From Pristiophorus japonicus (lineage: Eukaryota): a DNA stretch of 64,000 nucleotides. Positions 1 through 64,000 of this stretch are shown here, piece by piece; within the stretch, counting starts at the first letter, position 1, and every line of letters begins with the position of its first letter. Made by a program: the position numbers and the translations under genes. Location of the stretch: assembly GCF_044704955.1 (NCBI RefSeq), contig NC_091978.1:373178001-373242000 (forward strand). The letters run 5' to 3'. The notes below the pieces were generated by a model, which searched no databases, was not told the DNA's origin, and saw nothing but the letters and a program-made list of their open reading frames with translations.

Positions 1-210
1 GAGGTGCTGATGCAGAGAGCCGGCACAGGCTCGATGGGCCGAATGGTCTGTGCTGTAAACGTTCTATGATTCTATGCATTAGAGTACAGGAGTGATTGTA
101 TTCTGATCCTGAAATCTCAGCCTGGTTCTAAAGTGGGCACAGTGCCGTTACTGGACTCTTCATGTCATTTGTTTGCATTAAATGTTTTTTATTCCTGTCC
201 TAGGCTGAGG

Positions 211-249
211 ATGGCTGAAGAGGACACATATCGGCTTGGCATCTCCAAC
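211..249 (+). CDS. NFKB1: NF-kB p105/p50 first coding exon (exon starts at 204 with 7 nt of 5'UTR); MAEEDTYRLGISN
   Basis: Acceptor ttattcctgtcctag|gctgaggATGG, donor AAC|gtaagt. The 13 codons resemble human p105 N-terminus MAEDDPYLGRPEQ. Phase 0 fits the next exon. Confidence 0.88.
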
Positions 250-339
250 GTAAGTGCTTGAAGTTAAATACCTCGTAACATTATGCCGATTCCCTGCAGA
301 ATTTCATTGTTCACAACAGCAGCTTTTAAAAAAAAAAAG

Positions 340-478
340 TTATTGGTGGGAGGTTCAGAGGGGGATTTGAGGGGAAATGTCTTCACCCAGAGGGTGGTGG
401 GGGTCTGGAACTCACGGCCTGAAAGGGTGGTAGAGGCAGAAACCCTCACCACAATTAAAAAGTACTTGGATGTGCACA
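340..478 (+). mobile_element. CR1-clade LINE 3' fragment
   Basis: Encodes FTQRVVGVWNS-like ORF2 C-terminus; homologous to 26750-26870. Confidence 0.75.
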
Positions 479-642
479 AGAGACTGGGATTGGAGGAGGG
501 CAGAGATCTCGGAGGGTTGTAGGGCTGGAGGAGGTTATAGAGATATATTCATCCATATTGGGGCATGAGGTCGGGGCAGTGAGTGGTGCTGGACAATTCC
601 CTGTGGGATTATGGGAAGGTAAACGTAGAGTGGGCTTTGGGC

Positions 643-1070
643 TGTGTGCGCGGCTCGGGTGTGCGCGGCTCGGGTGTGCGCGGCTCGGGTGTGCGCGGCT
701 CGGGTGTGCGCGGCTCGGGTGTGCGCGGCTCGGGTGTGCGCGGCTCGGGTGTGCGCGGCTCGGGTGTGCGCGGCTCGGGTGTGCGCGGCTCGGGTGTGCG
801 CGGCTCGGGTGTGCGCGGCTCGGGTGTGCGCGGCTCGGGTGTGCGCGGCTCGGGTGTGCGCGGCTCGGGTGTGCGCGGCTCGGGTGTGCGCGGCTCGGGT
901 GTGCGCGGCTCGGGTGTGCGCGGCTCGGGTGTGCGCGGCTCGGGTGTGCGCGGCTCGGGTGTGCGCGGCTCGGGTGTGCGCGGCTCGGGTGTGCGCGGCT
1001 CGGGTGTGCGCGGCTCGGGTGTGCGCGGCTCGGGTGTGCGCGGCTCGGGTGTGCGCGGCTCGGGTGTGCG
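643..1070. repeat. Perfect 15-bp minisatellite (GGGTGTGCGCGGCTC)n, about 28 units
   Basis: Identical units visible directly. Confidence 0.97.
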
Positions 1071-1187
1071 CCTGGGGCGAAGTTGCTCAGTTACCTGCTG
1101 GTTTGGCCACAGTTGAGTCGAGGACCAGGGGATGGAAACTGAGGGAGTTTATTCAGAAAGGTGACCTGATTGATGCCCGTGAGCGTA

Positions 1188-1357
1188 CATCATCATCATC
1201 ATCATCATAGGCAGTCCCTCAGAATCGAGGAAGACTTGCTTCCACTCCTAAAAGTCCTTTGGTGGCTGAACAGTCCAATACGAGAGCCATAGACTCTGTC
1301 ACAGGTGGGACAGACATTTGTCGGGGAAGGGGGGGTTGGTTGGGACTGGTTTGCCGT
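1188..1357 (-). mobile_element. RTE-clade LINE 3' end
   Basis: (CAT)n tail plus aggcagtccct; C-terminal CPTCDR...IGLFSH zinc knuckle on the minus strand. Confidence 0.85.
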
Positions 1358-1627
1358 ACAGTGTTGGGGACTGAAGGGTCCTGATGGGGAGAATGGGTTG
1401 TGTGTATAAGTCGGACGGACATTGTGCAGATATAGAAACACAATTAGATAAAGGATTAAATGGTACAGGAGTAAAAACATTCTGGAAGGAAGGTTTTAAG
1501 CAGCTTTCAGAAAGGATATTGGATGGATAATAAGCCAAGTTAGTGAGTGAACGTGGCTCCAGGGGGAACAAAGAAAGGTGCGGTTTAATACGTGTCTGAC
1601 CTGTTGAAGGAAGCTGAGAGATTTGGG

Positions 1628-2520
1628 AACATAGGAACAGGAGTCGGCCATTCAGCCCCTCGAGCCTGCTCCACCATTCAATGACATCGTGGCTGATCAG
1701 TGACCTAACCCCATATACCCGCCTTTGTCCCAAACCCTTAATATCAAAAATCTACCAATCCCAGATTGAAAATGAACAATTGACCCAGCATCAATTGCCG
1801 TTTGCGGAAGAGAATTCCAAACCTCTCCCACCCTGTGTGTGTAGAAGTGTTTCCTAATTTCACCCCTGAAAGGTCTGGCTCTAATGTTTAGACTCTGTCC
1901 CTAGTCCCAGACTCCCCAACCAGCGGGAATAGTCTCTCTCTATCGACCCTCTCTGTTCCCCCTAATATCCTGAAAACTTCGATCAGATCAACCCTTAACC
2001 TTCTAAATCCCAGGGAATACAATCCTAATATAAGTAATCTCTCCTCGTAACTTAACCCTTGGAGTGCAGGTATCATTCTGGTAAACTCACGCTGCACTCC
2101 CTCCAAGGTCAATATACCCTCCCTAAGGTGTGGGCCCCAGAACTGCTCACAGTGCTCCAGGTGTGGGGCCCAGAACTGCTCACAGTGCTCCAGGTGTGGG
2201 GCCCAGAACTGCTCACAGTGCTCCAGGTGTGGGGCCCAGAACTGCTCACAGTGCTCCAGGTGTGGGGCCAGAACTGCTCACAGCGCTCCAGGTGTGGGGC
2301 CCAGAACTGCTCACAGTGCTCCAGGTGTGGGGCCCAGAACTGCTCACAGTGCTCCAGGTGTGGGGCCCAGAACTGCTCACAGTGCTCCAGGTGTGGGGCC
2401 CAGAACTGCTCACAGTGCTCCAGGTGTGGGACCCAGAACTGCTCACAGTGCTCCAGGTGTGGGCCCAGAACTGCTCACAGTGCTCCAGGTGTGGGCTAAC
2501 TGGGGCTTTGTGCAGCTGCA
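1628..2520 (-). mobile_element. CR1-clade LINE 3' portion with an internal 33-bp tandem array (2126-2493, about 11 units)
   Basis: Minus-strand LEGVQREFTRMIP...LYSL. The array unit encodes the PHLEHCEQFW variant of RPHLEYCVQFW. Confidence 0.85.
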
Positions 2521-3172
2521 GAACATAGAAAATAGGTGCAGGAGTAGGCCATTCGGCCCTTCGAGCCTGCACCACCATTCAATAAGATCATGGCTGATCA
2601 TTCCCTCAGTACCCCATTCCTGCTTTCTCTCCATTACCCCCTGATCCCTTTAGCCTTAAGGGCCACATCTAACTCTCTCTTGAATATATCCAACGAATTG
2701 GCATCAACAACTTTCTGTGGTAGAGAATTCCACAGGTTAACAACTCTCTGAGTGAAGAAGTTTCTCCTCATCTCGGTCCTAAATGGCTTACCCCTTATCC
2801 TTAGACTGTGACCCCTGGTTCTGGACTTCCCCAACATCGGGAACATTCTTCCTGCATCCAACCTGTCCAGTCCCGTCAGAATTTTATGTTTCTATGAGAT
2901 CCCCTCTCATCCTTCTAAACTCCAGTGAATAAAGGCCCAGTCGATCCAATCTCTCCTCATATGTCAGTCTTGCCACCCCAGGAATCAGCCTACTGAACCT
3001 TCGCTGCACTCCCTCAATAACTTCTGATTATTTTTTGTACCTGTCCATGACATTTTAATGATCAATGTACCTGGACCCCCGTCTCCTTGGACCGCCGCTG
3101 TCTTTAGCCGTTCACCATTTAGCGAGTACCCTGTTCTGTCCTTTTTATGACCAAAGTGGATGAGCTGACATT
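2521..3172 (-). mobile_element. HER1-like CR1 LINE 3' end (2521-3020) followed by another CR1 fragment
   Basis: MFPMLGKSRTRGHSLRIRG ORF; ctatgttc-type tail. Confidence 0.85.
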
Positions 3173-3595
3173 TGCGGCTGTGTTTTGGTGGGAAGCCATA
3201 CCTGGGTGGCTCGGAGCAGATCCTTTCCACGGGAACGTGTCCCACAATCAGAGGACAGAGTATGGGTAATGTGTGGGTGGGGGGTAGGGAGAGGAGACGG
3301 AGACCGGGATCTAAGGATCTTGGGTAACATTTCCCTCCAATCGAGACTATCAGATCGCGTGGAATAAACTAGGAAAACGACCCATTTCGGCCTGAATTTT
3401 CAACAATAAATCACTATTAAGAGGGAAGATGGGTCTGCCTTTTCGAACAATCTGTAAGGATTACTTTGGGTGCCCCGTGTCATCACCAGGAGGCCAGTTG
3501 CCAAACTGGAGTGAGTCACAATGCTGATTGCAGTTTCCCGCCAAGCCTCCTGCCCTCTCCCTTCCTCAGCTGACGGGTGTGTCTGGGACCGTACA

Positions 3596-4125
3596 ATCAT
3601 CATCATCATAGGCAGTCCCTTGGAATTGAGGAAGACTTGCTTCCACTCTTAGCATGAGTCCTTAGGTGGCTGAACAGTCCAATACGGGAACCACAGTCCC
3701 TGTCACAGGTGGGACAGATAGTTGTTGAGGGAAAGGGAGGGTGGGACAGGTTTGCCGCACGCTCCTACTGCCTGCGCTTGGTTTCTGCATGCTCTCGGCG
3801 ACGAGACTCGAGGTGCTCAGTGCTCTCCCGAATGCACTTCCTCCACTTAGGGCGGTCTTTGGCCAGGGACTCCCAGGTGTCAGTGGGGATGTTGCACTTT
3901 ATCAGGGAGGCTTTGAGGGTGCCCTTGTAACGTTTCCTCTGCCCACCTTTGGCTTGTTTGCCGTGAGGGAGTTCCGAGTAGAGCGCTTGCTTTGTGAGTC
4001 TCGTGTCTGGCATGCAGACGATGTGGCCCACCCAGTGGAGCTGGTCGAGTGTGGTCAGTGCTTCAATGCTGGGGATGTTGGCCTGGTCGAGGGCGCTAAC
4101 GTTGGTGCTTCTATCCTCCCACCAC
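3596..4125 (-). mobile_element. RTE-clade LINE 3' portion
   Basis: WVGHIVCMPDTRLTKQALYSEL...GGQRKRYK; (CAT)n tail. Confidence 0.88.
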
Positions 4126-4349
4126 TGATGGCAGCTTTTCACTACCTCTTCCCAAGGGCCATTCCTTCATATTTGAGCCTGGATACTGAGTGCTGGCAGA
4201 CTATTCAACTGTATGAGGCTGAACGGTTTATCCAGGGAGTGAGTCTGAATTGGAGCATTGTGTTCTGTACAGCTCACCACAGCACCACACAGTATATTAT
4301 TACAATCTTGCTTCTACAAAGGAATTCAGTTCAGTTTATCGTATTTAAA

Positions 4350-4715
4350 CTTTGCAGGACAGAGGTGTTCCGCAAAGTGGTCACCCAATCTGCGTTTGGT
4401 CTCCCCAGCGTAGAGGAGCAAATATTAAATTGCAAGAAGTACAAGTGAATCGCTGTTCCACACGGAAGGAGTGTTTGGGGCCCGGGACAGTGGGAAGGGA
4501 GGGGGTAAAAGGGCAGGTGTTACATCTCCTGTGCTTGCACGGGTAGGTGCCGTGGGAAGGGGAGGGAGTGCTTGGCGCGACTGCGGAATGGACCAGGGTA
4601 TCGCGGAGGGAGTGGTCCCTTCGGAACTCTAAAAGGGAGGGGAAGATGTGATTGGTGGTGGGATCGTGCTGAGGTGGCGGGAATGGCGGGGGATGATCCA
4701 TGAACGTGGAGGCTG
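4350..4715 (-). mobile_element. Penelope-like element fragment (Cys-rich linker plus GIY-YIG endonuclease start)
   Basis: FRRDHSLRDTLVHS...PCKHRRCNTC...FTCTSCNLI, then frameshifted LYAGETKRRLGDHFAEHL. Confidence 0.8.
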
Positions 4716-4759
4716 AATATTGTAGCCTTGAGTTTGGACAATACCTGATCTGCAACATT

Positions 4760-5243
4760 GATCCCTGGGATGGGGGGATTGACCAATGAGGAGAGATTGA
4801 GCAGACGAGGCTCAGTCTCTGAGTATATTCAAGGCTGAGAGCGATAGATTTTTGGACTGTCGGGAATCGAGGGATATGGGGATCGGGCGGAAAAGTGGAG
4901 TTGAGGTCGAAGATCAGCCGAGATCTTATTGAATGGCGGAGCGGGTTCGAGGGGCCGTGTGGCGGAGCAGATCGAGGGGCCGTGTGGCGGAGCAGATCGA
5001 GGGGCCGTGTGGCGGAGTAGGTCGAGGGGCCGTGTGGCGGAGCAGGTCGAGGTGCCGTGTGGCGGAGCAGGTCGAGGAGCCGTGTGGCGGAGCAGGTCGA
5101 GGAGCCGTGTGGCGGAGCGGGCTGGAGGGGCCGTGTGGCGGAGCAGGTCGAGGGGCCGTGTGACGGAGCGGGCTGGAGGAGCCGTGTGGCGGAGCAGGTC
5201 GAGGGGCCGAATGGCTGACTCCTGCTCCTATTTCTCATGTTCT
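4760..5243 (+). mobile_element. CR1 3' end with a 25-bp tandem array in the 3' tail (4935-5215, about 11 units)
   Basis: Unit ggcggagcaggtcgaggggccgtgt is an amplified piece of the tail gaatggcggagcaggctcgaggggccgaatggc. Confidence 0.85.
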
Positions 5244-5465
5244 GAGCAGTCCTGTCCCATATGGCCAGCTTCCATCCCCTTCTCTGATCCCCAAAAATGA
5301 TTTGCACCAGTAAACACGCATACTGACTCACTCCACTTTCATCAAACGCTACCTGAAGGTAACTTTAATATCGGCACGGAACCCTGAATCGTGTTTATTA
5401 TCTGTGTAATTACATGTGGACTCTCTGATACTGATGTTGTTTATTCTCCACCTCACTCCGTGTAG

Positions 5466-5556
5466 ATTTATGGAATGGAAGATTATAATGCTTTGGACAT
5501 TCCTGCTACCATGTTTAACTCCCCAATTGGCCCCACGGACTCTCCACTGCAGACAA
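5466..5556 (+). CDS. NFKB1: NFKB1 coding exon 2 (human exon 3 equivalent); IYGMEDYNALDIPATMFNSPIGPTDSPLQT+A
   Basis: tgtag|ATT...ACA A|gtaagt. 91 nt, open, phase 0 to 1, exactly bridging the flanking exons. The sequence is only weakly conserved with mammals. Confidence 0.78.
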
Positions 5557-5734
5557 GTAAGTATCATTGCTATTGGTTGTTTTATTGGGACACTGGGTCC
5601 CGAATTAAGTCACTTGCACTTTTGATACTGTTTAGAAAAGTGTGAAAAATGGTAGTTTGACATACTGTTTTTCACAAGAGAAAAATTCCTTATTAATCAT
5701 TGGTCACCCAATACCAAATGGAGCAATTGTGTAA

Positions 5735-6697
5735 GAAAGACTGACATTTCTATAGCTTCTTTCACAATCTCCGGATGTCCCAAAATGCTTTACAGCCAAT
5801 GAAGTACTTTTGGAGTGTAGTCACTGTTGTAATGTGGGAAACGCGGCAGCCAATTTATGCACAGCAAGCTCCCAGACACAGCAATGTGATAATGACCAGA
5901 TAATCTGTTTTTTTGTTATCTTGATTGAGGGATAAATATTGGCCCCAGTACACCGGGGAGAACGCCCCTGCTCTTCTTCGAAATAGTGCCATGGGATCTT
6001 TTACGTGCACCTGAGAGAGCAGACAGGGCCTCGGTTTAACGTCTCAACTGAAAGACGGCATCTCCGACAGTGCGGCACTCCCTCAGTACTGCCCCTCCGA
6101 AAGTGCGGCGCGCCCTCAGTACTGCCCCTCCGACAGTGCGGCGCTCCCTCAGTACTGCCCCTCCGACAGTGCGGCGCTCCCTCGGTACTGCACCTCCGAC
6201 AGTGCGGCGCTCCCTCGGTACTGCCCCTCCGACAGTGCAGCGCTCCCTCGGTACTGCCCCTCCGACAGTGCGGCGCTCCCTCGGTACTGCACCTCCTACA
6301 GTGCGGCGCTCCCTCGGTACTGCCCCTCCGACAGTGCGGCGCTCCCTCGGTACTGCCCCTCCGACAGTGCGGCGCTCCCTCGGTACTGCACCTCCTACAG
6401 TGCGGCGCTCCCTCAGTACTGTCCCTCCGACAGTGCGGCGCTCCCTCGGTACTGCCCCTCCGACAGTGCGGTGCTCCCTCGGTACTGCACCTCCGACAAT
6501 GCGGCGCTCCCTCGGTACTGCACCTCCGACAATGCGGCGCTCCCTCGGTACTGCCCCTCCGACAGTGCGGCGCTCCCTCGGTACTGCACTGGAGTGTCAG
6601 CCTGGATTTTTTTGTGCTCAAGTGTCTGGAGTGGGACGTGAACCTACAACCTTCTGACTCACATATGAGAGAGCTGCCCACTGAGCCCCGGCTGACG
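5735..6697 (-). mobile_element. Full-length tRNA-headed Deu-domain SINE (SacSINE1-like) with a 33-bp VNTR (6062-6590, about 16 units)
   Basis: tRNA-like head (ggctcagtgggcag...ggttcacgtccca), Deu core (gtctttcagttgagacgttaaaccgaggccc), L2-like 3' tail. Confidence 0.82.
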
Positions 6698-6769
6698 GGT
6701 GTAAGAATAGAATTGCTGGAAATGAGCTGCCAATCCGTCAATATCTGAAACTGGTGATGTGTCATCGAG

Positions 6770-7170
6770 CACCAATGGTAGCATCCACGCCTCAGAAGCT
6801 GAGAATTGTCGGTGCAAGACCCACTCTAAGGACTAGAGCAATTAACATTCAGTGCAGTGCAGTGCTGAGAGAGTGCTGCATTATCAGAGGTGCCGTCTTT
6901 CGGACGAAATGTTAAACCGAGGTCCCTTCCGCCCATTCGGCTGGACGTAAAAGATGGCATGGGTAGGATTTGGAGAGGAGCAGGAGGGTGTCTACATGTG
7001 GCTTGGCCGCTGTTCATCCCTCCACGGACAATGCCACATTAACTGATCATCAATCCCATTGCTGTCTGTGGGAGCTTGCTGTGCACAATAACAGGGACCA
7101 CACTTCAAAAGCAATTCAATGGCTGTGAAGCACATTATAGTCCAAGGTGCTATTTAATGCAAGTTGTTTA
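6770..7170 (+). mobile_element. Older diverged Deu-SINE copy with a single, unexpanded unit
   Basis: gtgcagtgctgagagagtgctgcattatcagaggtgccgtctttcggacgaaatgttaaaccgagg; tail ggtgctatttaatgcaagt. Confidence 0.75.
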
Positions 7171-7454
7171 ATGTTTTGAGGTGAGCTTACGTCAGAATGA
7201 TGTCACCACCGGAAGGACCAACTCTCTGGCAATGGTGGGGGTCTTGTGCTCCTTCAGTATCTTTTGGTTCTTGTCTCCGATTTCCAGCATTCACCCTTTT
7301 TCATCCCCTCACAAATGAATCATATATTTGTTTAACAAGGCTGGACCATCGATCAGAGGGGATTATTCAAATGAACGGTTTCATCTCAGTAAACAAAATT
7401 AATTGTGTATATACTGTACCACTGAGCTCTTCAGTAGAGAGCAGAACTGAGCGA

Positions 7455-8262
7455 GCACAGCTATGGGGAAAGACTGGACAGGCTGGGGCACTTTGCTCGA
7501 GAAAAACGACAGCGGAGGGGCAACCTGACAGAGGTCTTTAAGACTATGAAAGGGTAGACATAGAGATAATGTTTCCCCCTGTGGGAGAGACCAGAACTCG
7601 GGGCCATCAATAACAGACAGTCACTAATAAACCCAATGGGGAATTCAGGAGAAACTTCTTTACCCTGAAAGTGGTGAGAATGTGGAACTCGCTGCCACAG
7701 GGAGGGGTTGAGGTGGATAGTATCGATGTATTTAAGGGGAAGCTGGATAAACACACGAGGGGGAAAGGAATAGAAGGATATGGTGATGGGGTGAGATGGA
7801 GAGGGGTGGGAGGGGGCTGGTGTGGAGCATAAACCCCGGCACGGAGCGGTGGGGCATAAACCCCGGCACGGAGCGGTGGGACATAAACCCCGGCACGGAG
7901 CGGTGGGACATAAACCCCGGCACGGAGCGGTGGGACATAAACCCCGGCACGGAGCGGTGGGACATAAACCCCGGCACGGAGCGGTGGGGCATAAACCCCG
8001 GCACGGAGCGGTGGGACCATAAACCCCGGCACGGAGCGGTGGGGCATAAACCCCGGCACGGAGCGGTGGGGCATAAACCCCGGCACGGAGCGGTGGGGCA
8101 TAAACCCCGGCACGGAGCGGTGGAGCATAAACCCCGGCACGGAGCGGTGGAGCATAAACCCCGGCACGGAGCGGTGGAGCATAAACCCCGTCACAGAGCG
8201 GTGGGGCATAAACCCCGGCACGGAGCGGTGGGGCCCAGTGGCCTGTGTCTGTGCCGTACATT
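7455..8262 (+). mobile_element. CR1 3' end with a 27-bp tail array (GCATAAACCCCGGCACGGAGCGGTGGG)n, 7822-8235, about 15 units
   Basis: CR1 C-terminal/3'UTR similarity; a single-unit version lies at 23815-23895 on the minus strand. Confidence 0.82.
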
Positions 8263-8863
8263 TGAAGTAAGACCAGCTCTTCTAAACACAGACAGAGGTT
8301 TGCACAGTTGCGCTGCCTAGTGAAAGGGCTACAGGATATCGTCAGCAACCTTTCACACAGTCAGTCTTTGGCTGAATTCACATGCCACAAACGTAGCGAC
8401 AATGCAAAGGCGAAGTGGCAGTGTGCTGATGCTAAGGTGAAATGTGTGAATCGGGTGTCAGGACTCCAACTAACGGCGAAGTGAGTCTCGCCAATCGGCG
8501 CTGCGGTTTGTGGTGGAGCAGGCTCGAGGGGCCGAATGGCCGACTCCTGCTCCTATTTCTTATCTTCGTATGTTCTGCGTAATTTATGGACATCGGCTGG
8601 GGTCCGTTCTTGATGCTGCGCTCCATCACCATTGCACCGGGAGTGCGAGCGCTTCTGGCCAACATTCCTCCCCCAACCACCAGCACAACTAATTCAGCAC
8701 CTCCTTCACCCCCTCTGTCTCTGCCACCCGGTCATGGCGAGGTAACAGTAAACATTCATTTATTGAAACTCTTTGAAACATCCTGAAGACACGAAAAACT
8801 GCGACTACTTTATCCCTTTCTCTTGCGCTCTCGCTTTCTTTTTCTCTCTTCCTCTCTTTCGCT

Positions 8864-9272
8864 CTCCAGTCCCCCCCTCTCTAGTCCCCCCCCCCCCTCT
8901 CCAGTCCCCCCCCCCCCTCTCCAGTCCCCCCCCCTCTCCAGTCCCCCCCCCTCTCCAGTCCTCCCCCCCTCCAGTCCCCCCCCCCTCCAGTCCCCCCCCC
9001 CCTCCAGTCCCCCCCCCCCTCCAGTCCCCCCCCCCCCTCTCCAGTCCCCCCCCCCCCTCCAGTCCCCCCCCCCCCCTCCAGTCCCCCCCCCCTCCAGTCC
9101 CCCCCCCCTCCAGTCCCCCCCCCCTCTCCAGTCCCCCCCTCTCCAGTCCCCCCCCCTCTCCAGTCCCCCCCCCTCTCCAGTCCCCCCCCCTCTCCAGTCC
9201 CCCCCCCCTCTCCAGTCCCCCTCCCTCTCCAGTCCCCCCCCCTCTCCAGTCCCCCCCCCCTCTCCAGCTCCC
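8864..9272. repeat. C-rich minisatellite (CTCCAGT-Cn-T)n with variable C-run length
   Basis: Direct inspection; G-quadruplex-prone on the minus strand. Confidence 0.92.
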
Positions 9273-12228
9273 CCTGCTCTTTCTCTCTCGCAAATGTTAC
9301 TGAATTTGTTCAATGGGTTTGTGAAAATCTTCAGCTTGTATGTACTGTAGCAGACATAGCAGGGATTTGTCCAAATTATAGCTGCTTTACAGAGGTTGCA
9401 CTAAATATTTCCACTGTGGAAAAATAGATTGCGATTTAGAAAGTGGTGACTCAGTCCTCAAAGCCTCCGAACACATTACACACAGCAGTTTCTCAATTTC
9501 TACATTGTACAAGGAAAAGCTTGCTATCGAAAGTCTTGCTGGCTGTGTCTGTCACATTCTCATGTGGCACCTTCTCTCTGTCTGGCTTTGTCCTGTCATT
9601 CATTATCAGCCTGATTTCCCCCACTGTACATAAGGTATTTGTAAAATCACTGTTGCTCCTTTCCTGGCAATGAACTCAGTGGTTTTAGATTTCTCTCTCT
9701 CTCAGGCATCAGAATCGAGGAAGACTTGCTTCCACTCTAAAAGTGAGTTCTCAGGTGGCTGAACAGTCCAATACGAGAACCACAGTCCCTGTCACAGGTG
9801 GGACAGACAGTGGTTGAGGGAAGGGGAGGGTGGGACTGGTTTGCCGCACGCTCCTTCCGCTGCCTGCGCTTGGTTTCTGCATGCTCTCGGCGACGAGACT
9901 CGAGGTGCTCAGTGCCCTCCCGGATGCACTTCCTCCACTTAGGGCGATCTTTGGCCAGGGACCCCCAGGAGTCGGTGGGGATGTTGCACTTTATCAGGGA
10001 GGCTTTGAGGGTGTCCTTGTAACGTTTCCTCTGCCCACCTGGGGTTCGCTTGCCGTGTAGGAGTTCTGAGTAGAGCACTTGCTTTGGGAGTCTCGTGTCT
10101 GGCATGCGGACAAGTGGCCTGTCCAGCGGAGCTGATCGAGTGTGGTCAGTGCTTCAATGCTGGGGATGTTGGCCTGATCGAGAAAACATTGGTGCATCTG
10201 TCCTCCCAAGGGATTTGCAGGATCTTGCGGAGGCAGCTCTGGTGATATTTCTCCCGTGTTTTGAGGTGTCTACTATACATGGTCCATGTCTCTGAGCCAT
10301 ACAGAAGGGCGGGTATCACTACTGCCCTGTAGCCCATGAGCTTGGTGCCAGATTTGAGGTCCTGGTCTTCGAACACTCTTTTCCTCAGGCGGCCGAAGGC
10401 TGCACTGGAGGCGGTGTTGAACCTTGTCGTCGATGTCTGCCTTTGCTGATAGTAGGCTCCCGAGGTATGGGAAATGGTCACGTTGTCCAGGGCCGAGCCG
10501 TGGATTTTGATGACCAGAGGGCAGTGCTGTGTGGCGGGGTCAGGTTGGTGGAGGACCTTTATCTTACGGATGTTTAGTGTAAGGCCCATGCTTTTGTACA
10601 CTTCGGTGAAGGTGTTGACGATGGCTTGGAGTTCGGCCTCCGAGTGTGTGCAGACGCAGGCGTCGACTGCGTGCTGTAGCTAGACGACAGATGATGGGAT
10701 GGTCTTGGATCTGGCCTGGAGACGGCGGATGTTGAACAGATTTCCGTTTGTTCTGTAATTTAGTTCCACTCCAGTGGGGAGCTTGCTGAGGGCGAGATGG
10801 AGCATTGGTGCGATCACACAGCCCTGTTTGACCCCGGTCCGGGCATGGAATGGGTCTGTGGTGGATCACTGCTTGCATGTCATTGTGGAGCAGGCAGAGG
10901 ATGATGACAGACTTTTGAAGGCAGCCGAATCTGAGGAGGACGCTCCACAAGGGTTGGTGCTGCTCCCTGCATTTCTCTTGTATCTGTCGTACGGTGAAGA
11001 TCATGTCCATTGTGCCCCTAAGTGGACAGAATCCGCACTGCGACTCTGGGAGGAGCTCCTCAGCCACAGGGAGAAGACGGTTGAGGAGGACTCTAGCGAC
11101 GACTTTCCCAGTGGTCGACAGCAGGGAGATTCCTCTGTAGTTGCCGCAGTCGGACTTGTCACCTTTTTTCAAGAGAGTTACAGTGTCTCTGAGATCTCTT
11201 GGCATGCTCTCCTCCTTCCAAATAAGAGAGATGAGTTCATGAATCCGCGCCAGTAGTACTTCATCGCCATGCTTTAGTGCCCCAGCAGGGATTCCATCTG
11301 TTCCTGAGGCCTTGTTGTTCTTGAGATGACGGATGGCCTTTTCTACCTCGTGCCGAGCTGGGCTTTGCTGAGATAGTGGCTGGTGGCAGGCTGCGGGATG
11401 GAGTCGAGGACACTCGCATCAAAGGCAGAGTCTAGGTTAAGGAGATCTTCGAAGTGCTCCTTCCAGTGGGCACTGACTGCCTCTCTGTCCTTGATGAGTA
11501 TCTCTCCATTCTTGGCCAGTAGTGGGGTAGGGGCTTGGGTGCTTGGGCCGTAGGTCGTCTTGACTGTGCTGAAGAATCCTCGGACGTCGTGGTTGTCAGC
11601 TAGCTGCTGGATCTCCCGCGCTTTCTCCATCCACCATCTGTTCTTTAGGCCGCGAGTTTTCTGTTGGACCTCAGCCATCAGACGTCTGTAGAGCTGCTTT
11701 CTTGCCCTCGAGTTGTGTTGCTGCTTCCAATCCAGGAATGCCTTGCGCTTGCGGCATATTAGCTCCTGGATCTCCTGGTCATTCTCGTCGAACCAGTCTT
11801 GGTGTTTCCTGGTCGAGTGACCGAGCGTCTCCTCACAGGTGCTGATTATGGAGGCCTTGAGGGCAGACCAGACTCTGGGTCACTGGGAGTCGTCAGGTTG
11901 GTTGTGAGGCGCTGGTTGAATCGGGCTTTCCTAGCGGGGTCTTTGAGTGCTCCGGCGTTGATTTTCCTGCGACATTGTTTCTGTTGCCGTCACTGTTTTG
12001 GGTGGTGGTGGTGACAGAGGGGATTAGGCCGTGGTCCGTCCAGCAGTCGGCAGCTCCTGTCATGGCGCAGGTGATGCAGATGTCCTTGTGGTCCCTCGCT
12101 CGGACAATGACGTAGTCAAGGAGATGCCAGTGCTTGGAGCGAGGGTGTGGCCCTGAGGTTTTATATTTGTCCTTCTAACGGAACAGGGTATTGGTTATGA
12201 CAAGGCTGTGTTCTAAGCATTTCGTCAT

Positions 12229-13134
12229 GAGCTGGGTGGCAGTGTGAGCTGTGAGGAGGATGCTCAGAGGCTGCAGGGTGACTTGGACAGGTTAGGTGAG
12301 TGGGCAAATGCATGGCAGATGCAGTATAATGTGGATAAATGTGAGGTTATCCACTTTGGTGGCAAAAATATAAAGGCAGAATATTATTTGAATGGCGGCA
12401 GATTAGGAAAAGGGGAGGTGCAACGAGACCTGGCTGTCATGGTTCATCAGTCATTGAAAGTTGGCATGCAGGTACAGCAGGCGGTGAAGAAGGCAAATGG
12501 TATGTTGGCCTTCATAGCGAGAGGATTTGAGTATAGGAGCAGGGAGGTCTTAATGCAGTTGTACAGGGCCTTGGTGAGGCCTCGCCTGGAATATTGTGTT
12601 CAGTTTTGGTCTCCTAATCTGAGGAAGGACATTCTTGCTATTGAGGGAGTGCAGCGAAGGTTCACCAGACTGATTCCCGGGATGGCAGGACTGACATATG
12701 AAGAAAGACTGGATTGACTAAGCTTATATTCACTGGAGTTTAGAAGAATGAGAGGGGATCTCATTGAAACATAAAATTCTGCTGGGATTGGACAGGTTAG
12801 ATGCAGGAAGAATGTTCCCGATGTTGGGGAAGTCCAGAACCAGGGGTCACAGTCTAAGGATAAGGGGTAAGCCATTTAGGACCGAGATGAGGAGAAACTT
12901 CTTCACTCAGAGAGTTGTTAACCTGTGGAATTCTCTACCGCAGAGAGTTGTTGAGGCCAGTTCGTTAGATATATTCAAGAGGGAGTTAGATGTGGCCCTT
13001 ATGGCTAAAGGAATCAAGGGGTATAGAGAGAAAGCAGGAAAGGGGTACTGAGGTGAATGATCAGCCATGATCTTATTGAATGGTGGTGCAGGCTCGAATG
13101 GCCGACTCCTGCACCTATTTTGTATGTTTCTATG
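12229..13134 (+). mobile_element. HER1-like CR1 3' portion inserted into the RTE
   Basis: [18 protein letters not shown]...LEYCVQFWSP. The RTE sequence resumes on the other side. Confidence 0.9.
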
Positions 13135-13864
13135 AGAAGGGTACCGCTGGAGTTGGCTTTCCCTACCCCCCCTCTGCCGATCACACCTCCCCAAAGGTCT
13201 GTGTCCTTTCCAACCCTGGTGTTGATGTCGCCGAGGAGGATCAGTTCCGGGCTAGGGTGAGCCAAAGGGTCATGAGGCGTTCGTTTATCCCACAAGGGAA
13301 GTTTCTGAGATGGCCCACTAGCTCGTTTTTTACGGCGAAGCCAACCCCTTGGAGGCAGAGTTCTGTCTCTGGTTTCCCTTTCCAGAAGAAGGTGTAACCT
13401 CCATCTTGTTCCTTGAGCTGGCCTTCCCCTGTCCGCCTGGTCTCGCTTAGGGCAGCGATGTCAATGTTAAAGCGTCTAAGTTCCCGGGCAACGATGGCAG
13501 TGCAGCGTTCCAGTCTGTCGCTGTTGGGGTTGTCCATGGGGGTCCTGATATTCCAGGTCACGAACTTCATAAAGCGTGGAAAATGCATGCGCATGAATTC
13601 TTTAACGTGGGTTGGCCGTTGCACGCCAGCTACCACATGGGCTTAGCTGAGCAAGGTCTTGGTCAAGTGGCAAAGGGATCCAAGACGACTGGAGACCAGG
13701 CGCTGCTGTATGGGCCTAGTTCATACACACACGTATACTCCTACAGTCCTCCTACCTCCTTTCCACAGGAACTCATTCTCTCCTTGAGATTCACAGTGTG
13801 GTCCTCGCGGCATTTCGCTGTTCCTTTCCTGGGCCACTCCTTGGGCTTCACCTCGCCGCTCCTG

Positions 13865-14450
13865 GACTTCCAACCTCCGCTCTGGGTCCCGACCTCCAAC
13901 CTCCGCTCTGGGTCCCGACCTCCGACCTCCGCTCTGGGTCCCGACCTCCGACCACCGCTCTGGATCCCGACCTCCGACCTCCGCTCTGGGTCCCGACCTC
14001 CGACCTCCGCTCTGGGTCCCGACCTCCGACCTCCGCTCTGGGTCCCGACCTCCGACCTCCGCTCTGGGTCCCGACCTCCGACCTCCGCTCTGGGTCCCGA
14101 CCTCCGACCTCCGCTCTGGGTCCCGACCTCCGACCTCCGCTCTGGGTCCCGACCTCCGACCTCCGCTCTGGGTCCCGACCTCCGACCTCCGCTCTGGGCC
14201 CTGACCTCCGACCTCCGCTCTGGGCCCCGACCTCTGCTCTGGGCCCCGACCTCTGCTCTGGGCCCCGACCTCCGACCTCTGCTCTGGGCCCCGACCTCCG
14301 ACCTCTGCTCTGGGCCCCGACCTCCGACCTCTGCTCTGGGCCCCGACCTCCGACCTCTGCTCTGGGCCCCGACCACCGACACTTCCGGGCCCCGACCTCC
14401 GACACTTCCTGACCCCGACCCCGACCCCGACCTCGAACCTCCGACACCTC
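13865..14450. repeat. 26-bp minisatellite (CCGACCTCCGACCTCCGCTCTGGGTC)n with a variant gradient
   Basis: Direct inspection. Confidence 0.93.
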
Positions 14451-14504
14451 CTGGCACGGTGGTTTTAGAGATTGTATAGACTAAGATGTTGACGTTTTTG
14501 TTAA

Positions 14505-15365
14505 ATATAGGAATGGGAGTAGGCAATTTGACCCCTCTAGCCTACTCTGCCATTCAATAAGATCATGGCTGATCTGATCGTGGCCTTAACTCCACTTCCC
14601 CGCCCGCTCCCCATAACCCTTGACTCCCTTATCGTTTGAAAATCTGTCTATCTCCACCCTAAATATATTCAATGACCCAGCCTCCACAGCTCTCTGGGGC
14701 AGAGAATTCCACAGAGTCACGACCCTCAGAGAAGAAATTCCTCCTCATCTCTATTTAAATGGACGACCCCTTATTCTGAAACTATGCCCCGTAGTTCTAG
14801 ATTCCCCCACGAGGGGAAACATCCTCTCTGCATCTACTCTGTCGAACCCCCTCAGAATCTTATTAGTTTCAATAAGATCGCCTCTCATTCTTCTAAACTC
14901 CAATGAGTACAGACCCAACCTGCTCAACCTTTCTTCATAATCAACCCCTTCATCTCAGGAATCAACTGAGTGAACCTTCTCTGAACTGCCTCCAATGCAA
15001 GTATACCCTCCCTCAAATAAAGAGACCAAAACTGTACACAGTGTTCCAGGTGTGGCCTCACCAACACCCTGTACAGTTGTAGCAGGACTTCCCTACTTTC
15101 ATACTCCATCTACCTTGCAATAAAGGTCAACATTCCATTGACAGATTTGCTGGAGTTCTTTGAGGATGTAACGAGCAGGGTGGATAAGGGGGAACCAGTG
15201 GATGTGGTGTATTTGGATTTCCAGAAGGCATTCGATAAGGTGCCACATAAAAAGTTACCGCACAAGATAAAAGTTCACGGAGTTGGGGTAATTATATTAG
15301 CATGGATAGAGGATTGGCTAACTAACAGAGAACAGAGTGGGGATAAATGGGTCATTTTCTGTTGG
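14505..15365. mobile_element. CR1 3' end on the minus strand (14505-15137) joined head-to-head to an inverted upstream RT segment on the plus strand (15138-15365)
   Basis: Minus: RPHLEHCVQFW. Plus: LLEFFEDVT...[13 protein letters not shown]. Confidence 0.8.
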
Positions 15366-15614
15366 ATCATGGCTGATCTGTATGATCTGTGGGTACAAGG
15401 ATCCAGGAGAGAATGTTTGTCTGGGGGCGGGGGGTGGGGGGGGCAACACGTTAGGATTAAATAATGGAGCTCCGACGATGGATAAATATTCTTGATTTTA
15501 CACTTTGGGGAGATCAAGAAGTATTTATGCAGAGCTTATCCTCAGGAGCTGGAAAAAGATGGGTCCATGATGGAGTAGATTGTACATATCCTGTGGAAGA
15601 GCAGAACTGAGCTG

Positions 15615-16340
15615 CTAAAACGCTCTCCTGGCCGGCCTCCCATCTTCCACCCTCCCTAAACTTCAGCTCATCCAAAACCCCGATGCCCCGTGTCCTAACT
15701 CGCACCAAGTCCCGCTCACCCATCACTCCCTGTGCCCTGCGTCCTAACTCGCACCGAGTCCCGCTCACCCAGTGTCCTAACTCACACCGAGTCCCGCTCA
15801 CCTATCACCCCCTGTGCCCCGTGTCCTAACTCGCACCGAGTCCCACTCACCCATCATCCCCTGTGGTCGCTGCCCCGTGTCCTAACTCACACCGAGTCCC
15901 ACTCACCCATCACCCCCTGTGTTCGCTGACACCCGGTCTGGCAAAGTCTCCATTTTAAAATTCTCATCCTTGTTTACAAATCCCTCCATGGCCCTCGCCC
16001 CTCCCTATCTCTGTAACCTCCTCCAGCCACACAACCTCCGAGATGTCTGCACTCCTCTAATTCTGCCCTCCTGAGCATCCCTGATTATAATCGCTCCTCC
16101 ATTAGTGGCCGTGCCTCAGCTGCCTGGTCCCTAAGCTCTGGAACTCCTTCCCTAAACCTCTCCGCCTCGCTCCTCCTTTAAGACACTCCTTAAAACCGAC
16201 CTCTGACCCAGCTTTTGGTCACCTGTCCTAATATCGCTATGTGGCTCGGTGTCACATTTGTTCTGATAATCGCTCCGGTGAAGCACCTCGGGATGTTTTA
16301 CTACATTAAAGATGCTATATAAATGCAAGTTATTATTGTT
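15615..16340 (+). mobile_element. L2-clade LINE 3' end with about 5 imperfect internal tandem copies of gtgtcctaactcgcaccgagtcccgctcacccatc (15685-15925)
   Basis: L2-type 3' region ending gctatataaatgcaagtt; same family at 45215, 46850, 49210 and 59330. Confidence 0.75.
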
Positions 16341-16613
16341 AGTGCAATCGCCATTAGATAATGAACATCAAAAATCGAGCTGATCTAACCCGTGCTGTAA
16401 AATGTCAGTGAATCGCACTAATTACATAATTAATGGGGACACACCCTACCCTAATCTTGTGCTTGAGAGTAAATAGCATTAAGTACAAGAAATGGCCACG
16501 TAAACCATATTTTATGTTGTGACCTTATTTTTAATCTTGATATTCTGATTCCTGTTTGGAATCACTGCCCTATCAGCTGATTTGAAGTTGAACCTGTTTT
16601 TCTGTCTGGTACA

Positions 16614-17970
16614 TTGGGCCCAAGTTTCCACAGGATAAAAAACGGGCCCAGTTTTTCGCGCCTAAAACGGCGGCAGAAAAAAAACGCGCTATTCTCGAGC
16701 GCTTTGCAGCTCCTTGTCTGTTTGGCCCAGGGGGGCGGAGCCTACACTCGCGACGATTTTGTAAGTGGGAGGGGGCGGGTACTATTTAAATTAGTTTTTT
16801 TTCCTGCCGGCAACGCTGCGCGTGCGCGTTGGAGCGTTCGCGCATGCTCAGTGTGAAAAAAAACATTGGCACTCGGCCATTTTTGTAGTTCTTTGTAGCT
16901 GTTTAATTTTTGAACATTTTTTAATAAAAGCACATTGCCATCAGCACATCAGCACTGAGGCTATCCTTCTCATAGAAACATAGAAAATAGGTGCAGGAGT
17001 AGGCCATTCGGCCCTTCTAGCCTGCACCGCCATTCAATGAGTTCATGGCTCCTTCCCCTCCCTCCCCTCCGCGGCAACAAACCGCTGTCTCCTCCCCCTC
17101 CCCACCCTCCACGGCAACAAGCCGCTGTCTCCTTCCCCTCCCTCCCCTCCGCGGCAACAAACCGCTGTCTCCTCCCCCTCCCCACCCTCCACGGCAACAA
17201 GCCGCTGACTCCTTCCCCTCCCTCCCCTCCGCGGCAACAAGCCGCTGTCTCCTTCCCCTCCCTCCCCTCCGCGGCAACAAACCGCTGTCTCCTTCCCCTC
17301 CCTCCCCTCCGCGGCAACAAACCGCTGTCTCCTTCCCCTCCCTCCCCTCCACGGCAACAAGCCGCTGTCTCCTTCCCCTCCCTCCCCTCCACGGCAACAA
17401 GCCGCTGTCTCCTTCCCCTCCCTCCCCTCCACGGCAACAAGCCGCTGTCTCCTTCCCCTCCCCACCCTCCGCGGCAACAAACGGCAGTTTTCTCCCACGG
17501 GAACGAACGATGGCTGAAGCACTTTCACACAGATAGGAAGATGGTTTATTTAATCTTTTCTTTGCTTATAAATGTTTATTCAGGTTGGATTTATTTGTAT
17601 AATATTTGTAGAAGTATAAATAAGGATTTATTATAGAATTTAATGACTTCCCTTCCCTCCCCCCCCCCACCCCTCGTTCTGGACGCCTGATTTGTAACCT
17701 GCGCCTGATTTTTTAATGTGTAAAACAGGTTTTTTCAGTTCTACAAAAATCTTCACTTGCTCCATTCTACTTTAGTTTGGAGTCCGTTTTCACTGTGGAA
17801 ACTTTGAAATCAGGCGTCAGTGGCCGGACACTGAAGAAAAAATTCTGTTCCAAAGTAGAACTGTTCTACCTGACTAGAACTGCAGAAAAAAAAATGTGGA
17901 GAATTGCGATTTCTAAGATAGTCCGTTCTCCACCAGTTGCTCCTAAAAATCAGGCGCAAATCATGTGGAC
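16614..17970. mobile_element. Putative non-autonomous DNA-transposon-like element starting ttgggcccaagtttcc. Contains a HER1 tail (16971-17050, minus) and a 40-bp array (17051-17485, about 11 units).
   Basis: Abrupt CpG-rich onset. The right end aaatcatgtgga partially mirrors the left tccacaggat. Classification is inference. Confidence 0.5.
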
Positions 17971-18292
17971 TGAGTTGGTGCTGTCTCCTGTCTTACTGGG
18001 TCTGCAGATGCAAGTTGAATGATGTTGCAGTATAATACTTCTGGAGCATTATATTTCACCTAGAGCAATAAATATTTCTAATTGAAGCCCCGTTTCCACA
18101 AGACTTTTGGATTTATGAGAAGGGTTTTGGTGATCTGAGCCCTGTGAGATCGTATTGTTTTTCCCCATTGGTTGGCAAGGGGATTTCCAGCATAAGTACT
18201 TCATTCAAATTCGGCTTTGTCTTGCTTATCATATGTATTTGTGTGAGTACTTATTGTGCACTTGCAATAATCACTGTGATTTCTCCCTCCAG

Positions 18293-18333
18293 CTGACGGG
18301 CCTTACCTTCAGATTGTAGAACAACCCAAACAG
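18293..18333 (+). CDS. NFKB1: NFKB1 exon (human exon 4 equivalent); (T)DGPYLQIVEQPKQ, start of the Rel homology domain
   Basis: ttctccctccag|CTGACGGG...AAACAG|gtaagg; 41 nt; matches p50 DGPYLQILEQPKQ. Confidence 0.96.
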
Positions 18334-18409
18334 GTAAGGGAGAGATCAAAGCGGCATTGCGTTTATTACTAGCATTATCTTGCACTTCATTAGTCATGTT
18401 CCTTCCTTT

Positions 18410-19372
18410 TATAGCATCATACAGCACAGGAGGAGGCCATTGGGCCCATCGAGCCTGTGCCGGCTCTGTGACAGAGCGAACCAAACAGTCCCACTCCCCC
18501 CGCTCTTTCCCCACAGCCTGGCAAATTTTTAACATTCAAGTAACATATGAGGAGAGACTGGATCAACTGGGCCTGTATTCACTGGAGTTTAGAAGAATGA
18601 GAGGGGATCACATAAAAACATATAAAATTCTGACGGGATTGGACAGGTTAGATGCAGGAAGAATGTTCCCGATGTTGGGGAAGTCCAGAACCAGGGGTCA
18701 CAGTCTAAGGATAAGGGGTAAGCCATTTAGGACCGAGATGAGGAGAAACTTCTTCACTCAGAGAGTTGTTAACCTGTGGAATTCTCTACCACAGAAAGTT
18801 GTTGATGCCAATTCGTTCGATATATTCAAACGGGAGTTAGATATGGCCCTTAGGGCTAAAGGGATCAAGGGGTATGGAGAGAAAGCAGGAAAGGGGTTCT
18901 GAAGTGAATGATCAGCCATGATCTTATTGAATGGTGGTGCAGGTTCGAAGGGCTGAATGGCCTACTCCTGCACCTATTTTCTATGTTTCTATGTTATCCA
19001 ATTCCCATTTGAAAGTCACTATTGAATCTGCCCCTACCGCCCTTTCAGGCAGCGCGTCCCAGATCACAACTCGCTGCGTAAACACATCCTCCTCGTCTCC
19101 CCCTCTGGTTCCACACATTACCATCAATCTGTGTCCCCTGGTTACCAATCCTTCTGCCACTGGGAACAGTTTCTCCCGATCTACTCTACGAAAACTCCAT
19201 ATAATTTTGAACACCTCCATTAAATCTCCCTTTAACCTGCAAGGAGAACAAGGCCAGCTTCTCCAGTCTCTCCCCATCACTGACTGCCCTTATCCCTGGT
19301 ATCATTCTCCTCTGCCCCCTCTCCAAGGCTGTGTCATCCTTCCTCAAGTGTGGTGCCCCGAATGGAGCAACC
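18410..19372. mobile_element. Minus-strand CR1 fragment interrupted by a plus-strand HER1 3' end (18541-18993)
   Basis: Host sequence is continuous across the insertion (ttcaag|ttatccaattccc). Confidence 0.8.
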
Positions 19373-19654
19373 CATGAAAAATTATATTCAATTCTGATTA
19401 TAAAACCTTTGCACTTAACTTGGGCAGCCAAAAGAAACTGAGGAAAGCTGGGATTCAGTCTGTTTGGAGACAATTGTAACAACCTATGGTAACAATCGTT
19501 GTACGCTGATTGAGAACCTGTATTTATTGATGGATTGTTTCCATTGGGCAGTGGGACAGTAATGAGACTAAATCTGATGATTGCAGGGAATCAAAGAGGA
19601 GCTTAGAAAGAATGAGGCATTTGATGGTTAGAATGTGAGTCATAACAAACTGGG

Positions 19655-19895
19655 AGATTTTATCTTTTCCGCAGCGCGTTGTTGCGATGCGGAACACGCT
19701 GCCTCAAAGGGCGGTGGGAGCAGATTCGATCAGAAATTTCAGAAGGGAATTGGATAAATACTTGAAGGTGAAAAACATTCACAGGGCTGTGGGGAAAGAG
19801 CGGGGAGAGTGGGACTGATTGGATCGCTCTGTCACAGAGCCGGCACAGGCTCGATGGGCCCAATGGCCTCCTGTGCTGAGAGATTCTATTCTATG
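19655..19895 (+). mobile_element. CR1-derived short 3' fragment (recurring; also at 1-75, 27318-27528, 31690-31835 and 57295-57630)
   Basis: gactgattggatcgctctgtcacagagccggcacaggctcgatgggcccaatggcctcct tail. Confidence 0.75.
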
Positions 19896-20217
19896 GCCTG
19901 CATAAAATCTCTTTTAAAAGGAAATTAGTAGATTGTTGCTTGAAGAAGAATATTAAAGTTTATGGGGAGGAAGCAAGGAAAGTGGTTTTAGGCTTCTGTG
20001 CCAAATCACAGCTCAGGGAATAAATAGCGCGTTAACATGTTCCTGTCATTATAAAGCAGCATCCTAATTGACAAACCCTGGACAATGGCCGAGGAGCTCT
20101 GCTCAGGGGTAGTCTACGATCAAGAGTACAGTTGTTCCATTTAGCTGCTAGGATGGATCTTAGCTGTCGGGTATTTCCCGTGGGAACGTGTATCTAACCA
20201 GGAACATCCTGAGGTCA

Positions 20218-20596
20218 ATAGAATCTCAGAAATGTACAGCACAGAAGGAGGCCATTCGGCCCATCGTGTCCGTGCCGGCCGACAAAGAGCTACCCAGCCT
20301 AATCCCACTTTCCAGCTCTCGGTCCGTAGCCCTGTAGGTTACGGCACTTCAGGTGCACATCCAAGTACTTTTTAAATGTGGTGAGGGTTTCTGCCTCTAC
20401 CACCCTTTCAGGCAGTGAGTTCCAGACCCCCACCACCCTCTGGGTGAAAAAGTTCTCCTCAAACCCCCTCTAAACCTCGTTTACTTTAAATCTATGCCCC
20501 CTGGTTGTTGACCCCTCTGCTAAGGGAAACAGGTCCGTCCTATCCACTCTATCCAGGCCCCTCATAATTTTATACACCTCAATCAGGTCTCCCCTA
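20218..20596 (-). mobile_element. CR1 3' end
   Basis: Reverse complement of the 26640-27000 family. Confidence 0.8.
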
Positions 20597-20759
20597 AATC
20601 CAAAACTAACCAATGTCTTTCCCAGATAATGTTTTACTATTACACACTGCTGTTGTTTCAGATACTTGTTTAATAAGATTGATCACCGAGCGTGTTGTGT
20701 ATACGGGACACCGAGCGTGTTGTGTATACGGGACACCAAGCGTGTTGTGTATCTACATA

Positions 20760-23190
20760 TTGATTGGTCTAACCAAACTGGTAGCAATGCGGTGAAGGAG
20801 GATTTCCTGAAGTGGGTTTTCTAGACCAATAGGTCGAGGAACCAACTGGAGGGCTGGCCATCCTAGACTGGGTGGTGTGTAATGAGAAAGGACTAATTAG
20901 CAATCTTGTTATGCGAGGCCCCTTGGGGAAGAGTGACCATAATATGGTAGAATTCTTCATTAAGATGGAGAATGGTCCTGAACTTAAGGAAAGGTAACTT
21001 CGATGATATGAGACATGAATTGGCTAGAATAGACTGGCGAATGATACTTAAAGGGTTGATGGTGGATAGGCAATGGCTAACATTTAAAGATCACATGGAT
21101 GAACTTCAACAATTGTACATCCCTGTCTGCAGTAAAAATAAAACAGGGAAGGTGGCTCAACCGTGGCTAACGAGGGAAATTAAGGATAGTGTTAAATCCA
21201 AGGAGGAGGGATATAAATTGGCCAGAAAAAGCAGCAAACCTGAGGACTGGGAGAATTTTGTAATGCAGCAGAGGAGGACAAAGGGTTTAATTAAGAGGGG
21301 GAAAATAGAGTATGAGAGGAAGCTTGCTGGGAACATAAAAACTGACTGCAAAAGCTTCTATAGATATATGAAGAGAAAAAGATTAGTGAAAACAAATGTA
21401 GGTCCCTTGCAGTCGGATTCAGGTGAATTTATAATGGGGAACAAAGAAATGGCGGACCAGTTAAACAAATGCTTTGGTTCTGTCTTCACGAAGGAAGACA
21501 CGAATAACCTTCCGGAAATACTAGGGGACCGAGGGTCTAGTGAGAAGGAGGAACTGAAGGAAATCCTTATTAGGCGGGAAATTGTGTTAGGGAAATTGAT
21601 GGGATTGAAGGCCGATAAATCCCCGGGGCCTCATAGTCTGTATCCCAGAGTACTTAAGGAAGTAGCCCTAGAAATAGTGGATGCATTGGTGATCATTTTC
21701 CAACAGTCTATCGACTCTGGATCAGTTCCTATGGATTGGAGGGTAGCTAATGTAACACAACTTTTTAAGAAAGGAGGGCGAGAGAAAACAGGTAATTATA
21801 GACTGGTTAGCCTGACGCCAGTAGTGGGGGAAATGTTGGAATCAATTATTAAAGATGAAATAGCAGCACATTTGGAAAGCAGTGACAGGATCGGTCCAAG
21901 TCAGCATGGATTTATGAAAGGGAAATCATGCTTGACAAATCTTCTGGAATTTTTTGAGGATATAACTAGTAGAGTGGACAAGGGAGAACCAGTGGATGTG
22001 GTGTATTTGGACTTTCAAAAGGCTTTTGACAAGTTCCCACACAAGAGATTGGTGTGCAAAATTAAAGCCCATGGTATTGGGGGTAATGTACTGACGTGGC
22101 TAGAGAACTGGTTGGCAGACAGGAAGCAGAGAGTCGGGATAAACGGGTCCTTTTCAGAATGGCTGGCAGTGACTAGTGGGGTGCCGCAGGGCTCAGTGCT
22201 GGGACCCCAGCTCTTTACAATATACATTAATGATTTGGATGAGGGAATTGAATGTAATATCTCCAAGTTTGCAGATGACACTAAGCTGGGTGGCGGTGTG
22301 AGCTGTGAGGAGGACGCTAAGAGGCTGCAGGGTGACTTGGACAGGTTAGGTGAGTGGGCAAATGCATGGCAGATGTGATGTAATGTAGATAAATGTGAGA
22401 TTATCCACTTTGGTGGCAAAAACGCAAAGGCAGAATATTATCTGAATGGTGACAGATTAGGAAAAGGGAAGGTGCAACGAGACCTGGGTGTCATGGTACA
22501 TCTGTCATTGAAAGTTGGCATGCAGGTACAGCAGGCGGTGAAGAAGGCAAATGGTATGTTGGCCTTCATAGCTAGGGGATTTGAGTATAGGAGCAGGGAG
22601 GTCTTACTGCAGTTGTACAGGGCCTTAGTGAGGCCTCACCTGGAATATTGTGTTCAGTTTTGGTCTCCTAATCTGAGGAAGGACATTTTTGCTATTGAGG
22701 GAGTGCAGCAAAGGTTCACCAGACTGATTCCCGGGATGGCAGGACTGACATATGAGGAGAGACTGGATCGACTGGGCCTGTATTCACTGGAGTTTAGAAG
22801 GATGAGAGGGGATCTCATAGAAACATATAAAATTATGATGGGACTGGACAGGTTGGATGCAGGGAGAATGTTCCCGATGTTGGGGAAGTCCAGGGGACAC
22901 AGTCTAAGGATAAGGGGTAGGCCATTTAGGACTGAGATGAGGAGAAACTTCTTCACTCAGAGAGTTGTTAACCTGTGGAATTCCCTGCCGCAGAGAGTTG
23001 TTGAGGCCAGTTCATTGGATATATTCAAGAGGGAGTTAGATATGGCCCTTACGGCTAAAGGGATCAAGGAGTATGGAGAGAAAGCAGGAAAGGGATACTG
23101 AGGGAATGTTCAACCATGATCATATTGAATGGTGGTGCAGGCTCGAAGGGCCGAATGGCCTACTCCTGCACCTATTTTCTATGTTTCTAT
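20760..23190 (+). mobile_element. HER1-like CR1 LINE, 5'-truncated, with a long RT ORF (20972-22378, stop, then continuing to 23101)
   Basis: [36 protein letters not shown] and FADD RT motifs; ctatgtttctat tail. Confidence 0.93.
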
Positions 23191-24017
23191 TTATACGGGG
23201 CACGGAGTGTGTTGTGTATACGGGGCACGGAGTGTGTTGTGTATACGGGACACCGTGCGTGCTGTGTATACGGGACAGTCTGTGCTCTGTCACAGGACAC
23301 TGTGCGTGCTGTGTATACGGGACAGTCTGTGTTTGCAGTGTTGCAGTGATACCCGGCTCATTCACTGTCGATTGGCGATATTACTTCCTGTGTGGATTTG
23401 GCTGGTCCGTTGACTGTGTCTGCACCCTGCGTTTATCAATCTCGGGCAAGTGCAAAGCAGTCGGGGATTCTGAAGAAGAGGCACAGATAAAAGAAACCGC
23501 TTGTTATTCATCAACTTTTTAAAAACAAATTCTTTTTTTTCTTTAAACTTATTCATGTGTTGTAAACCTGAGCCAGGCCCGTTTGAATAGTAACGACCGC
23601 AAGATAAAACCACAAGACCTTGATATTAACTTACCAATGTCGGTAAATGACAGAATTTTCTAGACATTGGGTTTATAGTTCTGGCAAATATCACAATAGG
23701 AAGGAAGTCAATGTGTGTAATAAATGTCAGCAGCAGATAGTGTACGTATACATCCCCGAATGATGCTTATCTCAGTCCATTTATGCTTCCTCTTCATTGT
23801 ATTACACAGTGTGTTACAGACCATTGGGCCCCAGCGCTCCGTGCCGGTATTAATGCTCCACACCAGCCCCCTCCCTCCCCTCTCCATCTCCCCCAGTGTC
23901 AGTGTCGCATTGCCAAGCGAGTGGGGTTACACATTGTTAAATCAGAAACGGAACTTGCGATTGAGATTAACCCTTGTAGTAAGAAACATCAGATTTATGT
24001 AACTCCTTCCCCAGCTA

Positions 24018-25745
24018 TGATCATCATAAGTGTTCCCTCGAACGAGGATGACCTGCTTCCACATCAAAGTGGACGGGTTCACAGATGTTTCAATAAAGGA
24101 CCCGATGTTCCAGTCCTGAACTCCAGGGGTGGAGGATGCCTGTGGGTGGATTTTTTTAACGTGGGGTGACCGTTGCACACCAGCCACCACACGGGGCTTG
24201 ACAGAGCGAGGTCTTGGTCCAGGGGCAAGGGTTAACCAGGACGACTGGAGACCAGCTCTGCTGCACGGACCCAGTGTGCTCACATATCGCAGTGTGGGCT
24301 GGGCCCGTGCTGCCCCTGGGCCCTCGCCTCTCCTGGGCCCCGTACCCTCATTCGCCGCACCTCCACCGCGATCTCTCGCTGCTACTCCGCTACGATCCCT
24401 CCACGGTCCCTCGCCGCTCCTCCGCCGCGATTCCTCGCCGCGATTCCTCGCCCGCGATTCCTCGCCGCGATTCCTCGCCGCGATTCCTCGCCGCGATTCC
24501 TCGCCCGCGATTCCTCGCCCGCGATTCCTCGGCCGCGATTCCTCGGCCGCGATTCCTCGGCCGCGATTCCTCGGCCGCGATTCCTCGCCGCTCCTCCGCC
24601 GCGATTCCTCGCCGCGATTCCTCGCCGCGATTCCTCGCCGCTCCTCCGCCGCGATTCCTCGCCCGCGATTCCTCGCCGCGATTCCTCGCCCGCGATTCCT
24701 CGGCCGCGATTCCTCGCCGCGATTCCTCGCCCGCGATTCCTCGCCGCGATTCCTCGCCGCGATTCCTCGCCGCGATTCCTCGCCTCGATTCCTCGCCGCG
24801 ATTCCTCCGCCACGATTCCTCGCCGCGATTCCTCGCCGCGATTCCTCGCCGCGATTCCTCGGCCGCGATTCCTCGGCCGCGATTCCTCGGCCGCGATTCC
24901 TCGCCGCGATTCCTCGCCGCGATTCCTCGCCGCGATTCCTCGCCGCGATTCCTCGCCGCGATTCCTCGCCGCGATTCCTCGCCGCGATTCCTCGCCGCGA
25001 TTCCTCGGCCGCGATTCCTCGCCGCGATTCCTCGCCGCGATTCCTCGCTGCTCCTCCGCCGCGATTCCTCGCCGCGATTCCTCGCCGCGATTCCTCGGCC
25101 GCGATTCCTCGCCGCGTTTCCTCGCTGCTCCTCCGCCGCGATTCCTCGCCGCGATTCCTCGCCGCGATTCCTCGGCCGCGATTCCTCGCCGCGATTCCTC
25201 GCCGCGATTCCTCGCCGCGATTCCTCGGCCGCGATTCCTCGGCCGCGATTCCTCGCCGCGATTCCTCGGCCGCGATTCCTCGCCCGCGATTCCTCGGCCG
25301 CGATTCCTCGCCGCGTTTCCTCCGCTGCTGCTCCTCCGCCGCGATTCCTCGCCGCGATTCCTCGCCGCTCCTCCGCCGCGATTCCTCGTCGCTCCTCCGC
25401 CGCGATTCCTCGCCGTGATTCCTCGCCGCGATTCCTCGCCGCGGTCCCTCGCCGCTCCTCCGCCACGGTCCCTCGCCGCTCCTCCGCCACGGTCCCTCGC
25501 CGCTCCTCCGCCACGATTCCTCGCCGCTCCTCCGCCACGATTCCTCGCCGCGATTCCTCGCCGCTTCTCTGCCACGGTTCCTCGCCGCTCCTCTGCTGTA
25601 CCTGGGCCCCGCCGATGTTCCTGCCCACACTCCAAATGGTGACCTGGGCCTTGATGACGTCACCAGTCGCCCACCTCGAAGTCGTCGCATACTTGGGCAA
25701 CTTGCGCTGGAACTTGTAGTGACATCTCCCAACCTGCGGTGATGT
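24018..25745 (-). mobile_element. Bipartite non-autonomous RTE (5'UTR/ORF start fused to 3' tail) with a 1.2-kb 13/14-bp VNTR (CGCGATTCCTCGC, about 24400-25600)
   Basis: RTE tail at 24018-24062 is directly followed by a homolog of RTE 5' region 13540-13860. Confidence 0.78.
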
Positions 25746-25919
25746 CCTCTCACAGGTCAGGTGGCCCATGATGTTCCAGGGGACCGCACTCCAGCTCCCC
25801 ATACTCCCGACCCGTGGGACGTTCCGACCCGTGAGAGGACACTACCGCAGGTCGGGAGGACAAAGAGCTCCAGTGTAGTAACAGTATACTAACCCCATTG
25901 TCATAACCTCCAGAACAGG

Positions 25920-27003
25920 ACAAAGTAGCCATTTGGATCCAAAATTGGCTCAGTGGCAGGAAGCAAAGGGTAATGGTTGATGGGTGTTTTTGTGACTGGA
26001 AGGATGTTTCCAGTGGGGTTCCACAGGGCTCAGTACTGGGTCCCTTGCTTTTTGTGATATACATCAATGATCTAGACTTGAATATAGGGGGTATGATTAA
26101 GAAGTTTGCAGATGATACTAAAATTGTCCGTGTGGTTGATAATGAAGAAGAAAGCTGCGGACTGCAGGAAGATATCAATGAACTGGTCAGGTGGGCAGAA
26201 CAGTGGCAAATGGAATTCAATCCGGAGAAGTGCATTTGGGGAGGGCTAACAAGGCAAGGGAATACACAATAAATGGTAGGACACTGAGGAGTGTAGAGGA
26301 ACAAAGGGACCTGGGAGTGCAGGTCCACAGATCCCTGAAGGTAGCAGGCCAGGTAGATAAGGTGGTTAAGAAGGCATACGGGATACTTGCCTTTATTAGC
26401 CGAGGCATAGAATACAAGAGCAGGGGGGTTATGCTTGAACTGTATAAAACACTAGTTAGGCCACAGCTGGAGTACTGCGTGCAGTTCTGGTCACCACATT
26501 ACAGGAAAGATGTGATTGCACTGGAGAGGGTACAGAGGAGATTTACGAGGATGTTGCCGGGAGTGGAGAATTTTAGCGATGAGGAAAGATTGGATAGGCT
26601 GGGGTTGTTTTCACAGAGGAAGCTGAGGAGAGACCTGATTGAGGTGTATAAAATTATGAGGGGCCTGGATAGAGTGGATAGGAAGGACCTGTTTCCCTTG
26701 GCAGGGAGGTCAACAACCGAGGGGCATAGATTTAAAGTAAACGAGGTTTAGAGGGGGTTTGAGGAGAACTTTTTCACCCAGAGGGTGGTGGGGGTCTGGA
26801 ACTCACTGCCTGAAAGGGTGGTAGAGGCAGAAACCCTCACCACATTTAAAAAGTACTTGGATGTGCACAAAGTGCTGTAACCTGCAGGGCTATGGACCGA
26901 GAGCTGGAAAGTGGGATTAGGCTGGGTAGCTCTTTGTTGGCCGGCATGGACACGATGGGCCGAATGGCCTCCTTCCGTGCTGTAAATTTCTCTGATTCTA
27001 TGC
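25920..27003 (+). mobile_element. CR1 LINE RT to 3' end
   Basis: [30 protein letters not shown]. Confidence 0.9.
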
Positions 27004-27529
27004 ACAGCAAAACCATAGTGGAGGAAGAGAGTCAACTCGAGCCAAGGCCACCCGCCCGATTACAATGCCCAAGTGTCGAGACTGCAGAGGTGGTGTTGGT
27101 TTCAGATACGGGTAACAGGGTGTAATTGAGAAAGTGGAATCAGACAGACGATCTGGGGACAATAATGGTGTAAAAACGTCTTTCTACGGCAGTTTTCGTA
27201 ACAAACTGCAGGGTTTCCTTTTTGTGGCTGAGACCTCGAGTATCGTGTCTGAACAAGAAAACCATTTGCATCACCCTCACCTGACTGTCTGCAACATGCT
27301 GCTTTGTTTAGACTGATACAGCGAGTTGTTGTGATCGGGAACACGCTGCCTGAAAGGGCGGTGGGAGCAGATTCAATAGTGACTTTCAAACCGGGAATTG
27401 GATAATTACTTAAAGGGAGGGAATGTGCCGGGGCTGTGGAGAAAGAGTGGGGGGAGTGGGACTGATTGGATCGCTCTGTCACAGAGCCAGCACAGGCTCG
27501 ATGGGCCCAATGGCCTCCTCCTGTGAGGT

Positions 27530-28718
27530 ACGATTTGGATTTCGAGAGGGCATTTGATAAGGTGCCACACAAAAGGTTACTGCACAAGATAAAAGCTCAC
27601 TGGGTTGGAGGTAATATATTAGTATGGATAGAGGATTGGCTAACCAACAGTAAACAGAGAGTCGGGGTAAATTAGTCATTCTCCGGTTGGCAAACAATGA
27701 CTAGTGGAGTGCCGCAGGGATCGGTGCTGGGGCCTCAACTATTTACAATCTATATTAATGACTTGGATGAAGGGACCGAGTGTAATGTAGCCAAGTTTGC
27801 TGATGATACAAAGATGGGTGGGAAAACAATGTGTGAGGAGGACACAAAAAATCTGCAAAGGGATATAGACAGACTCAGTGAGTGGGCAAAGATCTGACAG
27901 ATGGAGTATAATGTGGGAAAATGTGAGGTTATCCACTTTGGCAGAAAAAATAGAAAAGCAAATTATAATTTAAATGGAGAAAAATTGCAAAGTGCTGCAG
28001 TACAGAGGGACCTGGGGGTCCTTGTGCATGAAACACAAAAAGTTAGTATGTAGGTACAGCAAGTGATCAGGAAGGCAAATGGAATGTTGGCCTTTATTGC
28101 AAGGGGGATAGAGTATAAAAGCAGAGATGTCCTGCTACAACTGTACAGGGTATTGGTGAGGCCACACCTGGAGTACTGCGTACAGTTTTGGTCTCCGTAT
28201 TTAAGGAAGGATATACTTGCTTTGGAGGCAGTTCAGAGAAGGTTCACTCAGTTGATTCTGGAGATGAGGGGGTTGACATGAAGATAGGTTGAGTAGGTTG
28301 GGCCTATACTCATTGGAGTTCAGAAGAATGAGAGGTGATCTTATTGAACATATAAGATAATGAGGGGGCTCGACAAGGTAGATGCAGAGAGCATATTTCC
28401 ACTCATCGGGGAAACTAGAACTAGGGGACATAGTCTCAGAATAAGGGGCCGCCCATTTAAAACTGAGATGAGGAGGAATTTCTTCTCTGAGGACGGTGAA
28501 TCTGTGGAATTCTCTGTCCCAGAGAGCTGTGGAGGCTGGGTCATTGAATATATTTAAGGTGATGATAGACAGATTTTTGAGCGATAAGGGAGTGAAGGGT
28601 TATGGGGAGCGGGCGGGGAAGTGGAGTTGAGTCCATGATCAGATCAGCCGTGATTTTATTGAATGACGGAGCAGGCTCGAGGGGCCGAATGGACAACTCC
28701 TGCTCCTATTTCTTATGT
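27530..28718 (+). mobile_element. CR1 LINE RT to 3' end, degenerate
   Basis: AFDKVPH, FADDTK, RPHLEYCVQFWSP with stops. Confidence 0.9.
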
Positions 28719-28724
28719 TGTTAT

Positions 28725-29215
28725 ATAGGAAGGATGTGAAGGCCTTAGAGGGGGTGCAGAGAGATTTACGAGAATGGTTCCAGGGATGAGGGACTTCAGT
28801 GACGGGGATAGACTGGAGAAGCCGGGGTTGTTCTCCTTGGAGCAGAGAAGGTTGAGGGGAGATTTGATCGAAGTGTTTACAATCGTGAAGGGTTTTTGAT
28901 CGAGTAAATCGGGAGAAAGTGTTCCCAGGGGCAGGAGGGTTGGTAACCAGAGGGACACAGATTGACGATTGGCGATGGAACCCGAGGGAACTCTCGCAGC
29001 GAGTTGTGATTGGGAACGCATTGACTGAAAGGGCGGTGGGAGCAGATTCAATAGTAACTTTCAAACGGGGGATTGGATAAATACTTGAAGGGGAAAATGT
29101 GCTGGCCTGTGGGAGGGGACGCGGGTGGGGGGGGGGCACAGACGGGTGGGGGGGGGGGCCGGGGTCGGGTGGGGGGGGTGCAGAGGGGGGTGGGACTGAT
29201 TGGATCGCTCTGTTA
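28725..29215 (+). mobile_element. CR1 3' fragment with G-run expansions (29120-29190), ending about 70 bp before exon 5
   Basis: Similarity to CR1 C-terminus and tail. Confidence 0.7.
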
Positions 29216-29286
29216 TATTTTGCATGTGGCATGGATTTAATTGTTCCTGTATCCAGTTGTGCTGATCATCTGCTCTGTTTCTGTAG

Positions 29287-29439
<153 letters not shown>

Positions 29440-30479
29440 TAAATAGCTTGTTAAGCTACTCTAATTAGTTGCACATGCACTGGTGCTTTAGTACGAAGTG
29501 CTTGAAATAAACTAGACTTCCACATTTTCAGATCTGTGAGGGAGATGAAAAAAATCACTAAAAAAACAAAACAATAACCAGATAATATTTCCAATTTGTC
29601 TTGTCGTTTTCAGGGTAATTTTGTGAATTTTTGGCAGTTCAGCAAATGAGTTGGCAGATGGTGGGTGGAATTCTTGACGGTAGAATTTATATTTAGCACG
29701 TATGCAAATGTGGTCTTCATTCGTCATTTGTGTGGGCTTGGGAGGGTCGTGAATGTCAGTGAATAAGTGATCATTTACATCTGCAGCTTAACGTTATTGA
29801 TTTAGCATCTTGGCCTGTTGTGTAAGATGTTAAAACCGCATGGATTTATTAACTCTACAATGTTGCTCACTATCCATGTTATCCAAACAAACCTGGAACA
29901 GGCTTGAATTTTATTTTACAATCGAAGTGTGACGAATCTGTTCCCCTCACTTCCACTGTTTGTACCAACGGGTCAAATCCTTTCCAAATGTGAAAGAAAT
30001 ACCCGAGACTATTGAGGTCACTTTCCCGAGTCCTTCCTAAATCTGCTCTGAATAAAAGAAATTTTTTTTGCGATTTGAAGTGTGTAGCTCTGGTCAGTTC
30101 AGGGTCTGGCTTCTGCCAGTTAACCAAATGTCGAGCAGAAAATGGGAAGCTAAAATGGGAACAAGCTTAATGCTGAAATTTAAGTGCTAAAATATTGGTG
30201 TCAGGGGAAACAGAAATCCCCAGAGGGAACTATGCTGTGTGCAGTGTTCCTCCACACCGTTCACTTCTGGTTTGTACACCATCTCCGAGAGAGACTCAGC
30301 TGTCAGGGACTTGCAACAACCCCCGGGGGGTGAAATTCTCCAGCGCCCGTCTGGGGCAGGACTTCCTGCACCCAGCTGCAAAATTACGGTTACCGCCCCT
30401 CACAGGAAGTGCAACGCAATGTCACATGCTCCACTTCCTGTTGGGGCGGGTTCCGTAGCACTACTCGGGCATGATCGGC

Positions 30480-31577
30480 AGCGCTGCACTATGGGAGGGG
30501 CAGTACTGAGGGAGTGTCGCACTGTCGGAGGGGCAGTACTGAGGGAGTGCCGCACTGTCGGAGGGGCAGTACTGAGGGAGTGCCGCACTGTCGATGGGGC
30601 AGTACTGAGGGAGCGCCGCACTGTCGGAGGGGCAGTACTGAGGGAGCGCCGCACTGTCGGAGGGGCAGTACTGAGGGAGCGCCGCACTGTCGGAGGGGCA
30701 GTACTGAGGGAGTGCCGCACTGTCGGAGGGGCAGTACTGAGGGAGCGCCGCACTGTCGGAGGGGCAGTACTGAGGGAATGCCGCACTGTCGGAGGGGCAG
30801 TACTGAGGGAGTGCCGCACTGTCGGAGGGGCAGTACTGAGGGAGCGCCGCACTGTCGGAGGGGCAGTACTGAGGGAGCGCCGCACTGTCGGAGGGGCAGT
30901 ACTGAGGGAGCGCCGCACTGTCGGAGGGGCAGTACTGAGGGAGTGCCGCACTGTCGGAGGGGCAGTACTGAGGGAGCGCCGCACTGTCGGAGGGGCAATA
31001 CTGAGGGAGTGCCGCACTGTCGATGGGGCAGTACTGAGGGAGCGCCGCACTGTCGGAGGGGCAGTACTGAGGGAGCGCCGCACTGTCGGAGGGGCAGTAC
31101 TGAGGGAGCGCCGCACTGTCGGAGGGGCAGTACTGAGGGAGTGCCGCACTGTCGGAGGGGCAGTACTGAGGGAGCGCCGCACTGTCGGAGGGGCAGTACT
31201 GAGGGAATGCCGCACTGTCGGAGGGGCAGTACTGAGGGAGTGCCGCACTGTCGGAGGGGCAGTACTGAGGGAGCGCCGCACTGTCGGAGGGGCAGTACTG
31301 AGGGAGCGGTGCACTGTCGGAGGGGCAGTACTGAGGGAGCGCCGCACTGTCGGAGGGGCAGTACTGAGGGAGCGCCGCATTGTCGGAGGTGCACCTTTCA
31401 TATGAGGCATTAAACGGAGGCCCCGTCTGCCTACTCGGGTTTGACTGAAAAGATCCCATATTTCGAAGAAGAGCAGGGGAGTTCGTCCTGGGGCCAATAT
31501 TTATCCCTCAACCAACATCACTAACACAGATTATCTGGTCATTGTCACATTGCTGTGTGTGGGAGCTTGCTGTGCAC
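30480..31577 (+). mobile_element. Headless Deu-SINE starting within its 33-bp VNTR (30493-31390, about 27 units)
   Basis: Array followed by the Deu core; no tRNA head. Confidence 0.85.
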
Positions 31578-32539
31578 TTTGCGAAGTTATTTCGTTGTCA
31601 TGTTCCATGAATGTGTCCAGCCATGGGCATTTTTATTTTACCTCTTATGGACTAGGTAAAAAACTGTAAATTTGAGAAGCTACTTAGAATCATTTACTTT
31701 CAAATTGGATAAATATTTGAAATGGAAACATTTGCGGGGCTGTGGGGAAAGAGCGGGGGGAGTGGGACTGATTGGATCGTTCTGTCACAGAGCCGGCACA
31801 GGCCCGATCGGCCCAATGGCCTCCTGTGCGATGTTCTTTGGAAGTTTAGCTCTTGCCAAATCTGTTTCCTTTTACAAGAGAGTTTACAGAAGAGAATTTA
31901 TGGGTTGGCAAGGAAGCCAAGCTCGGAACTGGCGGGTGGGGGGGTGGGGGGCTGGTCTGTGCTGTATCCACCGACACTGGGAGCTGGTTGAGACACCTCC
32001 CCAACCCATTTGCAGACGGATGGCCAGCTAGATTTGAACCCAAGTCCCCAGAAGTGGAAGGACAGCATTCTATTCTGCTCCACCCTTTTGATTCCGATCC
32101 ATTCTCGCTGGGCAATTATAAACCACCTGTCCAAAACAAGGGTTTTCAGCCGATTCACAAATTCCTAAGTAGCCCTTCCAGAAAATTACAACCCATTCAT
32201 CGTACTGTTGAACACAGCTTGCCTATTTTGACGGAATGGATTCTATTAAATCATACAAAGAGTATTGGCCCAGATTCTGCGGTCAGCGGTGAATGAACAA
32301 CGCTCGCTGTTCATCATTTGCACACTTGCTCACAGACTTTTTAAAAATATGTAATTATTTTTAAATCTCCAACAATAATTGAAATCTCAAGGAATGAGAC
32401 TCCACACATGGGAAAGGTCATTGTCAGTGCCAGAGTAATTTTCAGTGCCAGAGAGGTTGTTTGGCAGTAATTAGGAAATATCACATTATTAGATATTCAC
32501 TGACACTGGAATGAAGCTGCCCGAACATTACTTGGTCGT

Positions 32540-34185
32540 CGTCATCATCATCATCATCATAGGCAGTCCCTCGAAATCGAGGAAGACTTGCTTCCACTCA
32601 GTGAGTTCTCAGGTGACTGAACAGTCCAATACGAGAACCACAGTCCCTGTCACAGGTGGGACAGACAGTGGTTGAGGGAAGGGGAGGGTGGGACTGGTTT
32701 GCCGCACGCTCCTTCCGCTGCCTGCACTTGATTTCTGCATGCTCTCGGCGATGAGACTCGAGGTGCTCAGCGCCCTCCCGGATGCACTTCCTCCACTTAG
32801 AGCGGACTGGTCTTTGGCCAGGGACTCCCAGGTGTCGGTGGGGATGTTGCACTTTATCAGGGAGGCTTTGCGGGTGTCCTTGTAGCATTTCCGCTGCCCA
32901 CCTGGGGCTCGCTTGCCGTGTAGGGTTTCCGAGTAGAGTGCTTGCTTTGGGAGTCTCGTGTCAAGCATGCGGACAATGTGGCCCACCCAGCGGAGCTGAT
33001 CGAGTGTGGTCAGTGCTTCGATGCTGGGGATGTTGGGCCTGGTCGAGGACGCTAATGTTGGTGCGTCTGCCCTCCCAGGGGATTTGCAGGATTTTGCGGA
33101 GACATCGTTGGTGGCATTTCTCCAGCGACTTGAGGTGTCTACTGTACATGGTCCATGTCTCTGAGCCATACAGGAGGGCGGGTATCACTGCAGCCCTGTA
33201 GACCATAGGTTTGGTACCAAATTTGAGGTCCTGGTCTTCAACACTCTCTTCCTCAGGCGACTGAAGGCTGCACTGGCGCACTGGAGGCGGTGTTGGATCT
33301 CGTCGTCGATGTCTGCCCTTGCTGATAGTAGGCTCCCGAGGTATGGGAAATGGTCCACGTTGTCCAAGGCCGTGCCGTGGATTTTGATGACCGGGGGCAG
33401 TGCTGTGTGGAGGGTTGGTAGAAGACCTTTGTCTTACGGATGTTTAGCGTAAGGCCTATGCTTTCGTATGCTTCGGTGAAGATGGCTTGGAGTTCGGCCT
33501 CCCAGTGTGCGCAGACACAAGCGTCGTCCGCGTACTGTAGCTCGATGACAGAGGATGGGACGACCTTGGATCTAGCCTGGGGGCGACAAAGGTTGAACAG
33601 ATTCCCGTTTGGTTCTCTAGTTTAGTTCCACTCCAGCGAGGGTGAGATGGAGCATTGCAGCGAGGAAGATTGAGAAGAGGGTTGGGGCGATGACGCAGCC
33701 CTGCTTGACCCCGGTCCGGACGTGGATTGGGTCTGCGGTGGATCCGTTGGTCAGGATCACGGCCTGCATGTTGTCATGGAGCAGGCGGAGGATGGATAGT
33801 TGTCGCACGGTGAAGATCGTGTGGACAGAATCCGCGTTATGACTCCGGGAGGAGCTCCTCAGCCACAGGAGAAGACAGCTGAGGAGGACTCTAGCGATGA
33901 CTTTCCCAGTGGTCGACAGCAGGGAGATTCCTCTGTAGTTACCGCAGTCGGACTTCTCCCCTTTTTTGAAGATGGTCACGATTACAGCGTGTCTCAGATC
34001 TCCTGGCATGCTCTCCTCCTCCCAGATGAGAGAGATGAGGTCCTGCATTCGTGCCAATAGTGCCTCTCCTCCATACTTCAGTACCTCAGCGGGGATTCCA
34101 TCTGCTCCCGAGGCCTTGTTGTTCTTGAGCTGATGGATGGCCTTTTCTACCTTGTGCCGGGCTGGGGTTTGCTGAGAGTGGTGGG
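32540..34185 (-). mobile_element. RTE LINE RT to 3' end, degenerate
   Basis: NYRGISLLS, GVKQGCVIAPTLF, FPYLGS, LLYGSETW; (CAT)n tail. Confidence 0.9.
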
Positions 34186-34249
34186 TATCTACAACAAGTA
34201 CCGCAACTTCACTCCGTTCCTGTGTTTCAATCCGAGTGTTTCAGCGAGA

Positions 34250-35690
34250 AGGAAAGAAAAGAAAGTCTTGCATTTATATAGCGCCTTTCACGGCCACCGG
34301 ACATCCCTAAGCACTTTACAGCCAATGAAGCACTTTTGGCATGTAGTCACTGTTGTAATGTAGGAAACATGGCAAACAATCTAAGCACAGCAAGCTCCCA
34401 CACACAGCAATGTGATAATGACCAGATAATCTGTTTTTGTTATATTGGCTGAGGGATAAAATACGGAGGAGCCAATTTAAAACCGAGTTGAGAAGGAATT
34501 TCTTCTCCCAGAGGGTTGTGAATCTGTGGAATTCTCTGCCCAAGGAAGCAGTTGAGGCTAGCTCATTGAATGTATTCAAGTCACAGATAGATTTTTAATT
34601 AATAAGGGAATTAAGGGTTATGGTGAGCGGGCGGGTAAGTGGAGCTGAGTCCACGGCCAGATCAACCATGATCTTGTTGAATGGCGGAGCAGGTTCGAGG
34701 GGCTAGATGACCTACTCCTGTTCCTAATTCTTATGTTCTTATGGCCCCAGGACACCGGGGGTAACTCCCCTGCTCTTCTTCGAAATAATGCCATGGGATC
34801 TTTTACATCCACCCGAGAGAGCAGAGGGGGTCTCGGTTTAACGTCTCATCCGAAAGATGGCGGCTCCGACAGTGCAGCACTCCCTCAGCACTGCCCCTCC
34901 GACAGTGCAGCACTCCCTCAGTACTGCCCCTCCGACAGTGCAACGTCCCTCAGCACTGCCCCTCCGACAGTGCAGCACTCCCTCAGCACTGCCCCTCCGA
35001 CAGTGCAACGTCCCTCAGCACTGCCCCTCCGACAGTGCAGCACTCCCTCAGTACTGCCCCTCCGACAGTGCGGTGCTCCCTCAGTACTGCCCCTCCGACA
35101 GTGCGGCGCTCCCTCAGTACTGCCCCTCCGACAGTGCAGCACTCCCTCAGTACTGCCCCTCCGACAGTGCGGTGCTCCCTCAGTACTGCCCCTCCGACAG
35201 TGCAGCACTCCCTCAGTACCGCCCCTCCGACAGTGCAGCACTCCCTCAGTACTGCCCCTCCGACAGTGCAGCACTCCCTCAGCACTGCCCCTCCGACAGT
35301 GCGGTGCTCCCTCAGTACTGCCCCTCCGACAGTGCGGCGCTCCCTCAGTACCGCCCCTCCGACAGTGCAGCACTCCCTCAGTACTGCCCCTCCGACAGTG
35401 CAGCACTCCCTCAGCACTGCCCCTCCGACAGTGCAACGTCCCTCAGCACTGCCCCTCCGACAGTGCGGCACTCCCTCAGTACCGCCCCTCCGACAGTGCA
35501 ACGTCCCTCAGTACTGCCCCTCCGACAGTGCAGCACTCCCTCAGCACTGCCCCTCCGACAGTGCAGCACTCCCTCAGCACTGCATTGGAGTGTCAGCCTG
35601 GATTTTGTGCTCTAGTTCCTGGAGTGGGGCTTGAACCCTGAACCTTCTGAATCAGAGGCGAGAGTGCTGCCCACTGAGCCTCGGTTGACA
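34250..35690 (-). mobile_element. Full-length Deu-SINE with VNTR (34863-35583, about 22 units), interrupted by a CR1 3' end (34460-34742, plus)
   Basis: Head, Deu core and tail all present; host gagggataaa|ggccccaggacacc is split by the insertion. Confidence 0.85.
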
Positions 35691-36284
35691 CAGATGAGCG
35701 AGGTACCGATACAGTGCAGCTTCTGGGGGAGCAGGCCATCTCGGACAGCGATTGCCGCGTTTAACTGCGGCCGCTGAAAGTTGCCATCTGATTTACTCCT
35801 CAATAACCGTGAGCACTGTTAGCTCACCATATTCTTACCGCAAAATCCTTATCTTTTTACCAGGAGAAACCTAAATGATTGTTTTTAGCAGGGGAAATTC
35901 ATCAGTCCTTTGTTGGGTCCCGAGTACAAAGAAATTCAAGCAACAGAGTGAGTTAATTGCTGGCTAGTGTTCCTGTGGAAATACCCCACAATGATAGTGT
36001 CATTACTGCTGATAAACAACGGCTTCGAGAAACTGCAGCAGCCCAGCTCTGCCAAGCTTGCTGAGCTCGAGAGGCGAGTGCTGCTTTGGTCCAAATCCCT
36101 TCACTCGGTTTCCCTCCGTCAGGGCAGTCTGAAGCTCCTGATATTTGAAGGTGCCTTTGTGCCCTGTATATACTCCATGCAAAGAGATCAAGGGATCGAA
36201 ATTCACCTCCGCCCAAAGCGGCGTGCACCTTCCGATCTTTGAAGTTTTTCTCGGCTGCATGGCTTGCCCTCGATATTCGTCACG

Positions 36285-36720
36285 GGGCGGGAGTTGCTGG
36301 GGGAGAGAGGGGAGAGGGGGCGGGAGTTGCTGGGGGAGAGGTTGCGGGGAGAGAGGTTGCGGGAAGAGAGGGGGCGGGAGTTGCGGGGGGAGAGGGGCCG
36401 GAAGTTGCGGGGGGAGAGGGGCCGGAAGTTGCGGGGGGCGAGGGAGCGGGAGTTGCGGGGGGAGAGGGGGGGCGTGAGTTGCGGGGGGAGAGGTTGTGGG
36501 GAGAGAGGTTGCGGGGGGAGAGGGGCCAGGAGTTGCGGGGGGCGAGGGAGCGGGAGTTGCGGGGGGAGAGGGGGGGCGTGAGTTGCGGGGGGAGAGGTTG
36601 TGGGGAGAGAGGTTGCGGGGGGAGAGGGGCCGGGAGTTGCGGGGGGCGAGGGAGCGGGAGTTGCGGGGGGAGAGGGGGCGGGAGTTGCGGGGGTGAGAGG
36701 GGGCGGGGGCCGAGGGGGGG
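36285..36720. repeat. G-rich minisatellite (GGGAGTTGCGGGGGGAGAGGGG-like) with a higher-order block repeat, inside a GC-rich MITE-like segment (about 36190-37075)
   Basis: Direct inspection. Confidence 0.85.
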
Positions 36721-37075
36721 GCCCCTGTTGCGGGGGCCGGGGGGCGGGAGAGCCCTGGCAGCGGGTCGGGTGCCCGACCAGTTTTCGGCGCCATGCTGGG
36801 GTGTCACTGCGTCTCACCCCTTCAGGTAAAGGGGAAGGCCGCTGAGAGCTCTGCAGCCACTTCACTGTCAAACACTGGGCCACCCGGGAGGCTTTCGGCT
36901 GGGCCAGCGGCCTGGTACCCGGGGGGGGGGGGGGGTGTTGCCGGCAGCACCCCCGACCAACATGGAACGCGCCGACACACAAAGCTGCCGGGGCCAAACC
37001 GGGAAAGGGTCGGCGCGAGCACGCCGCACCGGGAAAACCAGCGGAGCAATCCCCGACACCGCTCCACCCCTGAGG

Positions 37076-38925
37076 AAGGGCAGTACTGAGGGAGTGCCGC
37101 ACTGTCGGAGGGGCAGTACTGAGGGAGCGCCGCACTGTCGGAGGGGCAGTACTGAGGGAGTGCCGCACTGTCGGAGGGGCAGTACTGAGGGAGCGCCGCA
37201 TTGTCGGAGGGACAGTACTGAGGGAGCGCCGCATTGTCGGAGGGGCAGTACTGAGGGAGCGCCGCACTGTCGGAGGGGCAGTACTGAGGGAGCACCCCAC
37301 TGTCGGAGGGACAGTACTGAGGGAGCGCCGCATTGTCGGAGGGGCAGTACTGAGGGAGCGCCGCACTGTCGGAGGGGCAGTACTGAGAGAGTGCTGCACT
37401 GTCGGAGGGGCAGTACTGAGGGAGTGCCGCACTGTCGGAGGGGCAGTACTGAGGGAGCGCTGCACTGTCGGAGGGGCAGTACTGAGGGAGTGCCGCATTG
37501 TCGGAGGTGCAGTACTGAGGGAGTGCCGCACTGTCGGAGGTGCAGTACTGAGGGAGCGCCGCATTGTCGGAGGTGCAGTACTGAGGGAGTGCCGCACTGT
37601 CGGAGAGGCAGTACTGAGGGAGCGCCGCACTGTCGGAGGGGCAGTACTGAGGGAGCGCCGCACTGTCGGAGGGGCAGAACTGAGGGAGCACTGCACTGTC
37701 GGAGGGACAATACTGAGGGAATGTCGCGCTGTCAGAGGTGCTGCCTTTCCTAAGATGTTAAACCGAGGCCCCGTCTGCTCTCTCAGGTGGATGTAAAACA
37801 TCCCACAGCCACTATTTCGAAGAAGAGCAGGGGAGTTCTCCCCAGTGTCCTGGGGCCAATATTTATCCCTCCATCAACATCACAAAAAAAACAGATTATC
37901 TGGTCATTATCACATTGTGTGGGAGCTTGCTGTGTGTAAATTGCCTGCCGCGTTTCCCACATTACATAAGAACATAAGAAATAGGAGCAGGAGTCGGCCA
38001 TTCGGCCCCTCGAGCCTGCTCCACCATTCAATACGATCATGGCTGATCTGATCATGGACTCAGCTCCACTTCCCCGCCCGCTCACCATAACCCCTTATCG
38101 TTTAAGAAACTATTTCTGTCTTACGTTTATTCAATGACCCAGCCTCCACAGCTCTCTGAGGCAGCGAATTCCACAGATTTACAACCCTTAGAGAGAAGAA
38201 ATTCCTCCTCATCTCAGTTTTAAATGGGCGGCTCCTTATTCTAAGACCATGCCCCCTATTTCTAGTCTCCCCCATCAGTGGAAACATCCTCTCTGCATCC
38301 ACCTTGTCGAGCCCCCTCATAATCTTATACATTTCAATAAGATCATCTCTCATTCTTCTGAATTCTAATGAGTAGAGGCCCAACCTGCTCAACCTTTCCT
38401 CATAAGTCAAACCCCTCATCTCTGGAATCAGCCTAGTGAACCTTCTCTGAACTGCCTCCAAAGCAAGTATATCCTTTCGTAAATATGGAAACCAAAACTG
38501 TACGCAGTACTCCAGGTGTGGCCTCACCAATACCCTGTATAACTGTAGCAAGACTTCCCTGCTTTTATACTCCATCCCCTTTGCAATAAAGGCGAAGATA
38601 CCATTGGCCTTCCTGATCATTTGCTGTACCTGCATACTATCCTTTTGTGTTTCATGCACAAGTACCCCCAGGTCCCGCTGTACTGCGGCACTTTGCAATC
38701 TTTCTCCATTTAAATAATAACTTGCTCTTTGATTTTTTTCTGCCAAAGTGGATAACTTCACACTTTCCAACATTATACTCCTTCTGCCAAGTTTTTGCCC
38801 ACTCACTTAGTCACTTTACAACAGCAACGACACTCCAAAAAGTACTTCATTGGCTGTAGAGCGCTTTGTGACGTCCGATGGTCGTGAAAGGCGCTATAGA
38901 AATGCAGGTCTCTGTCTCTTCTTTC
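37076..38925 (+). mobile_element. Headless Deu-SINE with VNTR (37078-37740, about 20 units), interrupted by a minus-strand CR1 (37963-38812)
   Basis: The SINE tail resumes at about 38815 (acaacagcaacgacactccaaaaagtacttcattggc). Confidence 0.85.
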
Positions 38926-39059
38926 AAGACATCCCAACATGCTTCAGTTTAGCGATTAATCTGAAGTTTGTCAGCTGCAGCAGTGCCGTGCCTGAAGTGT
39001 CAGTCGACAGCCTCCTGAGTCAGGGGCGAGTGGGCAAGCGAGCTGCCCAGTTATCGTTG

Positions 39060-39630
39060 CTGGCCGGACCATAACCTCAGCTGTCGCACATGCCCCCCGC
39101 CCTCTGCCCTCCCCCACCTCAATAATCGGCAATCAGTGAAACTGACAAACTTCAGCTCTTCCGCAGTAATATCGCTGTTAAATTTCCCACTAAAGGTTAG
39201 TCCCTTGTTGGATTCGGTGTAAATGGGGTTTAACAGCCTATTGGCTGCTAAAAAAAATTCAGAAACGTTAAAACAATTTTAATTTGAAGTTTGTCCATCT
39301 TTATTTCAGGTTTGCCTTTTCCCCGTCCGTGTGAGAACCCCGAGCTTTGTTTTGATCTAACATTTAAAAAAAGTTAGAATCAAAGGAGCTTCTTCCCTTC
39401 CTGGTTCCGGGTCTTTGAGAATTCTGCGTTGTGATTGGTTGCTCAGACAGCTTGTTGACATCACAACAGCTCGCACTAGGGAATCCCCATTAAATTCCAT
39501 TGTTTTGAATTACGTGTTGGAAAAGCCGAATGTCTTGCCACAGAGATCATGAGATCTTTGTGGGCAGCTGACTTCTGGGCCATCAGCGAGCGTCTTTGCT
39601 TCACCGCTGACCTCAAATTCTGGACCAATA
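39060..39630 (-). repeat. Unclassified dispersed repeat, here called family X (other copies 32263-32520, 43418-43485, 60070-60600)
   Basis: Shared terminus ttggNccagaNtNtgNggtcagcRgtgaa and core agctgtctgagcaNccaatcNcaNtgcagaattctc. Confidence 0.75.
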
Positions 39631-39689
39631 TAGATTCTGCTCCCACCACTCTTTCTGAAAGGAACTTCCCATCTTAACAACCCTCCACA

Positions 39690-40150
39690 TAAAAGGGGCT
39701 AAAGGGTTAAATTCCGAGGGCAGGTTGCACAGACTGGGCTGTGTTCCCTCGAGTGTAGAAGATTAAGGGGCGATCTAATCGAGGTGTTTACGATGATTAA
39801 AGGAGTTGATGGGGTCGATCGAGAGAAACTATTCCCTCTGGTGGGGGGGAGTCCAGAACAAGGGGGTGTCACCTTAAAATTAGAGCCAGGCCGTTCAGGG
39901 TGATGTCAGGGAGCACTTCTTCACATAAAGGGTGCTGGGAATCTGGAACTCTCTCCCCCAAAACGCTGCTGAGGCTGGGGGAGGGGGCAATTGGAAATGA
40001 CAAAACTGAGATTGATTTATTTTTGTTGGGTAAGGGTATTGAGGGTTACGGAACCAAGGCGAGTAGATGGGGTTACGGTACAGATCAGCCGTGATCTCAT
40101 TGAATGGTGGAACAGGCTCGAGGGGCTGAACGGCCTCCTCCTGTTTCTAT
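39690..40150 (+). mobile_element. CR1 3' end (same subfamily at 48365-48670, minus)
   Basis: ggaatctggaactctctcccccaaaa...ggctcgaggggctgaacggcc. Confidence 0.75.
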
Positions 40151-40427
40151 CTTCCTATAAAATAATTTCTCCTAACCGCTCCCTTTTTTACTCACTGACC
40201 ACTGAAAATAGTTGTTCACAAAATCTTTTCTAATTTCACACACCTCCATTGTTGGAACATGAGCGAGGTGCTTTGTAAGCTGCAAGTTACATGTTCCAAA
40301 GGTGCTCCGTCCGATCGGTTTACCTCCGGCTGATGGGTTTTGATTCAAAAGCGAAATACTGCAGATGCTGAAAATCTGCACCAGCTAGAAATACTCGGCG
40401 GGTCAGGCAGCGTCTGGAGCGAGAAAC

Positions 40428-40467
40428 CGAGTCAACGTTTCAGGCCGATAACCCGTCGTCAGAACTG
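40428..40467 (-). ncRNA. Candidate minimal type I hammerhead ribozyme in the Penelope pLTR
   Basis: Minus strand: AGUU CUGACGA C GGGUU AUC GGCCU GAAAC GUU GACU. Confidence 0.55.
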
Positions 40468-40686
40468 GGGAAAGATGTAACGGGTTTTAAGCGAGTGCAG
40501 AGGCAGGGGGAGGGGAGGAAAAAGCAACAGGGAAGGTCTGTGATGGGGTGGAAGGCAGGAGAGATTCGAGCGACAATGGGGATGATGGGGTCAGGTGAAC
40601 AGAGACGGAAATGGGACAAGTCAACGGGAAAAGCAGCTTCATCAGCAAAAGATGGCAGCTGGAGAAAAATACATGGGCAGAGGTTA

Positions 40687-43169
40687 CATAAGAACATTAG
40701 AACATAAGAATTGGGAACAGGAGTAGGCCATCTAGCCCCTTGGAGCCTGCTCCGCCATTCAACAAGATCATGGCTGATCTGGCCGTGGACTCAGCTCCAC
40801 TTACCCGCCTGCTCCCCACAACCCTTAATTCCCTTATTAGTTAAAAATCTATCTATCTGTGATTTGAATACATTCAATGAGCTAGCCTCAACTGCTTCCT
40901 TGGGCAGAGAATTCCACAGATTCACAACCCTCTGGGAGAAGAAATTCCTTCTCAACTCGGTTTTAAATTGGCTCCCCCGTATTTTGAGGCTGTGCCCCCT
41001 AGTTCTAGTCTTCCCGATCAGTGAAAACAACCTCTCTGCCTCTATCTTGTCTATCCCTTTCATTATTTTAAATGTTTCTGTAAGATCACCCCTCATCCTT
41101 CTGAACTCCAACGAGTAAAGACCCAGTCTACTCAATCTATCACCATAAGGTAACCCCCTCATCTCCAGAATCAGCCTAGTGAATCATCTCTGTACCCCCT
41201 CAAAAGCTAGTATATCCTTCCTTAAGTAAGGTGACCAAAATTGCACGCAGTACTCCAGGTGCGGCCTCACCAATACCCTGTACAGTTGCAGCAGGACCTC
41301 CCTGCTTTTGTACTCCATCCCTCTCGCAATGAAGGCCAACATTCCATTCGCCTTCCTGATTACCTGCTACACCTGCAAACTAACTTTTTGGGATTAAGAG
41401 TTTCATGCACAAGGACCCCAGGTCCCTCTGCACCGCAGCATGTTGTAATTTCTCCCCATTCAAATAATATTCCATTTTATTGTTTTTTTTTCCCAAGGTG
41501 GATGACCTCACATTTTCCAACATTATTCCATCTGCCAAATCTTCGCTTAACCTATCTAAATCTCTTTGCAGCCTTTCTGTGTCCTCTACACAACCCGCTT
41601 TCCCACTAATCTTTGTGTCATCTGCAAATTTTGTTGCACTACACTCTGTCCCCTCTTCCAGGTCATCTATGTATATTGTAAACAGTTGTGGTCCCAGCAC
41701 CGATCCCTGTGGCACACCACTAACCACCGATTTCCAACCCGAAAAGGACCCATTTATCCCGACTCTCTGCTTTCTGTTAGCCAGCCAATTCTCGATCCAT
41801 GCTAATACATTTCCACTGACTCCGCGTACCTTTATCTTCTGCAGTAACCTTTTGTGTGGCACCTTATCGAATGCCTTTTGGAAATCTAAATACACCACAT
41901 CCATCGGTACACCTCTATCCACCATGCTCGTTATATCCTCAAAGAATTCCAGTAAATTAGTTAAACATGATTTCCCCTTCATGAATCCATGTTGCGTCTG
42001 CTTGATTGCACTATTCCTATCTAGATGTCCCGCTATTTCTTCCTTAATGATAGCTTCAAGCATTTTCCCCACTACAGATGTTAAAATAACCGGCCTATAG
42101 TTACCTGCCTTTTGTCTGCCCCCTTTTTTAAACAGAGGCGTTACATTAGCTGCTTTCCAATCCGCTGGTACCTCCCCAGAGTCCAGAGAATTTTGGTAGA
42201 TTATAACGAATGCATCTGCTATAACTTCCGCCATCTCTTTTAATATCCTGGGATGCATTTCATCAGGACCAGGGGACTTGTCTACCTTGAGTCCCATTAG
42301 CCTGTCCAGCACTACCCCCCTAGTGACAGTGATTATCTCAAGGTCCTCCCTTCCCACACTCCCGTGACCAGCCATTTTTGGCATGGTTTTTGTGTCTTCC
42401 ACTGTGAAGACCGAAGCAAAATAATTGTTTAAGGTCTCAGCCATTCCACATTTCCCATTATTAAATCCCCCTTCTCATCTTCTAAGGGACTAACATTTAC
42501 TTTAGTCACTCTTTTCCGTTTTATATATCGGTAAAAGCTTTTACTATCTGTTTTTATGTTTTGCGCAAGTTTGCTTTCGTAATCTATCTTTCCTTTCTTT
42601 ATTGTTTTCTTAGTCATTCTTTGCTGTCTTTTAAAATTTTCCCAATCTTCTAGTTTCCCACTAACCTTGGCCACCTTATACGCATTGGTTTTTAATTTGA
42701 TACTCTCCTTTATTTCCTTGGTTATCCACGGCTGGTTATCCCTTCTCTTACCGCCCTTCTTTTTCACTGGAATATATTTTTGTTGAGCACTATGAAAGAG
42801 CTCCTTAAAAGTCCTCCACTGTTCCTCAATTGTGCCACCGTTTAGTCTGTGTTTCCAGTCTACTTTAGCCAACTCTGCCCTCATCCCACTGTAGTCCCCT
42901 TTGTTTAAGCATAGTACGCTTGTTTGAGACACTAATTCCTCACCCTCAATCTGTATTACAAATTCAACCATACTGTGATCACTCATTCTGAGAGGATCTT
43001 TTACTAGGAGATCGTTTATTATTCCTATCTCATTACACATTACCAGATCTAAGATAGCTTGCTCCCTTGTAGGTTCTGTAACATACTGTTCTCAGAAACA
43101 ATCCCGTATGTATTCTATGAATTCCTCCTCAAGGCTACCCCGTGCGATTTGATTTGACCAATCAATATG
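40687..43169 (-). mobile_element. CR1 LINE, 5'-truncated, with an RT ORF broken by frameshifts
   Basis: [25 protein letters not shown]; cataagaa tail. Confidence 0.93.
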
Positions 43170-44329
43170 TTCTGGTGTGAAATTGTTGAACTCGATGTTG
43201 AATGCAGAAAGCTGTAAAGAATCTAGTCAAAAGATGAGGTGCTATTCCTCAAGCTTGTGTCGAGCTTCATTCTCTCCAACGGGATTTCCGTTTGTCTCCT
43301 TTATCTTGTTCATCTTCATTTCTTTCTGTTTCCTTTCTCGTGATTGATGAGCTATATAAATGCCGATTGTTGTTGGAGCCCGGCATTGAAATTGGTGTAG
43401 TGCCAATCCCGGAGACTTCAACAAGCTGTGTGAGCAGCCAATCAAAAGGCAGAATTCTCACAGACCTGTGAACCAGGAAGTGAGTGAGCTCTTAAAATTC
43501 AAACTCTCTCAAAATGTGAGAGAGAGCAAAGCAAAGGGCGGGGCTGTGTCACACGGGGAAAAGGCACATCCCGGGACTGACCCCGCACCCTCGGGATCTG
43601 CACAGGCGCCCAATCCCGAAGCTGCGGTCAGTTTGAGGCGGAATGATGTTGAGCGCCGACAGTTCACCGTCGCCCCGGCAGTAAATTCCGGCCATTGTTG
43701 GAGGATCCAAGGAAATGGGTCGCGTGCAAACTGCTTCAGTTAAAGAGCTAGCAGCGGGCTGAATGGTGCTGTGCTTTCTCTGATTCTGTGATATAGTGAG
43801 AACTGTGTGATACATGTGCTGCAGTGAATATTGCTGGGCCATATTCCAACTAATCTGATCTGGGGCATCAGGTTTGGTCATGTTTTCACTACCCACTTCA
43901 CAAAAATATTTCCGTTTTTTTTTGTATATGATTTAAGCTAGTGAGGTAAGAAATTCATAATGGCAGAGTTGATTTTTGCACTATTGTATGGGCATTGTGC
44001 TGCTGTGACTGGGGAAATTTCCTGGTATTTCCATAGACGAGTCACGTGGCAGTAACTGGCCAAATCTATCTTTGGTTAGCCTTCAGGGAACTGCATATGA
44101 CTCAGTGACTGCTGAGCTTTCACAGTCAGGAATAGTTGCCAAGGTTAACGGCTGATCTGTGATGAAAACTGAAGTTCCCCTTGTGTCATAGGTGGGACTC
44201 CACACAGCCTTCTGTGAAATTGTAATAAATGTTTCTGAATGGGCCACAACAATTCTCTTTCTGGCATCATAAATAACTTGAAATTACCCTGCTGTGACCT
44301 TTAATTGGGGCAAAGTAGATGATGATTCA

Positions 44330-45065
44330 ATATTCCGCGCGCCGATGAGATGTTAAACCGAGATCCCATCCGGTGAACATAACTGGATGGATGGCTGTAT
44401 TGGGAGCTCTCCTCGAGTCCTTTAATCAAGCAGCTTGCTCCTTTCTCCTGGGGCCATGCTATGTACAAATTGTCTGCACTTCAAAACCTGATCCACTTTT
44501 TTGTGAAGTACTTTTAGAGTTCCTCAAGTTGCGATTTAAAAAAAAATTCATTCACAGGATGTGGGCGTCGCTGGCAAGGCCGGCATTTATTGCCCGTCCC
44601 TAATCGCCCTTTCACTGACAGTCACATATAGGCCAGATCGGGTAAAGATTCCCTTCCCTAAAGGGCTTAAAGCAAGAAAGACTTGCATTAATATAGCGCC
44701 TTTCACGACTACTGGATGTCTCACAGCGCTTCACAGCCATTGAAGTACTTTTTGGAGTGTAGGAAACACGGCAGCCAATTTGCGAGTGTGCTCCCACTGA
44801 GCTGACACGGACACGAGAGCAATGTTACTGGACCAATGATCCAGAGACCTGGACTAATTCCACCACATCAGTGACCCAGGTGGGTTTTTACAACAATCTG
44901 GTGGTTTCATGGTCACCATTACTCTGGCTTTTTATTCCAGATTTATTTAATGAACTGAATTTAAATTCCCAGCTGCCGTGGTGGGATTTGAACCCGTGTC
45001 TCCGGATCATTGGGCCAGGCCCCTGGATTACTGGTCCAGTCACATAACCACTGTGCTACTGTACT
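44330..45065. mobile_element. Cluster of SINE fragments, including a minus-strand tRNA-headed SINE (44865-45065)
   Basis: B-box ggttcaaatccca on the minus strand; Deu-SINE and LINE tail fragments. Confidence 0.6.
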
Positions 45066-45214
45066 GTAGGCAAGTCCTATAACTGCCAGTCCGTTCCTAG
45101 AGTTGAGAATTCGAGTAATGAAAATCACTATTATTTTAATATTTTTATTGCTATGGAGCAAAGTATCCTGAGGAGGTGATTGTAGAAATAATCACTGCTG
45201 GATAAAGCTTGTTT

Positions 45215-46316
45215 AACCATCGGTGGCCGTGCCTTCAGCTGCCTGGGCCCCAAGCTCTGGAACTCCCTCCCTAAACCTCTCCGCCTCTCCTTCCTCTTTT
45301 AAGACGCTCCTTTTTGACCAGGATCTTGGTCACCTGCCCTAATAACTCCTTTTACTATGTGGATTTTACTAAACTGGGTGGCGGTGTGAGCTGTGAGGGG
45401 GAAGCTAAGAGGCTGCAGGGTGACTTGGACAGGTTAGGTGAGTGGGCAAATGCATGGCAGATGCAATATAATGTGGATAAATGTGAGGTTATCCACTTTG
45501 GGGGCAAAAACGCGAAGACAGAATATTATCTGAATAGCAGCAGATTAGGAAAAGGGGAGGTGCAACAAGACCTGGGTGTCATGGTTCATCAGTCATTGAA
45601 AGTTGGCATGCAGGTACAGCAGGTGGTGAAGAAGGCAAATGGTATGTTGGCCTTCATAGCGAGAGGATTTGAGTATAGGAGCAGGGAGGTCTTACTGCAG
45701 TTGTACAGGGCCTTGGTGAGGCCTCACCTTGAATATTGTGTTCAGTTTTGGTCTTCTAATCTGAGGAAGGACGTTCTTGCTATTGAGGGAGTGCAGCGAA
45801 GGTTCACCAGACTGATTCCCGGGATGACAGGACTGACATATGTAGAAAGACTGGATCGACTAGGCTTATATTCACTGGAATTTAGAAGAATATGAGGGGA
45901 TCTCATAGAAACATATAAAATTCTGACGGGACTGACAACGTTAGATGCAGGAAGAATGTTCCCGATGTTTGGGAAGTCCAGAACCAGGGGTCACAGTCTA
46001 GGGATAAGGGGTAAGCCATTTAGGACTGAGATGAGGAGAAACTTCTTCACTCAGAGAGTTGTGAACCTGTGGAATTCCCTGACGCAGAGAGTTGTTGATG
46101 CCAGTTCATTAGATATATTCAAAAGGGAGTTAGATATGGCCCTTACGGCTAAAGGGATCAAGAAGTATGGAGAGAAAGCAGGAAAGGGGTACTGAAGTTG
46201 CATGATCAGCCATGATCATATTGAATGGTGGTGCAAGCTCGAAGGGCCGAATGGCCTACTCCTGCACCTATTGTCTATGTTTCTGTGTTTAAAGGCGCTA
46301 TATAAATGCAAGTTTC
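45215..46316 (+). mobile_element. L2 3' end interrupted by a HER1-like CR1 (45366-46283)
   Basis: L2 tail aaaggcgctatataaatgcaagt resumes after the CR1 tail. Confidence 0.82.
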
Positions 46317-46849
46317 TGTCGGGGTTTTCCCAAGTGTGGACGAGATGGAAATCCTCAACCTGACTCTAGCCCTCCTCCTGGTGGCTGGCTGTGCAATAGC
46401 ATGTAGCACCATTGAATCATAAATATAAAGACTTTCCATCATTGCACCAGCGCCCCCTGTAAGCTGTGCTTTGTTCTGCACGCACTCCTTAGCGGGAACA
46501 TTTCATAGCACCTTTGCAAAAATTTTCCAAAGTCTTCACCTGCTGAATAAGAGAAATGGGAACCACGTGATGTTTCCATGCGATGAAGGATGTTACCGAG
46601 TCTGACTATGCAAATGAGCTGAAACATTAGCAGGAGAGAGACGGTGACTCATCACATAGTAATTCAGCTCCTTCACTCTGGCTCGACCCGTGCGCGTGAC
46701 TTCCCTCTCCCGAGTGTATAATCTCCGTCCCAAGCAGTATCGTAAACTTGCTGGAATCCACTTCACACACACATTGCAACTTGGGGGCTGGCCATTCGGC
46801 TGAACCAGTCTGTGTCAGTGTTAGCATTCCACACGGTACTGACACATTT

Positions 46850-48052
46850 ATTCACCCATCACCCCCTGTACTTGCTGACCTACATTGGCTCCCGGCCAGC
46901 AACAAATTCTCATCCTTGTTTTCAAATCCCTCCATGGCCCTTCGCCCCTCTCTATCTCTGTAATCTCCTCCAGCCCCACAACCCCCCGAGATGTCTGCGC
47001 TCCTCTAATTCTGTCCTCCTGACCATCCCTGATAGAAACATAGAAAATAGGTGCAGGAGTAGGCCATTCGGCCCTTCTAGCCTGCACCGCCATTCAATGA
47101 GTTCATGGCTGAACATTCAACTTCAGTACCCCATTCCTGCTTTCTCGCCATACCCCTTGATCCCCCTAGTAGTAAGGACCTCATCTAACTCCTTTTTGAA
47201 TATATTTAGTGAATTGGCCTCAACAACTTTCTGTGGAAGAGAATTCCACAGGTTCACCACTCTCTATGCCTTCAGCTGCCTGGGCCCCAAGCTCTGGAAC
47301 TCCCTCCCTAAACCTCTCCGCCTCTCTATCCTCCTTCTGAGACGCTTTTGGTCACCACCTGTAATTTCTTTTTGTGTTAACTGTATTTTTTCTTGTCTTA
47401 TTATCATCATCATCATCATAGGCAGTCTCTTGAAGCGAGGATGACTTGCTTCCACGCCAAAAAGGCATGTGTTCCCAGGTGTTTCAATGAAGGACCTAAT
47501 ATTCCGGATCCCGAACTACATCCTGAAGGGTGGAAGATACCTGTGGGTGGATTATTTTAACGTGGGGTGACTGTTGCACACCAGCCACCACACGGGCTTG
47601 ACAGAGCGAGGTCTTGGTCCAGTGGCAAGGGTTAACCAGGACAACTGGAGACCAGCTCTGCTGCACGGACCTAGTGCGCTCACATATCGCAGTGTGGGCT
47701 GGGTCCGTGCTGCCCCTGGGCCCTCGCCTCTCCTGGGCCCCGAACTCGCGTCTCTCCTGGGCCCCCGATCACGTCCCTCTACAATCTCTCACCGCTCCTT
47801 CGCCCCGACCTCTCCGCTCCTGCTGTACCTGCCCACGCTCCAATCACCGACCTGGACATTGGTGACGTCACTCTTCGCTGCCGTTGCTCTCCTGCACCAG
47901 CTCGCTCTGTACCTTGCCGTGGTACGCCACCACACTGTCCATGGCCACTTCGGTGGCAGGTCGGGGCACCATGCTTGTCTTATAATACTCCTGTGAAGCA
48001 CCGTGGGATGTTTTACTACGTTGAGGGCGGTATATAAATACAAGTTGTTGTA
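46850..48052 (+). mobile_element. L2 3' end hosting a HER1 tail (47032-47263, minus) and a bipartite RTE (47402-47973)
   Basis: L2 segments are colinear across both insertions. Confidence 0.75.
47402..47973 (-). mobile_element. Bipartite non-autonomous RTE without VNTR expansion; 10-bp TSD CTTGTCTTAT
   Basis: TSD at 47392-47401 and 47974-47983; (CAT)n tail plus RTE 5' region. Confidence 0.82.
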
Positions 48053-49209
48053 ATTTTCCAAATGAACATCCAGAGCAGATGGGAACTGTTTGCTGACATC
48101 AGTACAAATGGGTTGTAAACCTTTGAATGAAGTAACACTGCAGCTAGTTCATTAGCATACACAGAAAAACACTTGGTGACATTTCAATTAATTGAAACGA
48201 CATCATTAGATCTTGCACCGAGTGCACATTATCATTCCTTTCTCAGTATCATACTGGCACATTATATATCACATTACCTGCATCTGATTGGCTTAAATAT
48301 CCTGTTGGTATCAAAGCAACAAATGAATGGCAACTGAATGATGATGAATTGTTTGAAATATTCGGAGCGGAAGGAGGCCGTTCAGCCCCGCGAGCCTGTT
48401 CAGTGAGATCATGGCTGATCTGTATCTTAACCCCATTGACCCGCCTTGGTTCTGTAACCCCCAATACCCCTATCCAACACAAATCTCAGATTTGAAATTT
48501 GCAATTAACCCCCCCCCCCAGCCTCAGCAGCTTTTTGGGGGAGAGAGTCCCAGATTCCCAGCACCCTTTGTGTGAAGAAGTGCTGCCTGACATCACCCTT
48601 GAACAGCCTGGCTCTAATTTTAGGGTGGCGCGCCCTTGTTCTGGACTCCCCCCATGACTGGGGGTGGAATCTCCCAATGAACATGCCGGGATAATGGGGG
48701 TAGTGATTGTGGTACCCGCTCAGCGGACTGGTGGTTCCGCGCAGGACACTCACGGGGACAAACCGCGGAGAGGTGAACATCTGAATGTCTCTCGTACCAA
48801 ACAACAATTAGCGGGGACATTACACGCTTATCATTACAGAAAGGCGCTCTGTGTTGTGGGCAAATACCTGTTTGTGATTGGCTGCGCTGCAGGTGAAGCT
48901 ACTGTGTTTTTTCATGGTGATGTCTGTGAGTGATTTTAGGCGGCAGAAGACAAGCGGTCCATTCTAAACCCCCCCAGCAGCATCGGTCACTGCTTGAAGA
49001 ATCGCTGTCGCTCGGGGCTGCAAGGTTCTTGTGCGAAATGAACTCGTGCAGAGCTGAACGAACCACTCGTTGTAGTAAAGACACAATTGCACTCGGAGAA
49101 ACCACAAGACTGATCAAAGCTGGGAAATAAATGGTGCTGCAGTGTGACTGAGGATGAAGATAAGGCCCATTGGTTAGTCTGTAAAGGGAGCTTTACTCTC
49201 TATTTCTGC

Positions 49210-49492
49210 TTCTCCAATTCTGCCCTCCTGACCATCCCCGATTTCAATCGCTCCACCATCAGCGGCAGTGCCTTCAGCTCGGCCCCAAGCTCTGGATCTC
49301 CCTCCCTGAACCTCACCACCTCTCTGTCCTTTAAGACGCCCCTTAAAACCGACCTCTTTGACAAAGCACCTGGTCACCTGACCTAATATCTCCTTTATGT
49401 GGCTCGGTGTTAAACTTAGTGTGATAATCGCACCTGTGAAGCACCTTGGGACGTTTTACTGCGCGAAAGGCGCTATATAAAGGCAGGTTGTT
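49210..49492 (+). mobile_element. L2 3' end
   Basis: ccccaagctctgg...gaaaggcgctatataaa. Confidence 0.78.
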
Positions 49493-49644
49493 AGTGAGCG
49501 GCCTTCTGGTCGTTGAAAGGTCTTCCTGTTTGTCTCTGAGTCTGTACGATGATGGTCAGAAAAGCGGGGTTTGCAAACCATGCGTGTTGCTGTTGTCGAG
49601 TATAGCGACTGCCTGACTGCCCGCTGGTCAAAGACAAAAAGCCA

Positions 49645-52075
49645 GCGAGCAAGGTGTGAGCGAGGTGTGAGCGAGTTGTGAGCAAGGTGTGAGCGAGGTG
49701 TGAACGAGTTGTGAGCAAGGTGTGAACGAGGTGTGAGCAAGGTGTGAACGAGGTGTGAACGAGTTGTGAGCAAGGTGTGAACGAGGTGTGAACGAGTTGT
49801 GAGCAAGGTGTGAGCGAGGTGTGAACGAGGTGTGAGCGAGGTGTGAACGAGTTGTGAGCAAGGTGTGAGCGAGGTGTGAACGAGGTGTGAACGAGGTGTG
49901 AGCGAGTTGTGAGCGAGTTGTGAACGAGTTGTGAGCAAGGTGTGAGCGAGGTGTGAACGAGTTGTGAGCAAGGTGTGAACGAGGTGTGAACGAGGTGTGA
50001 GCGAGGTGTGAACGAGTTGTGAGCGAGGTGTGAGCGAGGTGTGAGCGAGGTGTGAACGAGTTGTGAGCGAGGTGTGAGCGAGGTGTGAACGAGGTGTGAG
50101 CGAGGTGTGAACGAGGTGTGAGCAAGGTGTGAGCGAGGTGTGAGCGAGGTGTGAACGAGTTGTGAGCAAGGTGTGAGCGAGGTGTGAACGAGTTGTGAGC
50201 GAGGTGTGAACGAGGTGTGAACGAGTTGTGAGCGAGGTGTGAACGAGTTGTGAGCAAGGTGTGAGCGAGGTGTGAACGAGTTGTGAGCGAGGTGTGAACG
50301 AGGTGTGAACGAGTTGTGAGCGAGGTGTGAACGAGGTGTGAACGAGGTGTGAGCGAGTTGTGAGCGAGGTGTGAGCGAGGTGTGAGCGAGGTGTGAGCGA
50401 GGTGTGAACGAGGTGTGAGCGAGGTGTGAACGAGGTGTGAGCGAGGTGTGAACGAGTTGTGAGCAAGGTGTGAGCGAGGTGTGAGCGAGGTGTGAACGAG
50501 TTGTGAGCAAGGTGTGAGCGAGGTGTGAGCGAGGTGTGAACGAGTTGTGAGCGAGGTGTGAACGAGGTGTGAACGAGTTGTGAGCAAGGTGTGAACGAGT
50601 TGTGAGCAAGGTGTGAGCGAGGTGTGAACGAGGTGTGAACGAGTTGTGAACGAGTTGTGAGCGAGGTGTGAACGAGGTGTGAACGAGTTGTGAACGAGTT
50701 GTGAGCGAGTTGTGAGCAAGGTGTGAACGAGTTGTGAGCGAGGTGTGAACGAGTTGTGAGCAAGGTGTGAGCGAGGTGTGAACGAGTTGTGAGCGAGGTG
50801 TGAACGAGTTGTGAGCAAGGTGTGAGCGAGGTGTGAACGAGGTGTGAACGAGGTGTGAACGAGTTGTGAGCAAGGTGTGAGCGAGGTGTGAACGAGTTGT
50901 GAACGAGTTGTGAGCGAGGTGTGAACGAGTTGTGAGCAAGGTGTGAGCGAGGTGTGAACGAGTTGTGAACGAGGTGTGAGCGAGTTGTGAGCGAGGTGTG
51001 AGCGAGTTGTGAGCGAGGTGTGAACGAGTTGTGAGCAAGGTGTGAGCGAGGTGTGAGCGAGGTGTGAACGAGTTGTGAGCAAGGTGTGAGCGAGGTGTGA
51101 GCGAGGTGTGAGCGAGGTGTGAACGAGTTGTGAGCGAGGTGTGAACGAGTTGTGAGCAAGGTGTGAGCGAGGTGTGAACGAGTTGTGAGCAAGGTGTGAG
51201 CGAGGTGTGAACGAGGTGTGAACGAGTTGTGAGCGAGGTGTGAACGAGGTGTGAGCGAGTTGTGAGCAAGGTGTGAACGAGGTGTGAACGAGTTGTGAGC
51301 GAGGTGTGAACGAGTTGTGAGCAAGGTGTGAGCGAGTTGTGAGCGAGGTGTGAACGAGTTGTGAGCAAGGTGTGAGCGAGGTGTGAACGAGTTGTGAGCA
51401 AGGTGTGAGCGAGGTGTGAACGAGTTGTGAGCAAGGTGTGAGCGAGTTGTGAGCAAGGTGTGAGCGAGGTGTGAACGAGGTGTGAACGAGGTGTGAACGA
51501 GTTGTGAGCAAGGTGTGAGCGAGTTGTGAGCGAGTTGTGAACGAGTTGTGAGCGAGGTGTGAACGAGTTGTGAGCAAGGTGTGAGCGAGGTGTGAACGAG
51601 TTGTGAGCGAGGTGTGAGCGAGGTGTGAACGAGTTGTGAGCGAGGTGTGAACGAGTTGTGAGCGAGTTGTGAACGAGGTGTGAACGAGTTGTGAGCGAGG
51701 TGTGAGCGAGGTGTGAACGAGTTGTGAACGAGTTGTGAGCAAGGTGTGAGCGAGGTGTGAACGAGGTGTGAGCGAGTTGTGAGCGAGTTGTGAGCAAGGT
51801 GTGAGCGAGGTGTGAACGAGTTGTGAGCGAGTTGTGAACGAGTTGTGAGCAAGTTGTGAGCGAGTTGTGAGCGAGTTGTGAACGAGTTGTGAGCAAGGTG
51901 TGAGCGAGGTGTGAGCGAGTTGTGAGCGAGTTGTGAGCAAGGTGTGAACGAGTTGTGAGCAAGGTGTGAACGAGGTGTGAGCGAGTTGTGAACGAGTTGT
52001 GAGCAAGGTGTGAGCGAGGTGTGAGCAAGGTGTGAACGAGTTGTGAGCGAGTTGTGAGCAAGGTGTGAGCGAGTG
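49645..52075. repeat. 2.4-kb 11-bp minisatellite, (K)TGTGA(R)C(R)AG, about 220 units with three binary variant sites
   Basis: Direct inspection. Confidence 0.97.
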
Positions 52076-52404
52076 TGAAATGGATGGTGGGCAGTTTCTC
52101 TCATCAGTTAACCAGCTGCTTGCTCATTGAGCCTACTTTGGTGATGGAGTAAAGATGCTGCAGTATTTTCTAATTGTGCATTTTGTGCACACTAAGAGGT
52201 ATAAGACGGGCAATGAGTCGCTCCACTTTGGGCACCAGTGAGAGCATTGAGCCCTTCCCGTGGGTCAGGTACAAAAACATGCTCGACCAATCTCACTGCA
52301 CTCGAGCTATTTTTCCCATCCCAGCTATATTTATGCCCTTGAGAAGTGAGACGACTGATGCAGTGAGACTTGTTGCCGGTTGCAGCTATCTTCCGATTCA
52401 TGAT

Positions 52405-53265
52405 ATAGGAAACGCGGCAGTCAATTTGCGCACAGCAAGCTCCCAAAAACAACAATGTGATAATGACCAGATAATTTGTTTTAGTGATGTTGCTTCAGAG
52501 ATAAATATTGGCCAGGACACCGAGAAAAATCCCTTGCTCTTCTCCGAAATAGTGCCTAGGAAAATGTCACATCCACCTGATGGGGCCTCGGTTTAACGTC
52601 TCTTGGAAAAACGGCACATCCGACAGTGCGGCACTCCCTCAGTACTGCCCCTCCGACAGTGCGGCGCTCCCTCAGTACTGCCCCTCCGACAGTGCGGCAC
52701 TCCCTCAGTACTGCCCCTCCAACAGTGCGGCACTCCCTCAGTACTGCCCCTCCCACAGTGCAGCAGAAGCTCCCTCAGTACTGCCCCTCCGACAGTACAG
52801 CACTCCCTCAGTACTGCCCCTCCGACAGTGCGGCGCTCCCTCAGTACTGCCCCTCCGACAGTGCAGCAGAAGCTCCCTCAGTACTGCCCCTCCGACAGTG
52901 CGCCGCTCCCTCAGTACTGCCCCTCCGACAGTGCGCCGCTCCCTCAGTACTGCCCTTCCGACAGTGCACCGCTCCCTCAGTACTGCCCCTCCGACAGTGC
53001 GGCACTCCCTCAGTACTGCCCCTCCGACAGTGCGGCGCTCCCTCAGTACTGCCCCTCCGACAGTGCGGCGCTCCCTCAGTACTGCCCCTCCGACAGTGCG
53101 GCGCTCCCTCAGTACTGCCCCTCCGACAGTGCGGCGCTCCCTCAGTACTGCCCCTCCGACAGTGCGGCGCTCCCTCAGTACTGCCCCTCCGACAGTGCGG
53201 CGCTCCCTCAGTACTGCACTGAGAGTGTGAGCCTGGATTATGTGCTCAAGTCTCTGGAGTGGAAG
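52405..53265 (-). mobile_element. Partial Deu-SINE with VNTR (52619-53220, about 18 units)
   Basis: Deu core plus array; includes 36-bp variant units containing gcagcagaagctcc. Confidence 0.85.
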
Positions 53266-53769
53266 ATTTTCAAGGCTCTGGAGTCAAAAGCAGGTCTCTG
53301 TTGTGAAAGGCGAATTTGACGCCCAAAGACCTTAACGGACAGATAATGGTGCAGGCTGCACATCAGATGTGCAGAATTCCCGAGACCCTGTTTCCACGTG
53401 CGATTCTCAGCAATAGTGCAAGTAGCATAATAATGGAGGAAGCATTATTTTCCTGTGAGTTAAAGTGGAATAGTGCTCAGAAAAGAAGAATGCAACAAGA
53501 GATGAAATTTCGTGATCCTCCTCCCTGCATCAATTCTTCATCGCGCGGCCTGGAAGGCGCCTCCTGTCTTCAGTTAATGGGGTTAAGGAAACTGGATCGT
53601 TGTTGACCTGCCCGGGCAGCAGGTTTGGGAGCTCGGGATCAGGGTTGTGAAGAGATGTCGGGAAATATTTTCCTTACACCGAGGGTGATCAGTTGCGGGA
53701 ACAGATTACTAGGGGAAACGTTTGAGGGGATTTATTTATGAAGCAAATGGGGAGTTGGGTTGGTTTGAA

Positions 53770-56575
53770 ACACACAAGATTGTGAGGGGGCTTGGCAGGG
53801 TAGATGCAGGGAGGATGTTTCCCCCGGGCTGGGGAGTCTAGAACCAGGGGTCACAGTCTCAGGATAAGGGCTCGGCCATTTACATAAGAACATAACAACA
53901 TAAGAAATAGGAGCAGGAGTTGGCCATATGGCCCCTCAAGCCTGCTCCGCCATTTAATACAATCGTGGCTGATCCGATCATAAACTCAGCTCCACTTCCC
54001 TGCCCGCTCCCCATAACCCCTTATTCCCCTATCGTTTAAGAAACTGTCTATTTCTGTCTTAAATTTATTCAATGACCCAGCCTCCACAGCTCTCTGAGGC
54101 AGCAAATTCCACAGATTTACAACCCTCTGAGAGAAAAAATTCCTCCTCATCTCAGTTTTAAATAGGCGGCCCCTTATTCTAAGATCATGCCCCCTAGTCC
54201 TAGTCTCCCCCATCAGTGGAAACATCCTCTCTGCATTCACCTTGTCGAGCCCCCTCATAATCTTATACATTTCGATAAGATCACCTCTCATTCTTCTGAA
54301 CTCCAATGAGTAGAGGCCCAACCTACTCAACCTTTCCTCATAAGTCAACCCCCTCATCCCCGGAATCAACCGAGTGAACCTTCTCTGAACTGCCTCCAAA
54401 GCAAGTATATCCTTTCGTAAATATGGAAACCAAAACTGTACGCACTATTCCAAGTGCATTGACAGTCATTTTCCAACATTCCATACACTCTGGATCAGTT
54501 CCTATCGAGTGGAGGGTAGCCAATGTAACCCCACTTTTTAAAAAAGGAGGGAGAGGGAAAACAGGGAATTATAGACCGGTCAGCCTGACATCGGTAGTGA
54601 GTAAAATGATGGAATCAATTATTAAGGATGTCATAGCAGCGCATTTGGAAAGAGGTGACATGATAGGTCCAAGTCAGCATGGATTTGTGAAAGGGAAATC
54701 ATGCTTGACAAATCTTCTGGAATTTTTTGAGGATGTTTCCAGTAGAGTGGACAAGGGAGAACCAGTTGATGTGGTATATTTGGACTTTCAGAAGGCTTTC
54801 GACAAGGTCCCACACAAGAGATTAATGTGCAAAGTTAAAGCACATGGGATTGGGGGTAGTGTGCTGACATGGATTGAGAACTGGTTGTCAGACAGGAAGC
54901 AAAGAGTAGGAGTAAATGGGGACTTTTCAGAATGGCAGGCAGTGACTAGTGGGGTACCACAAGGTTCTGTGCTGGGGCCCCAGCTGTTTACATTGTACAT
55001 TAATGATTTAGACGAAGGGATTAAATGTAGTATCTCCAAATTTGCAGATGACACTAAGTTGGGTGGCAGTGTGAGCTGCGAGGAGGATGCTATGAGGCTG
55101 CAGAGTAACTTGGATAGGTTAGGTGAGTGGGCAAATGCATGACAAATGAAGTATAATGTGAATAAATGTGAGGTTATCCACTTTGGTGGTAAAAACAGAG
55201 AGACAGACTATTATCTGAATGGTGATAGATTAGGAAAAGGGGAGGTGCAATGAGACCTGGATGTCATGGTACATCAGTCATTGAAAGTTGGCATGCAGGT
55301 ACAGCAGGCGGTTAAGAAAGCAAATGGCATGATGCCCTTCATAGCGAGGGGATTTGAGTACAGGGGCAGGGAGGTGTTACTACAGTTGTACAGGGCCTTG
55401 GTGAGGCCACACCTGGAGTATTGTGTACAGTTTTGGTCTCCTAACTTGAGGAAGGACATTCTTGCTATTGAGGGAGTGCAGCGAAGGTTCACCAGACTAA
55501 TTCCCGGGATGGCGGGACTGACATATCAAGAAAGACTGGATCAACTGGGCTTGTATTCACTGGAGTTCAGAAGAATGAGGGGGGGAATCTCATAGAAACG
55601 TTTAACATTCTGACGGGTTTAGACAGGTTAGATGCAGGAAGAATGTTCCCAATGTTGGGGAAGTCCAGAACCAGGGGTCACAGTCTAAGGATAAGGGGTA
55701 AGCCATTTAGGACCGAGATGAGGAGAAACATCTTCACCCAGAGAGTGGTGAACCTGTGGAATTCTCTACCACAGGAAGTTGTTGAGGCCAATTCACTAAA
55801 TATATTAAAAAGGAGTTAGATGAAGTCCTTACTACTCGGGGGATCAAGGGGTATGGCGAGAAAGCAGGAATGGGGTACTGAAGTTGCATGTTCAGCCATG
55901 AACTCATTGAATGGCGGTGTAGGCTCGAAGGGCCGAATGGCCTGCTCCTGCACCTATTTTCTATGTTTCTATGTGTGGCCTCACCAATACTCTGTATAAC
56001 TGTAGCAAGACTTCCCTGCTTTTATACTCCATCCCCTTTGCAATAAAGGCCAAGATTCCATTGGCCTTCCTGATCACTTTCTGTACCTGCATACTAACCT
56101 TTTGTGTTTCATGCACAAGTACCCCCAGGTCCCGCTGTACTGAAGCACTTTGCAATCTTTCTCCATTTAAATAATAACTTGCTCTTTGACTTTTTCTGCT
56201 AAAGTGCATGACCTCACACGTTCCAACATTATACTCCATCTGCCAAATTTTTGCCCACTCACTTAACCTGTCTATGTCCTTTTGTAGTTTGCTCCTCACA
56301 CATTGCTTTTCCTCCCATCTTTGTATCTTGGCTACTTAGGCTATTTAGGACTGAGATGAGGAGGAATTTCTTCACTCAGAGGGCTGTGGAGGCTCAGTCT
56401 TTGAGTATATTCAAGGCTGAGATCGATAGAATTTTGGATTCTAGGGGAATCGAGGGATATGGGGATCGGGCGGGTAAGCGGAGTTGAGGTCGAAGATCAG
56501 CCGTGATCTTATTGAATGGCGGAGCAGGCTCAAGGGGCCGAATGGCCGACTCCTGCTTGCAACTCTTGGGTTCTT
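53770..56575. mobile_element. Three-level nested CR1 LINEs: outer + (53770-53882, 56340-56575), middle - (53883-54448, 55973-56330), inner HER1-like + (54449-55972)
   Basis: Each host is colinear across its insertion; the inner copy has [13 protein letters not shown]. Confidence 0.85.
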
Positions 56576-56658
56576 GTATTCCGAGAGGATGAGCTGAAAT
56601 GGACCTGATGATGTGATGGTGTTATTGCTCAGTAATAGAATTCTCTCTTTCTGTTTAG

Positions 56659-56810
56659 ATATGTAACTACGTCGGGCAAGCGAAGATTGTTGTTCAGTTG
56701 GTGACGTTTGGCAAAGAGACCGTCCATCTCCATGCCCACAGTCTCGTGGGCAAACAGTGTGAAAAAGGAATATGTTTAGTACAACTGGGACCAAAGGAAA
56801 TGATTTCAAC
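56659..56810 (+). CDS. NFKB1: NFKB1 exon (human exon 6 equivalent); [50 protein letters not shown]
   Basis: ttctctctttctgtttag|ATA...TCA AC|gtaagt; 152 nt, phase 0 to 2; LHAHSLVGK motif. Confidence 0.97.
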
Positions 56811-57779
56811 GTAAGTGAACGTGTCCCCATCAGAATGTTCAAAACAAATAATCCGACTTTAAAGATATTCTCTCTCACTGCGAGTGTCATCGCGTGTTTG
56901 AACTTTGAAGGTTTTTTAGTTACATTAACGAGATGGTCTTGCCAAGAAAATACCCCTCGATGCTTGCTTATACACAGCCTCCCTAACCCCCAGTAATCCT
57001 GACCCCAGGGGGAGCCAAACACCCCAGGTCTAACTTCAGGCTAAACTCTGAGACATTCTCCTTGCCTTTTCCGGATAATTGAGCGAGCTTTGAGCTTGGT
57101 AAGCCATGGCATGTCACCAGGACTGGAAAAAACCATTTCATCCCATTGGGCTGGCCTCAATGGTCGCACACTTCATATCTCACTTTCTCTCCTGTACATT
57201 CTAGAGTGCTACCTGTCTCGCGTATATCCATCAGCCATTCAAAATTTATAGCATCCTCCCGAGGTAGGCTATTCTACATATTCATCCCGCTCACAGAATC
57301 TCACAGCACAGGAGGAGGCCATTGAGCCCATCGTGCCCGTGACAGAACGATCCAATCAGTCCCCTTTCCCCGGAGCCCTGTGAATTTTTCCTTCAGGGAC
57401 TTATCCAACTCCCTTTTGAAAGCCACGATTGAGTCTGCCTCCACCACCCTCTCAGGCAGCGCATTCCAGATCCTAACCACTCGCTGCGTAAAAACGTTTT
57501 CCCTCATATCGACTTTGGTTCTTCTGTCAATCGCCTTAAATCTGTGTCCTCTGGTTCCCGACCCTTCCACCAATGGGAACAGTTTCTCTCGATACCGCTA
57601 TCAAATCTCCTCAACCTTCTCTGCTCTAACAGCCGTAGATTCTCTGAGGAACTTGAATTGAGGACTCTGAAAATGATGATGGTTATTGGGCAGAGGTCGG
57701 GCATCTGGCCCAACGAAACAGCAACTGGTTGCGTGAAGAGCCATTGCTCGGAAATTAATGGTGTTTATTCCTCCTCCAG

Positions 57780-57943
57780 ATTTCCAAACCTCGGTATCCT
57801 CCACGTGACCAAGAAGAACGTTGCCAACACACTTGAGCAGAGAATGAGTCAGGCTTATGTGCTGGGTTATAATAATGGAGTGGTGATACACCCAGAATTA
57901 AATCATCGACACAGCGAGAATTACACTCATAGGGAACTCACAG
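57780..57943 (+). CDS. NFKB1: NFKB1 exon (human exon 7 equivalent); FPNLGILHVTKKNVANTLEQRM...RELT, includes the long p50-type insert
   Basis: cctcctccag|A TTT...ACA G|gtcagt; 164 nt, phase 2 to 1; NLGILHVTKK motif. Confidence 0.97.
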
Positions 57944-58219
57944 GTCAGTTGCAATTAACGTGTGTGGTATCTCCCGTTAACTTGATCTTTGGATAAAGGT
58001 TCACTTGCAGTCGGAAGGAAGAGAGTCTAACGAGACCATTGGCTCCTAAGTGATGTACTATATTTTCCATTTTCAAATATAGCAGAAGAATTTAAAGATA
58101 ATTGGTCAAATAGCCAGAGGGGGAAGATGAGGAGAATGTTGCGTTTGACGCAGTGAGTGAGGAAAAAACCTGGCTCTTAATTTCCGAGGGAGATTTGTGA
58201 CCCGTACAATTAAAAAATA

Positions 58220-59160
58220 AATACTTGCATTTATATAGCACCTTTCACAACCCCAGGACATCTCATAGCGCTTTACAATCAATGAAGTACTTTGTGAAGC
58301 ATAGTCACTGTTGTAATGTGGGAAACATTGCTCTCACACAGCAATGAGATAATGATCAGATAATCTGGTTTTAGTGATCTTGGTTGAGGGATAAATATTG
58401 GCCCCAGAACACCAGGGATAATTCCCCTGCTCTTCTTCGAAATAGTGCCATGGGATCTTTTACATCCACTTGAGAGAGCAGATGGGGCCTCGGTTTAACG
58501 TCTCATCCGAAAGATGGCACCTCCGACAGTGCGGCACTCCCTCAGTACTGCCCCTCCGACAGTGCGGCACTTCCTCAGTACTGCCCCTCCGACAGTGCGG
58601 CGCTCCTTCAGTACTGCCCCTCCGACAGTGCGGCTCTCCCTCAGCACTGCCCCTCCGACAGTGCGGCTCTCCCTCAGCACTGCCCCTCCGACAGTGCGGC
58701 ACTCCCTCAGTACTGCCCCTCCGACGGTGCGGCGCTCCCTCAGTGCTGCCCCTCCGACAGTGCGGCACTCCCTCAGTACTGCCCCTCCGACGGTGCGGCG
58801 CTCCCTCAGTACTGCCCCTCCGACAGTGCGGCTCTCCCTCAGTACTGCCCCTCCGACAGTGCGGCACTCCCTCAGTACTGCCCCTCCGACAGTGCGGCAC
58901 TCCCTCAGTACTGCCCCTCCGACAGTGCGGCGCTCTCTCAGTACTGCCCCTCCGACAGTGCGGTGCTCCCTCAGTACTGCCCCTCCGACAGTGCGGCTCT
59001 CCCTCAGTACTGCCCCTCCGACAGTGCGGCTCTCCCTCAGCACTGCACTGGGAGTGTCAGCCTAGATTTTTCTGCTCGAAGCTCTGGAGTGGGACTTGAA
59101 CCCACAATCTTCTGACTCCGAGGCGAGGGTGCTGCCCACTGAGCCACGACTGACCCTGAC
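58220..59160 (-). mobile_element. Full-length Deu-SINE with VNTR (58519-59046, about 16 units) in intron 7
   Basis: Head, core and tail present. Confidence 0.85.
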
Positions 59161-59329
59161 TCAAGTAACAACAACTTGCCCTGCTCTAACTCTGGCCTCG
59201 TGTGTAATGCAGAATTTTGTCGCTCCACCATTAGATATTACAAAAGTACTTCATTGGGACGTTTGGTGGTTGTGAAAGGCGCTATAGAAATGCAAGTCTT
59301 TTTATTGGCTCCTGGTTTCGCAGCACCTC

Positions 59330-59712
59330 AAATTTAAATTTCTCATCCTTGTTTTCAAATCCCTCTCTAACTCTGTAATCTCCTCCAGCCCTGCAACTTC
59401 TGCAATCTTTGCGTTTCGCTAATTCTGCCCTCTTGACCATCCCCCGATTTCCATCGCTCCGCCATCGGTGGCCGTGTCTTCTGTTGCCTGGGCCCCAAGC
59501 TCTGGAACTCCCTCCCTAAACCTCTCCGCCTCTCTCCCCTCCTTGAAGACGCTCCTTAAAACTGGCCTCTTAGACCAAGCTTCTGGTCGCCTTCCCGAAT
59601 ATCTCCTTATGTGGCTCGGTGTGAAATGTTTGTTTGATAATGACTCCTGTGAAAGCGCCTTGGGACGTTTTACTGCATTGAAGGCGCTGTATCAATGCAA
59701 GTTGTTGTTGTA
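59330..59712 (+). mobile_element. L2 3' end
   Basis: Same family as 15615-16340. Confidence 0.78.
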
Positions 59713-59811
59713 GCCCATCACTGAAATTGGTGGCTGAGTTGCTGGTGGTGTAACTCTGTGTCCCCTTGCACGAGATTGGTAATGACGCAGGATCGCGATA
59801 CTTGTTTGCAG

Positions 59812-59970
59812 AGCGGGAAAAGGAATTAATCCACCAGGCGTCAATACAACAGGCGAAAGAAATGGATCTGAGTGTGGTGCGTCTAATGTTCACGGCCCTC
59901 CTGCCTGACAGTAGCTGCCGCTTCACCCGGAAACTGGAACCCGTCATTTCCGATCCCATCTTTGACAGCA
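59812..59970 (+). CDS. NFKB1: NFKB1 exon (human exon 8 equivalent); (E)[52 protein letters not shown]. The gene continues beyond the window.
   Basis: gtttgcag|AG CGG...AGC A|gtgagt; 159 nt; [12 protein letters not shown] motif. Confidence 0.97.
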
Positions 59971-60069
59971 GTGAGTTAAACTCTCTCAATGCACACGCGG
60001 TCAATGAATGAGAATGTTCAGCTTTTGTTTATCTGCTTCTTTCAGAGGGTTTGGTTTTTGTTCGATACA

Positions 60070-60600
60070 TTTGGTCCAGAACTTGTGGTCAGCAGTGAAA
60101 CAAAGACCCCACGATCGGCGATCTCCGATCTCCGCAGCGAGAAGATTGCCTCTGTGATGTCAGCGCGGTATAGTGGGGAATCCCCAGCGCCAGCTGCTGT
60201 GGACGGCAACCAGCTGTCTGAGCAGCCAATCGCATTGCAGAATTCTCTCAGACCAGGAAATGAGAAGCTGCTTTTATCCAAACTTTTTAAAGATGTCGCA
60301 GAGACCAAAACACAGATTGAGGCTCTCGCACGGGGATAAGGCTGAACCTGAAATATCACACACACACAAACAAAAAGAAAAGTTTCTTTAAAAGTTTGAA
60401 TTTTTATCACCTTAGAGAAATTTGACACTCCACAAAATTAAAATGAGTTTTTCAGGGCCCATAAACCTTTGTTTAGCAGTCAGCACACTGTTAAATCCCC
60501 AGTTATACCAATCCAACAGGTTCTAACTTGTAATGAGGTGTTTAACAGCGGCATTCCCCCGGAAAAGCCCAGGTTTAGTCCGTTGGACTGATTGCCGGGG
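60070..60600 (+). repeat. Family X dispersed repeat with a GGGGAATCCCC kB-type site (60175-60185)
   Basis: About 500 bp of colinear similarity to the reverse complement of 39130-39630. Confidence 0.75.
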
Positions 60601-60635
60601 GAGGGGGAGGGCGCAGGCTGTGTCGAAGCAGTGAC

Positions 60636-61352
60636 TGTCTGGGGGGGGGGGGGGGGCACATTCTGTGGGAGGGGGGCACACTGAGGGGGAGGGGGCACAC
60701 TCTGTGGGGGGGCACACTATGGGGGAGGGCGGGGCACACTATGGGGGAGGGGGGCACACTATGGGGGAGGGGGGCACACTGAGGGGGAAGGGGGCACACT
60801 ATGGGGGAGGGGGGGCACACTATGGGGGAGGGGGGCACACTCTGTGGGGGGGGCACACTATGGGGGAGGGGGGCACACTCTGTGGGGGGGCACACTGAGG
60901 GGGAGGGGGGCATACTATGGGGGAGGGGGGCACACTCTGTGGGAGGGGGGTACACTCTGGGAGGGGGGCACACTGAGGGGAAGGGGGGCACACTGAGGGG
61001 GAGGGGGGCACACTCTGTGGGAGGGGGGCACACTGAGGGGAAGGGGGGCACACTGAGGGGAAGGGGGGCACACTGAGGGGAAGGGGGGCACACTATGGTG
61101 GAGGGGGGGCACACTATGGGGGAGGGGGGCACACTCTGTGGGAGGGGGGCACACTGAGGGGAAGGGGGGCACACTCTGTGGGAGGGGGGCACACTGAGGG
61201 GGAGGGGGGCACACTGAGGGGGAGGGGGGCACACTGAGGGGGAGGGGGGCACACTGAGGGGAAGGGGGGCACACTGAGGGGGAGGGGGGCACACTGAGGG
61301 GAAGGGGGGCACACTGAGGGGGAGGGGGGCACACTATGGGGGAGGGGGGCAC
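60636..61352. repeat. G-rich 20-22-bp minisatellite (GGGGGGCACACTGAGGGGGA / CACACTATG / CACACTCTGTG variants)
   Basis: Direct inspection; G4-prone on the + (pre-mRNA) strand. Confidence 0.93.
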
Positions 61353-61634
61353 AGCCCGTGTCCGAGCAGTGAGCGACAGTTCACAACCTCAGCATTTGTG
61401 TGTTACCATGCGCCTGCACTAAATCCCGACGTCGCACTCGGGGTCAAAGGGTCCGAACTTCGAATGCCGGCAGTTTGCTGCAAGTTTCAGCATTTTACCC
61501 GGTCTAACTCGGGCACATTCCTATCCTCAGAGTTAAATAGACCTTTCCTGTTGCTACAGTGAGGCTCTATAAAGATTTATTTAGCTGCGCACCACACTTG
61601 GTCCCAATGTCTCAAGTCTTTATCATTTGTTCTC

Positions 61635-61835
61635 TGGATGCTGGCAAGGCCGGCATTTATTGCCCATCCCTAATTGCCCCTTGAGAAGGTGGTGGTGAGC
61701 CGCCTTCTTGAACCGCTGCAGTCCGTGTGGTGAAGGTGCTCCCACAGTGCTGTTAGGGAGGGAGTTCCAGGATTGTGACCCAGCGACGATGAAGGAACGG
61801 CCGATATATTTCCAAGTCAGGATGGTGTGTGACTG
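61635..61835 (-). mobile_element. 3' end of another CR1-group LINE family
   Basis: RSFIVAGSQSWNSLP...FKKAAHHHLL C-terminus; tail shared with 44535-44612. Confidence 0.7.
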
Positions 61836-62120
61836 GGAAGTGTTTGCTGATAGAGTCTGCAGCGCTGTGAGATGCCCCATTTAATAAGTTTCCTGTTCCA
61901 GTGCAGCCTGGAAATCAGTGATACTGCAGCCACTGGCCTACCCAGCCGGAGAATAACACAGGGACTGACACAAGAAAATCAGCAACGTGTGTTGAATGGT
62001 GCGCAGGCTGCCGTCCGTATTTTGAACGTCGTGTGTAATCGTTCACTCTAGGATATTCAGTTGGAATTTCTATTACAAACACGAGCCAGGATGTTGATCC
62101 TAAACTTAGCTTTTGCCTTT

Positions 62121-62620
62121 CATAAGAACATAAGAAATAGGAGCAGGAGTTGGCCATTCGGCCCCTCGAGCCGGCTCCGCCATTCAATAAGATCATGGCT
62201 GATCTGATCATGGACTCAGCTCCACTTCCCGGCCCGCTCCCCATAACCCTTCACTCCCTTATCGCTCAAAAATTTGTCTATCTCCACCTTAAATATATTC
62301 AATGTCCCAGCCTCCACAGCTCTCTGGGGCAGAGAATTCCACAGATTTACAACCCTCTGAGAGAAGAAATTCCTCCTCATGTCAGTTTTAAATGGGCGGC
62401 CCCTTATTCTGAGACTATGTCCCCTAGTTCTAGATTCCCCCACGAGGGGAAACATCCTCTCTGCATCTACCCTGTCGAACCCCCTCAGAATCTTTTATGT
62501 TTTAATAAGATCACCTCACATTCTTCTAAACTCCAATGAGTACAGGCCCAACCTGCTCAAACTTTCCTCTTAAGACAACCCCTTCATCTCAGGAATCAAC
62601 CGAGTGAGCCTTCTCTGGAT
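62121..62620 (-). mobile_element. CR1 3' end
   Basis: MFPLVGESRTRGHSLRIRG; cataagaa tail. Confidence 0.88.
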
Positions 62621-63377
62621 TGAACTCTTAACTTTTGGGAAAATAAAGGCAGTGTTCTCTCTCCAATCAATGCATTTTTAAATGTAACAGAGTGAATGGG
62701 GTTAATTTTAATGCAACTGGTCCAGCGGGAATCCCCGGGATTGGGAGCGCTGCCGGATTCACATCCCGCCTGAAATTATTCCCCATCGGATTCCACCGAG
62801 AGTGATATCGGGAGGGGGGGGCGGGGGGCGGGGGAGACCCGGCGTCATTCCCATCGCGTTGGTTTCCCAGCGGGGGGAGGGGGGCTTTGATTAAAGTCTC
62901 TTCCCCCGCCCCCCCCCCCCCCCCCCCGCTCTCAATCAGCAGCAGAGACACGGATGCTCATGTTGAGTTTTCTGGTAACGAGAGAGGAATTTGTGTGACA
63001 GGCGCTGGATCGGAATCCGCTATTCTGGGGGGAGAGAGGAGAGAGGATCAGACGGAAGCTGCAAACTGCATCTTTCGCAGAAATTCTCGACATTCTTCGA
63101 AAAATGGGGCTTTCCACTTTGTGTGTATTGGGGGGCGTGTGAGGGAGGCTCGGAACGCGAACTGTAACATTAAATGTTAGCAAAGTTCAAAAACTTTCCA
63201 GTCCTCCCATTTTGATAATAGCGGATGGAAATTGTTTTTTTTAAATAAAAATCTAAAAAACATTAATCAGTTGGGTCAAATCATCAGTACTGAGTTTACA
63301 GAGACGGTTTAGGAAATGTGAGAGAGATGGGGAGTAAGGGAATGTGAAAGAGACAGAGAGAGGAAATGACGAGATTT

Positions 63378-63845
63378 GAACAGACTGATCCCTGGGATGG
63401 GGGGGATTGTCCTATGAGGAGAGATTGAGCAGACTAGGCCGATATTCTCTAGAGTTTAGAAGAATGAGAGGTGATCTCATTGAAACATACAAGATTCTTA
63501 CAGGGCTTGACAGGGTAGATGCAGGGAGGATGTTTCCCCCCCGGGCTGGGGAGTCTAGAACCAGGGGTCACAGTCTCAGGATAAGGGGTCGGCCATTTAG
63601 GACTGAGATGAGGAGGAATTTCTTCACTCAGAGGGTGGTGAATCTTTGGAATTCTCTGCCCCAGAGGGCTGTGGAGGCTCAGTCGTTGAGTATATTCAAG
63701 GCTGAGATCGCTAGATTTTTGGATATTAAGGGAATCGAGGGATATGGGGATCGGGCGGGAAAGTGGAGTTGAGGTCAAAGATCAGCCATGATCTCATTGA
63801 ATGGCGGAGCGGGATAGAGAGGTCGTTCCTGCTTCTAATTCTTGG
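63378..63845 (+). mobile_element. CR1 3' end
   Basis: YEERLSRLG.YSLEFRRMRGDL...NFFTQRVVNLWNSLP. Confidence 0.88.
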
Positions 63846-64000
63846 AGTCGGGGAATTCTGAGAATAAAGGGTTAAAATGGGTGTTTAAGGAGGGAGCGCC
63901 TATAAGAGCAAAAGGAAGACTATCCAAATTGGGTCCAGAAACTCAGTTACCAGTGCCGGCACCTGCTGATGAAAATAACAGAGTCAGCAATGTCCATGTG

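Follow-up and report, generated by a model that had tools for sequence, protein, structure and literature searches.

The birth and growth of minisatellites are usually studied locus by locus, and here the same seed stands at many dispersed loci. Six copies of one SINE family within 64 kb of shark DNA carry the same 33-bp segment in long tandem arrays, which raises the question of whether these arrays descend from a common source, expanded independently where they stand, or were copied from one locus to another.

Six SINE copies with an internal array

Tandem Repeats Finder identified six period-33 arrays in the 64,000-nucleotide stretch of Pristiophorus japonicus DNA that was analysed (the window), at 6062-6587, 30480-31393, 34864-35583, 37074-37738, 52619-53217 and 58520-59046, with 91-95% matches and scores of 914-1646. 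Unit splitting resolved these into 16, 27 (plus a decayed partial unit), 22, 20, 18 and 16 units in the copies named A to F, respectively, confirming the sequence-only reading, which had described six Deu-SINE copies with 16-27 tandem 33-bp units. That reading had spoken of a variable number, and unit number does differ between loci, the variation seen here being between loci only. The position of the array inside the SINE is identical in all six copies, and an array was present in 6/6 young copies that retain the segment, whereas a LINE 3' segment taken from the window as a control had one in 1/18 copies (Fisher p = 5e-5). An older copy near 6770 had been correctly recognised as having one unit: this more diverged Deu-SINE (6770-7175, forward strand) differs from the six by 28-35% and holds a single unit at about 6856-6888.

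The only copies that run uninterrupted from head to tail are those at 6 kb and 58 kb. Copy A (5738-6698, reverse strand) is full-length, with its head at 6698-6588, the 16-unit array at 6587-6062 and the Deu body and tail extending to 5738, and copy F (58219-59150, reverse strand) has a head, a 16-unit array at 58520-59046, the Deu core from 58520 downward and a tail. The copies at 35 kb and 37 kb are broken by nested LINE fragments. Copy C (34261-35690, reverse strand) comprises a head, a 22-unit array at 34864-35583 and a tail, with its body split by a LINE 3' fragment at about 34461-34741, and copy D (37074-38913, forward strand) is headless and consists of a 20-unit array at 37080-37738, the body, a LINE fragment at about 37967-38811 and the tail. 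Copy B (30480-31577, forward strand) is also headless, begins in the decayed partial unit followed by 27 units at 30500-31390 and, like copy E (52400-53277, reverse strand; partial head and 18-unit array at 52619-53217), has lost its 3' end. SINE sequence flanks the array on both sides in A, C, E and F (4/6) and on one side in B and D. Two further fragments, a 5'-truncated tail at 44677-44825 (reverse strand) and a short tail fragment at 59235-59301 (forward strand), are without the unit region, and the former is uninformative on the array. As expected of a retroposed copy, copy A is bounded exactly at both ends by a 9-bp target-site duplication (5729-5737 on the 3' side and 6699-6707 on the 5' side). 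Such a duplication was clear in this one of the four copies tested, and no convincing one was found for C, D or F. A read-derived contig from a second organism (organism B, below) aligns from 6698 onward and stops short of SINE A, and possibly represents the empty site of this insertion.

The six array-bearing copies belong to a tRNA-headed, SacSINE1-like Deu-SINE family and are located in introns of an NF-kB p105-like gene. A search with the consensus A-box and B-box patterns found both boxes, 44 bases apart from start to start, in copies A and F and a B box in copy C, in keeping with the Pol III promoter in the small-RNA-derived head of a DeuSINE; no intact tRNA was returned by ARAGORN or Rfam scans. 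The core was compared with Fig. S4 of PMC7245038 by eye, without an alignment program: 31 of the 33 first bases of the AmnSINE1 Deu block are those of copy F from 58520 downward, as in a DeuSINE core, and the next Deu block has a 17-base run in common with this copy. The 33-bp unit had been read as a segment of the Deu domain. It adjoins the ~130-bp core of that figure directly on the 5' side, with an overlap of 2 bases, and judging from lengths it probably lies within the wider 330-bp vertebrate Deu domain outlined in PMC4824008.

With one unit the SINE is about 450 bp long. Over its terminal ~50 bases it can be aligned to the 3' ends of two longer repeats, at 16230-16340 and 49390-49500, which are putative L2 LINEs. 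Each of the six copies is one SINE with an internal duplication, its head, body and tail being those of a single element. An SVA-like composite had been proposed, but no foreign module was found, and when each array is collapsed to a single unit, the copies and the older single-unit SINE can be aligned from one end to the other. The window has a high GC content and contains no N, and tandem arrays make up 19% of it, with 11 unrelated arrays of at least 250 bp. Short shark chromosomes have been reported to be higher in GC and simple tandem repeats (10.1101/2022.10.17.512540).

Junction bases, unit divergence and read-derived contigs

Internal junctions between units carried G in 105 of 113 cases (A 10/15, with T in the other 5; B 26/26; C 21/21; D 16/19; E 17/17; F 15/15). 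T precedes the first unit in 4/4 copies with a head and closes the last unit in 5/6, and the decayed partial first unit of copy B ends in a G junction. An internal G cannot come from duplicating a single-unit copy, since each end of an array has T, and the combination of internal G junctions and T ends thus shows common ancestry of the arrays. Their common origin is most likely a source gene with at least two units. The suggestion that a VNTR-bearing master gene was mobilised survives in this form, while the present lengths and variants appear to have arisen later; independent expansion from single-unit copies, which had been offered as the other option, is contradicted by the common derived junction base and by the absence of fixed differences between arrays.

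Unit divergence was 0.055 within arrays and 0.071 between arrays, as compared to 0.160 for the rest of the SINE, and at non-CpG sites it was 0.047 between arrays for the units versus 0.135 for the rest of the SINE. Had the arrays expanded late, each from one diverged unit, about 12 fixed non-CpG differences in 162 sites would be expected at the flank rate, and at most 1 was seen (P(at most 1) = 4e-5). This test is weakened because the terminal units, at 5.2% divergence (0, 1, 2, 6, 0 and 0 differences in 29 sites), lie below the flank rate; at 5% divergence about 8 fixed differences are expected instead of 12. No array carries any difference in more than 80% of its units. A tree of the non-array columns of the window copies was star-like with no inner branch supported, the flanks being 13-20% apart.

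The arrays had been proposed to diversify after insertion, and turnover after insertion is evident from private variants, the 5.5% divergence within arrays and a 9-unit block duplication. Of 15 full-length units counted in array A, 12 have C at unit position 8, array C includes four 32-bp units, and of 14 units counted in array F, 5 have A at position 16, in agreement with the variants described at 6, 35 and 58 kb; the two long units of array E at 52 kb are each 37 bp, not 36 bp as had been given. Units 3-11 of array B are repeated as units 16-24 with one mismatch (permutation p = 0.0005), the one significant block duplication among the six arrays. Each array contains 8-13 unit types of its own. 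Rare variants common to several arrays were left out of the inference, since recurrent mutation could account for them.

Four of 24 sequencing runs were aligned to the SINE, one of which (X23) gave 0 reads. G junctions also led the loose-end consensus in read-derived contigs, the two ends of a two-unit stretch being represented by 559 and 507 contigs in organism A and by 805 and 695 in organism B. The two organisms differ in the loose-end consensus at unit position 16, and a minor junction variant was present in 141 contigs of organism B. A young-type head precedes a single unit in 353 contigs of organism A and 216 of organism B, and among the joints listed at least 7 contigs of organism A and at least 2 of organism B join the head to unit and Deu. 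Because young-type heads also occur with a single unit, members of the family do not invariably have an array. In organism A, the unit had ~15-30 times the summed contig depth of head or tail, a depth that is no copy number. No contig of organism A or B spans an array, so array lengths are known from the assembly alone. Exact organism A contigs may derive from the very sample that gave the window and do not count as independent evidence. In a third run (X22), 27 of 10.1 million raw reads matched, too few for copy counts and possibly carry-over. Organisms C, D and E contain 0.56-0.62 of the sequence words, which we treat as leads only, and six runs guessed to be RNA contain 0.19-0.36; no RNA data set was listed as containing the sequence.

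DNA pattern scans gave 0 loci in viral and prokaryote collections, and 0 and then 1 locus in metagenomes; this locus (L001) was rejected, being a brief match within DNA of bacterial appearance where no SINE flanks could be recognised by eye. Searches for proteins resembling the translated arrays returned 1 and 3 unnamed matches, and a representative protein search gave 30 matches, of which the 12 examined were unrelated repeats. The unit contains open frames, and similar open-frame translations occur among predicted proteins (P0002-P0005), an observation of relevance to annotation.

Probable growth of the arrays and alternative explanations

We consider it probable that the segment was duplicated once in the source gene, that a seed of at least two units then spread by LINE-driven copying, and that turnover and likely growth in place followed. 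The single unit lies between the two members of a 7-bp near-repeat (GTGCAGT and GTGCCGT, spaced by 33 bp), which could have been the substrate for the first slippage. The internal G junction records the common ancestry that followed, and copies with two or more units would have been retroposed, as suggested by the Pol III boxes, LINE-like tail and target-site duplication of copy A. Once inserted, the arrays went through the unit turnover described above. Unbroken units may have re-amplified preferentially, aided by a chromosomal setting rich in GC and prone to repeats, perhaps also by the run of G that the junction base produces, and this would have kept arrays nearer the source unit than the flanks. 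The best 25-bp G4Hunter scores were 1.18 for G junctions and 0.70 for T junctions, which is borderline, and four folds gave no folding signal for hairpin-driven expansion (z = -0.36, -0.46, +1.11 and -0.42). Neutral or selfish repeat growth is the default, and host function, enhancer activity included, is not implied.

A more far-reaching version, which we hold only tentatively and think unlikely, is that a Pol III SINE made expansion-prone by its junction base dispersed identical minisatellite seeds in their tens of thousands through the genomes of several shark lineages, followed by ectopic conversion of single-unit copies. If true, this would be a self-spreading minisatellite riding on a retroposon and would rank with the most abundant tandem repeats in the genomes concerned, contributing to intron size on GC-rich chromosomes and providing a massively replicated natural experiment on chromosomal position versus minisatellite growth.

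The main rival to a multi-unit seed with growth in place is ectopic spread, in which non-allelic gene conversion through the common 33-bp unit copies arrays into single-unit SINEs and homogenises loci without retroposition. It accounts equally well for the common junction and fits the halved unit divergence and the coexisting single-unit copies. The position-16 difference between organisms A and B and the 141-contig variant in organism B are as under genome-wide concerted evolution, although lineage-specific source genes explain them also. SINE-derived satellites (sSats) of squamates are likewise alike between loci (89% vs 64% for the SINE), a pattern attributed by their describers to concerted evolution (PMC10702118). 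However, arrays that keep private variants at frequencies as high as 80% cannot be exchanging sequence between loci quickly, and conversion tracts would often extend into the flanks, whose tree is nevertheless star-like with copies 13-20% apart; on balance we doubt this explanation while giving it real weight. Retroposition of a whole SVA-like master with ~15-25 units, so that present lengths are largely inherited, appears improbable. Such a master would agree with the narrow range of 16-27 units, with the sense strand of copy F, which has no run of four T and which Pol III could read through, with two copies that start inside the array as expected of 5' truncation, and with the unit depth in organism A contigs (no copy number). 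But 5.5% divergence within an array versus 16% between copies shows that arrays were largely rebuilt after insertion, and by eye no variant order is common to the arrays. Unrelated arrays in the window are of similar length, and as the 3' end of copy B is also gone, its missing head may be a later deletion.

An intrinsically unstable segment that expanded independently from single-unit copies is disfavoured and seems very improbable. It would need the T-to-G change six times independently and again in the second organism, it predicts ~8-12 fixed differences where at most 1 was seen, and the older single-unit copy in the same intron is unexpanded, and the control LINE segment expanded in only 1/18. 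Flanking repeats like the 7-bp near-repeat have been reported for Alu-derived minisatellites (PMC3389668), there are many unrelated arrays in the region, single-unit copies exist and recent duplication may account for the T junctions of two arrays, all of which this explanation would accommodate. That the assembler inflated or built the arrays is hardly credible: unit-to-unit junctions occur in hundreds of contigs from two organisms and two studies and in raw reads of the third run, each array has its own unit types and the window has no N, although no contig spans an array, and similar lengths recur in 5 of the 11 unrelated arrays (413-432 bp) and 2 of the 6 SINE arrays (526-527 bp). Spread of a multi-unit seed followed by growth in place can be set against these alternatives in existing shark assemblies, where flank divergence as a built-in clock, single-unit controls and the marker base make inheritance, local expansion and ectopic conversion separable.

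Comparison with known systems

The architecture had been put forward as lacking a known description, but sSat1-3 of squamates (Vassetzky et al. 2023, PMC10702118) are internal SINE segments in tandem at many dispersed loci and include a minor form with both SINE termini. The arrays described here are of this type, in that part of a SINE is repeated in tandem four times or more, SINE sequence remains on one side or on both, and the units resemble each other more closely than the SINE copies do. As in squamates, units are closer within and between loci than SINE copies are, and subvariants are locus-specific. Most squamate loci retain one SINE end and a minority both, with a tendency toward chromosome ends and clade-wide occurrence in snakes (PMC10702118), whereas here the array lies between stretches of SINE sequence in 4/6 copies, one of them with a target-site duplication. 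Squamate units are ~70-290 nt as compared to 33 bp here, in another SINE superfamily and taxon, and they have been argued to result from post-insertion duplication and concerted evolution (PMC10702118), whereas the common derived junction base here points to a multi-unit source. The describers were unsure whether such satellites are confined to squamates (PMC10702118), and these are now found beyond them.

SacSINE1 of dogfish, SacSINE1-CM, -RT and -LE and LmeSINE1 share the tRNA-type head with A and B boxes, the Deu core and the LINE-like tail (PMC5499810, PMC2746220, PMC4824008). SacSINE1 is reported at 463 bp as compared to ~450 bp here with one unit, a likeness of length and layout only, and whale-shark copies measure 97-463 bp (PMC5499810). 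Unlike the present copies, SacSINE1 is described without mention of a tandem array in the available text of PMC5499810, where 'tandem', 'minisatellite' and 'VNTR' occur 0 times. No shark description of the array was found in the literature searched, which excluded subscription papers, Nishihara 2006, the supplements of PMC5499810, Repbase and Dfam.

SVA of hominoids is a composite of SINE-R, VNTR and Alu (PMC3389668). The present SINE resembles it as a retroposon likely carrying a GC-rich tandem repeat of copy-dependent length, and differs in having no foreign modules and a repeat made of the SINE's own sequence. SVA uses a Pol II and L1 route, whereas the SINE here has Pol III boxes inside it and a LINE-like tail that is not of L1 type. 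The common junction would imply at least two units in the source, and a long array in the mobilised RNA would go beyond that evidence. Minisatellites derived from Alu and other TEs are alike in that a TE segment between short direct repeats later grew in place, and in LTR12 the repeat was already in the source element and likely carried along by transposition (PMC3389668). Alu-derived arrays have a mean of 2.3-2.4 units at many positions (PMC3389668), whereas here one segment forms 16-27 units in 6/6 young window copies. A mouse B1-derived VNTR family is listed in PMC9659126. The closest known systems are the SINE-derived satellites of squamates and the Alu-derived minisatellites, and the arrays described here are a new variant of known SINE-derived tandem repeats.

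Structure and setting of the array-bearing SINE copies

The six arrays proposed by the sequence-only reading were all recovered where it had placed them, with a period of 33 bp and 16, 27, 22, 20, 18 and 16 units in SINE copies A (5738-6698, minus strand), B (30480-31577, plus), C (34261-35690, minus), D (37074-38913, plus), E (52400-53277, minus) and F (58219-59150, minus), respectively. With each array cut to one unit, the six copies and a more diverged single-unit copy at 6770-7175 (plus; the old copy) could be aligned as a single SINE some 450 bp long; it is not the SVA-like composite suggested earlier. From 5' to 3' the SINE consisted of a head with A and B boxes by consensus pattern, the unit, the Deu core and a tail whose final ~50 bases recurred at the 3' termini of two longer window repeats, presumably L2. 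Copy A was bounded by a 9-bp target-site duplication. Two copies lacked the head, two lacked the 3' end and two were interrupted by LINE fragments. A very GC-rich, CpG-island-like stretch with a G-rich array (36284-37079) lay directly before headless copy D.

As drawn in Fig. S4 of PMC7245038, the AmnSINE1 Deu block begins on the unit's final two bases, with 31 of 33 bases matching copy F by eye, so the unit adjoins the ~130-bp Deu core. It probably lies inside the 330-bp vertebrate Deu domain, as far as the accessible text of PMC4824008 describes it. The SINE resembled SacSINE1 as published (463 bp according to the available part of PMC2746220), a likeness in layout that makes it a putative member of this family and suggests a shark as the source.

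All six arrays were intronic in an NF-kB p105 (NFKB1)-like gene on the plus strand. One exon (56659-56810, plus) matched p105 in PDB (E = 1.6e-18), and motif scans placed others on the same strand at 5466-5556, ~18290-18330, ~29290-29390, ~57785-57880 and ~59850-59970, the exons extending over more than 54 kb.

Tandem arrays made up 19% of the window, including 11 unrelated arrays of at least 250 bp, and the chromosomal setting is permissive for them. GC and simple tandem repeats are reported to be higher on shorter shark chromosomes (10.1101/2022.10.17.512540, in the part available). The setting by itself was insufficient, because a control LINE 3' segment carried an array at 1 of its 18 loci, whereas the SINE unit did so in 6 of 6 young copies (p = 5e-5).

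Other repeats were also observed. A 25-bp minisatellite at 4934-5209 had grown from a LINE 3' segment with 17 further window copies free of arrays. Two short arrays (20684-20752 and 23192-23331) had 25-bp units related to each other, a second dispersed minisatellite family. Short tandem duplications were present at 15686-15921, in a LINE-like 3' fragment sharing the SINE tail at its end. A 2.4-kb array of an 11-bp motif (49648-52079) showed variant patterns, strong G skew and a CpG observed/expected of 1.8. Five of the 11 unrelated arrays measured 413-432 bp (644-1071, which was 100% perfect, 7822-8234, 8862-9274, 17049-17480 and 36284-36712) though their units were 15-40 bp, reflecting either a preferred array length or an effect of the assembly.

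A common junction and later turnover

Outside the arrays the six copies differed pairwise by 12.6-20.4% and their tree was a star. Units diverged by 7.1% between arrays (non-CpG 4.7% vs 13.5% for the flanks), and the majority unit of each array differed from the overall majority at 0-2 of 33 bases. At most one fixed non-CpG difference was seen in 162 sites vs about 12 expected under late growth from one aged unit (P = 4e-5), a test softened by the terminal units, which were only 5.2% diverged and lower the expectation to about 8. The junction base, where one unit meets the next, was the stronger argument against independent arrays. T preceded the first unit in all four copies that have a head, and the terminal unit ended in T in five of six copies, therefore duplicating a single unit can only yield a T junction, yet 105 of 113 internal junctions had G. 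With this one substitution present in all arrays, the junction is demonstrably shared and must come from common descent or from exchange among loci. This is unusually clear evidence for a common seed; between the master gene and hotspot posed earlier, the shared seed was upheld and independent growth from single units was not.

The claim that arrays diversified after insertion held, and turnover was evident within them. Units within an array diverged by 5.5%, one third of the flank value, with 8-13 unit types per array and private variants. A 9-unit block occurred twice in array B, one mismatch apart (p = 0.0005), and no significant block duplication was found in the other five arrays.

The most likely account, which we favor with some reserve, is a seed formed in a source gene. 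The unit would first have doubled there via a flanking 7-bp near-repeat and its junction would then have changed from T to G; copies with at least two units would have been retroposed, and the arrays would have grown and turned over locally. The source gene and its number of units are what we infer. Ectopic conversion of an array into existing SINE copies fits the same data and we consider it unlikely but a serious competitor. The remaining explanations fit worse: a long VNTR inherited from the source is improbable, and a pure hotspot is highly improbable. Folding tests gave no support for hairpin-driven expansion. The G4Hunter score was 1.18 with a G junction vs 0.70 with T, which is only suggestive of a G4 role for this base.

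The minisatellite in reads and contigs

More than half of copy F's words were present in 14 DNA-type or untyped runs from five coded organisms (24 runs listed). Four runs were compared with stretch 6522-7460, which takes in two units and the head from copy A as well as the old copy; run X22 gave 27 reads and run X23 none. No contig in the runs compared crossed an entire array. Because contigs of organism A (organism letters are unrelated to copy letters) were identical to the unique parts of this stretch, A is probably the source species and does not count as independent support. Loose ends running from unit to unit through a G junction were found in 559 and 507 contigs of organism A and in 805 and 695 of organism B, which had a variant junction in 141 contigs. 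Assembly artefact as the origin of the arrays is barely credible. Summed contig depth, which is not a copy number, reached 29 million on two unit bins in organism A (0.95 million head, 1.9 million best tail bin, 17-21 over unique DNA) and 83 million on unit bins in organism B vs 0.6 (head) and 2.5 million (tail); in either organism the unit far exceeds the other parts of the SINE. Both organisms also have single-unit copies alongside array copies: a young-type head preceded the single unit of the old copy in 353 contigs of organism A and 216 of organism B, and among the joints listed at least 7 and 2 contigs, respectively, tied a head to the unit and Deu. An organism B contig (82% identity, aligned 6698-6859) stopped short of copy A and is possibly its empty orthologous site, the compared stretch covering one side of the insertion. 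If so, the insertion of copy A postdates the divergence of the two lineages, while both have G-junction arrays. The SINE-derived minisatellite is real, abundant and present in at least two organisms.

Predicted proteins P0002-P0005 from public collections resembled translations of the array repeat, and two of them had serine in place of the window's alanine, agreeing with the organism B variant junction. A 24-base exact unit match in a bacterial-looking metagenome contig (L001:473-496) had no SINE flanks and was taken as chance.

Comparison with known systems

No account of such arrays in cartilaginous fish was found in the literature, including term searches of PMC5499810, PMC10468316, PMC11406177, PMC4824008 and PMC9659126; Repbase, Dfam, subscription papers and supplements may have one. 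The accessible portion of PMC10702118 describes tandem arrays of SINE segments in 56 squamate genomes, with high between-locus similarity, locus-specific variants and subtelomeric bias, a minor form that keeps both SINE ends, and cites SINEs with ~30-nt internal duplications. Human TE-derived minisatellites are treated in PMC3389668, where, in the sections available, the LTR12 repeat is proposed to have been carried by transposition. At this locus the arrays showed those properties of a SINE-derived satellite that were tested, and because squamate SINE-derived arrays and human TE-derived minisatellites are described in those portions, they are of a kind already known.
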